Below, in pieces: positions 1 through 51,506 of a DNA stretch of 51,506 nucleotides (its first letter is position 1; the number at the start of each line of letters is the position of its first letter). The DNA comes from an uncultured Gammaproteobacteria bacterium (lineage in GTDB: Bacteria > Patescibacteriota > Patescibacteriia > Patescibacteriales > UBA12465): assembly GCA_964539545.1 (NCBI GenBank), contig CAZIJG010000006.1:1-51506 (forward strand). The letters run 5' to 3'. A model generated the notes under the pieces. That model saw nothing but the letters and a program-made list of their open reading frames with translations, did no database searches and was not told the origin of the DNA. Both the position numbers and the translations under genes were made by a program.

Positions 1-51
1 TATGTCATACCCTGCTATTTTAGCAGAGTGTTGCACTTACTTGTTGAACCT

Positions 52-71
52 AGGCCGGAGTCGGATTCGAA
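52..71 (-). pseudogene. tRNA 3' fragment (T-loop to discriminator; Cys- or Gly-like), probable att core
   Basis: Minus strand reads TTCGAAT-CCGAC-TCCGGCC-T: T-loop, 3' T-stem, 7-nt acceptor strand and U discriminator. The 5' T-stem (GTCGG) and the rest of the tRNA are absent. Confidence 0.6.
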
Positions 72-183
72 GTGCTAAATGGACTATTAGATATTATTGC
101 TAATACTAGCTAAATTATCGTAATATTAGCGATTATTCTTCCCTGTTCTAAGTCGCCAGAAGTTACCAGCATTTACCACTTTT

Positions 184-214
184 AATCACCTTTCAGTCAC
201 AATAGCGTCACAAT
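184..214. repeat. 11-bp-spaced direct repeats resembling tyrosine-integrase arm-type sites
   Basis: GTCACAAT at 196-203 and 207-214, with ATCAC one period earlier; similar to the lambda Int arm consensus (C/A)AGTCACTAT. Confidence 0.4.
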
Positions 215-281
215 TTTTTGATGCTTAGCAATACAGGGAAAGGTGGTAAATGTGCTATGCCAAAATTGATTTTTAGGTAAG

Positions 282-316
282 AAAAAAACCGCCTTAATAT
301 TACAGACGGTTATTTT
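282..316 (-). terminator. Probable intrinsic terminator of 334..1269
   Basis: AACCG...CGGTT stem with an A-tract on + (U-tract on -) just past the stop codon. Confidence 0.5.
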
Positions 317-333
317 AAATGTACATGTCAAAA

Positions 334-1269
334 TCACATAGAAATTGCTATTTTAATAATTTCTTCAGTAATAATACCACTATTATCACCCTGCGATGTG
401 AGCTTATCAAGCTGATCCAAATTTTGAGCATGCTTTTTACAAGCACCAATTTTCACCTGCACGCGATCAGGTTCATGCTCTCGATAATCAAGACCGGCAC
501 CACGCTGATTAAACATAGCAACGACTCTTTCTCCAGCATCTTTACATTGAACAAATGCAGAAATATTTCTATAAAGACCGGGGTCACCTCCGCAAACAAA
601 GCATCCTGGCGTCTGATCAAGGCCAATACCTCTAGGTTGGAAAAACTCTCCACCGTTTTCAGGCTTCTTGTCTAGTTTTCCGTGCGCAAGTATGCCGCGA
701 CGTGGGTGATCTTGCAATTTAGGATAGACGGTTTCCTCACCAGATCCAATCCCAAATGGAGATTCGCTTAAGCCCTTAGACAATCCAACACAACTGCGTC
801 CACACTCACCATCTCCGCAATACCAAACAACTCCACCTCGACCACTAATAGACGAATGGCCAGATCTGTAACCACAATAGGGACATCCAAATTGTTGTAA
901 TTCTTCTACACTTACCGCGATCGGACTGTTGGTCTCTGCTTTAATTTCACCAGTAGACATTATTTTGTAGAGCATATTAACAAGCGTATTTGTGGGGCTA
1001 TTATACTTATTTTTTAAATATAGCTCCGAAATCTGCGCTTCTTTTTTGGCTACTTCACCTGTCATACGTGCCGGATAAACACAGCCTTTTATACCTTGAC
1101 AGAGACGCATTTGAATACTGTTCCTTACTATTCGACTACCGGTTTGCTTTGCTTGACGAAGTAAATTACGGATATCTCTCTTTGATAGAGGATGATAATT
1201 GGAAATTTTAACTTTAGAGTTAGCATCTATATGCTCATACTCATAATGAACTGTTTTGTTTTTACTCAT
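334..1269 (-). CDS. Hypothetical protein with multiple Cys motifs (possible Zn-binding)
   Basis: 311-aa ORF with CPYC, CGDGEC, CFVC and CKKH motifs; has its own promoter and terminator. Confidence 0.7.
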   Translation of the reverse strand: MSKNKTVHYEYEHIDANSKVKISNYHPLSKRDIRNLLRQAKQTGSRIVRNSIQMRLCQGIKGCVYPARMTGEVAKKEAQISELYLKNKYNSPTNTLVNMLYKIMSTGEIKAETNSPIAVSVEELQQFGCPYCGYRSGHSSISGRGGVVWYCGDGECGRSCVGLSKGLSESPFGIGSGEETVYPKLQDHPRRGILAHGKLDKKPENGGEFFQPRGIGLDQTPGCFVCGGDPGLYRNISAFVQCKDAGERVVAMFNQRGAGLDYREHEPDRVQVKIGACKKHAQNLDQLDKLTSQGDNSGIITEEIIKIAISM

Positions 1270-1311
1270 CTTATTCGTTTTTAAGGTTCAATAATATATC
1301 ATTTATATATC

Positions 1312-1345
1312 AAAAAAGTATACCATTTTGGTATACTTTTGTCAA
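1312..1345 (-). promoter_or_regulatory. Sigma70 promoter with overlapping palindromic operator
   Basis: TTGACA(1345-1340)-17 bp-TATACT(1322-1317); inverted repeat AAAAGTATACCA-ttt-TGGTATACTTTT at 1314-1340. Confidence 0.75.
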
Positions 1346-1446
1346 GACTTGGCTACAAAACTCCAATTGGAGTGTTCTACTAAACCTAGATGTTGCACTT
1401 TGGAATAGAATTTAAGTTTTAATTATAAATTAATATTCTTGTTTAT

Positions 1447-2658
1447 TTATAATTTCTTATATAAACCCTCTAATTTTTTCATATGATCTTTAAGCCCTAA
1501 TTCCCTGGCAGACTCTAAGGCATTATTAGATAACTGTTGTTTGTCTAGTTTTTCAAACTCTCGTAACTTATTAGCTAGATCGTCTGTATCGCCAGCTTTA
1601 AACAATAATCCATTCTTTTTTGGTTCAATTAATTCTGGTAAACCACCGGTCCTAGCAGCAATTACTGGTTTTCCATTTCCCAGCGCTTCAATTAACGAAA
1701 ATGGCATGTTCTCTGGCCAAACAGAAGGCATAATTACGGCCTGAGAGCCTGCTATAACCTGTTTCAAGTCATTATCATATAGAACGCCGGTAAACTCGAT
1801 TTTATCTTCTAGGTTGGCTTCTTTTACCATCTGTTTTAACTTATCTTTTTCTGGTCCTTCTCCCACAATCTTCAGCTTAGTATTCTGCTCGGTCTTACCA
1901 TAGGCAGTAATTAAATCATTAATTCCTTTCTCATTGGATAAACGACCAAAATACAACCAGTAATCTCCGGGCTTAGCTTCTTTAACTATCTCATCATCTT
2001 CAATGAAGTTATGAAGAACTTCAATTTTCTCTTCTGGAATACCAAAACGTACACAAACTTTTTTCATAAAATGACTCGGGGCAATGTATAGATCAATATT
2101 TTTATCATAAATATTTAAAAAATAATGATGAATTAGATATTCCAAAGAAACTAAGAAACTTTGGATATAAGAATCTTTAAAATATTTCTTAGTAGCACAC
2201 CGATAAAATCTAGAACCACAGGCATCCCAGATGGTTCTACCTCGGCTATACATCTGATAATTAGGGCAAACTAGCTTATAATCATGTAGAGTCATAACAA
2301 TTTTAGCTCCAGCTTTTTTAGCCACCGGCAAAATTGATGGTGATATATGATGATAGATATTATGCAAATGCACTATATCTGGTTTAAAATCTTCAACTAG
2401 CTTTTCAAAGTTAACTCTAGCTTCTCGGCTATATATTATTCTTCTTGGTATCTTAATTATGTCTCTAAGCCTTAAATGACTGAAACTTAAGCGAGAAATG
2501 AAATATTTGCTCCAAGAACTCTCTTGATTTCTAGGATGTTCCATAGAAAAATTAGCCACTTGGTGACCATTCTTTTCTAGAGCCTTGGAAACAGTTAAAT
2601 AATATTTCTCAGCTCCTCCTCTTAGATAATGAAATTTGTTAACTTGGATTATTCGCAT
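1447..2658 (-). CDS. Glycosyltransferase family 4
   Basis: GGAE N-terminus, PDIVHLHN, GRLSNEKG and ENMPFSLIEA (EX7E) motifs. Confidence 0.93.
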   Translation of the reverse strand: MRIIQVNKFHYLRGGAEKYYLTVSKALEKNGHQVANFSMEHPRNQESSWSKYFISRLSFSHLRLRDIIKIPRRIIYSREARVNFEKLVEDFKPDIVHLHNIYHHISPSILPVAKKAGAKIVMTLHDYKLVCPNYQMYSRGRTIWDACGSRFYRCATKKYFKDSYIQSFLVSLEYLIHHYFLNIYDKNIDLYIAPSHFMKKVCVRFGIPEEKIEVLHNFIEDDEIVKEAKPGDYWLYFGRLSNEKGINDLITAYGKTEQNTKLKIVGEGPEKDKLKQMVKEANLEDKIEFTGVLYDNDLKQVIAGSQAVIMPSVWPENMPFSLIEALGNGKPVIAARTGGLPELIEPKKNGLLFKAGDTDDLANKLREFEKLDKQQLSNNALESARELGLKDHMKKLEGLYKKL

Positions 2659-3745
2659 GCCGAGCTAATTTTTTATACACCTTCTCGTATTCACGAGCAA
2701 TGGTGACTATATTAAATTTTTCTTCTACCGTATTTCGAATATTATGTCTGAGACCTTTAATTCTATCCGTATTATAATAGTTCATCACAAAAATCATTTT
2801 AGTGGCTAATTCTCTATCATTACCCTTTTCAAAAGTAAGACCATTATATTTATCTTTTATAATTTCTTTTAGACCATCAACCCGTGAAACAATTATTGGT
2901 AAATTAACAGCTCCAGCTTCTAAAGCTACTAAACCTAGCCCTTCCCAATTTGATGGAATAACTGAAGCATCTAAACGTTTATAGAAATCGTAGGCGTTTC
3001 TTCGGCCCACCAACTTAACCTTGCCCACTAAACCTAAATTTTTAATTTGTTGCTCTAAACTATCTTTTAAATGGCCATCACCGGCAATGAAACATCTAAA
3101 TTCCCTATCTTTAATTCTGCTAATAGCTTTTAATAATACTGAAAAGCCTTTTTGTTCAGTTAATCTACCAACAGCACCAAAGAGAAATGGTTCACCGGCT
3201 TCCTTAATCTTATTAGCAGGAAATTCTTCTAAATCAATGCCATTAAGAATAACCTGAATTCTATTCTGATCATATTTATATCTCTTAGCCGCATCATCTT
3301 TTACAGCCTGAGAAATAGCAATCACTTTAGCACTATTTCTGAGACCCCAAGCTTTTAACTTACTAATAAATTTAGACTCAGAAACATTAACATTCTGCAC
3401 AACAGAAATATGTTGTTTAACGCCAGCCAATTTAGAGGCTAGGGCCCCGTAGAATATACCACCTAGCTGACTATGTACTACATCTGGCTTTATCTTCTTT
3501 ATAGCCTTAGTTAACTGAAGGATATTAAGAATATCTAATTTAAATCGTTTCTTTAAAACAATAACCTCAGCTAGCTGACTAGCTTCTTCATAAAAATATC
3601 CGCCTTCTTTAAAACAAATTAAATAGGGCTCAAATATTTCCTTATCTAAAGCTTTTAACAAATTAACCGTTAGTTTCTCTGCTCCACCCGAATAAAGAGT
3701 AGGCAGAACTAAAACTAATTTAATTTTTCTTTGATTTTTTTCCAT
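2639..3745 (-). CDS. Glycosyltransferase family 4
   Basis: GGAEK, VGRLTEQKG and EGLGLVALEA motifs. Confidence 0.93.
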   Translation of the reverse strand: MEKNQRKIKLVLVLPTLYSGGAEKLTVNLLKALDKEIFEPYLICFKEGGYFYEEASQLAEVIVLKKRFKLDILNILQLTKAIKKIKPDVVHSQLGGIFYGALASKLAGVKQHISVVQNVNVSESKFISKLKAWGLRNSAKVIAISQAVKDDAAKRYKYDQNRIQVILNGIDLEEFPANKIKEAGEPFLFGAVGRLTEQKGFSVLLKAISRIKDREFRCFIAGDGHLKDSLEQQIKNLGLVGKVKLVGRRNAYDFYKRLDASVIPSNWEGLGLVALEAGAVNLPIIVSRVDGLKEIIKDKYNGLTFEKGNDRELATKMIFVMNYYNTDRIKGLRHNIRNTVEEKFNIVTIAREYEKVYKKLARHANNPS

Positions 3746-5075
3746 GTTTGTATTTGATTACTTCGATAGCAGCTAAAGTAATAGCAATTGGAAGCCAAAC
3801 CTTACCTTTATAATATGAAGTATTAAAAAATTGAAATAAAAAGGCTCCCAATGAGCCCGCTACTAACGGTAATAGCAAATCTCTCTCCATTACATACTTA
3901 TTTACCGCTCTAAACATTCTAATAAATATAGTTAGAACAAAAATCAAAAAAGCTAGAGTTCCTAATAATCCATTCTCAGCTAATACTTTTTGCCAAACCC
4001 CGTGGGAATCCAAGGGATCACCATATTTAGCTCTGAAACGTACGTCATCAGTGACCAGGCCGAAGAAGCTACCTGTTCCTTGTCCTAATAAAGGTTTATC
4101 CTGTAGATTCTCCAAGGCAATCTCAGTTAGGTGCCAACGATTTTCCGTAGAGCTAGTATTCTCCTTCTGCAAATTAAGCATATGCAAAGTGATCGGAGTT
4201 GAAACAATAATTAAAATCAACGTAATTAAAATAAAATGTTTTCTTATAAAACTATGCTGAGTATAATTTAAAAATACAAAACCTTGAATGGCTAAGATAA
4301 TCCAAGCAGAACGAGAAAAAGTGCCAATAGCTATAATAGCTAAAAATATAAACAACCAATTCAATCCTACTTTAGTTTTCGCTTTAGCCCAATGTTTTAG
4401 AGCTAGAGCAAAAAAAGCCGCCATAACTAGAAATTCAGCAATCAGGTTATGATTATCACCAAAGATAAAAACCCCGCCTACAGCCATTGGCTCAATACGG
4501 AAAAAAGCCTCTTGCCAATCTTGTCCCCAAAGAGACAATAAACCAACAAGTGATACTGCTACAGCAGAAATAACCAAAACTATTAAGGATCTCTTTAATA
4601 TTCGCTCAGACTTAATTATATTATATGGTAAGCATATATAGGCTAAATAAAAGAACAGTATCCAACGCACTGCATACCATACACTAAACTCAATATAATT
4701 ACTTAATAAACTAGACAATATTGCCAAACCAAAAAATAATAGAAATTTCTTAACCAATGGAGCTCGCCAACCAGAACGACCGGTAGTTAATAATTGATAA
4801 AAACTTTGCAGAACAAAACCGCTTAGAACTAGGACCCCAACTAAATCGATAAACGGTATTACTAATGGACCAACAAAAAAGTCCCAATGAATTAACGGCA
4901 GAGCCAAAATTAAAACATAGAGGCCAATCTCGTTCTTCCACCAAAATATTAACCAAAAAACAATTACTGCTAAAGCTAATAAACTCCAAGTGGGATTAGT
5001 ATAGCTTAAAGCTAACAACCCTCCAAATATTAAGGCGCTAATTATTAACCAGGTTTTTCTTATATAAGAATTCAT
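3720..5075 (-). CDS. O-antigen ligase/Wzy-like polymerase
   Basis: Polytopic membrane protein with TFSRSAW, PLLGQGTG and HGVWQKVLAENGLLG (Wzy_C-like). Start moved to the ATG of MNSY. Confidence 0.85.
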   Translation of the reverse strand: MNSYIRKTWLIISALIFGGLLALSYTNPTWSLLALAVIVFWLIFWWKNEIGLYVLILALPLIHWDFFVGPLVIPFIDLVGVLVLSGFVLQSFYQLLTTGRSGWRAPLVKKFLLFFGLAILSSLLSNYIEFSVWYAVRWILFFYLAYICLPYNIIKSERILKRSLIVLVISAVAVSLVGLLSLWGQDWQEAFFRIEPMAVGGVFIFGDNHNLIAEFLVMAAFFALALKHWAKAKTKVGLNWLFIFLAIIAIGTFSRSAWIILAIQGFVFLNYTQHSFIRKHFILITLILIIVSTPITLHMLNLQKENTSSTENRWHLTEIALENLQDKPLLGQGTGSFFGLVTDDVRFRAKYGDPLDSHGVWQKVLAENGLLGTLAFLIFVLTIFIRMFRAVNKYVMERDLLLPLVAGSLGAFLFQFFNTSYYKGKVWLPIAITLAAIEVIKYKHGKKSKKN

Positions 5076-5128
5076 AATATTTATAAATAACACCCTATAT
5101 TAACACTAATAACAGAATAAACCAATAG

Positions 5129-7054
5129 TTATTCAAAACTCACATTAAAGACTTTATCGCTATCTATTTCACTTTCCCAGCTGATTTCACCATGGTCTTT
5201 TATTAACTCTGCTCCTAGACTCGGATAGAAACTAGCTATTCGATAATCCTCTTCTAAATCTAACTTAACTTCCGCCTGCCAGTAGCTGCCCGGTTGTTTT
5301 TGTATATAAAGATTATAATTCTGAGCAATGATTCCTTTATCTAAAGTGTAGTTAATAACTATATCCTTATCCGTAGAAGCATCTACAGAAATAAATCCGG
5401 AAACCACTGTTTTGTCCAAATTAGTATCTTTTTCTACCTTGAAATCCTGACTAAATCCTTCCTGTGAAACATTTTCAGCTAAAATTGGTAGATATATTCT
5501 AGTTAGACTACGATAGCGACTAGTTCTCCAATCAATACCGCCACCATGAGAATAATTCAACTTTAATTTAGCAACAAAATTATCATCCACCTCTTTCAAA
5601 ATATATTCTAAAGTTTTAGTCATTACAGCGTCGGTTTTTAAAGCCGCTAAATTGGCATCTACTATCATTAAATAATCCTTATCTACAGATTGTATTTCTC
5701 CAGCCCAATTCAAATTAGAAACAATACCATGGGCATAGAGATCTTTAAAATACATAATAATGTCTTTTTCTTCCAAATTATTTATTACTGTCTGCAATAA
5801 GTATGGCCAATCATTAGATGACAAAGCCATTAAACGAGTCTCAATAATTCCTAGAAGTTCGCCAATTACATCTTTACGATCCCAACTAGAGATTCCTTTT
5901 TCTCTGTAAGCCATCTCTACTTGATATTGCAATTGATGATGAAAATTTTCTGAATTATATATTTGACCATCTACTTCAATGGCGCCTACAATTTTTAACA
6001 AATCAGCTACTACCTGTGGGGTAATGCCAATAACAACATCAAATTGACCGTTATATGGTGATGGCTTGTCACTAGGCCAAACTGAAACAATCTCTCTATA
6101 TATCTCTTCAATTTTTTGAGCTGAAGTAGGCCAATCTGGAGACCAATTAGCGTCACGGAGATACCACTTCTCTACTCCTAGATATTTAGCCAACGGAGTT
6201 GGCGGTATAGTATTCAACCTATCCTGAACCGGCATGTCTAAATGATAACTATCAGCAGTAATAATTACTTCTACCTGACCTCGATTAGTTCTAAGCACAG
6301 AATAAGAACCCAGGAAACCACCGGTAGGCCTCATTTCATCACTATTCTGTAATAACACCAAAAAAGTAGTGGGCTTAGGATAACCAATAAACTGAGGAGA
6401 TAGTTCTAATAACGGTAAAGATTTCTCAGTCAAAAACCAAGCTGAGGTTAAATCATTCTTTATAGACTCAAAACGATTACTAATTGGCGTTAACCAACCT
6501 CTTAACTCTACAAATTCTAAACGATTAACTGCTAAATCTAAATTTGCCTTTAAACCATTAATTTCCGGCAAGGCTTGAACAAATTTTATTAATACCTGAC
6601 TCTTCTTCACTACATCTAAATCTTGAAAGTTGATTTCATCTTCTAATAATTCCTCAAAGCTAACTGCCAAGTCTGAAGCTGTAACCAAACTACCAGACAC
6701 AGCCTGACCAATTTCCAATAACTCCTCAATCTGTTCTAACTCTTCATAGTTATTGAATAATTTACTAATTCTTTTAGATTTTAAACCAGCTAAATCTACC
6801 AAAGCCTTTTGGATAGACTGTTCGGCCTCTATAGATTTTTCTTTAGCAGTAACAAAGTCTTGTAATTGAAAACTATTAACCGCCTGTTCTAAATGATTCT
6901 TAGTAGTCCAACTAGAGTCAATGAAGGCCTGGGCCTGATAGGCAAACAGGCCACCAGAAATGAGAACAAAAACGACTATTGCTAGTATTAAATAAAAAAA
7001 GAATCTGAAATTTTTCCAGATATTAAAACGTTTTTTGGAACTATTATTTTCCAT
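5129..7054 (-). CDS. DUF4012-like membrane-anchored protein
   Basis: N-terminal TM, helical stalk, QNSDEMRPTGGFLGSY and RDANWSPDWP motifs. Confidence 0.85.
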   Translation of the reverse strand: MENNSSKKRFNIWKNFRFFFYLILAIVVFVLISGGLFAYQAQAFIDSSWTTKNHLEQAVNSFQLQDFVTAKEKSIEAEQSIQKALVDLAGLKSKRISKLFNNYEELEQIEELLEIGQAVSGSLVTASDLAVSFEELLEDEINFQDLDVVKKSQVLIKFVQALPEINGLKANLDLAVNRLEFVELRGWLTPISNRFESIKNDLTSAWFLTEKSLPLLELSPQFIGYPKPTTFLVLLQNSDEMRPTGGFLGSYSVLRTNRGQVEVIITADSYHLDMPVQDRLNTIPPTPLAKYLGVEKWYLRDANWSPDWPTSAQKIEEIYREIVSVWPSDKPSPYNGQFDVVIGITPQVVADLLKIVGAIEVDGQIYNSENFHHQLQYQVEMAYREKGISSWDRKDVIGELLGIIETRLMALSSNDWPYLLQTVINNLEEKDIIMYFKDLYAHGIVSNLNWAGEIQSVDKDYLMIVDANLAALKTDAVMTKTLEYILKEVDDNFVAKLKLNYSHGGGIDWRTSRYRSLTRIYLPILAENVSQEGFSQDFKVEKDTNLDKTVVSGFISVDASTDKDIVINYTLDKGIIAQNYNLYIQKQPGSYWQAEVKLDLEEDYRIASFYPSLGAELIKDHGEISWESEIDSDKVFNVSFE

Positions 7055-7058
7055 ATTA

Positions 7059-7748
7059 TTATTTCTTTATTTCATTTACCAAAATAATATTTTTTTCTCG
7101 TAAGATATTATATATAAAAATGTCTGCAATCTCTTGACGATATTTAAATTCAGTTAAACCCATGGTAGTGTAGTTTACTTCTCTGCCTAAATCTTGCTCT
7201 AGCTCATTAATAATCTTAGATAATTTCTCTTTTTTTATTCTACCTACTAATAAAATGTCTGTCGGAGAAGATTGGTTAATAAATAAACCAGTTAATAACA
7301 ACAATTTAGGCTGACATAGTTTTTGCAATTTTTTGATAAAACTATAACCAGATAAAATTTGTGATTTTATTATCAAAGCTCGAATCTCTGGATAGAGAAC
7401 AAATTTTTTGTTCACTTGATAGTATTTTTTATCTTGCCTCTTATCTCCTACCTTCGGTTTCTTAGGTTTAGAAAATTCTTCGATTCTTGCTAAACGCTCC
7501 TCATCACCGGACAAACCTTTTAAATCCAACTCTAAAAGTTGACGATCTGCAGGCTTAAAATTGGATGGATCAGCTAATAATAGCCCGAATTTCTCTAGGT
7601 TTTCCAGTTCTCGACGCACAGAATTAACCTGCAACTTTAAGTCACGGGCTAGTTGTCTGATAAAATAACGTTCATCAGGATTCAACAAAAATAGTTTTAA
7701 AATTTTTACTCTGGCCTTGGAACCAAATATTTGATTAAGCATGTTCAT
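7059..7748 (-). CDS. Winged-helix regulator with degenerate nucleotidyltransferase-like C-terminus
   Basis: FGSKARVKIL...RQLAR...NSVRRELENL HTH; C-terminal DILLVG...GREVNYT. Confidence 0.75.
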   Translation of the reverse strand: MNMLNQIFGSKARVKILKLFLLNPDERYFIRQLARDLKLQVNSVRRELENLEKFGLLLADPSNFKPADRQLLELDLKGLSGDEERLARIEEFSKPKKPKVGDKRQDKKYYQVNKKFVLYPEIRALIIKSQILSGYSFIKKLQKLCQPKLLLLTGLFINQSSPTDILLVGRIKKEKLSKIINELEQDLGREVNYTTMGLTEFKYRQEIADIFIYNILREKNIILVNEIKK

Positions 7749-7816
7749 TGTTTTATATTTTGCCTTTTTATAGTATAATATAAAGCAGGAAAAGTCAAAA
7801 GTAAGAGACTATTTTT

Positions 7817-10063
7817 ATGCCGAATAAAATTGCTGGTTTTACACTAAATTCTTCAGAAAAAAACCATCTAACTAGTGAAATTTTTGTAGCTCAGCCAGAC
7901 AGTTTAAAAGAAAGACTGGCCGGTAAGTTGTTTGCGTTATTTGAAATAGAGGGTAAACGCTCAGAAGCTCTTCGGTTGTCTGATTTTCTAGTAGATTCTC
8001 TAAATCGCAACTACTATGAAGACGAAAAGGTTCTATTAAGAGAAAAACTGGATAATTTAAAGATAGAAAACATCTTTGAGGCGGTTTTAAGCAAAGTTAA
8101 TCAAGAAACTGCAGAATTTATTGAAGAAGAAAAAATTAAACTAGAAATAAGAAACCTAAATATTACCGTAGGAGTAGCTTTTAACAATGAAATATACTTT
8201 ACTCATACCGGTCATAATCATTGTTTTGTTATTTATAAAAAAGAAGATAAATATGAAACTTTAAAAGTTTCTCAAGATAAACCAGAAGAAAATGTCATTC
8301 TTAGCTTTGATAAACTCTTTACGAGTGTTATCAGCGGTGATATTCCACCTGGTTCATTTTTTATTTTAAGTAATGAAGCTTTGGCTGAATATATCTCTAG
8401 TGAGACCTTGAAAGAGATTATCACCGTTTTACCGCCAATTAGCGCTACTGAACAAATAAAGAACCGTTTAAAACAAATTAACACCTATGTGCCCTTCTCT
8501 GGCATTATTATTAAAAATACTTTTGGCCAAACTGAAACTGAAAGTATTACAGACTCTCAGGGTTCAATCGCCAGTCTACAACATACCGAGGAAAAAACTG
8601 CTAAAATACTATCTTCGGCTGGTATTATAAATAGCCGTAAAATTAAAAAAGCTTGTAAGTTTATTATTAATAAAATTAAACCTAAAAAGAAAGATCCGGC
8701 TATAATAGTGTCTAAAAGAGAGGAAATGCCAATTCCTCAGTCCCTGGCTCCAACTATAGTACCAAAACCAACTAAAAATAAACGGCCATCACTAGACTTA
8801 AAGGAAAAATTCTTCTTCAAGAAAAAAGAAGGTTATATGTCCTGGTTGAAGAAACTATCTTTTGTTACTTTCTTATCAAATCCTAAACATTGGAAAAATT
8901 GGGGTAAGAAAATACAAACTTTAACACCTTTCAAGCTAGCCGGAAAGAATCGAGCCATCTTTGCTGTTCTAACTATACTAATTATAGTTTTCTTAGTTAA
9001 TCTAGGCATAACTAACTATCGACATAAACAACAAGAAAAAAAACAGGTTTATAACGAAGCTACTACTGCCATTGAACAAAAACAAAACCAAATTGATTCA
9101 TATTTACTATATAGCAATGAAGAAGCAGCTAAAACACTATTGCAACAAACCAGAGATTTAATTACTGCCCTACCTCAAGACAAGCAATATCAAAAAGAAA
9201 ATCATGCTAAATATTTAGAAAAATCTGATTCTCAATCTACAATTGTTAGACGAGTTATAACAACTAAACCTCAAGAAATTGTTACCCTTCCTAGCAATGC
9301 TGAAGATCTAGATCTAATCAACGGCAAACTATACGCTTCTAGCGCTAACGACAAAAAACTGTATTTAATTGATCCTGAACAAAAAAGTTTAGAAAGCCTA
9401 GATATTAACCAGAAAATTAACCATTTAGACTTCCCTTCAGTAGATCGTTATAACAACCTATATTATCTTAATGGCAGCAACTTAATACAAATTCTATTAC
9501 CAGAAAAAGAGTTATCTACTATTAACTTTGATTTACCAGAAAATCATGGTGAAATATCTGCTATGGCTAGCTATCTTAATAATTTCTATTTAGCAGATAA
9601 AGACAAAGGCCAGGTATACAAATATAGCAAAACAGCTACTGGCGTCAAATTCGCTGGTAACTGGATTAAAAATCCAGAAGATCTCCCAAGGCCAATTGAT
9701 TTAGCTATCGACGGTGATATATATTTCCTAAACAGTTCTGGCGAAATATCCAAGTTCCATAGAAATGCAGAAGAATCTACAGCCAATCGAGAAGAGTTTA
9801 ATATAGATAGCATAGAACCAGTCGTCACGCAGGCTGATAAATTATTATTAACTGATAGCGCTATATATATATTCGAACCTACACAAAAAAGATTAATTAA
9901 ATTTATTTTCACTGACACTGAAAAACAATATGGAGATTTCAAAGCTCAATATCAACTAGAGTTAGACAACTTGCAAGATGTTATTGTAGAGGAAGATAGT
10001 AATAAAGCTTATATTCTCGCTAGTAACAAGATATATAGCATTAATCTAAATACTCTTAAATAA
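7817..10063 (+). CDS. Membrane protein: degenerate PP2C-like N-domain, TM, coiled coil, NHL/beta-propeller C-domain
   Basis: 748 aa; single TM near residue 380-400; repeats such as NFYLAD and DLAIDGDIYFL. Confidence 0.65.
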   Translation: MPNKIAGFTLNSSEKNHLTSEIFVAQPDSLKERLAGKLFALFEIEGKRSEALRLSDFLVDSLNRNYYEDEKVLLREKLDNLKIENIFEAVLSKVNQETAEFIEEEKIKLEIRNLNITVGVAFNNEIYFTHTGHNHCFVIYKKEDKYETLKVSQDKPEENVILSFDKLFTSVISGDIPPGSFFILSNEALAEYISSETLKEIITVLPPISATEQIKNRLKQINTYVPFSGIIIKNTFGQTETESITDSQGSIASLQHTEEKTAKILSSAGIINSRKIKKACKFIINKIKPKKKDPAIIVSKREEMPIPQSLAPTIVPKPTKNKRPSLDLKEKFFFKKKEGYMSWLKKLSFVTFLSNPKHWKNWGKKIQTLTPFKLAGKNRAIFAVLTILIIVFLVNLGITNYRHKQQEKKQVYNEATTAIEQKQNQIDSYLLYSNEEAAKTLLQQTRDLITALPQDKQYQKENHAKYLEKSDSQSTIVRRVITTKPQEIVTLPSNAEDLDLINGKLYASSANDKKLYLIDPEQKSLESLDINQKINHLDFPSVDRYNNLYYLNGSNLIQILLPEKELSTINFDLPENHGEISAMASYLNNFYLADKDKGQVYKYSKTATGVKFAGNWIKNPEDLPRPIDLAIDGDIYFLNSSGEISKFHRNAEESTANREEFNIDSIEPVVTQADKLLLTDSAIYIFEPTQKRLIKFIFTDTEKQYGDFKAQYQLELDNLQDVIVEEDSNKAYILASNKIYSINLNTLK

Positions 10064-10082
10064 AAACAGTCAAATAATAAAG

Positions 10083-10110
10083 AAAGACCGTTAAATACGG
10101 TCTTTTTTTT
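10083..10110. terminator. Bidirectional intrinsic terminator
   Basis: AAAGACCGT-taaat-ACGGTCTTT plus T-run, between convergent genes. Confidence 0.8.
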
Positions 10111-10113
10111 ATT

Positions 10114-10443
10114 CTAATTTACTTCGCTTATATAAGCGAGTTTACTATCCGGATAAATTAAAACTTTAACTGAAATAGGGAAACGTCTTCCTGATATCTC
10201 AGACTCATTTACTCTTGCTTTCACCAACGTGTCTTTACCATCCAATTTAACTATTACAATAATCTCATTATCAAGTCGGTAGGCGAATACTTTTCTTTCT
10301 ACTATCATTAAACTATCATCTGGAAATATCCTTAAAATATTACCTGTGTATACCTTACTGTCGTCTAGATAATAAAGAAGTATTATAATCCCAAAAACGA
10401 TAGCCAGAAAACCTCTGCTAATAATCTTAAAGAATAATTCCAT
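10114..10443 (-). CDS. Hypothetical membrane-anchored small protein
   Basis: 109 aa with N-terminal TM and beta-rich C-terminus; has its own promoter. Confidence 0.7.
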   Translation of the reverse strand: MELFFKIISRGFLAIVFGIIILLYYLDDSKVYTGNILRIFPDDSLMIVERKVFAYRLDNEIIVIVKLDGKDTLVKARVNESEISGRRFPISVKVLIYPDSKLAYISEVN

Positions 10444-10468
10444 GACAAGTATATTTTTGAAATTAGTA

Positions 10469-10515
10469 TTAAATGAACATTAAATAATCATACTATAAAT
10501 TACTATAGACGTCAA
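10469..10515 (-). promoter_or_regulatory. Sigma70 promoter plus TGTTCATTTAA motif
   Basis: TTGACG-17-TATGAT-7 nt-TGTTCATTTAA. Confidence 0.7.
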
Positions 10516-10551
10516 CCAATTCATTTTTGATATTAATTTAATTTTATATAC

Positions 10552-10582
10552 AAAAAGAGCGACTAATCAGCCGCTCTCTTTA
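10552..10582 (-). terminator. Terminator of rplJ-rplL
   Basis: AGAGCG...CGCTCT stem with a U-tract on the minus strand. Confidence 0.7.
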
Positions 10583-10606
10583 TTTAAACAAACTGTGTAA
10601 ACAAAT

Positions 10607-11065
10607 TTATTTTAGAGTTACTTTACCACCAGCTTCCTCTAGCTGTTTCTTCATTTCTTCAGCTTCTTCTTTCTTAACATTTTCCTTAACAACCTTAGGA
10701 GCTCCGTCTACTAAATCTTTAGCATCCTTTAGGCCCATTTCAGTAAGAGCTCTAACTGCTTTAATAACAGCGATCTTACTAGCACCACCGTCTGTAAGCT
10801 CAACGTCAAAACTATCTTTTTCTTCAACTACAGCACCTTCAACAGCGCCTCCACCAGCCATCATCATTGCTGGAGCAGCAGCAGAAACACCAAATTTCTC
10901 TTCTAAGATTTTAACTAGTTCAGCTAAATCTAAAACACTCATTTGTTCGATTTCAGCTACTAATTTTTCAAACTTGGCTGGAACTACAATTGTTTTAGTT
11001 TCTTCCTTGGTTTCTTCAACAACAGCTTCCGCTGGTTTTTGTTCGTCTTTTTTTTCTTCAGACAT
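10607..11065 (-). CDS. rplL: 50S ribosomal protein L7/L12
   Basis: [20 protein letters not shown] and [13 protein letters not shown]; acidic N-terminal extension. Confidence 0.98.
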
Positions 11066-11096
11066 AAATTTAAATAATTATATACTTATTTATTAA

Positions 11097-11624
11097 TTAA
11101 CTTTTTGCTTCTTTCACAGCGTTTAAAGCGTAAACGAATTTGCGTAAATTGCCAGCGAGAACATTAACGAAGCCGGAGACTGGAGCATTAATAGATCCAA
11201 CCACCTTAGCATAAAGCTCTTGCTTACTAGGTAATTTAGCTAAATTAGCTACTTCACTGCCAGACAAGAATTTATTCTCTAAAATTCCGCCAACAAAATT
11301 AAGCTTGCCTTCACGGCTACTGCCAAAGTCATCTACTGCTTTTGCTGAAGCTACCTCATCATTATATGAGAAAACAGCAGCAATTTTACCTTCAAAGTCT
11401 TTAATCTTTAGTTCATCAATCTTAGTTGATTGAAAAGCTAAATCAAGTAAACTCTTCTTGGCTACATAGTATTCTCCACCTTCAGCCCTCAACTTCTGTC
11501 TCAACTCTTCGTTTTCAGACACAGTTAAAGTATCAAAGTTAGTGAACACAACTGACTTAGAGCGGCTAATTTTGTCCTCGATAATCTTTAAGATTTCTTG
11601 TTTTTGTTGTTTAGTTTTAGCCAT
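11097..11624 (-). CDS. rplJ: 50S ribosomal protein L10
   Basis: LAKLPSKQEL motif, upstream of rplL. Start moved to MAKTKQQK. Confidence 0.97.
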   Translation of the reverse strand: MAKTKQQKQEILKIIEDKISRSKSVVFTNFDTLTVSENEELRQKLRAEGGEYYVAKKSLLDLAFQSTKIDELKIKDFEGKIAAVFSYNDEVASAKAVDDFGSSREGKLNFVGGILENKFLSGSEVANLAKLPSKQELYAKVVGSINAPVSGFVNVLAGNLRKFVYALNAVKEAKS

Positions 11625-11642
11625 AAATAAAAAACTGTGTTT

Positions 11643-11721
11643 TACCACAGCATAATTAAAGAAAACTCAATGAATTCTCTTACCTCGGCAAGTCTGATAA
11701 ATATGCTTGCTGTCTGTGGTA
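11643..11721 (-). ncRNA. L10 leader (autoregulatory RNA)
   Basis: Minus strand has AGACAGCAAG...CTTGCCGAGG kink-turn-like core and closing stem TACCACAG/CTGTGGTA directly upstream of rplJ. Confidence 0.85.
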
Positions 11722-11799
11722 GAACCTTAATATTTAGTTATTAGTATATTAACACATATTGAGATGATGTCAAGATGAGACATTAATAATTAGATAAAA

Positions 11800-11828
11800 T
11801 AAAAGCCACATCTTATAGCGTGGCTTTA
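11800..11828 (-). terminator. Terminator of the RidA gene
   Basis: AAAGCCAC...GTGGCTTT inverted repeat. Confidence 0.75.
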
Positions 11829-11855
11829 AATACTTTTAACTTTGTTAAAATCTAA

Positions 11856-12266
11856 TTAATCTTGCTTCACAGCATCAAACTCAATTTCAACTTGTACATC
11901 AAACGGCAATTCATACACTGAAAAACATTTCCTCCTGGGCATTATTTCTACACCCTCAAAAGCTTCGGCATACGCTTTATTAATTTCTGGATAAGCTCCT
12001 TCTAAGCCATCGCTTGTCAGAATAGTAACACTATACACATCCTTGAAAGATAACCCGCATTTTTTCAGTAACTTCTTCATCCTTGCCATCACCTGTAATG
12101 TTTGATCAAAGATGTCATCAGTTACGGTTTTATTATCTTTATCCAAATCTGGCAATGTACCAGAAAAGTGAAAATGGTTGCCTATTTGTACAACAGGCGA
12201 AAATGGTAATTTGTTCTCAGGGTCAAAAGACACTTTAAACGCTTCTGGAATCTGTTTTTTCGGCAT
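11856..12266 (-). CDS. RidA/YjgF family protein
   Basis: PFSPVVQ, FSGTLP, INKAYAEAF, PRR and VEIE motifs. Confidence 0.88.
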   Translation of the reverse strand: MPKKQIPEAFKVSFDPENKLPFSPVVQIGNHFHFSGTLPDLDKDNKTVTDDIFDQTLQVMARMKKLLKKCGLSFKDVYSVTILTSDGLEGAYPEINKAYAEAFEGVEIMPRRKCFSVYELPFDVQVEIEFDAVKQD

Positions 12267-12290
12267 CGCTTAGGTTTTAAAAATTAAAAT

Positions 12291-12338
12291 AAAAATGAAC
12301 AATTAAAAAAGTATACTATCTTAGTATACTATTGTCAA
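12291..12338 (-). promoter_or_regulatory. Sigma70 promoter with palindromic operator and TGTTCATTT motif
   Basis: TTGACA-17-TATACT-8 nt-TGTTCATTT; AGTATACTA-tct-TAGTATACT palindrome; 30/34 identical to 1312-1345. Confidence 0.78.
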
Positions 12339-12346
12339 TATTTATA

Positions 12347-13102
12347 TTATTTTTTTTCTTCCTGCCCCCTGGACTTAAAATATGTACAATAATCACAATC
12401 TGGATTAGCGGCCGGGATCTCATCTTGGTTCAAACAGGCGTGAGCTTGGGTAATAGCATCTTCTACCCAGCTATCATTTCCAGTATACGGCAATATTTTC
12501 ACATCAAACTCTAATTTACCATCAAAAGTCTCAATATCAGTCTTGCCGTTACAATAGACAAAATAACCTACATCAGATACTTTAAAACCATTTTGACGCA
12601 TTAACCATTGATAGATCTCCATTTGACGTTTATATCCTATTTGCCAGTCAGCATTCAGGTTTACTTCTCCGTTCTTACTAGTAGCCTTATAATCCACCAC
12701 ATACACATCTCCCTGTCCATTGGTCCAAAGATCATCTACAGCTCCGAAGATTTCTAGATTGGTTGGTTCGTGTAAAAATCTAACTCCAGTAAAATTATGG
12801 CGCCATTTATCCATATTCTCATGTTGAAATGGCACTAAATCTAAGCCGTAAGCCTTCATTAGCGGATGAGGATTTTGCAAAATACGATATTTATCAAATT
12901 CTTTCTTTAATAAAGTATCTACAGCCGAATTAAGATTAAAAGGAAAACCTGGCGGTTGTCCCACTCCTAAACGTCTATCTATATAGAAACAACGAGGGCA
13001 ATTCAAAAACAATTCCAACTTAGATCGACTTAAAGCAAAAGATTCCGGGGAAGCTGGGTTATATAGATTACGGGTCCTTTTTCCTTTATAGTATTGACTC
13101 AT
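12347..13102 (-). CDS. PD-(D/E)XK nuclease (Cas4/AddB-like, solo)
   Basis: LSRSKL...CPRCFY, GAVDD, VVDYK, QMEIY and C-terminal CDYC. Confidence 0.88.
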   Translation of the reverse strand: MSQYYKGKRTRNLYNPASPESFALSRSKLELFLNCPRCFYIDRRLGVGQPPGFPFNLNSAVDTLLKKEFDKYRILQNPHPLMKAYGLDLVPFQHENMDKWRHNFTGVRFLHEPTNLEIFGAVDDLWTNGQGDVYVVDYKATSKNGEVNLNADWQIGYKRQMEIYQWLMRQNGFKVSDVGYFVYCNGKTDIETFDGKLEFDVKILPYTGNDSWVEDAITQAHACLNQDEIPAANPDCDYCTYFKSRGQEEKK

Positions 13103-13140
13103 GCCTTTATTATATCAAATAATTGTTATATTATGAAAGT
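13103..13140. promoter_or_regulatory. Back-to-back extended -10 promoters (leaderless or near-leaderless)
   Basis: Minus: TGaTATAAT-6 nt-ATG. Plus: TGtTATATT-8 nt-ATG. Confidence 0.65.
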
Positions 13141-13779
13141 ATGATGGATTTTATTAAAGAAAAAGAATTGCTAAATAAAGGATTTAAATTAATTGCCGGC
13201 ATAGATGAAGCTGGTCGAGGTCCTTTGGCTGGACCGGTGGTAGCCGCTTGCGTAGTCTTTGATCCTGAATTAATTAATAATCCAGAAGGTTTGAAAATAC
13301 TAGAAATGGTTAAAGACTCCAAAAAGATGACTGCCAAACGTCGAGAGGCTGCTTTCCCAATTATTAAAAAGCACGCTTTAGCCGTGGGCATTGGTACTTG
13401 TTCTCATGGTGTAATTGATCAAATAAACATCCTGCAGGCCTCCCTGCTAGCCTGTAAGAAGGCTGTGGAACAATTAGCTCATCAACCTGACTACATCCTA
13501 ATTGATGGTAAATTTTCTATTCCTAAATTTAATATCCGCCAGGAAGCAATAATTGGCGGGGATGATAAAATTTTAAGCATTGCCGCTGCATCAATTATTG
13601 CTAAAGTTACCAGAGACTATTTAATGGCCCAGGCCAATATAGATTACCCTGGCTATGGCTTCGGACAACATAAAGGTTACAGCACTAAATTGCACACAGA
13701 TAAAATAAAAGAGCTTGGCCCCTGTCCTATACACAGAATGAGCTTTGCCCCTTTAAAAAACAAAAAAAATAAATGTTAA
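13141..13779 (+). CDS. rnhB: Ribonuclease HII
   Basis: GIDEAGRGPLAGPV, DSKK, IAAASIIAKVTRD, HKGY and HRMSF. Start moved to ATG 13141. Confidence 0.97.
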   Translation: MMDFIKEKELLNKGFKLIAGIDEAGRGPLAGPVVAACVVFDPELINNPEGLKILEMVKDSKKMTAKRREAAFPIIKKHALAVGIGTCSHGVIDQINILQASLLACKKAVEQLAHQPDYILIDGKFSIPKFNIRQEAIIGGDDKILSIAAASIIAKVTRDYLMAQANIDYPGYGFGQHKGYSTKLHTDKIKELGPCPIHRMSFAPLKNKKNKC

Positions 13780-14840
13780 CTTTTCAATTTTTTCATTAAT
13801 TTCTGATAATACTCTAGATTATTCAAACTAGCGAGTCTTTGTCCCAAAGGCTCTTTTATTTTAAATAAATGATGTAAATAGGAAAAACTACTATTTCTTA
13901 ATACTTCAAAATCACTCTGAGAATTTATTGGCAAAAAACTAGTAGTAAACTTGGCGTTATTAATATTAATGACTTTTGGTTTGGCTATAGAACGACCATT
14001 TAAAAATAATCGGCCATGCCTACCTTCTCTAGTTGGGATTACACAATCAAACATTTCCCAACCCATCCTATGGCAACGAACAATATCTTCCGGAGTACCA
14101 ATACCTAAGGCAAATTTATAATATTTATCAGGAATCATTTGAGCAGTCTCTCGTAATATTTTATCTAAAAAATTGCCATCTTCATCTACTGGTCTAGCTC
14201 CAAAGCCATAACCATCAAAACCAATTTCTAATAAAGCGTCTAAACAATGCTTTCTTAACTTCATATCTTTACCTCCCTGCACCACTCCAAAAAATATTGG
14301 TCTCTCTGTTTCTTTCATTTTTCTTTTTTTCACCTGTCTAAGATATTCATCCTTAGATCGCCTAGCCCAAGCAATCGTACGCTCCACAGACTTTTTCATA
14401 GCTACGTTTGAAATATCATAGGGCGGACAATCGTCTAGCGCCACCATCATATCTGTACCTAAATCAAATTGTATTTGTATAGACTTCTCTGGTGTTAATT
14501 CATGTCTAGAACCATCAATCGGTGATTTAAAAACTACTTTATTATCATATATCTTCCCCATCTTAGAATTATTATAAATTAGCGAAAAGACTTGAAAACC
14601 TCCACTATCTGATAATAGATAACCTGGCCAATCCATAAATTTATGAAGACCACCGGCTTTCTTAATAACTTTTAAGCCTGGTTGCAAATATAGATGCAAA
14701 GTATTCACTACCATGGCTTTAGTGCCAGTCTTTAACACCTCTTCCTTAGTTAAACCCTTCACTAGGGCTCTCGTAGCATCTGGTAGGAAAAAAGGCGCTT
14801 GTAAGCGACCTCTTTTTCTATTTAATGATTTATATTTCAT
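13776..14840 (-). CDS. tgt: tRNA-guanine transglycosylase (Zn ligands absent)
   Basis: NTLHL, DSGGFQVFSL, DDC, VQGG and FDCVIPTR motifs. Confidence 0.95.
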   Translation of the reverse strand: MKYKSLNRKRGRLQAPFFLPDATRALVKGLTKEEVLKTGTKAMVVNTLHLYLQPGLKVIKKAGGLHKFMDWPGYLLSDSGGFQVFSLIYNNSKMGKIYDNKVVFKSPIDGSRHELTPEKSIQIQFDLGTDMMVALDDCPPYDISNVAMKKSVERTIAWARRSKDEYLRQVKKRKMKETERPIFFGVVQGGKDMKLRKHCLDALLEIGFDGYGFGARPVDEDGNFLDKILRETAQMIPDKYYKFALGIGTPEDIVRCHRMGWEMFDCVIPTREGRHGRLFLNGRSIAKPKVININNAKFTTSFLPINSQSDFEVLRNSSFSYLHHLFKIKEPLGQRLASLNNLEYYQKLMKKLKS

Positions 14841-14843
14841 AAT

Positions 14844-16808
14844 TTAAGGTTTCACAATACCATTACTACTTAAATTGGCCACATCATCTTCCTCTAGCTT
14901 CGTAGTAGTAGCTGATGACTTCTTAATAATTTGATCTCTAGTTTGAACATCAGTAGCCTTAATTTCAGCTCCCGAGGAAACAACTAATATTTTATTAGCA
15001 TCTCCAACTTCTGGAGTAATAGTTAAATTAAACTCAGCCAAAACCTCATGCACAGTAACTGGCAAATTATTAATTGTCCAGAGCAAACTATGACTAGAAG
15101 CGCTGTATGATAGATTACCTTGAGTTACCTGAACTTGACCACCCCAATCCATATATTCTGGTAAAGGCATAGAAATTAATAAATCCTCTAAATCATGTAA
15201 ATTATTAGTAATTAACCAAGAAGCTCTAAATTGAGTAGTTTCACCAACTTCCGGAGGCAAGGGACCGCTGCCAACTGGAATGTTCTCTTCCGTAAAGTAT
15301 CTAATTTGTTCGTCTAGATTTAAATCACTATTCAGCTGATTCACTACGGTATTGCTACGATTATCTGATTTATCTTCAAATTCTTCACTATTTTCCATAT
15401 TGAATTGAGCATAGGAGGAAATTTCCATATTTTTACCTAAATCTAATTCATTAAACTCTTTTATTGGTAAAGAAATAACGATACTTCCCTGGCTATCTGG
15501 CTTAATTTCGGCTAGGGCTAGTATCTGCTCCTTAGTCCAAACAATACTATTATTACTATGCACACCGTTCACTGGGTCTATTAACGCAGACCAATCTATA
15601 AAAGGACTATCTATTACCATCATTACCGTCACATCTTCCATAGAAATTTCACCTTTATTATTATATAACAAAGAATAATTTAATGTGTCGCCAAAATTTA
15701 CTGGACCGCCTTTCTTAGATTCATTAATGGCTAAAGTTAAATTTAAATCAGATTTCATAATCTCTAACTCAATTGGCATAGTAAGAAAAACTAAACGCTC
15801 ACCATCTACTAATTGAGAAAAATCTAAATTAATAATTTGTTTATCGGTAACTTTATCGTTAACTTTATATTTAAATTTTAATTCTCTAGCCTCATCTCTA
15901 CCTACTAAACCGCTGACATGCCAAGTATTTCTTTCTTTGGCTACAACTACTAAAGAAGAGGTGGCATTATCTGTTTCTACCGGAGCTAAAAGTTCAATAT
16001 TATCATCTAAATCAAAAACTAAATCAAAACTATTCACAAAATTACTATCTTGATCTTGAAACATTAAAGTCATTTCTTGTTCTTCACCAACTAGAGCAGT
16101 TCCTAGATAGTCAGCCCTCAAATCAAAACCAATATTTTTTATAATCACTGTAGAATTATCCTCTGATCTAAATTGGCTAGAAAAATTGCTTGGAATATAG
16201 GAGACTTTAGCGACTAGAGTATTAGGCAAACCTGCTTTATTTATAATTTTACCTTTAATAGTTATTTTACCACTAGATTCTTGTTCTAAATCTGGCAAAC
16301 TCCAGGCAGATTGTCCTCGAGTTGGAATAATTGAACTATCTAAGAAAATAAAGTTTTCTGGGTAAACCATTTCTAACTCAATTTCTCCTAAGCTAACATC
16401 TCCTGGGTTTTTATAATTAACTGTAAATAAGAATTCTTCACCCGTAGAAACAGTATCTGGACTAATAATTTCTAATTCCAAAGTCATAGACTGAGAACTA
16501 GGACTAGAAACATAATAAACAGCAACATATCCAGCAACCGCCAATATACCTAAAATCACAATGATTTTAAACAGCTTACGCCAAAAACCTTTTTTCTTTT
16601 TAATTTTTAACTTACTCACATCAATTAAATTTCCTTTCTTATCTTTATATATAGCAGACAAATTTTCCTCTATCTCATCTTCTCTGTGCTGGCTTTTCAC
16701 AGAAGCCTCAAAACCCCTAACCTCTTCATCAGTGGCTAATGGTCGTTTCACGAATTCCGATAAACCAGAATTCTTCTTATTTTTGACGTGAATAGTTTTT
16801 TTAGTCAT
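14844..16808 (-). CDS. Membrane-anchored protein with Ig-like/DUF11-like repeats
   Basis: Single TM near residue 80-100 followed by beta-rich repeats (YKNPG, YNNKG) and GSGPLPPEVG. Confidence 0.7.
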   Translation of the reverse strand: MTKKTIHVKNKKNSGLSEFVKRPLATDEEVRGFEASVKSQHREDEIEENLSAIYKDKKGNLIDVSKLKIKKKKGFWRKLFKIIVILGILAVAGYVAVYYVSSPSSQSMTLELEIISPDTVSTGEEFLFTVNYKNPGDVSLGEIELEMVYPENFIFLDSSIIPTRGQSAWSLPDLEQESSGKITIKGKIINKAGLPNTLVAKVSYIPSNFSSQFRSEDNSTVIIKNIGFDLRADYLGTALVGEEQEMTLMFQDQDSNFVNSFDLVFDLDDNIELLAPVETDNATSSLVVVAKERNTWHVSGLVGRDEARELKFKYKVNDKVTDKQIINLDFSQLVDGERLVFLTMPIELEIMKSDLNLTLAINESKKGGPVNFGDTLNYSLLYNNKGEISMEDVTVMMVIDSPFIDWSALIDPVNGVHSNNSIVWTKEQILALAEIKPDSQGSIVISLPIKEFNELDLGKNMEISSYAQFNMENSEEFEDKSDNRSNTVVNQLNSDLNLDEQIRYFTEENIPVGSGPLPPEVGETTQFRASWLITNNLHDLEDLLISMPLPEYMDWGGQVQVTQGNLSYSASSHSLLWTINNLPVTVHEVLAEFNLTITPEVGDANKILVVSSGAEIKATDVQTRDQIIKKSSATTTKLEEDDVANLSSNGIVKP

Positions 16809-16817
16809 ATTTTAAAA

Positions 16818-19382
16818 TTATTTTTCTATATCTCTTAACCAAAGAGCTCCAAAATATTTGTCGCTATCTAGTATTTGTGAATTCTGCCAACCTGTTTCTG
16901 AGGCTATTGAATTGTGTGGATGTCCCCAAACTAATTCGTAATTCTTTTTATCTAATTCAAATACTGAAGTAACTTGCGTAGATAAATCTCCTGGTTGCTT
17001 TTGAACCAATAAAGAATACGGTACTAAATCGTAATCTTGACCGAAAACTTTAAATTTTAGTTTATCTATCCAACTATACTCTGGCTCTAAATCATAAAGA
17101 TTAAAAGGTAATTTATATTGCAAAACTATTACCTCTACCTGACCCGGATCTAGCATGCTCCAATTAGCAAATACTGTACGACTATCCTCATCATACATCT
17201 TAGTAAGACTAGGAAAGCTAACTTGAGCATTATATTCGCTCTTTAAACTATCTAATTCTAACCAATCATTTTCTGGATAGTCAAAATAATGTTCATCTGG
17301 TTGTTCAAAACCACTGGCAGAAATCAATTCGCTGCCCAGAGGCACATAAATTCTCATCCAGTTAACATTCCTAACACCAGTAAACATTTCTCGTTTTATA
17401 CCCATGTGATATCTAGTAACAACAACTGTATCGATAATACTGCCATCCTCTTGAACTTTACTTTGATGTTCAATCTCTTGTTTAATCTTTCTATCTGTTT
17501 TCTGACCGGCAATATTAGTATTAATTACTGACAGATAATCATGTCGGCTATCCTTCATTCTACCAGCCCAGGACCTTTTCTCAGCTTGAGCCTGCATTTT
17601 CTCATCCGTAAAATATAGCAAGATATGTTTTTGAGAAAAACTTTCTTCCAGCGATGCGATCATAGATAAAAATTTCTGTTGATCTAATCTGACTGGTAAT
17701 TCTACTAATAACTTATTCATCATCTCACCAATAATCTTTTTTGGCTGTCTATTTTCTACTTCCTTAACTTCTCCGTCCTCCTCTATTAAGACTGTTTTTT
17801 CTTCCACAATTGGTTGAATAGTTTCCCAAAAATTCTCCGCTGTCACAATCACGCCGTATTCTTCAGTTAAATCTACTGGCCCTAAAATTTCTAACAATGC
17901 TTCTAGAACTGTAGGAGTAAAACTAATTACACCATCCACTGTAGAACCATCGCTCTTTTCATAAAACCACATAATATTCTTAGCTGATTTCTTCCAATCT
18001 GGCCACCAATTAGAATCCCAGAAGTGCCACAGAGGATCTACTAACCACAAAGGCTTAGGCGCCTTTACCAAGGTTGTTAATCCGGCCTCAGTGTCATAGG
18101 TGCCTCCCTCGGGTACTTCTAGATTCTTGACCTGACCGTTTTTGATATCTAACACTGCAAAACTACCCATAAAACCTCCGCTAGCTCTCATCTCGGTATT
18201 ATTTTGAAAAATTAATAGATAACGTTTATCTGTCTTGGTTCCCAAGAATGGCTCTAACCCTTTGACCAGATCTATGAACTCAGATAATCCTTGTCCTAAT
18301 ATAAGGCTAGTTTGTTGTAATTCAAAAAATTTATCTTGATATTCTTCTGGTAATACTTGGCTATCTATCCTAGATAATTCCCTATTCAAACTTCCAGCTG
18401 CTTTAACAGCTAAACCTCCATGATTTAAAAATTCTTCCACAGCTAGAGACAGACCATTATCTTCTGATTTAAAAATAGCATCCAAAGCTAAACCTAATTC
18501 CTCCCCCAAAGTAGCAGCGTGTACACCAGCTGATAGAAACTTTTCCCCCTGGGAAGCTACCTTAACTTTTGGATTATCTGATAACTTAGCTAAAGATAAA
18601 ATAAATGAATCCACTTTCTCTACTTCTTCCTGAGCAGCCATAAAGTCCTGTCCAGCCTTGGCAAAATAGCCACTGGCTTCAGCCAATTCCAAACCTTTAG
18701 CTTTTTCTGAAGCAAAAATTAGATTTTCTAAAGCAGAATTCGAATGATTCTTAATTTTAGCTTCCAACGAAGGTAGATTAAATAAATTATAATAACTTAA
18801 AGCTTTAAAAGATAAAGCTAAAATGAATAATGCCAGAACAAAGCCTAGCCAGGCTCGCCAGGATATTGGCTGTTTTTTATGCCGAACAACCGGAGCTTTT
18901 TTAAAAGGATTCTTTAAATCTTGGTCCGGCCAATAAGAAACAATTGTTAGTTTTTTACTAGCCTTACTTTTAAAAGTAAACCATTTTTTCTTAATAATTT
19001 TTTTGAAAATTGAAGAAAAAAACTTAAATGATTTTGTAGGCTTCTTTTTACCAGTAACAACCAGAACCACATCCAATGCTCCTTTAACCATTGATAATAC
19101 TAACCAAAGAAAAAGATTAAAAGCTCTAAAAACAAACAAAAGACCTGGCCAAATAAATAATTCTTTCAAACTTTTAAAATTAAATTCAAATTTAGGTTGA
19201 AAATCTTTTAGTTTTGTTTGTCGGGATTTTTTCTTTGTAGTCTTTTCTAAAACCTGTTGTCTAGCCTGGGTTTCAATCTTTTCTTGTTTAGATTTCTTTA
19301 AATCCACAACAAAATCTGAAGCAAATTCGCTCTGATTACCAAATATTACATCTAGTTTATGTTTTCTTTTCCTCTTAGGCAT
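16818..19382 (-). CDS. DUF4012-like membrane-anchored protein (second paralog)
   Basis: FQNNTEMRASGGFMGSF, DSNWWPDW, NTNIAGQKTD and QKQPG motifs. Confidence 0.85.
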   Translation of the reverse strand: MPKRKRKHKLDVIFGNQSEFASDFVVDLKKSKQEKIETQARQQVLEKTTKKKSRQTKLKDFQPKFEFNFKSLKELFIWPGLLFVFRAFNLFLWLVLSMVKGALDVVLVVTGKKKPTKSFKFFSSIFKKIIKKKWFTFKSKASKKLTIVSYWPDQDLKNPFKKAPVVRHKKQPISWRAWLGFVLALFILALSFKALSYYNLFNLPSLEAKIKNHSNSALENLIFASEKAKGLELAEASGYFAKAGQDFMAAQEEVEKVDSFILSLAKLSDNPKVKVASQGEKFLSAGVHAATLGEELGLALDAIFKSEDNGLSLAVEEFLNHGGLAVKAAGSLNRELSRIDSQVLPEEYQDKFFELQQTSLILGQGLSEFIDLVKGLEPFLGTKTDKRYLLIFQNNTEMRASGGFMGSFAVLDIKNGQVKNLEVPEGGTYDTEAGLTTLVKAPKPLWLVDPLWHFWDSNWWPDWKKSAKNIMWFYEKSDGSTVDGVISFTPTVLEALLEILGPVDLTEEYGVIVTAENFWETIQPIVEEKTVLIEEDGEVKEVENRQPKKIIGEMMNKLLVELPVRLDQQKFLSMIASLEESFSQKHILLYFTDEKMQAQAEKRSWAGRMKDSRHDYLSVINTNIAGQKTDRKIKQEIEHQSKVQEDGSIIDTVVVTRYHMGIKREMFTGVRNVNWMRIYVPLGSELISASGFEQPDEHYFDYPENDWLELDSLKSEYNAQVSFPSLTKMYDEDSRTVFANWSMLDPGQVEVIVLQYKLPFNLYDLEPEYSWIDKLKFKVFGQDYDLVPYSLLVQKQPGDLSTQVTSVFELDKKNYELVWGHPHNSIASETGWQNSQILDSDKYFGALWLRDIEK

Positions 19383-20529
19383 GCTTATTTAATATTTTTA
19401 AATATATATCTTTAGTCTGCTGAGCACAATCTTGCCAACTATATTTTTTTATTTGTTTATAGCCTTCGGCTATTAATTCATTTTTTAAATCTTGATTATG
19501 TAAAAATATTTTTATTTTTTCTAAACTTTCAGAAAAATTATAAGGATTAAAATAATAGGCAGCTTCTCCTAGAACCTCTGGCAAACTTCCCTGATCTGAA
19601 CTAATTACTGGACAACCCTGGGCCATAGCTTCTAGTGGTGGCAACCCAAATCCTTCATAAAAAGATGGGAAAATATAGGCAGAAGCTTTCTTATAAAACA
19701 CCTCTAGATCTATATCTGGCACATAACCTGTAAAGACAACCGACCGACTAAGTTCCGGACTATCTGTTAAGCCCTTTAAACGTTTATAAAAATAATCTTC
19801 CTTCCCCACTAAAATTAGTTTAAGATCTTTAAATTCCTGTAATAACTCAGTAAAAATTTGCAATAATCCTTCCAAATTTTTATGGGGATAGGCGTTTCCT
19901 ACGTAAAGCAAAAAATTACCTATTTGAACATTGTATTTCTCTAAAATCTTCTTATTATTTAATGGAGTTGAATCTGGCTTACTTAATTTAGCTACTCCTT
20001 CATAAATCACAGAAATCTTATCTGAATTAACTCTAAATTTATCCATTAAATCACCCTTAGTAAATTCTGATACAGCAATCACCTGCCTAGACTGCTTAAC
20101 TGCGTGCCAAATTACTAGACGATATAATGCATATTTAATCCGATAAAAAACTGGTCCTAGTTTACTGGCTCGACGAGTAGGAAATTTGGTTAAGATCAAA
20201 TCGTGAACTGTAACCACAAATTTAACTGGAGTTAATAAAGGAACATTGAAATGAGTAAAGTGCATTAAATCTATCTTTTCCAACCAAATTTTAAAAGGAA
20301 ATAAAAATTGCTCTGACCAAGAATACCAACGACTCTTTATTAACACCTTCTTTACTCTGGGATTACTTGTTTTAAATTCAGAAAAATTTTCTTTACATAG
20401 AAAAATTACATATTGATTATTCTCATCCTGATTAATAATATTATCTACTACTTCCTGAGTATAACGACCTAGACCCTTGCCTAGTGGTCCATAAAAACGA
20501 GCATCTATACCAATTCTAAATTTCTTCAT
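19375..20529 (-). CDS. Glycosyltransferase family 4 (MtfB-like)
   Basis: IGIDAR, GLGRY, PHKN and YEGFGLPPLEAM motifs. Confidence 0.93.
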   Translation of the reverse strand: MKKFRIGIDARFYGPLGKGLGRYTQEVVDNIINQDENNQYVIFLCKENFSEFKTSNPRVKKVLIKSRWYSWSEQFLFPFKIWLEKIDLMHFTHFNVPLLTPVKFVVTVHDLILTKFPTRRASKLGPVFYRIKYALYRLVIWHAVKQSRQVIAVSEFTKGDLMDKFRVNSDKISVIYEGVAKLSKPDSTPLNNKKILEKYNVQIGNFLLYVGNAYPHKNLEGLLQIFTELLQEFKDLKLILVGKEDYFYKRLKGLTDSPELSRSVVFTGYVPDIDLEVFYKKASAYIFPSFYEGFGLPPLEAMAQGCPVISSDQGSLPEVLGEAAYYFNPYNFSESLEKIKIFLHNQDLKNELIAEGYKQIKKYSWQDCAQQTKDIYLKILNKHA

Positions 20530-20539
20530 TTTCTTTATA

Positions 20540-21337
20540 CTAAATAATAAATGCTGCTATTAAAGTTAAGAAAGCAAATATCAAAACAAAATAGCCAAAG
20601 TTAATCCGTTGAGCTAACTTCAATAATCCTTTTATGGTCGCCCAACCAAAAACAAAAGCGGTTGCTAACGCCACTAACGCTGGGGCATCCAAAGTAAAAC
20701 GTTCAGTATTCAATATTATGTTACCAAGTAAAATAATCGGCAAACTCATTAAAAAACTTAATCTCAACGAAACTTGTTTATCAAAACGATCTAACAATAA
20801 AGCAGATACCGTTAAACCAGAGCGAGATAAACCTGGAAAAACCGCCAAAGCTTGAATTACACCAAGTAAAATACTATCTCTATTCTTAATATTTTTTTCT
20901 TTCCTATATCCTCTCTTTTCGCTACGTAGTTGCAAAACACCAGTAATTATTAACAACAAGGCTATAAATAAAGTTAAGCCACGAGCCATGTCAGAGATAT
21001 TCAAACTAATACCCTCTATGGCCTCTAGGATAACTAAACCGATCGTTCCGGTGATGGCTGAGGTGATAATTAGAAACTTCAAACTTTTTTGGTCTTCGAC
21101 ATTAGCCTGACGCCATTTAAAAATAGTTTTTATAATTCGCCAAACTTCAGCCCTAAAATAAACCAAGGCTGCTAAAAAAGTACCAAAATGTAAAAAGAGA
21201 GACAAACTGATAATTTCTGAAACTGATTCATTTTGAGCAAAAAAATTGGCCTTAATAATAAAAATGAGGCCTTCTGAACTAACCGGTAACCATTCAGCAA
21301 TTCCCTGAACAGCTCCTAAAATAAAAGCTTCTAGCAT
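20540..21337 (-). CDS. uppP: Undecaprenyl-diphosphate phosphatase
   Basis: QGIAEWLPVSS and PGLSRSG motifs; polytopic. Confidence 0.93.
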   Translation of the reverse strand: MLEAFILGAVQGIAEWLPVSSEGLIFIIKANFFAQNESVSEIISLSLFLHFGTFLAALVYFRAEVWRIIKTIFKWRQANVEDQKSLKFLIITSAITGTIGLVILEAIEGISLNISDMARGLTLFIALLLIITGVLQLRSEKRGYRKEKNIKNRDSILLGVIQALAVFPGLSRSGLTVSALLLDRFDKQVSLRLSFLMSLPIILLGNIILNTERFTLDAPALVALATAFVFGWATIKGLLKLAQRINFGYFVLIFAFLTLIAAFII

Positions 21338-21339
21338 AA

Positions 21340-22881
21340 TTAGACAAAAGGTAAATTACTAGGAGGTCCTCCCTTAGAATTAGCTGGAGGAGTTTCAGTT
21401 TTTTCCTCTTGAGTTATATTTATTTCTTTATTAAATTCTTCTTCTTCATTTCCATTCTCTATCAAATCTCTATTATCTTCACTCTCTAGTATCTCATCTA
21501 ATTTACTTTTACCGTTGTCATTACCGTTATCTTCAGTGAAAAAGTCTGGTTTGTCATCTTCGGACTCAAAAGATTCAGAAAACGGTAAACTAGACGGAGC
21601 TCCAGCTTTACGACCAGGAGCTTTCTGTAATAGCGAAGCTTGAACTGATCCTTCCACTGGAAAATGCCATAAAGTAGCTAATTCCTCAATATTCATTATT
21701 CCAGCATTTCGCCCAGCTAATACATCACGTTTTATATAATTATTTACAATATTATTTTTCTTTCTTAAAACTCGAGGTCCTCTTCTAAAATAATCTGCTC
21801 TAGTCATGGTATGCGTCACATCTGGCATCAAATTGTTTAAATCCAAAGCAGCAAATTGCTTCATATATCCAATAATACCATTAGCCACCTTAGACGGCTG
21901 CATCACTTCTTTGCGGGCCATATATACCACTCTAATTTTTACCTCAAAAGCTAGCTTGGCTATTTTCATATGTATAGCTTCAATTTGCTTTTTCTGTTTT
22001 GGATTCAATTCTATCATAGACAAAGAATCGTCCTTTTTAGGATCATCCTTCTTCTCGACGTCTTGCCAAATTGAATAAAGGCCTTCGCTAGCCTCGCCCA
22101 ACCATTCTACAAATTTTAATAAAAATCCTGAATTAGTCTTGGGCTTTTTATTCAAAAGCTTATCCACTAAATCGTCACCGGCTTTCATCCAATCAAAACC
22201 GATGGGTACAACTATTATCTGGTACCAAAATTGCTCACCCGATCCCAGGGAGCCACATAAATCCATTAAACTAGCCATTGAATCTTTAAACTGCATTTCA
22301 GATGGCCCCAATTGATGTTCGAATTCTCTATATTGCTTGATTGGGAACATTGAGTGTGTAGCCTGAATAAACTCTGACCCCCAAACATCATATTGATCAT
22401 CAGGAAACTTCTTGGGCATACCTTCAGTATAATCGTCAACCTCACTAATTTCTGCATCTGGATATTGTGAATAAACTGAAGATTCTACCAAATCACGAAA
22501 TTGTATTGGAGTCCGAACAATAAACTGTGTATAGCCCTCAATACTAACAACCTCATAGCTAAAGGCTACTTGAAATTTTCCTTCAAACCATTTTTCATAA
22601 AAATTAATTGAACCATGACCACCCGCTAAATAAGAAAACATATTTTCCACTCCTCTAGGAGTCTGTTCATTACCACGAGGAACGTCAATCGCCAAGAAAA
22701 TATAATTTATCTTAGCTGCATATTGATCTTTTTTATATATCAACCATAATTTAGCTGCTCCAACCAAATACAAAATAGCCAGAATCATCCAGCCAAAATT
22801 AAAGAAAAATTGCCAAAACATTGCATCCAATGGTAAGGCGAAAAAATCTTGTATAGAAGTTAAATCCAAGACTATATTCAT
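21340..22881 (-). CDS. Conserved membrane-anchored hypothetical protein
   Basis: N-terminal TM, YSQYPDAEI, EELATLWHFP and acidic tail ending PPSNLP; resembles CPR proteins related to N-domains of VirD4/TraD-like proteins (recollection). Confidence 0.7.
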   Translation of the reverse strand: MNIVLDLTSIQDFFALPLDAMFWQFFFNFGWMILAILYLVGAAKLWLIYKKDQYAAKINYIFLAIDVPRGNEQTPRGVENMFSYLAGGHGSINFYEKWFEGKFQVAFSYEVVSIEGYTQFIVRTPIQFRDLVESSVYSQYPDAEISEVDDYTEGMPKKFPDDQYDVWGSEFIQATHSMFPIKQYREFEHQLGPSEMQFKDSMASLMDLCGSLGSGEQFWYQIIVVPIGFDWMKAGDDLVDKLLNKKPKTNSGFLLKFVEWLGEASEGLYSIWQDVEKKDDPKKDDSLSMIELNPKQKKQIEAIHMKIAKLAFEVKIRVVYMARKEVMQPSKVANGIIGYMKQFAALDLNNLMPDVTHTMTRADYFRRGPRVLRKKNNIVNNYIKRDVLAGRNAGIMNIEELATLWHFPVEGSVQASLLQKAPGRKAGAPSSLPFSESFESEDDKPDFFTEDNGNDNGKSKLDEILESEDNRDLIENGNEEEEFNKEINITQEEKTETPPANSKGGPPSNLPFV

Positions 22882-22932
22882 AGAAAAACTACCTAAATTT
22901 ACTTATATTTTAACATAAAAATGAGAAAAAAT

Positions 22933-22958
22933 AAAATCCCGGTTCACACCGAGATTTT
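22933..22958 (-). terminator. Intrinsic terminator
   Basis: AAAATCCCGG-ttcaca-CCGAGATTTT (one G-U pair in the minus-strand RNA). Confidence 0.75.
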
Positions 22959-22981
22959 GTTAAAAAATATTGTATCAAAAT

Positions 22982-24004
22982 TTAGTTTTTCCACTCTTTC
23001 AAAGCATAGAGTCCACGTCCAACTAATTCATAGCGATCATCTAAAATCAATTCATTATGAACAGTGGCTGGGTTAGCTTTTTTCTTATCAAAGTTTACTT
23101 CGTTAATACGTTCAGCAATTCCAGTAAAGTGCATTGGCTTTCCATTATTCTTTAAAACTAAGTAAATTTTATCATTAATAGTCTTAGGACTAACTTCACG
23201 CCAATCACTTAACCCCCAATCACCAAATTTATTTTGATCTAAATTCTTAATTGCCTGTAAAAATGAATATAAAGACTTATTATCATTAATTGTTTTACTA
23301 TCTTCTGGGAAAACGTCATCTGCAAAGATCTTAGATAAATTACTAGAATCCAGATTTAATTTTGTTTCATACTTTTTATAACTCTTTAAACTCTTTAGAA
23401 TATCTAATAGTTCTTTGGTCTTAACCGTTTGTTTCATAGTCTCTACTTTAGTCATAGCCTCACCAACTAATTCATCAAAATGCTTAGTATCTTGATCTTT
23501 CAATTTATAAGAAATATGGTAATTGTCTTCTTTCTTTACCTTCTCAATATTTTCAGATAACAATTCAGAAATCACAAAATCAAAATAGTTTTTATATAGT
23601 CCTTTTTCTTTATCACCTAATTCTTTCTTATTAGTTTCTTTTAAAGCCAAAGTTAAAATATTCAACAGAAAATCTTGACGCATTAAACCACCATGTTCTT
23701 GGATTAGTTCACGTACAACTTGATTAATATCTTGTAGATATTCTTCTAAATAATTTAATTTTCTTAGTTTTTTCAAACTAGCAGATTCAATCTGCCTAAC
23801 TCTCTCTCGAGTTAAGTTATGAAGTTGACCAATTTTTTCCAGGGTCTCTTTGTTTTTTCCATGCAAACCATAACGCCTAGACAAAACATCTTGCTCCCTG
23901 TCTTTTAAATCAGCGAATAGCGCTTTAACAATTTCAACAGCATCAAGCTTGACTAATTCTTTTTGTTTTTTTTGTTCAATTAATTGTTCTAGAAATTTTG
24001 ACAT
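22982..24004 (-). CDS. Sigma70 region-4 HTH plus C-terminal HARE-HTH (RpoE/delta-like) protein
   Basis: ETLEKIG...LTRERVRQIE at the N-terminus; PMHFTGI...TVHNELI...VGRGLYALKEW at the C-terminus. Confidence 0.85.
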   Translation of the reverse strand: MSKFLEQLIEQKKQKELVKLDAVEIVKALFADLKDREQDVLSRRYGLHGKNKETLEKIGQLHNLTRERVRQIESASLKKLRKLNYLEEYLQDINQVVRELIQEHGGLMRQDFLLNILTLALKETNKKELGDKEKGLYKNYFDFVISELLSENIEKVKKEDNYHISYKLKDQDTKHFDELVGEAMTKVETMKQTVKTKELLDILKSLKSYKKYETKLNLDSSNLSKIFADDVFPEDSKTINDNKSLYSFLQAIKNLDQNKFGDWGLSDWREVSPKTINDKIYLVLKNNGKPMHFTGIAERINEVNFDKKKANPATVHNELILDDRYELVGRGLYALKEWKN

Positions 24005-24180
24005 ATTTCCTAAATCTTATTTTTTCAAACGTTCAGAAAGTTTATCACAATTAAATTGATTAGTCAATAGTAAAACGCCCCAAACTTGCATAAACTGCCA
24101 AAAATAGCTAATTTATTGGATTTTTGGCAAGAAAAAAGACGATTTTTATCGACTTTACATAGCTAAATTAGATAATTATT

Positions 24181-25110
24181 TTAAACTTTTTTAAACAAAT
24201 TTTTATATTGTTGCAATAAAAAATTTTCCTTTACAACAGCAAATAGAAACATACTGACTGCTCTAAAAATTATTTTACATTTATTTTTTCCATTCTGTAG
24301 CTTCCAATATTTTATATATAATAGATGTTGATTTAAGAATGACTGCTCTTTGCCAAACCTCCCCTTCTTCTTTCTGCCTTGAAAGGCTAACAAAAATTTA
24401 GAGTTCTTAGCTACTAAACTACGGTCATGATAAACCCTGGCTTCATAAACTGTTATTGATTTAAAGCCAGCTAAAAATAATCTATAGGCCAAATCACAGT
24501 CTTCTTTATATAGGAAAAATTGTTCGTCAAAATATTGATCATTTTCTTTTACCATCTCTAACGCTTTTAAACTATATAGACCGCAGGCCCCTGAAGGACC
24601 CAAAATAGTTCCTCGTTCTTTAACCCGGCCTTCTTTTTGACCCTGCCCTTTATCCACAAAACGTAATCCTGATTTCATAATAATCCCTAGAGTATCTATC
24701 TTTCCTGTCGAATCAAGTTGAGGGAAATTCCATTGTAATATTTTAGGAGCTACCGAACCTAAATAATCCTTCTTTAAAGCCTCAACCATCAATTTAACGG
24801 CCTCTGCATCCAATATCACATCAGGATTAATAACTAAGAAATAATCAGCGCCTGCTTCTTTGGCCTGTTTTATCATCAAATTATAAGCTCGACCATAACC
24901 AAGGTTCTTTTCTGCTCGATAATATTTTATCTCTGGAAAATTATTTTGAATATATTGTTGATTTTTTAGATAGTCTTGGTCACTATTATCTACGACTAAT
25001 ACAAAAAAATCTTTAGAAAATTCTAAAGACTGTTTTAGGCTAGGTAAAAAATAAGATAGATACTTAGCAGTGTGGTCATTGTAGGTAATAAAACCAACGG
25101 CAATTTTCAT
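24181..25110 (-). CDS. Glycosyltransferase family 2 (rhamnosyltransferase-like)
   Basis: VVDN, NLGYGRAYN, INPD and FDEQFFLYKEDCDL; downstream of rmlD-rmlA. Confidence 0.9.
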   Translation of the reverse strand: MKIAVGFITYNDHTAKYLSYFLPSLKQSLEFSKDFFVLVVDNSDQDYLKNQQYIQNNFPEIKYYRAEKNLGYGRAYNLMIKQAKEAGADYFLVINPDVILDAEAVKLMVEALKKDYLGSVAPKILQWNFPQLDSTGKIDTLGIIMKSGLRFVDKGQGQKEGRVKERGTILGPSGACGLYSLKALEMVKENDQYFDEQFFLYKEDCDLAYRLFLAGFKSITVYEARVYHDRSLVAKNSKFLLAFQGRKKKGRFGKEQSFLNQHLLYIKYWKLQNGKNKCKIIFRAVSMFLFAVVKENFLLQQYKNLFKKV

Positions 25111-25111
25111 A

Positions 25112-25837
25112 TTAAATAACCATTTTATCTGAGAGTATATCTTTAGCTAGATTTTGAGCCTCTAGCAAACTATCGAAAGTTCCAGCATCTAACCAAGCTC
25201 CTTCAACTTTAGCTACGTCTAACTCCCCTTTCTCTAAATACCAATTATTAACATCAGTAATCTCTAACTCTCCTCTTTCACTAGGCTTCATATTCCTAGC
25301 CATTTCTACCACTCGACTATCATAAACATATAATCCTGTTACCGCATAATCGCTCATCCACGTTTCTGGTTTCTCTACTATGCTCTCTGCTTTATTATTC
25401 TCATTAAACTTAACCACTCCAAATCTTTCTGGATCAGGAACTTTTTTAGCAAACACTTTTCCACCACTCTTAAAATTCTCAATTTCTTTGACAAAATCAT
25501 CTTCAAAAATATTATCACCTAAAATCATGGCTACATTTTCTTTATCAATAAAATTCTCGCCAATAATAAAGGCTTCCGCTAGTCCCCTAGGTTCATCTTG
25601 AATTTCATAGGTAAACTTTACACCAAATTCTTTACCACTACCTAATAAATTCAGATAATCTCCCGCTCTTTCTGGTGCTACAATAATCAAGATTTCTTTA
25701 ATACCAGCCTTAATTAAAGTATTTAAAGGATAATAAATCATTGGTCGATTATATATCGGTAATAATTGTTTACTAGTAATTTTGGTTAGTGGTCTCAAAC
25801 GAGTGCCTGAACCCCCAGATAAAATAATCCCTCTCAT
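25112..25837 (-). CDS. rmlA: Glucose-1-phosphate thymidylyltransferase (short form)
   Basis: GIILSGGSGTRLRPLT, KQLLPIY, RGELEITD and WLDAGT motifs. Confidence 0.95.
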   Translation of the reverse strand: MRGIILSGGSGTRLRPLTKITSKQLLPIYNRPMIYYPLNTLIKAGIKEILIIVAPERAGDYLNLLGSGKEFGVKFTYEIQDEPRGLAEAFIIGENFIDKENVAMILGDNIFEDDFVKEIENFKSGGKVFAKKVPDPERFGVVKFNENNKAESIVEKPETWMSDYAVTGLYVYDSRVVEMARNMKPSERGELEITDVNNWYLEKGELDVAKVEGAWLDAGTFDSLLEAQNLAKDILSDKMVI

Positions 25838-26712
25838 AATTTTTTAGTTTGTAAATACTGGGCCAAAGCCTGCTTCCAATAGGGCAGAGGCTTAGCCTTA
25901 GTATTAATTAATACTGAATAACCAGGACGTGTAGCTGGTCGTCTGAACTCTTCACCACTAATTGGTATCAGATTAATTGATTTTTTTAAAATTTTAAATA
26001 ATTCCTGAGCTCCTTGATGCCAAGTAGCTTGACCTCTATTAGTTAAATGATAAATGCCAAAAGGATATTTTTCTTCTAATAGGTTTTTTGTAGCCTCAGC
26101 TAAATCCGGAGTATAGGTAAATGAACTAACTTCTTGGTCTACAACTTTGATCTCTTCTTCCTTCTCGGACAACTCTATCATTATATCAAAAAAACTTGGT
26201 TTGGCTAGAGGATTTTTTCCCTTAGGGCCGAATAATTTTGAAGTTCTGATTAGATAAATTTTCAAGCCATTGGCTTTAAGTTTTAATACTTCGTCCTCTC
26301 CCTGTTGTTTACTTAAACCATATTTATTAATTGGAGCTGGCTGATCAGATTCTGAATAGGGAGTATCTCGACTAATCTCTTGGCCAAATACATAATCTGA
26401 AGAATAATGGATTAAAATTGCTTCTGACTTATGACAAATTTCAGCTAATAGTTTAGGTAACTGAACATTTAAAGTTTGAGCTAAATCCCAAGATTTGGCT
26501 TCAATCTCACACTTATCTACATTATTATAGGCAGCTGCATTAATAATAACCTCTGGTTTAACTTCATTGATTATAACTTCTAAAGTTTTAAGATCCAACA
26601 AATCTACCTCTTCCCTATCCCAGGTAAGAAGTTTAAAATCTTTGTCATGAACAAAAATTTTTTTCAGTTGATGACCTAAGTTTCCTTTGGCCCCTAAAAT
26701 TAATACCTTCAT
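25834..26712 (-). CDS. rmlD: dTDP-4-dehydrorhamnose reductase
   Basis: GAKGNLG, NAAAYNNVD, SSDYVF, YGLSK and RPGYSVL. Start moved to MKVLILG. Confidence 0.93.
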   Translation of the reverse strand: MKVLILGAKGNLGHQLKKIFVHDKDFKLLTWDREEVDLLDLKTLEVIINEVKPEVIINAAAYNNVDKCEIEAKSWDLAQTLNVQLPKLLAEICHKSEAILIHYSSDYVFGQEISRDTPYSESDQPAPINKYGLSKQQGEDEVLKLKANGLKIYLIRTSKLFGPKGKNPLAKPSFFDIMIELSEKEEEIKVVDQEVSSFTYTPDLAEATKNLLEEKYPFGIYHLTNRGQATWHQGAQELFKILKKSINLIPISGEEFRRPATRPGYSVLINTKAKPLPYWKQALAQYLQTKKL

Positions 26713-26747
26713 AAATAAAAACTGCCTTAAAAGCAATCTAGTTTAAA

Positions 26748-28052
26748 TTATAGCCAACTTTTTTCTTGTCTAACTAAAAGCTCCTCAGCTTTTAATGGCT
26801 CTGCCATAACTTCTTTGACCACTCTTTCCATTCTAACGCCTTGTGAGCCCTTAATCAAGACCAAATCATTAACTTGTAGCTTTTCTTGCAAAAATCTACC
26901 AGCATCATCGGATTTATTGAAATAAAAAGTCTTATCTTTAGGAAAGCCCTTATCAATTGCTCCCCGAATAATGTCTCTAGATTTTTCCCCCACCGCAATA
27001 ATCATATCCATATTATGGTCAGCAATCATATGACCCACCTCACGATGACCCTCTTCAGTATATGAACCAAGTTCCAACATATCTCCTAGGACTACTAACT
27101 TTCGCATGGGACCAGAAAACTTCATTTGCTGAATTAATTTTAATGCCAACTTAGTTGATTCAGGCGAAGCATTATATGTATCATCAATCAAAAACGTATC
27201 TTTAATACCAGAAATAATATTCATTCTACCAGCAGGCATTCTAAAAGATTCCAGGGCCTGGGCCACATCTACTAAATTCATCCCTAAACTCAATCCCGCT
27301 AGTGCACCGGCTAGAGCGCCATAAACAGCCGTAAAACTAGTCAACAAAGGCAAACGGGCTGGAATAACAGCTCCTTGATAATTCAATTTAAAACTAATCC
27401 CTCTAATTTTCTCTAGGCTTGATTCATCATCTCTAAAACGTTGAAAATTAAACATCAATTCCTGAGCCTGCAAGCTTGCGCCAGTCTTCAATCCGTAACT
27501 AAACACTTCGGCCTTGCTTAAATTAGACATGTCTCGACTATATACATTGTCGTAATTCAAAATAGTAGTCCCGGTCTTTTTTACATTCTGAACTAAAACC
27601 GCTTTTTCCTGTTGAATATTCTCAATTTTTTTAAAAAATTCCAAGTGAGATTGACTCACTGAAGTAACAATAGCGATATCTGGTTTAATAAAACTAGTTA
27701 GATAAGCCATATCGCCCGGTTTGTCTACGCCCATTTCCAAAATTAATAATTCTGGATATTCTTTATCCTTGAGCAATAATAACTTACAGCCCCTAATAAA
27801 TACTAATAGCCAGTCCCAGATTGAACGACCCGGAGCATCTTCTATACCCAACACTGTTAGAGGTACGCCAAACTCATTATTAAAATTCTTAAAGCTGCTG
27901 CGGCAATTAAAGTTTTTGGACAACACGGCATAGACAGCATCTTTAGTGGTAGTTTTCCCCACGCTACCAGTTATACTAACCACTCTTGGTTTATATTTCT
28001 TTAGAATTAACTTGGTTAAAATCTTCAATTTGAATTGAAATAGTTTTTTCAT
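26748..28052 (-). CDS. murF: UDP-MurNAc-tripeptide:D-Ala-D-Ala ligase
   Basis: ITGSVGKTTTK, NNEFGVPLT, DDTYNASP, LGDMLELG and KGSQG motifs. Confidence 0.93.
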   Translation of the reverse strand: MKKLFQFKLKILTKLILKKYKPRVVSITGSVGKTTTKDAVYAVLSKNFNCRSSFKNFNNEFGVPLTVLGIEDAPGRSIWDWLLVFIRGCKLLLLKDKEYPELLILEMGVDKPGDMAYLTSFIKPDIAIVTSVSQSHLEFFKKIENIQQEKAVLVQNVKKTGTTILNYDNVYSRDMSNLSKAEVFSYGLKTGASLQAQELMFNFQRFRDDESSLEKIRGISFKLNYQGAVIPARLPLLTSFTAVYGALAGALAGLSLGMNLVDVAQALESFRMPAGRMNIISGIKDTFLIDDTYNASPESTKLALKLIQQMKFSGPMRKLVVLGDMLELGSYTEEGHREVGHMIADHNMDMIIAVGEKSRDIIRGAIDKGFPKDKTFYFNKSDDAGRFLQEKLQVNDLVLIKGSQGVRMERVVKEVMAEPLKAEELLVRQEKSWL

Positions 28053-28054
28053 AA

Positions 28055-30160
28055 TTATCTATCTTTAGATACCTGATAATATTTTAACAGAAAATCCGCA
28101 ATCTCGCCAAATAACGGGGCGGCGGAATCAGCGGAAAAACGTACAGTTTTAGGTGAATCTAATTTTACTAAAGCCACAAACTTAGGATCATCTATTGGAG
28201 CAATTCCTACAAAACTATGAGCATAGTCATCTTCACTATAACCGCCTCTACTGGAAGCCACCTGAGCAGTACCAGTTTTTCCTCCTATATAATAGCCGCT
28301 TACAGCGGCTTTCTTGGCATGACCACCTTCAATCACGTTTACTAACATGCCCGATATTAAACTAGCACTTTTCTGCGATATGACCTTTCTAATTACTCGG
28401 GGCTGGGTAACCTGGCTAGTACCGTCTGGATATTTAATCTCTTTTACTAAATAGGGCTTCATTAATACTCCTTGATTAGCAATTGCTGCATAGGACATAA
28501 CCATTTGTAGTGGAGTAACCGCTAGACCTTGTCCAAAAGAAGCGGTGGCAGCATCAATGTCTTTAATCCGTTTTTTTAATAAATTATCTATATCGCCAGT
28601 TGACTCAGTAGGTAATTCAATACCAGTTTTTTGACCGAAACCAAACTTTTCTATATATTCACTAAATTGATCTGGACCTGTTTGTTGCATAGAAAAAATA
28701 GCTCCTGTATTTAACGATTCAGCCAACACGGTGTTCATATCCACCCAACCATGTGGACCATGGCTAGTAAAGTCTGAGTTACTAATAGGTTTTGGCCAAC
28801 CTTTGATCATAATCTGGCCTTGATCCTCATAATAGGTATGCGAAGTTATCTTATCTTGATCTAAAGCAATAGCTAAGGTAATAGTTTTAAAAATAGAACC
28901 TGGCTCATACTGATAAGAAACAGCGGCGTTATTAAACAATTCTAAATCATCTACTTCCTGATAATTATTTGGATCAAAGTTTGGATAAGTACACATAGCT
29001 AAAATAGCTCCAGTTTTAGGGTCTACTACAATAACGTCGCCACTATCAGCTTCATAGTCCTCAACATATTTCTTTAATTTATCACAAACCACAAATTGCA
29101 TAGAACGATCAATGGTTAGAATTACATCTGCTCCATTTTGAGCTTTAACATATTCTCTGTCATTTAAAATAATAGTCTGACCAGATCCTCTACCGGCTTT
29201 CATAACACCCGCTTTACCAAATAGCTCTTCATCAAAAAATTCTTCTAAACCATAGTGTCCATGACTTTCGCCTTTTAAATTACTAACAAATCCTACTAAA
29301 TGTGAGCCAATGTTTTCTTCCGGATAATAACGAAATTGCTTTAATTGATAAGATAACCCCGGATAAGTAATTCTACCAGTCTCAGAAATTTCAACCTCGT
29401 GAGCCAATGGTAAACTAGTGTCTTTCAAATAAACTTTAAAATTATTTATCTCTAAAGCTTCTGCTGGCAACGGTTGCCCAACTTCACCAATTAAATGACA
29501 AAATAAATTAATCAACTCGTCTTCATTAACTTTATCAACTAAGGGTTCATAGGGATCATTTGTCTTATTTAATTTACGTAAATACTCATCTAAAAACTCT
29601 TGTTTTAATTTATCTATCTCCAATCCTATTTTGATTTCTCTTAGTTCTCCAAAGTCTTTATCCAAATTTCTAGTTTGATAACGTCTTTTCGCCTCAGCTT
29701 GTTTCTGTGACACTTCTTCTTCGGTTAAATTTAAACTAGCTACATAGGCTAATTCGTTAGACAACTCATCTTGATCTGAATTCTCAAAACATTCATCAAC
29801 TTTCTCTAAAACATTTTTATGCTCTAGAGCAAAGTATGCTTTTTCTGCTAGAGCTTCTTTATTAATTGCCTCTTTAGGAATAAAGAAAACGGAAGCAAAA
29901 TCTTTATTGGTAGCTAAAGGAAATAATTCCCCACTCCCTAGTTCAGAAATAAATATTCTGCCTCTCTCTGGTTCCAAATTAGTCTGCAAATAATGCTGGC
30001 CAGATGCTAGAGCGGTATAATAATCGTGATTTCCAATCTGTATTTTATACAGTTGGATAATTAAAGACAGAACCAATAAAAAAATAACCGCGGCAATTAT
30101 GTATAGGCGATTATTATAAATTTTCAGTTTCTTTTCTTTTTTATGCCTAGCTCTCCACAT
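28055..30160 (-). CDS. ftsI: Class B penicillin-binding protein (FtsI/PBP3-like) with N-domain insertion
   Basis: ERGRIF, RYYP, EPGSIFK (SxxK), SLN and KTGTAQ; dcw context. Confidence 0.9.
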   Translation of the reverse strand: MWRARHKKEKKLKIYNNRLYIIAAVIFLLVLSLIIQLYKIQIGNHDYYTALASGQHYLQTNLEPERGRIFISELGSGELFPLATNKDFASVFFIPKEAINKEALAEKAYFALEHKNVLEKVDECFENSDQDELSNELAYVASLNLTEEEVSQKQAEAKRRYQTRNLDKDFGELREIKIGLEIDKLKQEFLDEYLRKLNKTNDPYEPLVDKVNEDELINLFCHLIGEVGQPLPAEALEINNFKVYLKDTSLPLAHEVEISETGRITYPGLSYQLKQFRYYPEENIGSHLVGFVSNLKGESHGHYGLEEFFDEELFGKAGVMKAGRGSGQTIILNDREYVKAQNGADVILTIDRSMQFVVCDKLKKYVEDYEADSGDVIVVDPKTGAILAMCTYPNFDPNNYQEVDDLELFNNAAVSYQYEPGSIFKTITLAIALDQDKITSHTYYEDQGQIMIKGWPKPISNSDFTSHGPHGWVDMNTVLAESLNTGAIFSMQQTGPDQFSEYIEKFGFGQKTGIELPTESTGDIDNLLKKRIKDIDAATASFGQGLAVTPLQMVMSYAAIANQGVLMKPYLVKEIKYPDGTSQVTQPRVIRKVISQKSASLISGMLVNVIEGGHAKKAAVSGYYIGGKTGTAQVASSRGGYSEDDYAHSFVGIAPIDDPKFVALVKLDSPKTVRFSADSAAPLFGEIADFLLKYYQVSKDR

Positions 30161-30244
30161 ATATTATTCGGAACTCAAAATATACTTAAATACACTAATT
30201 AATTCATCGAAATAGGGCCAAATGTTAAAGAAAATAGACATATA

Positions 30245-30577
30245 TTATCTTTTGGCAACCATATCATCAGCTACGGTGATATAGGTAACATCGTTAGCCA
30301 CTACTAGCTCCATCCCCAACAAACGATCTTTTAGATTATAAAGTGATTCTAAATTTGTGGCTCTAGCCTGTTTTTCTTCATTCTCTACTGAAAGGACTTT
30401 GGCTTGCACTTTTAACTCTTGCAAGCCAAAACCTTTCACGGCTAGGTTATTAATACCAGCCACATAATACACTAGGCAAATAGCCAGACTAAACCAAACT
30501 AAACGGTTGAACCAAGTCAAAGTCAACTTTTTAGTTTTAGGCACACGACAAGTTTGTTTGAAATATTTTTTTTGCAT
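30245..30577 (-). CDS. ftsL: FtsL-like cell division protein
   Basis: Basic N-terminus, TM and coiled coil; lies between rsmH and the PBP gene. Confidence 0.7.
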   Translation of the reverse strand: MQKKYFKQTCRVPKTKKLTLTWFNRLVWFSLAICLVYYVAGINNLAVKGFGLQELKVQAKVLSVENEEKQARATNLESLYNLKDRLLGMELVVANDVTYITVADDMVAKR

Positions 30578-30585
30578 GGGTAATC

Positions 30586-31533
30586 TTATATTTTTTCAAC
30601 TAGACGCAATCTCGCGCTGCGTGATCGGGGATTTACCTTAATTTCCTCTTCCGAAGCAATCAAACCTTTTTTTATTAAAATCTTTAAACTAGCTTTATGA
30701 CCACAGATACAACTAGGAGCAGCTGGGGGACAAATACAATCACGAGTTTCGTTTCTAAAATAGTTCTTTATAATTCTGTCTTCTAAACTATGAAAGGAAA
30801 CGACTGCTAATCTACCTTGGGAAATTAAAAGATCAACTGTTTGCGGTAAAACTATTTCTATATTCTTTAACTCTTCATTAGTAGCGATCCGTAAAGCTTG
30901 AAAAGTTTTAGTAGCTACATGAATATTCCTAGGCCAAAATTTCTTAGGAACAGCCTCAGAAATAATCTCCGCTAATTGAACTGCGGTCTCTATTCTGGAT
31001 TGACGACGTTTAGTTAGAATTGCTTGAACAATTCTTTTAGCAAATCTCTCCTGGCTAAAATCTTTAATAACTTCTTCTAATCTCTGGGATGACCAGCGAT
31101 TGATAATATCTCTGGTGTTATTAAAATCTGACTCTGGGCCAAAAGACATGTCTAATTGACCGGGGCTAGAAAAAGAAAATGCTCTGGATTGATCAGCTAA
31201 CTGATCAGAAGAAAGCCCTAAATCGAATACTATGCCATTAAACTTCTGTTTATTCGGGAAATGCCTACTAACAATCTCTTTTAAGTCTCGGAAATTCCCC
31301 TGCTCAAGTATTAGATTATCTATCTTTAATTCTTTTTTCTTTTTTTCTACTCTGGCTATTGCTTCAGCGTCTAAATCAATTCCTAAAACTTTACCGGTTT
31401 TACCAACTGCTTTAGCTAAAGCCAAACTATAGCCACCACCACCTAACGTACAATCAACAAATAAGTCTCCTTTCTTTGGTTGTAAATATCTTATGATTTC
31501 TTCAAGCATCACTGGCTTATGTATGGAAGCCAT
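30586..31533 (-). CDS. rsmH: 16S rRNA m4C1402 methyltransferase
   Basis: HKPVM, DCTLGGGG, FHSLEDR and NPRSRSARLR motifs. Confidence 0.97.
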   Translation of the reverse strand: MASIHKPVMLEEIIRYLQPKKGDLFVDCTLGGGGYSLALAKAVGKTGKVLGIDLDAEAIARVEKKKKELKIDNLILEQGNFRDLKEIVSRHFPNKQKFNGIVFDLGLSSDQLADQSRAFSFSSPGQLDMSFGPESDFNNTRDIINRWSSQRLEEVIKDFSQERFAKRIVQAILTKRRQSRIETAVQLAEIISEAVPKKFWPRNIHVATKTFQALRIATNEELKNIEIVLPQTVDLLISQGRLAVVSFHSLEDRIIKNYFRNETRDCICPPAAPSCICGHKASLKILIKKGLIASEEEIKVNPRSRSARLRLVEKI

Positions 31534-31539
31534 ATATTA

Positions 31540-31971
31540 TTAAATACCTAACTCAGATAATTCTTCGGCAATTGCATTGCTATTTTTCTCAGATTGCTTC
31601 TTATAAATATTCCAAGCAGTTTCATCCCAAACTTCCAAATGGTTATATAACCCCGCCACAATGACTCTTTTTTTTAGGCTGGAAAATTTACGTAAATATT
31701 CAGGTAAAGTAATTCTTCCCTGTCTATCAAACTCCACATCCATAGCTCCAGCTAACATATGTCTAGCAAAAGCTCTAGCCTTAGCTTGGCTAATAGGTAA
31801 ACTAGCAAACTTCTCTGCCATTTCTTGCCATTGTTCTCTAGAATACAAAAATAGACAGTTATCCAAACCCTTGGTAATAACTGCTCCTTTCTTCAGAGAA
31901 GAGCGAAATTTAACTGGAATAGCTAATCTCCCCTTCGTGTCTAAATTGTGATTGTATTCTCCAATAAACAT
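31540..31971 (-). CDS. mraZ: Transcriptional regulator MraZ
   Basis: MFIGEY...DTKGR and DRQGR motifs. Confidence 0.98.
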   Translation of the reverse strand: MFIGEYNHNLDTKGRLAIPVKFRSSLKKGAVITKGLDNCLFLYSREQWQEMAEKFASLPISQAKARAFARHMLAGAMDVEFDRQGRITLPEYLRKFSSLKKRVIVAGLYNHLEVWDETAWNIYKKQSEKNSNAIAEELSELGI

Positions 31972-31980
31972 ACTTGATTT

Positions 31981-32045
31981 TCACCTTAATTCACCACTAA
32001 TCACCTATATAATATTATTATACACCACTTATACCCTACCGTCAA
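31981..32045 (-). promoter_or_regulatory. mraZ promoter with 10-bp-periodic GGTG repeats (MraZ boxes)
   Basis: TTGACG-17-TATAAT; TCACC on + at 31981, 31991 and 32001, plus CACC at 32023. Confidence 0.8.
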
Positions 32046-32091
32046 CCCTATAATATCGGCTAATATCAGCTAAAAAAAGCCTATTGAGAAG

Positions 32092-32139
32092 TTATGCACA
32101 GGTGAACCTGTTAAAAAAGGCAAATAAATGTTATCCACA
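32092..32139 (+). promoter_or_regulatory. Two DnaA boxes
   Basis: TTATGCACA at 32092-32100 and TTATCCACA at 32131-32139. Confidence 0.7.
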
Positions 32140-32142
32140 AAT

Positions 32143-32170
32143 AAAAAAACATCCTAAAAAAAATAGGACG
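32143..32170 (-). terminator. Probable terminator after tsaB
   Basis: Minus RNA CGUCCUA...UAGGAUG followed by a U-run. Confidence 0.55.
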
Positions 32171-32280
32171 CTAATAACCATTGATCAGAAAAAAAAGTCG
32201 TTCATTAAATCAAATATTAATCAGCAATGCTCTCCTTTCATATATTAAAGATTGATTAAAAATCTATTATAACAGAAAAA

Positions 32281-32655
32281 TTATATATCAATTTTACTAG
32301 GACCAATATCTGGCTCTCGATCATATAGGGGTTTAACTATTTTAATATCCTGTCTATTTAACGATTGGTCATCTAAACCTTTGACAGGCAAACCTAATAT
32401 AAAGGCTAAAGTATTAGCAGTTAACACTCCTAATCTTAAACCAGTAAAACTACCGCCTACATTATTTACTTCTAAATCAGTTATTCTCCCCCAGGTCAAA
32501 CCATTATCTTTTAAAAACTTATCCATAACGATCAGCAACTTTTCTGCTTGTCGCTTATTCACTACGGCTTCTTCATGTCTAAATAATTCTTTCTGATTTT
32601 TCTTCAAAACCAAAATAATCTTTTTAGGATTGGTTGTATCTATGTATAGAGTCAT
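32281..32655 (-). CDS. tsaB: TsaB-like protein (short, N-domain only)
   Basis: LYIDT, AEKLL and GSFTGLRLGV motifs; only 124 aa. Confidence 0.85.
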   Translation of the reverse strand: MTLYIDTTNPKKIILVLKKNQKELFRHEEAVVNKRQAEKLLIVMDKFLKDNGLTWGRITDLEVNNVGGSFTGLRLGVLTANTLAFILGLPVKGLDDQSLNRQDIKIVKPLYDREPDIGPSKIDI

Positions 32656-33583
32656 AATTTTTAAAAATACTTTCGATATCTTTTAAAGTTTCTACCTTAA
32701 CTAATGCTTGCCTCACTTCTCTAGCTCCAGGTTGCCCTTGAATATACCAAGACAAATGTTTTCTCATCTCTTTGGGACCAAAATCTTTTTTATATTTGCA
32801 AGCTAACTTAGAATGCTCCAAGGCCACTTTAACAATATCATTAAAATCATAATTAGATTCTTTGCCTTTAATCTCCTGGAATATCCAAGGCTTACCCATG
32901 GCTCCTCTAGCAATTCCTAGACCGTCAACATTTGTTAATTTTAAAGTCTTACGAGCTTGTTTTAAATCATTAATTCCTCCGTTAGCTAAGACTACACCAG
33001 GAAATTTTTCTTTAACTTGTCTGATTACTTCATACTCTATTTCACCTACAAATCCTTGGGTCAAACTACGACCATGAATCATAATAGCTTTTACATCCAG
33101 ATCGCTAATATAGTCTATAAAATCTAGAATCGTTACATCACCAACTTTTATTCTAGTTTTTATTGATACTGGCAAGCTAGTTGATTCAATAGTGGCTTTA
33201 ATAATCTCTCTAGCCTGTTTCTTGTCCTCCATTAATACTGCCCCTGCCCCCTGCTTCAAAACCTTATTAGCTGGACAACCAAAATTAATATCAATACCCT
33301 GAGGTTTAATTTCTTTTTCTATTATCTGAGCGGCCACTTTAAAGTGTTCTGGATGATGACCGAATAACTGCACCACATACGGTTGCTTAATTTTTCTATG
33401 GGCTAACATCTTTAAAGTTTTTCCTGGATTTCTAGTTAGAGCTGTAGCACTAGCCATCTCACTATATAAAACATCGGCGCCAAATTTGGCGCAAATTTCT
33501 CTAAAAGCTATATCATTTATACCGGCCATCGGGGCTAAAGCAATAATCGGTTTCTCTAGCTTGGCCCAAAAATTCTTTGCCAT
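32624..33583 (-). CDS. dusB: tRNA-dihydrouridine synthase
   Basis: LAPMAG, DINFGCP, HGR, ANGG, ARGAMGKPWIF and MRKHLSWY motifs. Confidence 0.93.
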   Translation of the reverse strand: MAKNFWAKLEKPIIALAPMAGINDIAFREICAKFGADVLYSEMASATALTRNPGKTLKMLAHRKIKQPYVVQLFGHHPEHFKVAAQIIEKEIKPQGIDINFGCPANKVLKQGAGAVLMEDKKQAREIIKATIESTSLPVSIKTRIKVGDVTILDFIDYISDLDVKAIMIHGRSLTQGFVGEIEYEVIRQVKEKFPGVVLANGGINDLKQARKTLKLTNVDGLGIARGAMGKPWIFQEIKGKESNYDFNDIVKVALEHSKLACKYKKDFGPKEMRKHLSWYIQGQPGAREVRQALVKVETLKDIESIFKNYDSIHRYNQS

Positions 33584-33585
33584 AA

Positions 33586-34971
33586 TTAACTTCTTAAAAT
33601 TCTAGTTCCCTCTGACGAATCCGCTACTTTATATCCTAAACCTTCTATTTTCACTCTAAGATCATCTGCTCTAGAAAAATCTTTTACTTGTCTAGCTTCA
33701 TCCCTGGTCTTAGCTAAGGTTAACACTGGCTGAGGAGCTTGCCAAGATAACTGTTCTTTAAAATTTAAAGCTAACACTCTATCAAAGTCTAAAGCGGTAG
33801 CTACTCTGTCCTCGGTTTTAATAGTATTGTCCTTTAGCATCTGCTGAGTTATAGCTAAAGCTTGAGGCATATTTAAATCATCGTTTATTGCTGTAATAAA
33901 CCTTTGTCTATATTTCTGGTTAATCTTACCTACTTTCTCCCCCAGCTCTTCTAGACGCCCATACAGGGACTTCAGAGCCTGGTCAGCGTTCAGAATAGTC
34001 TCAGCGCTATATTCCATTGGCTTATGATAATGAACTTGCAAAGCGGCTAATCTAAAAGCTAATGGGCTAATCTTTCTATCTAGTAATTCAGATTTTAAAG
34101 TTAAAAAATTTCCTTCGCTCTTAGCCATTTTCTTGCCTCCGGAAATTATTAAAAAAGCTCCATGTAACCAATAATTGAAAAATTTTCTTCCAGTAGCTGC
34201 TTCCGACTGAGCAATCTCATTCGTATGATGAACATTAATATGATCAACACCACCACAATGTATATCCAATTGTTTACCTAGACCTTTCAAGCTCATAGCG
34301 CTACATTCAGTATGCCAACCAGGAAAGCCAATCCCCCAGGGAGATTTCCATTCCATCTGTCTCTGTTCATTTTCAGGAGAAAACTTCCAAAGGGCAAAAT
34401 CTGCCAAGTTACGCTTTTCATCATTTTTCTCTACTCTAGCCCCCTCTTGTAGAGACTTAAGATCTTGATGGCTTAATTTAGTATAACCACCAAACTTAAC
34501 TGTATTGAAATATATACCATCTGAAGTTTTATAGGTATACCCTTTCTTTTCTAAAGTTTTAATTAATTTAATTTGCTCTCTTATTGTTTCCGTAGCCTTA
34601 TACCATTTACTTGGTGCTAAAATATTTAAATTTTCTAAATCTTTTTTAAAAGCTGCTAAATAAAAATTGGCAATTTCCCAAGCAGTTTTATTTTCTCTCT
34701 TAGCCCCTAGCTCCAACTTGTCTTCCCCCATATCTCTATCTCCAGTTAGATGTCCTACATCTGTAATGTTCATAATATGTTTAACTTTATAATCATTGAA
34801 CAATAAAACACGTTTTAAAAAGTCTTCAAACAAATATGTACGTAAATTACCTAAGTGAGCATAGTTATATACTGTAGGACCACAAGTGTACAAGCCAATC
34901 TGACCTTTCTTGATTGGTTTAAACTCTTCTTTCTCTCGACTGAGAGTATTGTATAAAAAAATTGTGCTCAT
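33586..34971 (-). CDS. cysS: Cysteine-tRNA ligase
   Basis: YTCGPTVY, HLGN, DFALWK, PGWHTECSAM and KMAKS motifs. Confidence 0.98.
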   Translation of the reverse strand: MSTIFLYNTLSREKEEFKPIKKGQIGLYTCGPTVYNYAHLGNLRTYLFEDFLKRVLLFNDYKVKHIMNITDVGHLTGDRDMGEDKLELGAKRENKTAWEIANFYLAAFKKDLENLNILAPSKWYKATETIREQIKLIKTLEKKGYTYKTSDGIYFNTVKFGGYTKLSHQDLKSLQEGARVEKNDEKRNLADFALWKFSPENEQRQMEWKSPWGIGFPGWHTECSAMSLKGLGKQLDIHCGGVDHINVHHTNEIAQSEAATGRKFFNYWLHGAFLIISGGKKMAKSEGNFLTLKSELLDRKISPLAFRLAALQVHYHKPMEYSAETILNADQALKSLYGRLEELGEKVGKINQKYRQRFITAINDDLNMPQALAITQQMLKDNTIKTEDRVATALDFDRVLALNFKEQLSWQAPQPVLTLAKTRDEARQVKDFSRADDLRVKIEGLGYKVADSSEGTRILRS

Positions 34972-35783
34972 AAAATTAATCTTTTCATTTCCATTAATGA
35001 TTCTTGGAATCTATTTAAATTATCCTGTAGAGCCGAATTGACAGACTCGGGTAATAAATCTTCTCGCTGATTTTCTAAAGAATCAACAAACTTATTCATA
35101 ATGCTCTGTTCTGATTCAGATAAATCATCCTTATCCTTATCCAATGACACCAGCAACGACTGTAATTCTTGCTTACTTAGAGAAAGATAGAAAGCTGGTA
35201 AATTATTCAACGATTTAACACCTAATTCATTCTCCTGATTAAATCCTAAGCCATACTTCAAGCTAGCCCCACCCCTGGCCATTATCTTCTTTATTTTATC
35301 CGACTTCTTCTCCGCTCCATCATCTCCCTCATGGCCAATTACTTCATCAAAACCGCAAATTACTGCTCCAGTTTCTTTGTCTACAATAACATTATCTACG
35401 CCATTTCTATAATCATCATAATTAGAAGCTCTGACCACAACAAAACGAGAACCAATCGCTTTATCCAATAACACAGTTACTGCCATCTCTGTAATATTTG
35501 CAGCATTTTTCTCTTTTTTACTCTTCCATTCGCCTACACTTTCATGCATTTGTTCTGCCCAAATTTTTTCCTGTTTTTCCACCCAACGACTATCCTCAAC
35601 TGCGTCTTGCCCAGAAATACCAATAATGCCATCCTCGGCTACAAAATCACCGTATTCCTCGTTTAATCTTAACGACAAACCAGCCAATTTCTTATCTAAA
35701 TTTGGTTTATATGTTTCTGGTTTTGGGTCTTTTTTATATTTATCAAATTGAGTTAAATCAATTTGATCTAAGATTTTTATCAT
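34968..35783 (-). CDS. Hypothetical protein (possible PD-(D/E)XK-like fold)
   Basis: 271 aa; E...DDYRNGVD...GFD acidic motifs; ATGA overlap with cysS. Confidence 0.7.
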   Translation of the reverse strand: MIKILDQIDLTQFDKYKKDPKPETYKPNLDKKLAGLSLRLNEEYGDFVAEDGIIGISGQDAVEDSRWVEKQEKIWAEQMHESVGEWKSKKEKNAANITEMAVTVLLDKAIGSRFVVVRASNYDDYRNGVDNVIVDKETGAVICGFDEVIGHEGDDGAEKKSDKIKKIMARGGASLKYGLGFNQENELGVKSLNNLPAFYLSLSKQELQSLLVSLDKDKDDLSESEQSIMNKFVDSLENQREDLLPESVNSALQDNLNRFQESLMEMKRLIL

Positions 35784-35820
35784 ATATTAAATTTTAGCAT
35801 GCACCCTTTAAAAAGCAAAG

Positions 35821-35847
35821 AAAAAAGATCGTAAAAATACGATCTTT
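35821..35847 (-). terminator. Intrinsic terminator
   Basis: AAAGATCGTA-aaaa-TACGATCTTT. Confidence 0.75.
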
Positions 35848-35856
35848 ATAGTCTGC

Positions 35857-36060
35857 TCACGCAGCCGAATAACCAAAAACTGAAATCAGGCAGGACCCTA
35901 AAATATGTGCAAAAATACATATGGCAGATCCTCCTATGGCTATGGGTAAAATAACTGGCAACACAAATATCGCCTGTCCTTTAACCAAATCTTTACCCCA
36001 AAACATGTTTAAGTCTTGCGCCAGGTAACTAGAATGTTCAGAAAAATTTTGATGTGCCAT
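35857..36060 (-). CDS. Small hydrophobic hypothetical protein
   Basis: 67 aa with hydrophobic C-half; flanked by promoter TTGACT-17-TATATT (36115-36087) and a terminator. Confidence 0.55.
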   Translation of the reverse strand: MAHQNFSEHSSYLAQDLNMFWGKDLVKGQAIFVLPVILPIAIGGSAICIFAHILGSCLISVFGYSAA

Positions 36061-36133
36061 GATATCTAATTTTAAAACAACTATGTAATATAATATAAAA
36101 ATCTAAAAAAGTCAATGTTTACAAATAATGTCG

Positions 36134-37408
36134 CTATAGTTTGAGTTCAGTTTCTTCACCACTAGACATATCCTTTATTTTATATATCTCCTGTTCTTTT
36201 TCTTGGCCAGCAAATATTACAACTTTATTGAATCCTTTACGGTTAGCATATTCTAAAGCTTTATTTAATTTTTGCGCTTCTAATCCAGCTTCCACAGAAA
36301 GTCCATTCCCTCTCAATTTACCAGACAATTTTTTATACTCCAAAGTTAAACTCTCATCCAATAATGGTAAATAGTATCTTTCGGTCTTTTTTATTTTATC
36401 TAAGAGGCCCCAACTCTCTAAAAAAAGTTTAGTAGTTTCATCTCCGGGAGCAAAACCTACGGCCGGAAAACTAGTTTTACCAAAAATTTCAGCCAAACCA
36501 TTATACCTACCTCCGCCAAACATAGCCCGAAGATTATCTGGGTGTTTATCAAAAATTTCAAAAACTATACCATCATAATAATCAAATCCTCTGATCAAGT
36601 CAGCTTTAAAATTAACATATTCTCCATAACCCAACTCTCTCAGCGTAACTGTTGCTTCTACAATTTCTTTAAATCCTTCACTATCCTTCAACTTAGGAAT
36701 AGCCTCACCTAATTCTACCTCAGTTTTACTCTTCATGAACTTTTCTAATAAAACAAAACTGTCTCTAGAAACTTCAATCTCTGCAAAGGCTGACTCTAAG
36801 TCTTTAGGGTCTAGCTTATTCCATTTATCCATCAACCTAATAGTATCTAATTTTCTGTCGTCAGCTATACCGGATAAGGCTAGCAAATCATTGATTAACT
36901 TACGATTATTAATATACAAACAAAAAGAATCTTTAGGAGGATTAAAAGCTAACATAATATCCAGGGCAATCTGCATTACTTCAATATCTGCGGCTAATGA
37001 ATCGGTGCCAAAAGTGTCGCAATTAAGTTGCCAAAATTCACGATTTCTTCCTCTCTGAGGTTTTTCATTTCTAATAAAATTGGCGATTGAGAATAACTTC
37101 AATGGTTTAGGAGCTTGATCATAAATACGAGTAACTAATCTAGTCACACTAGGAGTCATTTCTGGGCGAAGAGCGAATTCTCTACCAGCTCTATCTGTGA
37201 TTGTCATCAACTCTTTACCTCCCACTTCATCACCTGATTTAGCTCGATAAAGCTCAGCACTTTCAAAAACTGGGGTTAAATATTGCTCAAAACCATAGAG
37301 TTCACAAACTCTTTTCCAAGTATCAAAAATATATTGCCTAACATTAAATTCGTCAGGCAACCAATCACTAGTGCCCTTAGGCGGTTGGTTGGAAATTATT
37401 TTTATCAT
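36134..37408 (-). CDS. hisS: Histidine-tRNA ligase
   Basis: PKGTSD, LRPEMT, RNEKPQRGRNREF, RGFDYYDG and GGGRY. Start moved to MIKII. Confidence 0.97.
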   Translation of the reverse strand: MIKIISNQPPKGTSDWLPDEFNVRQYIFDTWKRVCELYGFEQYLTPVFESAELYRAKSGDEVGGKELMTITDRAGREFALRPEMTPSVTRLVTRIYDQAPKPLKLFSIANFIRNEKPQRGRNREFWQLNCDTFGTDSLAADIEVMQIALDIMLAFNPPKDSFCLYINNRKLINDLLALSGIADDRKLDTIRLMDKWNKLDPKDLESAFAEIEVSRDSFVLLEKFMKSKTEVELGEAIPKLKDSEGFKEIVEATVTLRELGYGEYVNFKADLIRGFDYYDGIVFEIFDKHPDNLRAMFGGGRYNGLAEIFGKTSFPAVGFAPGDETTKLFLESWGLLDKIKKTERYYLPLLDESLTLEYKKLSGKLRGNGLSVEAGLEAQKLNKALEYANRKGFNKVVIFAGQEKEQEIYKIKDMSSGEETELKL

Positions 37409-37504
37409 AATAGTTATTAGTATAGCGCTAAAATTATTTTTTTTCAATAAAAAAACCCCATTTCTAAGAACAGGGTATATTTTACACTTTTTTCAAATTT
37501 CATC

Positions 37505-38353
37505 TTACATTCCCCATGGTAAATCATCATATAACTGATGAAAATTACGTATTGAAATTCTTTCTTTACCGTCAGCACTTATTGCTGATATCACCTCTGT
37601 TCCTGCCGGAAGATCTATAGCTACCAGATAACCATGAGAAAATTTTTCCCAAACCATATCAAACGAGCAACGTTTCCAGGTGACATCTTTGTACATTACT
37701 GGGATATTATTATCTTCAGCAAATAACAACCAACCAAGAAGATCAGGGATAATGTGACAAGGATAATGATATTCATCAATAACACCAATTACTGTAATCT
37801 TCAATTCTTTTACTAAAACTGGCCTAACTGCAACCTTAGCTTTTCTTATAGGATCTTGTAATTCTACATAACCATTGATACATCTAAGAAAAAAACTGTG
37901 GAACGGTAAATTTGTACTTAAATCTGGAGTGTATCCTTCTTTAAATATATGAACTACCGGTTCCGTGCCATAGGTCATGGATCTATGCCATTTCCCTTGG
38001 GTATCCATTACTTTAACACCGCCTTCATCAAACTGAAGAAATTCATATACCATCGTACAGTTGGGAAGTAAACATTCCCGCCCCATAATACTTAATTGAA
38101 TATTAGCATAACGACGCACTTGTTGATCAAGATCTTTTTTAGTGATTTTTAACCTGTCAAATAGCAGTATAGACTCACTGGTGTCCTGACGAATGCTATC
38201 AAAAACAGCCTCTTGGTCTGCTGACCATTCATTGCAGGTTCTTTCCATACCTAAAGTGGCGTCTGTTTTTCCGCTTCTACTGGACAAATAAATGATTCCG
38301 AAAATTAAGAATGCGACAAGCGCAATTACCGAATACAAAAGAATTTTTTTCAT
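37505..38353 (-). CDS. Hypothetical membrane-anchored or secreted protein
   Basis: MKKILLY signal/TM; promoter TTGACA-18-TATGAT at 38431-38402; hairpin near 37450-37482. Confidence 0.7.
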   Translation of the reverse strand: MKKILLYSVIALVAFLIFGIIYLSSRSGKTDATLGMERTCNEWSADQEAVFDSIRQDTSESILLFDRLKITKKDLDQQVRRYANIQLSIMGRECLLPNCTMVYEFLQFDEGGVKVMDTQGKWHRSMTYGTEPVVHIFKEGYTPDLSTNLPFHSFFLRCINGYVELQDPIRKAKVAVRPVLVKELKITVIGVIDEYHYPCHIIPDLLGWLLFAEDNNIPVMYKDVTWKRCSFDMVWEKFSHGYLVAIDLPAGTEVISAISADGKERISIRNFHQLYDDLPWGM

Positions 38354-38439
38354 TGGAAATAATTTTAAGTGAAATTTAATTTTAAAAAACAATATTGAAA
38401 TATCATACTATAAAAGATTTATTTTTGTCAACAATAATG

Positions 38440-38461
38440 TTAATCTTTTTTTAATCTTTTC
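38440..38461 (+). repeat. 11-bp tandem repeat upstream of the response regulator
   Basis: TTAATCTTTTT followed by TTAATCTTTTC. Confidence 0.45.
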
Positions 38462-38524
38462 TTTAGGTTTAATTAACTAGGAAAAAGTTAAAATTAAACT
38501 AAATTTATAATTAATGCTTAAACT

Positions 38525-39199
38525 ATGAAAATCTTAATTATCGAAGACGATAAAGAAATCTTAAAATTTCTTAAAAGTGGTTTAGAATCTGAATTCTTTA
38601 TAATTGATACTGCTACCGACGGAGAACAGGGTTCTTTTACGGCCAGAACTAACCCCTACGATGTAATTATTTTAGATTTCATGTTACCTAAACTAAACGG
38701 ATTAGAAGTCTGCACAGAAATCCGCGAAGACAAAATTGATACCCCTATTATTATGCTATCTGTAAAAAACGATTTTAAGACTAAAAATGAAATGTTCAAA
38801 GCAGGAATAGATGATTATTTAACTAAACCATTTGTTTTTGAAGAATTATTAATGCGACTAAAAGCCATAGGCAAACGACCACCTATTAGACTGCCCGACT
38901 TACTAATGTTGGATGATCTTAAATTAAACACCGACAGCCAAGAAGTTTCTCGGGGTAAACAAAAAATATATTTAACTCGTAAAGAATACTGCTTATTAAA
39001 ATATTTTTTGCAAAATAATAATAGAGTTTTATCTCGTGGTTTAATTTTAGAAAATGTCTGGGACATTAATGCTGATCCTTTTTCTAATACCATTGAATCT
39101 CATGTTTTGAATTTAAGAAGGAAAATAGAAAAACCGGGAAAACGAAAGTTAATTCATACTCTTCCCGGCCGTGGTTATAAGATGGCGCTTAATCAATAA
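38525..39199 (+). CDS. OmpR/PhoB-family response regulator (orphan)
   Basis: IIEDD, LDFMLP, DDYLTKPF and wHTH LRRKI...GRGY. Confidence 0.95.
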   Translation: MKILIIEDDKEILKFLKSGLESEFFIIDTATDGEQGSFTARTNPYDVIILDFMLPKLNGLEVCTEIREDKIDTPIIMLSVKNDFKTKNEMFKAGIDDYLTKPFVFEELLMRLKAIGKRPPIRLPDLLMLDDLKLNTDSQEVSRGKQKIYLTRKEYCLLKYFLQNNNRVLSRGLILENVWDINADPFSNTIESHVLNLRRKIEKPGKRKLIHTLPGRGYKMALNQ

Positions 39200-40370
39200 A
39201 CTTTTTATTCTTTAATTTATCTGGTAAATAATCTTGATCACTACTATCTTCTAGGGGAGTATATTTATATCCTTTACTATACCCTAAATCTTTCATTAAA
39301 CTAGTTGGGGCATTTCTAATATGTAATGGTACCGGTAAATTACCACTCTTTTCTACCTCTTCCTTCACTTTACTATAAGCCAGATATGCTTGAACACTTT
39401 TTTTAGATTTAGCTAAATAGATCACTGCGTGAGCTAAATGCACTTTGCATTCTGGCAGACCAATCTTTTGACAAGCTTCAAAAGCAGCATTAGCTAATAA
39501 CAAAGCTGTGTTATTGGCTAAACCAATATCTTCACTAGCAAATCGAACTAATCTTCTAGCTACATAGATAGGATCTTCTCCGCCCTCTAATAATCTAGCT
39601 AACCAATAGAGAGAAGCATCGGGATCATTACCACGCATTGACTTATGCAAGGCAGAAATTAAATTATAGTGCTCTTCTCCGCTCTTATCATGAAATACAT
39701 GTGGCCGGTTCAAAACTTCTTTAACTAAATCAATATTAATAACCTCCGAACGACTGCGCGCTTTCTCTAAAATATTTAAAGCCTGACGAGCGTCACCATT
39801 AGCTAACCTAACTATTAATGACAGCGCTTTGGCTTCAACTTTAGCAGCTAATTTCTTAGCTGCTTTTTTAATAATAGATTTCAAATCTAATTCACTCAAC
39901 CTCTCTAATACCACCACTTGTGCTCTAGACAATAACGCTGAGTTAATTTCAAAACTAGGATTTTCTGTAGTAGCTCCAATTAAAATAATAACCCCATTTT
40001 CTACTTGGGGTAATAGAGCGTCTTGCTGGGCTTTGTTCCAACGATGAATCTCATCGATAAACAAAATAGTTTTTTGGCCTAATCTCTGAATAGCTTGAGC
40101 TCCTTCGACCACTTGTCGCAAATCCTTAAGACCACTATTAACTGCGCTCAATTGCACAAATTTAGCTTTAGTCTCTGAGGCAATGATTAAAGCTAGGGTG
40201 GTTTTACCGCTACCTGGTGGGCCCCAAAGAATCATTGACGGTACCTGATCAGATTTAATAGCCTGAAATAAAAAACCGTCTTTACCAACTACTTTTTCTT
40301 GGCCAACAAATTCCTTAAAACTTTTAGGACGCAATCGGCTAGATAAAGGTTGGAAATATTGTTCAGTCAT
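39189..40370 (-). CDS. rarA: Replication-associated recombination protein A
   Basis: WGPPGSGKTT, DEIHR, ATTENPSF, ISALHKSMRG and VPLHIRNAPT motifs. Confidence 0.97.
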   Translation of the reverse strand: MTEQYFQPLSSRLRPKSFKEFVGQEKVVGKDGFLFQAIKSDQVPSMILWGPPGSGKTTLALIIASETKAKFVQLSAVNSGLKDLRQVVEGAQAIQRLGQKTILFIDEIHRWNKAQQDALLPQVENGVIILIGATTENPSFEINSALLSRAQVVVLERLSELDLKSIIKKAAKKLAAKVEAKALSLIVRLANGDARQALNILEKARSRSEVINIDLVKEVLNRPHVFHDKSGEEHYNLISALHKSMRGNDPDASLYWLARLLEGGEDPIYVARRLVRFASEDIGLANNTALLLANAAFEACQKIGLPECKVHLAHAVIYLAKSKKSVQAYLAYSKVKEEVEKSGNLPVPLHIRNAPTSLMKDLGYSKGYKYTPLEDSSDQDYLPDKLKNKKFID

Positions 40371-41176
40371 TATGGTAAATTTATATGTTCTACTTTAGAA
40401 ATTTTACGACCTAAGAATCTCTCGCCCATTACTTTAAAATTACTCGCTTTATCAGTAGTGTAAAATTTGATAATAGATTTTTTCTTAGTAGCTAACTTAA
40501 TTTCTAGATGACGACCTAAATAATCTTTTAAACTAGCGGAAACTACGTGTCCCGGATCATAAACCAAACAACTCTTGCCCATAATCCTTCTAATCTCTTT
40601 CAATAAAAATGGATAGTGAGTACAAGCCAAAATCAGGGCCTTTACCTGCTTCATTTTTAATGATCTTAAATATTTCTTTAAAATCATTTTAGTTTCCGGT
40701 TTTCCTAACCAATTTTCTTCAATCAAAGACACTAATAACGGAGTAGCTTTCTCTATAACCTGAATCTTAGAATTTAACTTTTTTATTTCTTTTTTGTACA
40801 CTCCTGAAGAAATAGTGGCAGCAGTACCAATTACTCCTATCTTAGAAAAATTATCTTGAACTGCTTGCTCAGCCAGGGGCCTAATAACGCCTAAAATTTT
40901 CTTACCAGGATATTTTTTTGGCAAATCTTCCGTCTGAATTTTTCTCAAAGCCTGACTAGAAGCGCTATTGCAAGCGAAAATAATAAGTTCACATCCCTGA
41001 GAAAACAAAAAATCCACTGCTTGAACGCTGTATTGATAAATTAAATCAGGAGATTTGCTGCCGTAGGGAACACGGGCATTATCACCTAAATAAATGTAAT
41101 CATATTGGGGCAAATCATTTAAAAAATGCTTTAGGATAGTTAATCCTCCCAAACCTGAATCAAAAACTCCTATCAT
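40370..41176 (-). CDS. murI: Glutamate racemase
   Basis: FDSGLGG, PYG, ACNSAS and LACTHYP motifs. Confidence 0.97.
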   Translation of the reverse strand: MIGVFDSGLGGLTILKHFLNDLPQYDYIYLGDNARVPYGSKSPDLIYQYSVQAVDFLFSQGCELIIFACNSASSQALRKIQTEDLPKKYPGKKILGVIRPLAEQAVQDNFSKIGVIGTAATISSGVYKKEIKKLNSKIQVIEKATPLLVSLIEENWLGKPETKMILKKYLRSLKMKQVKALILACTHYPFLLKEIRRIMGKSCLVYDPGHVVSASLKDYLGRHLEIKLATKKKSIIKFYTTDKASNFKVMGERFLGRKISKVEHINLP

Positions 41177-41178
41177 AA

Positions 41179-41463
41179 TTAATTGCTAAAAACTTGTAAT
41201 AATTGACGACAGTATTCATATTGATCAAAATCACCACTCTGTTGGCTAACTAAGTCACCGCAGCGAGTTGTTTCTTGCTCCAAGATTTCTAGTTGCTGAA
41301 TATTAGCTGCTATAGCTTGCTGTTTCTGTGATTGGTTAGAAAATAATGACCAACCAACAAGAATAAGAATAACAATAATAATAGTTTCGATTAAAATAAA
41401 CTTAGATTTCACAGATTTTTTCTTCTGTGGCTCTAAATCATTGTTGTTTAGAATATTATCCAT
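41179..41463 (-). CDS. Small membrane-anchored hypothetical protein
   Basis: 94 aa; one TM and a helical periplasmic part with two Cys. Confidence 0.7.
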   Translation of the reverse strand: MDNILNNNDLEPQKKKSVKSKFILIETIIIVILILVGWSLFSNQSQKQQAIAANIQQLEILEQETTRCGDLVSQQSGDFDQYEYCRQLLQVFSN

Positions 41464-41514
41464 ATTTTTGTTTAATTATAAGCTCTTTTAATATTATATC
41501 GACAAAGCCAGTAA

Positions 41515-41562
41515 TTGACAAGAAACATTTTTAAAGATATATTAATCTATTGTTCATTTAAA
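41515..41562 (+). promoter_or_regulatory. Sigma70 promoter plus TGTTCATTTAAA motif
   Basis: TTGACA-17-TATATT-7 nt-TGTTCATTTAAA. Confidence 0.7.
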
Positions 41563-41571
41563 TCAGCAAAC

Positions 41572-41886
41572 ATGAAATTAGGAAAACGATCATCGCCATG
41601 TGCGGAAATTGCAGTAACAAGAATACTGAAAAAGAATTTTGAAAAAAGTTCTTTAATATTGATGCATTACATTTTTGTAATGCTTACTCAACTTTTAAAA
41701 GCTGAAAAGTATATTTTATTGATAAAAGGTGATGATATATTTCTAAGAATATATGTCACATCAGAAATAACTATCGATAGCTGCTTCGTCAAAGCAAAAG
41801 ACATAGATGTAACAATTGTTTATCTAATTACAGAATCGATCTTTGCTAATGACGACATAGAAAAAATTATTAACAGAGATTGTTAA
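41572..41886 (+). CDS. Hypothetical protein
   Basis: 104 aa from ATG 41572 (the track's TTG start is the -35 box); has its own terminator. Confidence 0.6.
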   Translation: MKLGKRSSPCAEIAVTRILKKNFEKSSLILMHYIFVMLTQLLKAEKYILLIKGDDIFLRIYVTSEITIDSCFVKAKDIDVTIVYLITESIFANDDIEKIINRDC

Positions 41887-41898
41887 TATCAAAATAGT

Positions 41899-41927
41899 AA
41901 AAACCTTGAACTAATCAAGGTTTTTTT
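41899..41927. terminator. Bidirectional terminator
   Basis: AAAAACCTTGA-actaa-TCAAGGTTTTT. Confidence 0.8.
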
Positions 41928-41939
41928 ATTTTATAAGCT

Positions 41940-43046
41940 TTATTTAAGTTTTTTTATACTAAACCAACTAGCCGCCACAAAAGTAGCCAGAGGCACGGCC
42001 AAAATTAATCCAATACTACCTACTAAAGTTCTAACTAATTCTGAAGCTATTAGTTCTGTGTTGACTATTTGCTGCCAATTCGACAACGGACTATGGCCAG
42101 ACACAAACATAATTAGCAAAGGTAAGGAAACACCGGCATAGGCTAAAAATAAAGTATTAGTCATGGAGGATATATGGGATGTTCCCACGTTATAAGCTCG
42201 TTTGAACAGTTCTCGTTTTCCTAAACTAGGGTTACTCTTAGCAATTTCTTCCACTGCCACTACTTGAGAAATTACTACATCATCTAGAAGTCCTAAAGCG
42301 CCAATAATTATTCCTGCTAATAATAGCCCTTGTAGATTAAGAGTCACTCCATCTAGACTAAACAGGAACAACATATCTTCGCCGGCCGCTCCAGTTAACT
42401 TGGTAACAGAAACAAATAGCCAAGATAGAAAAACTGTAATAATTAAAGTAAAAAAAATAGTAACAATAGACAGATGGGATCTAGGTTTAAAACCTTCCGT
42501 CAAATAAATAGCTACTAACAGAATTACAAAGGATCCTAATACTGTTACCATGAGCGGATTTGCCCCCTGTAATATCTGAGGAATAATGTATTTAACAATA
42601 ACAATGAAACTAATCCCTAGACCAATAAATGATCTCAGACCCTTGCCTCTACCTACTAATAACAAAACAAGAAAAAACAGAGCTACTAGCCACCATAATT
42701 GAGTTAGGCGCACATACTCTGTCACATAAAAATACATCTCATCACCAACACCAGGACTAGCCGCCACTAAAACCTTATCTCCAACTTTATAGGTCTGATG
42801 ATTTAGAACCTCCAAATTATCTATGCCGTTAAATATGATCTCTTCGCCAGCAAACTCTTCATCCAATCCCTGCAGCCTAAGCATTTGTTTAGTATCAGAA
42901 GCACCATCGGGAAATACGACGTCCTGTTCTTCTAATATCTCTAATACCTTGGCGGTAAAGATGGTATCTTTATTTTCGCTAGCTTGAACACTGGTAGCAA
43001 AAAATAAAGATATTAAGATGAAAAATAGTAAAACTTTCTTCAGCAT
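41940..43046 (-). CDS. YibE/F family membrane protein
   Basis: GIIIGALGLLDD and MTNTLFLAYAG motifs. Confidence 0.92.
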   Translation of the reverse strand: MLKKVLLFFILISLFFATSVQASENKDTIFTAKVLEILEEQDVVFPDGASDTKQMLRLQGLDEEFAGEEIIFNGIDNLEVLNHQTYKVGDKVLVAASPGVGDEMYFYVTEYVRLTQLWWLVALFFLVLLLVGRGKGLRSFIGLGISFIVIVKYIIPQILQGANPLMVTVLGSFVILLVAIYLTEGFKPRSHLSIVTIFFTLIITVFLSWLFVSVTKLTGAAGEDMLFLFSLDGVTLNLQGLLLAGIIIGALGLLDDVVISQVVAVEEIAKSNPSLGKRELFKRAYNVGTSHISSMTNTLFLAYAGVSLPLLIMFVSGHSPLSNWQQIVNTELIASELVRTLVGSIGLILAVPLATFVAASWFSIKKLK

Positions 43047-43050
43047 TTAA

Positions 43051-43593
43051 TTAATCTTCAATATTCATAATGTAATAAATCCTTTTATCTAACTTATCAT
43101 AGACTTCAATTATAGGCCCTCGCACATAGCCCTTCTCTTCAATATACCTTGTTAACGGAGGATAAATTTTGTAAATACCTAAAAGAATAGAAATTTTATT
43201 CCTATAGGAAAATTCGGTAATTACGCTATTAGCTAAGGGAACATGCTTAACTGAATAATTATTTTCTACATCAGCTAATCTTTTATAATCTTCTCTCTCA
43301 ACAATCATCCCTATTTGACTATACAATTTTTCGGTGACCACTTCCTTTGGATTATCATAATAGATGCCGATTCCTCTCACAGCCTGAATACCATCAATAA
43401 ACAATCTTTGGTATAGACTATCCATAACTGGTCCGGTCTTTTTATAATCTCCGATATAATCCTCATACACTATAAAATAGGGCCCGGTGTTCCCCTCTGT
43501 TATTTGCACAGGAGAGAAAAATCCTTCCTGCCACAAAAAACCAAGAACTAAGATAATGATGATAAATAAAATGCTAAAAAAAACTTTTTTCAT
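43051..43593 (-). CDS. GyrI-like small-molecule-binding domain protein, membrane-anchored
   Basis: N-terminal TM; GDY, GIYYDNP and IEVY motifs. Confidence 0.8.
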   Translation of the reverse strand: MKKVFFSILFIIIILVLGFLWQEGFFSPVQITEGNTGPYFIVYEDYIGDYKKTGPVMDSLYQRLFIDGIQAVRGIGIYYDNPKEVVTEKLYSQIGMIVEREDYKRLADVENNYSVKHVPLANSVITEFSYRNKISILLGIYKIYPPLTRYIEEKGYVRGPIIEVYDKLDKRIYYIMNIED

Positions 43594-43691
43594 AGTTTTA
43601 AAATTAAATATTCTACTCTAATATTACCTTATTTTATTAAAATAACGAAATAAAAAAACCTAATATCAAACTACGCTTTTTTTATTAACAA

Positions 43692-45233
43692 TTAGTTTAT
43701 TTGTAATAACTCATCAACAATTTTGCGATTATTAGATAATCTAGGAACTTTACATTGACCACCTAAACGATTTTGCTTTTCCAGCCAATCATAGAAGAGG
43801 TTATCTCGAGCTACTACTAACTTTAGCCTAGTCAAAACCTTATCTTTATATCTCTTGGCCTCATAATCTGAATTAACTTTCTTTAATTCACTATCTAGTA
43901 CTTCAGCAAAATTTTCTACATCCTGAGGAGCCTTTTCAAACTCAATTATCCATTGATGAGCCCCCTGAGTATTATTTGTCATATAGACTGGAGCAGCAGT
44001 ATAATCCTTTATCACTGTATTCAATTGTTTACAGGTCTCTTCCATGGCTTTATCAGCATTCTCTACAATCAGCTCTTCACCAAAGGCATTAATAAAACTC
44101 TTAACACGCCCACTAACTACTATTCTATGGGGATACAAACTAGTAAACTTAATTGTATCGCCAACCGCGTATCTCCATAAGCCGGCATTAGTGGAAATTA
44201 TTAATGCATAATTAACATCTAGCTCTACTTGATCAATCATTAAAGTCTGAGGTTTATCTTTATCTAATTCTTCTAACGACATAAATTCATAAAATACGCC
44301 ACTATCTAAAGATAATAACATATCATTTCTATTTAAATCATCTTGAAAAGCAAAAAATCCTTCGGAAGCATTATATGCCTCTAAGTAGTCTACGATGTCA
44401 GTAGGTATAATTTTTTTAAATTGTTCCTTGTAAGGAGAAAAATTTACCCCGCCATGTATAAATAATTCTAAATTTGGCCAAACCTCTAATAAGTTGTCTG
44501 TACCGGTCATATCTAAAATCTTCCTAGACAATACCAACATCCAAGATGGCACCCCAGATAAACTAATTATATTTTTTTTAATAATAATCTCCGAAATCTT
44601 TTGTAATTTCTCTTCCCATTCACTCATACAAGCCACTTTAAGTCTCGGCACCCTTCTAGCTTGAGCCCAAACTGGCAACTTGTTCATGATAAGCGCAGAC
44701 ACATCACCAATAAACTTATCTTTTCCTAATTCTTGATTTTGACGACTGCCTCCTAAGCTAAAACTGCTTCCTATAAAAAACTTTGAATTTGGCCTTTGCT
44801 TAAAATACATGGCTAACATATCTTTACCGGCCTGAAAATGACACTCTTTCAAAGCTTCTTTAGTGACTGGTATGAATTTACTCTTAGAGCTGGTGGTTCC
44901 GGACGATTTAGCAAAGTTCTTAGTTTTTCCAGGCCACAAAAGGTTAGTTTCTCCACTTATCAACCTTTTAATATAGGGCTCTAAACTTTCATAGTTATTT
45001 ACTGGAACAGTATCGATAAAATTTTTAAAACTTTTTATTTCATTATAATTATATTTTTTTCCCCATTCAGTATTCTTAGCTCGCAAAATAAGAGAATTAA
45101 AAACTCGCCTCTGTATTTCAAGGGGATTTTTTTTATAAGCCTCTACTGCTTCTAATCTTTTAGAAACTGCTAACAAAGCTATTTTTCTTAACCTTTTAGC
45201 ACGATATTGTGCCAATAAATTAGTTCTCTTCAT
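43692..45233 (-). CDS. GH3 (auxin-responsive) family acyl-adenylate ligase
   Basis: AKSSGTT, YNASEGF, GLWRY.VGD and KVPRL. Start moved to MKRTN. Confidence 0.93.
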   Translation of the reverse strand: MKRTNLLAQYRAKRLRKIALLAVSKRLEAVEAYKKNPLEIQRRVFNSLILRAKNTEWGKKYNYNEIKSFKNFIDTVPVNNYESLEPYIKRLISGETNLLWPGKTKNFAKSSGTTSSKSKFIPVTKEALKECHFQAGKDMLAMYFKQRPNSKFFIGSSFSLGGSRQNQELGKDKFIGDVSALIMNKLPVWAQARRVPRLKVACMSEWEEKLQKISEIIIKKNIISLSGVPSWMLVLSRKILDMTGTDNLLEVWPNLELFIHGGVNFSPYKEQFKKIIPTDIVDYLEAYNASEGFFAFQDDLNRNDMLLSLDSGVFYEFMSLEELDKDKPQTLMIDQVELDVNYALIISTNAGLWRYAVGDTIKFTSLYPHRIVVSGRVKSFINAFGEELIVENADKAMEETCKQLNTVIKDYTAAPVYMTNNTQGAHQWIIEFEKAPQDVENFAEVLDSELKKVNSDYEAKRYKDKVLTRLKLVVARDNLFYDWLEKQNRLGGQCKVPRLSNNRKIVDELLQIN

Positions 45234-45292
45234 ATACAATGTTGAAAAAAACATAGCATCGAACTATGTTTTCGACAAGTAAGGAATTTATG

Positions 45293-45622
45293 TTATTTAG
45301 TTTCAATCAAAATAATTTTATCTTTAAAACTGCCTCTCTGGTGATTTTTCTCTTCCCTAACAACGTCAATATCTTGCCAAGTCAGATCAAGAGTTGAAAT
45401 CAAATTATCCAACACCTCGACCACATCCGCAATCTCTTTTTTTAGTTTTTCAATATTAGTTTCTTGATTTAATTCCTTCGCTTCTTCAACCACCTTTTTC
45501 TTTAAGTACACCAAATACTCCTCTAAGTCTTTTGCGACTCTAATTACAGGCTCTACTCCCGCCTTTTTAATAATATCGGGAATCTTATCCCTAACTAATT
45601 TATCATATGATTTAACTGACAT
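45293..45622 (-). CDS. MazG-like nucleoside triphosphate pyrophosphohydrolase
   Basis: KLVRDKIP, EEAKE, EIADVVEV and RGSF motifs. Confidence 0.88.
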   Translation of the reverse strand: MSVKSYDKLVRDKIPDIIKKAGVEPVIRVAKDLEEYLVYLKKKVVEEAKELNQETNIEKLKKEIADVVEVLDNLISTLDLTWQDIDVVREEKNHQRGSFKDKIILIETK

Positions 45623-45647
45623 ATACGCATATTATATCATATATTAT

Positions 45648-45678
45648 AAAAAAGACGATCTCCAAGACCGTCTTTTTT
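45648..45678 (-). terminator. Intrinsic terminator
   Basis: AAAAAAGACG...CGTCTTTTTT. Confidence 0.75.
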
Positions 45679-45708
45679 ATATATATCTCCTCGCAACCAA
45701 ATCAATAT

Positions 45709-46119
45709 TTATTTGTTGATAAATTTATGCATAGACCCTCTCATTTGTCCCATGTTTTTACCTGGCTTCTCAATATCTAATTCTTCAAAAATTACCCTAG
45801 CTTTTTCCATATAATCATGAGCTTCTACAAATTTAGGAAAGTTTTCTTCATTAATTTTCTCCAATACCGGAGCTCTTTCATCCATGGTCGCTGCCCAAGC
45901 TGTATAATCCTCAGCTTCTAAAGCCGCTCTTACAACTTCCCTTCTAGCCTCTTTTTCAGCTATAAATTCGGCCTTATCCTCTGCAGTAAATTGCCTGTGG
46001 TTATCAAATGATCTATCTTGAGATGTATTACTATGGGCAGACACGCCTTGGCCAACGGTAATAACAGTGACTAAGGTAATTGCCATAGCTGCTCCGGCAA
46101 TAAAGTATGATTTCTTCAT
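45709..46119 (-). CDS. Secreted helical hypothetical protein
   Basis: Signal peptide (VSA/H), helical body and G/M-rich tail. Confidence 0.75.
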   Translation of the reverse strand: MKKSYFIAGAAMAITLVTVITVGQGVSAHSNTSQDRSFDNHRQFTAEDKAEFIAEKEARREVVRAALEAEDYTAWAATMDERAPVLEKINEENFPKFVEAHDYMEKARVIFEELDIEKPGKNMGQMRGSMHKFINK

Positions 46120-46168
46120 AATGTTTATATTTATTATTTAATTTATTAGAACGTTCTCTACTTAGTAA

Positions 46169-46194
46169 TACGCATTTAGAGCCATTTTCTTTCA
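46169..46194 (-). promoter_or_regulatory. ECF (SigW-like) promoter
   Basis: TGAAAG-16 bp-CGTA versus the SigW consensus TGAAAC-N16-CGTA. Confidence 0.6.
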
Positions 46195-46236
46195 AAACAA
46201 ATAACTCCAATAGATTAACCTGAGTCTCAGTAAAAT

Positions 46237-46266
46237 AAAAAAATACCGCTACAATGAGCGGTATTT
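46237..46266 (-). terminator. Intrinsic terminator
   Basis: AAATACCGCT-acaatg-AGCGGTATTT. Confidence 0.8.
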
Positions 46267-47523
46267 CTATAGTGCCAATAAATCTTTCTCAATGACTGCT
46301 CGCAACGATTGGGGATCCTTAAATTTTTTCACCTCTCTTATCTTTTTTATAACTTTAACATCCATTTCTGCTCCATAAATATCTTCTGAAAAATCTTTGA
46401 TTAAAACTTCCAGAGAAACTGACCCCTGAAAGATTTCTTTGAAACCGAAGTGCATTAACCCAGAATATTTCTGATCATTAACTTTTATGTTTACTACATA
46501 AACGCCATGCGGAATATCTAAATCTATTTTATCTAAATTGGCTGTGGGATGACCCATGCTCTTACCTCTGCCCTGACCATAAATAACTTTAGCTGTAAAT
46601 CTAACTTTATTTTTACCTAGAGCTGACACTTTAAAAAAAGCTACTAATAAAACCAAGAAGGCAATAATTTGAGTAGTATTTAAATAATTATGATTGAAGA
46701 CATAATCTAAGATTATAGCTGAGAAAGGCCAAAACAATTCTAAAATAGTAGTAGTTGAGGCAGATACTTTGCGTAAACCAAAATAATAAATAAACATAGC
46801 CCCTGCTCCACTGGTTAAAACAATTAATCCTAGCAACCACCACTGAGTACCAGTAATCAGATTAACCCTAAAGAAATCTCCAGTTATTAAAATTAAGCCA
46901 AATACGAGAACAGAGGTAACACCAAATCGTAGAGCGGTTACAGCTTTAAAATCTAAATGATTAGCAATTCTTTTGCCAAAAACCGTAGAAGAACCAAAAG
47001 CAAAAGCGGCTATTACAGCAAAGAAAGCTGCATTATGGAACCAGTCTATCTCTGCTAAATTCAATCCTGTTTTAGCAAAAGCGATGAAATAGCTAGCCAC
47101 TACAGCTATGGCAGCCCAAAGATAAAACTTTCTAGACAAACGTTCTTTCAAGACTAATCTAGCTAATAAAATAGCAAATATTGGTTGAAGTTTTTGTAAT
47201 ATAATTACTGTAGCAAAAGTAGTTTCACCACCAACTGCAGCAAAAAAAGCCTTGGTGATCATAATAGTTCCGATCATCCCACCAAAAACACTAATCCATA
47301 TAATTGCTCCCCAATTTCGCTTACTCAAAGTTTTAATCTTCCGCCAATTCAAAATTACAAAAGGACTTAAAATTACAAATCCTAAAAAATGTTCCCAAAA
47401 AACTACCAATGCAGCTGGTAACACATAGAAAGTTGGACGAATAAAAATGCCGTCAATACTCCAAAGTAAAGCGGCTAGGATAATAGCTAGTGATCCAATC
47501 AAAGTGTATCTATTTTTTATCAT
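46267..47523 (-). CDS. EamA/DMT transporter fused to riboflavin kinase
   Basis: About 10 TMs in residues 1-300; C-terminal GQGRGKSMGHPTANL, GVY, LEV, DIYG and IREVKKF. Confidence 0.9.
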   Translation of the reverse strand: MIKNRYTLIGSLAIILAALLWSIDGIFIRPTFYVLPAALVVFWEHFLGFVILSPFVILNWRKIKTLSKRNWGAIIWISVFGGMIGTIMITKAFFAAVGGETTFATVIILQKLQPIFAILLARLVLKERLSRKFYLWAAIAVVASYFIAFAKTGLNLAEIDWFHNAAFFAVIAAFAFGSSTVFGKRIANHLDFKAVTALRFGVTSVLVFGLILITGDFFRVNLITGTQWWLLGLIVLTSGAGAMFIYYFGLRKVSASTTTILELFWPFSAIILDYVFNHNYLNTTQIIAFLVLLVAFFKVSALGKNKVRFTAKVIYGQGRGKSMGHPTANLDKIDLDIPHGVYVVNIKVNDQKYSGLMHFGFKEIFQGSVSLEVLIKDFSEDIYGAEMDVKVIKKIREVKKFKDPQSLRAVIEKDLLAL

Positions 47524-47581
47524 GCTCCAATTATACTTGAACTAACCGCAAAGAACAATGCTTATGCTATAATCTAGTTAT
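47524..47581. promoter_or_regulatory. Divergent -10 promoters, leaderless or near-leaderless
   Basis: Minus: TATAAT-6 nt-ATG. Plus: TGcTATAAT-8 nt-ATG. Confidence 0.65.
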
Positions 47582-48079
47582 ATGCAAATTCCAAAACGAA
47601 AATTAGGCAATCGCCCTCCAACAAAGGCTGATCCATATTTAACTCAAGAAAAAATTAACGAACTAGAGATTAAATTAAAGAGAATGAGAAACAAGCAGCC
47701 ACAATTAGCTGCTGAAGTAAAAATACTGGCATCAGATGGTGATTTCTCTGAAAACGCCGGCTATCAGTTAGCAAAGGGGCATCTTCGAGGATTGAATCAA
47801 AGGATATTAGATACTGAAAATCAATTAAAATCAGCTATTGTTATCGTACCTCAAAATAATAACTCTCTGGTGCAAGTTGGTAATACGATTGACGTGGAAC
47901 TAAGAGGGAAACGAAAAACATTCACCATATTAGGATCCGCTGAAACCAACCCCCTCCAAGGAGTTATATCTCGTAACTCGCCCATCGGGTCTGCAATCCT
48001 TAATAAAAAAGTTGGAGATATAGCAAAGATAAAACTCGGCGATAAAGAAGCTGAATATAGAATAATAAAAATACACTGA
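47582..48079 (+). CDS. greA: GreA/GreB family elongation factor
   Basis: GDFSENAGY and ISRNSPIGSAIL motifs. Confidence 0.9.
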   Translation: MQIPKRKLGNRPPTKADPYLTQEKINELEIKLKRMRNKQPQLAAEVKILASDGDFSENAGYQLAKGHLRGLNQRILDTENQLKSAIVIVPQNNNSLVQVGNTIDVELRGKRKTFTILGSAETNPLQGVISRNSPIGSAILNKKVGDIAKIKLGDKEAEYRIIKIH

Positions 48080-48094
48080 TAACAGTGTATTTTT
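48067..48094. terminator. Bidirectional terminator
   Basis: AAAATACACTG-ataa-CAGTGTATTTT. Confidence 0.8.
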
Positions 48095-48116
48095 ATATAT
48101 AGAATGCTTGAATAAT

Positions 48117-48761
48117 TTATTTCTTTTTCTTAGCTACGACTTTCTTAACAACTTTTTTCTTAACCATGGTTTCCTTAACAACTTTCTTAGGGGCTGCTTT
48201 CCCCTTTTTGGCTACAGCTTTTTCCTTAATCACCTTTTTGACTTCTTTTACAACCGACTGTTCTTTTTTAACTACTCTTTTAGATAGAGCTTTAGCTGAC
48301 AACATATTTAAAATGTCATCCAGCTTATTATTCAACATTTCAAACTGTTTCGCATATTGATCAGGAGTAACAGTGTTTCTCTTACTTTCGTTTCTTTCAA
48401 TTTTCCCAAAACAATCACTACAAAAAACGGGTTTATCACCAGTTGGTCTAAATGGAACCTCGCAATCTTGATGACATTTATCGCAGACAACTTTAAACAT
48501 CTTTTTATCTCCAGAACCTAGACGATCAAAAGATCTCTTATTAGATCGACCATTACCACCATCTTTATTATTGAAACAATCACTACAAAAAACGGGTTTA
48601 TCACCAGTTGGTCTAAATGGAACTTTACAATTCTGACCACAATTTGAACAGACAGCATCATACATTAAGGGTCTATCTGATCTATCTCCTTGTCCAAAGC
48701 TACGATTGCCGTCAAAATTTCTTCCACCGCCAGATCTATCTCCTTGATTAAATCTTCCCAT
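48117..48761 (-). CDS. Tandem CxxC-x17-CxxC domain protein with Lys-rich tail
   Basis: Two CxxC...VPFRPTGDKPVFCSDCF units, RG-rich N-terminus and KKVVK tail. Confidence 0.92.
   Translation of the reverse strand: MGRFNQGDRSGGGRNFDGNRSFGQGDRSDRPLMYDAVCSNCGQNCKVPFRPTGDKPVFCSDCFNNKDGGNGRSNKRSFDRLGSGDKKMFKVVCDKCHQDCEVPFRPTGDKPVFCSDCFGKIERNESKRNTVTPDQYAKQFEMLNNKLDDILNMLSAKALSKRVVKKEQSVVKEVKKVIKEKAVAKKGKAAPKKVVKETMVKKKVVKKVVAKKKK
48409..48623. repeat. Exact 50-bp direct repeat (48409-48458, 48574-48623)
   Basis: AAACAATCACTACAAAAAACGGGTTTATCACCAGTTGGTCTAAATGGAAC occurs twice. Confidence 0.9.
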
Positions 48762-48847
48762 AATTTTAATATTAATTAATCATATTATTATATAATTGAC
48801 TCTAAATTACAAATGGGTTATCCGTCTTAAAAATAATTAGAGACATA

Positions 48848-49039
48848 TTATGATTTATTTTTTGCAATCTTCTCTAAAAAAGAAGAAGAAATACCTACTT
48901 CTGATTCTAATAGCTCATCATATTTTTCTTTTTCGACAGTATCCACTCTTTTTTCTTCTAGGTCATCATATTTCTCTTCCACCTTATTACTGTTATCTAC
49001 CTTAATATCCTCAAAGCTTATATTATTTTGGCTATTAAT
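48848..49039 (-). pseudogene. Unannotated acidic 63-codon open frame without ATG (gene remnant or non-canonical start)
   Basis: INSQNNISFEDIKVDNSNKVEEKYDDLEEKRVDTVEKEKYDELLESEVGISSSFLEKIAKNKS*. Confidence 0.35.
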
Positions 49040-49200
49040 TTATATCTCCAGCATAGCACACCAAAATATATACTTAAAGTATAAAAAAACACTACTAAAA
49101 ACGATATTTTAAACAAATTCACACTTAGAAGGCTTTAAATAGAACTATTTAGAAAAAATAATTTTGAAATAGAAATTAGCATTTCAAAAATCATATTGAT

Positions 49201-49241
49201 TTGACAAAATTATTTACTTGATATATATTTGACATATCAAA
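49201..49241 (+). promoter_or_regulatory. MarR promoter and probable auto-operator
   Basis: TTGACA-17-TATATT; near-palindrome TTTGACATATCAAA at 49228-49241. Confidence 0.65.
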
Positions 49242-49266
49242 CATTAATCAATAAATAATCTAAAAT

Positions 49267-49692
49267 ATGAAAAACATCAATTCATCTATGAAATTTTGTT
49301 TAGATATAGCAAAATTCCAAACTAAGCTATCACGCCGTTTAGATAGCCATTTAGGCGGTCTTGGTTTTAATGAGCTAATAATTCTCTATCTCCTTAGTCA
49401 ATCTGATGAACAAAAAATGCGTCGAATTGATTTAGCAGAAAAAATTGGCTTAACAGCTTCCGGTGTCACTCGCCTACTTCTTCCAATGGAAAAAATAGGT
49501 CTTATTAAAAAAGAAATGAATAAAAGAGATGCTCGAGTTAGTTTAGTTAAACTAACTTCGGCTGGAAAAATAAATTTAAAAGAAGGAGTTGAACGATTTG
49601 AATTATTTTGTGAAGAGATAATATCCTCAGATAAAATCAAAAAAATTGAAGAATTTTCAAAATTGCTTGTTAAAATAAATAAAAATATATAA
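49267..49692 (+). CDS. MarR family regulator
   Basis: DLAEKIGLTASGVTRLL and RDARVSLVKLT motifs. Confidence 0.93.
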   Translation: MKNINSSMKFCLDIAKFQTKLSRRLDSHLGGLGFNELIILYLLSQSDEQKMRRIDLAEKIGLTASGVTRLLLPMEKIGLIKKEMNKRDARVSLVKLTSAGKINLKEGVERFELFCEEIISSDKIKKIEEFSKLLVKINKNI

Positions 49693-49727
49693 TTTATATA
49701 TGCCCCATAATTATTCAACGTGACTAT

Positions 49728-49799
49728 AAAAAATACGCCAATATCGGCATATTTTTTAGTTAACACAAAATCGTAGACAATGTTAGAACCAATATCTAA
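49728..49799 (+). repeat. Hairpin plus TCGTAGACAATGTTAGAAC unit (copy 1)
   Basis: AAAAAATACGCC-aatatc-GGCATATTTTTT, then a 19-mer 17/19 identical to 51462-51480. Confidence 0.65.
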
Positions 49800-49820
49800 G
49801 TAATCGGTTAATATCCTATA

Positions 49821-50963
49821 TTACTTTTTATTAAAAATTACTTTTTTAAAATACCCCCAATAATCAATATCGCCTAATAAGAGCTCAAAATAGTATTTTG
49901 CATACTTATTGTTATTTTTCATTTTTCTCAGTTCATATGATAACAATACTTTATGAAAGAAAAACTTTTTTACAAAATGGCTTTGTTTTAAAAATTTAAT
50001 TACGTCTTTTTGAGTAGATCTGTTATAGTTTTCAACTATGTCTCCATTACTAATTATTGCTTCAGCAGCTAATCGGCCACTTTTTATAGCAAAATATATC
50101 CCTTCTCCTGTAATAGCTTCTACAAAACCAGCTGCATCCCCTACTAATAACACATTGTCCTTTGCTGGTGTTTTAACAAAATTATGAAAAGGTACTGGAA
50201 ATCCTTTTATTTCCAGTTCAGAGAATTCTTTGTTTGTGATCTTATTTAAAAAATCAACAAATATCTCTCTTATATTATTTGAATTTTTACTCATCAAACC
50301 CCCAATCCCCACTATCACCTTCTCCTTCTTGGGGAAAATCCATCCATACCCACTATTCAAAACGCCGACAAATATTTCTGGAAGTATTTTCTTATCATCA
50401 AAAAAACTTGTATCTGCATATTCAATCTCGGCTTCGATCGCTATTGTATAATCATTTTTGTTTTCAGGAAAATAGAAATTTTTCCTAACTACACTATTTG
50501 CTCCATCAGCTCCAACTAAAATTCTTGAAGCAAATTTCTCCCCCGTTTCTAGGGTAATAATAAATTCGTTACCCTGTTTTTTTATGCCTAACACCCTTTT
50601 TCCTGTTAATACTTTGCAACCAGACTCTTTAGCTTTATTAAACAAATAATCATCAAAAGTAATTCGATTTACAAAATACATCCTTTTGCTAACATGGCTG
50701 CATTCGCAAATTCTTTCATTATTTGCGTTACTTATACCAAAAGTATCATACGAGCTATCGATAAAATCTTTATCGTCAACATCACTATAAATCTTTTTAA
50801 TCAGTTCCATAGTCTTTTCAGTTATCATTCCGCCACAAAGCTTATCGCGAGGAAAATTGTCCTTATCGATTATCAAACAATTCTCACCACTGTCAGCAAG
50901 AACTTTACCGGAAGTTGAACCAGCTGGTCCACCTCCGATTATAATAATGTCATATTTTTTCAT
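49821..50963 (-). CDS. Geranylgeranyl reductase family FAD-dependent oxidoreductase
   Basis: GGGPAG, RDKLCGG, GADG, GYGWIFP and GDAAGFVEAITGEGI motifs. Confidence 0.92.
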   Translation of the reverse strand: MKKYDIIIIGGGPAGSTSGKVLADSGENCLIIDKDNFPRDKLCGGMITEKTMELIKKIYSDVDDKDFIDSSYDTFGISNANNERICECSHVSKRMYFVNRITFDDYLFNKAKESGCKVLTGKRVLGIKKQGNEFIITLETGEKFASRILVGADGANSVVRKNFYFPENKNDYTIAIEAEIEYADTSFFDDKKILPEIFVGVLNSGYGWIFPKKEKVIVGIGGLMSKNSNNIREIFVDFLNKITNKEFSELEIKGFPVPFHNFVKTPAKDNVLLVGDAAGFVEAITGEGIYFAIKSGRLAAEAIISNGDIVENYNRSTQKDVIKFLKQSHFVKKFFFHKVLLSYELRKMKNNNKYAKYYFELLLGDIDYWGYFKKVIFNKK

Positions 50964-51030
50964 ATACCAAAAATTATTTTAATACTTTATTAGTTTAACA
51001 TAACTTCCATCTCTCTAAAATATCGCTCTA

Positions 51031-51150
51031 GTTCGATTCCTACTTCTAGATATCAAAAAATAATGCTAACATTAGCGTCATTTTAGATATGCCCGCTTAG
51101 AAAAATTTAAATGGAATACTTTAAAAAAAATGATATTGCAATATAACTAG
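51031..51150 (+). repeat. T-loop-like motif plus GCTAACATTAGC hairpin plus short coding-like stub (unit 2)
   Basis: GTTCGATTCC at 51031-51040; GCTAACATTAGC at 51065-51076, identical to 51426-51437. Confidence 0.45.
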
Positions 51151-51415
51151 ACAAAATAAAAAGTCCCACTTTAATTAGAAGGACTTATAAGCAATAAATA
51201 CTTTTTACTCCATTTCTTTCTCTGCGTGATAAATACAGGAAATCTTTGTGTTAATCATAAATCTATTTTCAGCCATACGGCCTGAAAGAGCAATTATGTG
51301 ATAATCCGTTGACAAAAGTTTATAGATGAATTGATTTATTTATACAGTTTTTATGAGTTTTATATTATTTAAATAATATCACAAAAAAAACTCCATTGTC
51401 ACTTAACGCAAATAC

Positions 51416-51496
51416 AAAAAACATCGCTAACATTAGCAATATTTTAAACAAACGCACGGAGTCGTGGACGATGTTAGAACTAACATTTACCAATAA
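51416..51496 (+). repeat. Hairpin plus TCGTGGACGATGTTAGAAC unit (copy 3)
   Basis: GCTAACATTAGC at 51426-51437; 19-mer at 51462-51480. Confidence 0.65.
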
Positions 51497-51506
51497 CATT
51501 AACAAA

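Follow-up and report, generated by a model that had tools for sequence, protein, structure and literature searches.

Organization of the Modules in the Window

The window, which is the whole stretch of 51,506 nucleotides analysed, contains five stand-alone genes that the initial annotation described as sharing a promoter, a boxA-like 5' motif and a terminator of their own (Table 1). The strings quoted for them were all found in place, with near-consensus promoters, and a terminator-like hairpin followed by a T-run is present at each of the five. The common motif stood in part, since the core with its C occurs in three of the five modules, whereas modules 3 and 4 (ORFs 35857 and 37505) are C-less. 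The C-less variant is itself rare in the predicted leaders (3 sense and 0 antisense occurrences, 0.3 expected), but it departs from the rRNA-derived pattern, which makes these two modules doubtful members. ORF 334..1269 (module 6) had been set apart for a degenerate motif; its layout fits, and the supposedly degenerate motif, GAACCTTAAA, carries the core with C, in addition to the three modules. The absence of the motif from the mraZ and rplJ promoters was confirmed; the rplJ leader corresponds to the Rfam L10 leader, and the GTGGTG-type boxes in the mraZ leader are presumably MraZ sites.

Table 1. Coordinates of the modules, contrast promoters, repeat copy and Nus-factor genes.
Feature	Position	Strand	Details
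Module 1	10083..10515	(-)	promoter TTGACG 10515-10510, TATGAT 10492-10487
Module 1 boxA-type motif	10479-10469	(-)	TGTTCATTTAA
Module 1 ORF	10443-10114	(-)	109 aa, orphan, membrane-like
Module 1 terminator	10105-10083	(-)	two-way
Module 2 (RidA)	11802..12338	(-)	promoter TTGACA 12338-12333, TATACT 12315-12310
Module 2 boxA-type motif	12302-12291	(-)	TTGTTCATTTTT
Module 2 RidA gene	12266-11856	(-)	
Module 2 terminator	11827-11802	(-)	
Module 3	35824..36115	(-)	promoter TTGACT 36115-36110, TATATT 36092-36087
Module 3 motif	36080-36070	(-)	TTGTTTTAAAA, degenerate, C-less
Module 3 ORF	36060-35857	(-)	67 aa, orphan, membrane-like
Module 3 terminator	35847-35824	(-)	
Module 4	37455..38431	(-)	promoter TTGACA 38431-38426, TATGAT 38407-38402
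Module 4 motif	38392-38380	(-)	TTGTTTTTTAAAA, degenerate, C-less
Module 4 ORF	38353-37505	(-)	282 aa, orphan
Module 4 terminator	37476-37455	(-)	
Module 5	41515..41925	(+)	promoter TTGACA 41515-41520, TATATT 41538-41543
Module 5 boxA-type motif	41551-41561	(+)	TGTTCATTTAA
Module 5 ORF	41572-41886	(+)	104 aa, without Pfam family
Module 5 terminator	41899-41925	(+)	two-way
Module 6	284..1345	(-)	hairpin promoter TTGACA 1345-1340, TATACT 1322-1317, T-run
Module 6 promoter hairpin		(-)	AAAAGTATACC/GGTATACTTTT, TTGACA-17-TATACT
Module 6 boxA-type motif	1289-1280	(-)	GAACCTTAAA
Module 6 ORF	1269-334	(-)	311 aa, without Pfam family
Module 6 terminator	~310-284	(-)	
rplJ promoter and L10 leader RNA	11617..11773	(-)	contrast, boxA absent
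mraZ promoter and leader	31972..32045	(-)	contrast, repeated GTGGTG-type boxes, boxA absent
196-nt repeat copy	50..245	(-)	ends in tRNA-Asn 3' fragment; att-like; TTGTGAC iterons
NusB gene	C2 3975-4355		PF01029
S10 gene	C4 16045-16329		PF00338

The motif is always in sense orientation and downstream of the predicted -10 box, and the -10 box lies 24-57 nt from the ATG in the 21 leaders measured. A spacing of 7-10 nt between -10 box and motif does not hold as a rule, as the distance in these 21 leaders varies from 6 to 33 nt; in seven of them it is 6-9 nt, placing the motif at, or a few bases from, the predicted transcript start. The lack of a Shine-Dalgarno sequence is genome-wide (GGAG, GAGG or AGGA at -20..-4 in only 54/666 genes) and so does not define a class; motif genes are not set apart in this respect (4/24 vs 7/104, p 0.22).

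Enrichment of the Motif in Predicted Leaders

Genome-wide analysis was performed on 128 predicted leaders, for which promoters and gene starts are crude calls made in this work, and chance expectations were obtained by first-order Markov simulation. De novo k-mer ranking gave GTTCATT, GTTCTTT, and GATCTTT as the top enriched 7-mers, with GTTCATT occurring in nine leaders against 0.3 expected and never in antisense. The degenerate core GWWCHTT is found in 22/128 leaders in sense and 4 in antisense, compared with a Markov mean of 3.4 and a maximum of 9 in 300 simulations, and when read backwards in three; simulated sequence does not yield the motif as often. Within the window alone, the 11-mer is at chance level (6 matches with at most one mismatch vs 4.4 expected). 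The tRNA leaders lack the motif, with four loose matches among 35. Altogether, about one in six promoter-bearing units of this 0.77-Mb genome carries the motif (22-24/128 leaders).

Three other searches were less informative. Unconstrained ZOOPS expectation-maximisation over 406 upstream regions was dropped after drifting onto GC-rich terminator stems, a sense-versus-antisense comparison of 7-mers in entire upstream regions mainly picked up words from promoters and T-runs, and the broadened pattern [GA][ATC][AT]C[ATC]T[TA]..AAA was abandoned on losing its strand bias (51 sense vs 52 antisense).

The combination of promoter and boxA-type motif matched 191 times across 31 genomes, as opposed to three with the motif reversed, and 152 times across another 150 genomes from the phylum, as opposed to nine for the reversed-pattern control; outside the family this amounts to about one match per genome in the phylum sample, some of them necessarily rRNA leaders. 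Orthologous leaders were compared for two genes. RidA occurs in 3/31 genomes, and both of the other copies have a promoter and boxA-like leader, so that the motif is kept in 3/3 genomes (own copy included) while the flanks have diverged; for the lyase gene it is kept in 3/4 genomes, own copy included, likewise with diverged flanks.

Correspondence with the rRNA-Leader boxA and the Nus Factors

BoxA is a single-stranded RNA site on rRNA leaders that is bound by NusB and ribosomal protein S10 (NusE). The genome's own 16S gene is not in the assembly, and the comparison with rRNA was made on the 16S leaders of relatives and the own 23S leader. In 14/15 relatives, the 16S leader carries the boxA variants GTTCATTAAAAAA, GATCATTAAAAAA, GAACCTTAAAAAA, GAACTTTAACAAT, or GTTCTTTAAATC after a hairpin with T-run and ahead of the conserved processing stem, and the own 23S leader carries GAACTTTAACAAT. 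The GWWCHTT(R)A(M)AA variants of the mRNA leaders are identical to those of this rRNA set, bearing out the boxA-like identity first proposed, and the core C is invariant in all the boxA-like rRNA-leader sequences examined (14/15 16S leaders and the own 23S).

The conserved G, C, and UU of the motif align with positions 2, 5, 7, and 8 in the 8-nt core contacted by NusB/NusE, as described in PMC3177189. Relative to the E. coli consensus GYTCTTTAANA, core positions 3, 4, and 6 deviate; the GTTCTTTAAA copies fit this E. coli-derived consensus, or the 8-nt core UGCUCUUU, while the commonest form, GTTCATT, is off that core at one position and GAACCTT at three, with G2, C5, U7, and U8 kept. Position 6 is A in the commonest form, and in E. 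coli a transversion at this position weakens binding (PMC3177189). Modules 3 and 4 lack C5. The GTTC and GAAC forms coexist within one genome, so the motif does not co-vary with the rRNA boxA from one genome to the next.

Besides NusB and S10, the genome encodes NusG, NusA, and a SuhB-like protein, whereas a search of 31 genomes of the order found no Rho. Neither nusB nor the suhB-like gene, both of which lie inside operons, has boxA upstream. The mRNA units contain no transcribed boxB hairpin, their sole hairpin being that of the promoter, upstream of the predicted start, and an unsystematic look noticed no boxC.

Genes Carrying the Motif and Their Genomic Context

The expected enrichment of the motif on orphan genes was borne out, since 17/24 motif genes lack a Pfam family, compared with 30/99 others (Fisher p 0.0004), and none of the ribosomal-protein or translation-factor genes with a promoter carries it. 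Signal-peptide-like or membrane-like N-termini show a trend only (11/24 vs 28/104, p 0.09). The 109-aa protein of module 1 and the 282-aa protein of module 4 match only themselves among 5.8 billion protein clusters.

Comparison with relatives bore in part on the proposed cassette-like acquisition, as modules 1, 3, and 4 are extra units within gene pairs that are adjacent elsewhere. Of 26 relatives, 24 have no counterpart of module 1 between rplL and the gene convergent with it, hisS and the 271-aa gene that flank module 3 have no ORF between them in G014, and module 4 is inserted between a response-regulator gene and hisS, a pair that is adjacent and divergent in 10/14 relatives. In this genome and its Patescibacteria family, boxA units appear to consist of a strong sigma-70-type promoter, a boxA leader, an ORF, and a terminator, to be lineage-specific, and to lie between conserved genes.

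Hairpin Promoters, tRNA Fragments and the C4 Integrase

A subclass of about 14 copies genome-wide, represented in the window by ORF 334..1269 and RidA, has a promoter built as a terminator-like hairpin with a U-run, in which the 3' arm of the hairpin is the -10 box; at RidA, spacer and -10 box form the hairpin AGTATACT..AGTATACT. In 26/32 instances the hairpin promoter folds with a dG of -7 to -17 kcal/mol, compared with a median of -1.75 for the 128 promoters, and the remaining six fold weakly (-0.2 to -5.3). Compensatory and G-U pairs were seen across 46 unique instances, counted on per-sequence folds after a MAFFT alignment was discarded with its left arms out of register. This unit is repeated, highly similar across genera, and adjoins tRNA fragments, abutting the 3' ends of tRNA-Gln, tRNA-Ser, and tRNA-Asn; its copies on contig C4 have flanks that are ~90% identical, and a related promoter occurs in Candidatus Falkowbacteria / Patescibacteria group records.

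Beside ORF 334..1269 lies one copy of a 196-nt repeat that has 11 matches in the genome. On C4, genes for a tyrosine integrase, an HTH_17 excisionase-like protein, and a RepSA-like Rep adjoin tRNA-Asn and are followed by eight repeat matches, seven of them approximately full length, each ending in a tRNA-Asn 3' fragment; between the copies lie cassettes of accessory genes, mostly one to three small genes each. Rfam gave no family under the repeat or on C4 58.8-72.5 kb, and the tRNA-like pieces of that interval are fragments, because ARAGORN finds no tRNA genes there. The hairpin-promoter composite lies by tRNA 3' ends or fragments and, on C4, behind the integrase, excisionase-like, and Rep genes, a setting that suggests integrative elements among the routes along which such modules may have spread. 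The five window modules have no att-like repeat or integrase alongside, ORF 334..1269 being the only unit in the window with a repeat copy.

Weighing the Explanations

The shared 5' motif is probably the boxA of this lineage, which would occur not only on rRNA but also on the short mRNA leaders of self-contained insertion units, most of them one orphan or accessory gene. A chance origin, in which AT-rich leaders readily yield T-rich and then A-rich words and five of them were chosen by eye, could be read into the chance-level count of the 11-mer in the window, the strandless behaviour of the broad pattern, and the loose matches of two of the five modules; nevertheless, k-mer ranking, Markov simulations, and the antisense and reversed-motif controls all speak against it, and it is very improbable as a general account. 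Chance is rejected for the GTTCATT-type core and may still apply only to modules 3 and 4.

It is also conceivable, though unlikely, that a different factor recognises the motif and controls an accessory regulon through it, be it a small RNA, an RNA-binding protein, or a regulator that binds DNA just downstream of the promoter, and that the motif's resemblance to boxA reflects convergence in AT-rich sequence. The three deviations from the E. coli consensus would agree with this, as would the overlap with the predicted transcript start in 7/21 leaders and the many copies ending in TAAAAT, a -10-box-like sequence that could pause sigma-bound polymerase. However, the rRNA leaders of relatives hold the same variants at the boxA position, and a non-palindromic, strand-specific motif that floats over 6-33 nt is more readily understood as an RNA signal than as an operator. 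Quite unlikely, too, is that the motif is a passenger of promoter-leader cassettes copied by mobile elements or promoter duplication, with boxA as functionless baggage derived, for instance, from an rRNA or phage-type leader. The highly similar hairpin-promoter unit found across genera beside tRNA fragments and the similar flanks of the C4 copies are what such copying would leave, but most boxA leaders (modules 1 and 5, and those on C1, C5, C11, C12, and C13) have only the promoter hexamers and the motif in common, orthologous leaders keep the motif where other bases have diverged, and the enrichment holds in 31 genomes of different genera.

Comparison with Known Systems

With the lineage's boxA as the preferred reading, the closest parallel is the rrn antitermination complex (NusB, NusE/S10, NusA, NusG, SuhB, and S4), with which the modules share the 16S/23S-leader variants, in sense and behind a strong promoter, and NusB, S10, NusA, NusG, and a SuhB-like protein are encoded here. 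They differ from it in carrying the motif on the short mRNA leader of one protein-coding gene each and, with no Rho found in the lineage, in having no termination of that type to overcome. Phage nut sites comprise the boxA-boxB of lambda, and a host-type boxA follows early phage promoters. The modules resemble them in that genes which are mobile or have newly arrived bring their own promoter and the host boxA, but neither an N-like protein nor boxB was seen here, and single genes with their own terminators form no long operon that would need terminator read-through.

The C4 region resembles pSAM2-type integrative elements at tRNA genes in its tyrosine integrase, excisionase-like, and Rep genes beside tRNA-Asn, and tandem island accretion in its repeats with accessory genes between them. 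It differs from pSAM2-type elements in having a ~200-nt repeat and very small cassettes. These repeats and the integrase would fit integron-like or integrative cassettes; the five window modules have no such repeats.

The suggestion that the expression class is of an undescribed kind does not stand, as boxA on mRNAs has already been described (Baniulyte et al. 2017, PMC5725501). In E. coli, the suhB leader carries boxA, with putative sites in gamma-proteobacteria, and Nus factors repress translation whatever the distance from boxA to the Shine-Dalgarno sequence; as in the modules, the site lies within ~50 nt of the start codon (PMC5725501). That study reports 0-7 sites per several-megabase genome, about a quarter tied to translation and with Nus genes as frequent targets, whereas here the sites are far denser and belong mainly to orphan or accessory genes; none lies on the scanned ribosomal or translation genes or before nusB or the suhB-like gene. 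Judged by result lists, a literature search found no paper on such a use of boxA in Patescibacteria or the Candidate Phyla Radiation.

Possible Function and Significance

If the motif acts as boxA, the nascent RNA would first recruit NusB and S10, after which NusA, NusG, and the SuhB-like protein would join RNA polymerase, and the expression of boxA genes would thereby be tied to the Nus machinery of rRNA. Classical protection from Rho is excluded as the effect, because Rho was not found in the 31 genomes. BoxA could instead speed elongation, making it pause-resistant and ribosome-independent, or, an option that is slightly favoured, keep ribosomes from reaching the start codon close by, as at E. 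coli suhB. In the hairpin subclass, the hairpin and U-run may end upstream transcripts while the 3' arm serves as the -10 box. Going further, it is possible, if tentative, that this apparently Rho-less branch of Patescibacteria has given the Nus factors a second, mRNA-directed job, with a boxA regulon of dozens of new, often surface-directed orphans transcribed from consensus promoters, gated by NusB/S10 and coupled to ribosome synthesis, and with the promoter-hairpin-boxA unit as a portable cassette on tRNA-integrating elements that would place incoming genes under host-tuned control.

The usual view of Nus factors is that they specialise in rRNA and have at most a few mRNA targets in any one genome. 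In this genome, the signal marks fast-turnover, lineage-specific genes rather than translation genes, and its rRNA-type sequence on orphan genes suggests that recently gained genes share a system of control. The hairpin that would be terminator and promoter at once is a compact design that may help annotators. If binding holds, ultra-small bacteria, with their few transcription factors, would have in boxA a regulatory signal of major importance, one that would also allow sets of accessory and surface genes to be found in them by sequence alone.

A BoxA-like Signal in mRNA Leaders

Orphan single-gene modules of this patescibacterial genome carry a leader signal of the boxA type that is real, strand-specific and conserved. 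All the strings quoted by the initial annotation for its five modules (10114..10443, the RidA gene, 35857..36060, 37505..38353 and 41572..41886) lie where it placed them, and all five genes possess a promoter (score 10–11 of 12) and their own hairpin and T-run terminator. Inside the window the 11-mer occurs at chance level (6 matches with at most one mismatch, 4.4 expected) and, thus, the test was extended to the whole genome, which comprises 765 kb in 34 contigs, is rated 94% complete and has 33% G+C. The window is the entire contig C6, with genes typical of Patescibacteria, including DUF4012 proteins, many glycosyltransferases and mraZ/mraW/PBP/Mur genes. Gene calling was crude, with the longest ORFs first, and resulted in 791 genes that span 90% of the genome. 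A scan for TTGACA (at most one mismatch), a 16–18 nt spacer and TAnnnT (at most two mismatches) yielded 659 matches, 237 of them intergenic, and the retention of one promoter per gene, 5–120 nt upstream, left 128 leaders totaling 5,365 nt.

When the 7-mers of these leaders were ranked without any seed, GTTCATT was found in nine leaders (0.3 expected, none antisense), and TGTTCAT, ATTGTTC, GTTCTTT (five leaders, 0.4 expected, none antisense) and GATCTTT (four, 0.3, none) were also at the top; these words rank beside the Shine–Dalgarno word GGAGG(T). Across 406 upstream regions, G[TCA]TC[AT]TT-N0-3-AAA had 19 sense and 8 antisense matches for 3.1 expected. Moreover, the pattern GWWCHTT, derived from rRNA leaders only, matches 22 of the 128 mRNA leaders in sense and 4 in antisense (3.4 expected), and its longer form GWWCHTTNAA 14 and 1, respectively (0.6 expected); the reversed motif gave 3 and 1.

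The 16S gene is absent from the assembly of this genome, and the 260 nt preceding that gene were read in 15 relatives, which, as in all comparisons with relatives, belong to other genera within the same family or order. In 14 of them an element occupies the boxA position, downstream of a hairpin with a T-run and upstream of a conserved GATGCTAATNGGCATC stem, in the forms GTTCATTAAAAAA, GTTCATTATAATA, GATCATTAAAAAA, GAACCTTAAAAAA, GAACTTTAACAAT, GAACTTTGACAAT, GAACATTGAAAAC, GTTCTTTAAATC, GTTCTTTACATT, GTTCTTTATATAA or near forms; the remaining leader gives no clear motif reading. The 23S gene of the genome under study has its own promoter and a leader containing GAACTTTAACAAT. The mRNA leaders begin with the same variants as the rRNA leaders of the lineage, which bears out the proposed likeness to boxA. 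The leader of ORF 334..1269, the sixth candidate module, has the GAACCUUAAA form, and the GAACTTTAACAATTT form has CTTTAACAATTT in common with the rrn boxA of E. coli. In the modules 35857..36060 and 37505..38353 the motif lacks the C, and these two are only candidate members of the class. The letters kept in the motif, G, C and TT, correspond to positions 2, 5, 7 and 8 of the 8-nt boxA core touched by NusB/NusE in the crystal structure (PMC3177189).

The G of the motif, as measured in 21 leaders, sits 6–33 nt past the −10 box and 19–43 nt upstream of the called ATG, with a single exception at 7 nt. The spacing of 7–10 nt given in the initial annotation fits one subset and is no general rule, 7 of the 21 leaders having 6–9 nt. 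The AU-rich leader without a Shine–Dalgarno word is not special to module genes, because such words are uncommon throughout the genome, upstream of 54 of 666 genes.

Other boxA-like words were found outside this gene set. At two sites, on C8 between two minus-strand tRNA genes and on C17 running off the contig end, a strong promoter leads straight into GTTCTTTAAA, and no ORF follows; these sites may head a small RNA or the unassembled 16S operon. Immediately past rpsJ (S10) and ahead of its neighbor, GTTCATTGAAA lies in a hairpin loop (CTGG..CCAG) followed by a T-run. Such a boxA-like word in a terminator or attenuator, beside a gene whose product binds boxA, could reflect autoregulation or coincidence. 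The mraZ promoter region contains four spaced GTGGTG/AGGTGA-type repeats around and past the −10 box, presumably as expected for MraZ self-repression.

Genes Carrying the Motif and Their Neighborhoods

The motif G[ATC]WCHTT matches 24 of 123 leaders, five of the 128, on small contigs, being left out for want of a locus. No Pfam family (E ≤ 1e-5) was assigned to 17 of the 24 motif genes (16 if a Pribosyltran match at 2.2e-5 is accepted) versus 30 of the 99 others (Fisher odds ratio 5.6, p 0.0004). Since the motif-negative set includes several near-motif or mis-started genes, this contrast is conservative. None of the scanned promoter-bearing genes for ribosomal proteins and translation factors (L10, L19, L21, L27, L32, S12, S16, IF1, IF2 and IF3) has the motif. 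A strongly hydrophobic segment, often N-terminal and signal-like, is encoded by 11 of the 24 motif genes versus 28 of 104 others (p 0.09). For the 109-aa and 282-aa proteins of the window, a word-based search of 5.8 billion clusters over a limited length band gave no match other than the proteins themselves, each recorded on two contigs.

Comparison with the relatives at rplL, at the response-regulator/hisS junction and between hisS and a 271-aa gene indicates that three of the five modules are additional units in conserved neighborhoods. In 24 of 26 relatives, the 3′ side of rplL holds a terminator and then directly a convergent gene with homology to the C-terminal portion of window 7817-10063; the corresponding interval here additionally contains a promoter, boxA, an orphan ORF and a second terminator. 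Upstream of hisS, the neighbor in 10 of 14 relatives, leaving out one truncated locus and two paralogues of 32% identity, is an adjacent divergent response-regulator gene 42–71% identical to window 38525-39199, from which hisS is separated here by the 282-aa orphan module. Between hisS and the 271-aa gene, one relative (G014) lacks the 67-aa ORF and another (G002) has a different ORF, of 55 aa, in that position. No repeats were seen at the breakpoints of the three inserted modules. Two HisRS-like genes are present in this very small genome, and the one on C4 has the boxA-like GTACATTAAA in its leader.

RidA was detected in no more than 3 of the 31 genomes; in both of the other copies, too, a promoter precedes GTTCTTTCTTAAT or GATCCTTTAACAAT. 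For a lyase-like gene on C2, the boxA-like word is kept in three of four genomes, including this one, and the remaining leader has diverged.

Hairpin Promoters and Mobile DNA

About 14 promoters of this genome, including that of ORF 334..1269 and, more weakly, that of RidA, have the form TTGACAAAAGYATAC-loop-GGTATRCTTTTTTGATA, in which the spacer and the −10 box pair into a hairpin followed by a T-run. On folding, 26 of 32 instances reach −7 to −17 kcal/mol and six fold weakly (−0.2 to −5.3), the median of all 128 promoters being −1.75. Among 46 unique instances, collected here and in further genomes of several genera, changes in the −10 hexamer are matched by changes in the left arm, at position 3 (39 A-U, 3 G-C), position 4 (30 U-A, 6 C-G, 7 U-G) and position 5 (33 G-C, 6 A-U, 2 G-U). 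Since G-U pairs function on the sense strand only, this pattern points to an RNA hairpin by which the promoter would also act as an intrinsic terminator of transcripts arriving from upstream.

In relatives, the TTGACA of the hairpin promoter abuts the 3′ end of tRNA-Gln or sits 2 nt past tRNA-Ser. In public records, assigned to Candidatus Falkowbacteria or the Patescibacteria group, a related hairpin promoter comes after the 3′ ends of tRNA-Gln or tRNA-Asn or their fragments. The leader that follows (GATAGTTAAAATT..ATTGTYGAACYTTWAA) is kept across genera and terminates in boxA. A two-way form of the hairpin promoter, with TTGACA/TAACAA..TATACT on both strands, stands in front of an IS200-like Y1 transposase gene.

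On C4, a tRNA-Asn gene precedes a tyrosine integrase, an HTH_17 gene and a RepSA-like Rep, and the next 19 kb match, at eight places and over nearly the full length at seven of them, a repeat of ~196 nt with TTGTGAC iterons, whose terminal 21 nt are the last 21 nt of tRNA-Asn. These copies are separated by one to three accessory genes, several under a hairpin promoter and boxA, which fits tandem accretion of integrated cassettes. The repeat has 11 matches in this genome, and relatives have diverged or partial ones only. The suggested cassette-like acquisition thus gains some footing for the hairpin-promoter subclass from the C4 repeats, tRNA-Asn and integrase, but not for the five named modules.

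Coordinates of promoters, repeats and other features
Feature	Contig	Position	Strand	Remark
Hairpin promoter	C6 (window)	1306-1345
Hairpin promoter	C6 (window)	12299-12338
Hairpin promoters	C4	60277-68480
Hairpin promoters	C2	50260-51114
Hairpin promoter	C1	1447-1486
Hairpin promoter	C10	1157-1196
Hairpin promoter	C11	28188-28227
196-nt repeat copy	C6 (window)	50-245	minus	just after ORF 334..1269, contig end
196-nt repeat copies	C4	55240-68420
196-nt repeat	C7	15673-15848
Integrase, HTH_17 and Rep genes	C4	49473-51663		after tRNA-Asn
Y1 transposase gene	C10	635-1196
Promoter with GTTCTTTAAA	C8	22291-22334	plus
Promoter with GTTCTTTAAA	C17	5475-5531		contig end
GTTCATTGAAA hairpin	C4	16460-16517
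mraZ promoter region	C6 (window)	31972-32045	minus
HisRS-like gene	C6 (window)	36134-37447
HisRS-like gene	C4	38789-40189
NusB gene	C2	3975-4355
S10 gene	C4	16045-16329

Possible Role and Distribution

A function of the motif on the module genes is plausible. From the sequence, we infer that the transcripts would include the motif, that NusB and S10 would bind it and that binding would have effects. The genome encodes NusB, NusG, NusA, S10 and a SuhB-like inositol monophosphatase, the last retained in this genome of 0.77 Mb. A search for the Rho RNA-binding domain recovered the control genomes but gave no match here or in any of the 31 genomes of the order and, therefore, the classical anti-Rho role of boxA is out. 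The boxA leader could make elongation pause-resistant and independent of ribosomes, as in rRNA synthesis, or it could keep ribosomes from the message, as in the leader of E. coli suhB, where repression is mostly translational and independent of the distance between boxA and the Shine–Dalgarno sequence (PMC5725501).

Baniulyte et al. screened 940 genomes of gamma-proteobacteria for GYTCTTTAANA no more than 50 nt from a start codon and found 0–7 boxA sites per genome; roughly one in four of the gene functions was related to translation, and the authors expected just a few targets per species (PMC5725501). In contrast to the mRNA boxA so described, the sites reported here are far more numerous for the genome size, albeit with a looser pattern, they precede accessory genes, and the search for Rho gave none. 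A literature search combining boxA with CPR lineage names found no paper on such leaders.

The composite TTGACA-N16-18-TANNNT-N4-34-GWWCHTTNAA has 191 matches in 31 genomes, with at least one in 30 of them and 18 in the genome under study, versus three when the motif is reversed. In 150 further genomes from across the phylum there are 152 matches, spread over 70 genomes (reversed control, nine), and a few lineages reach 6–9. Thus, the arrangement is a low-level, phylum-wide feature that is expanded in the family of the source organism.
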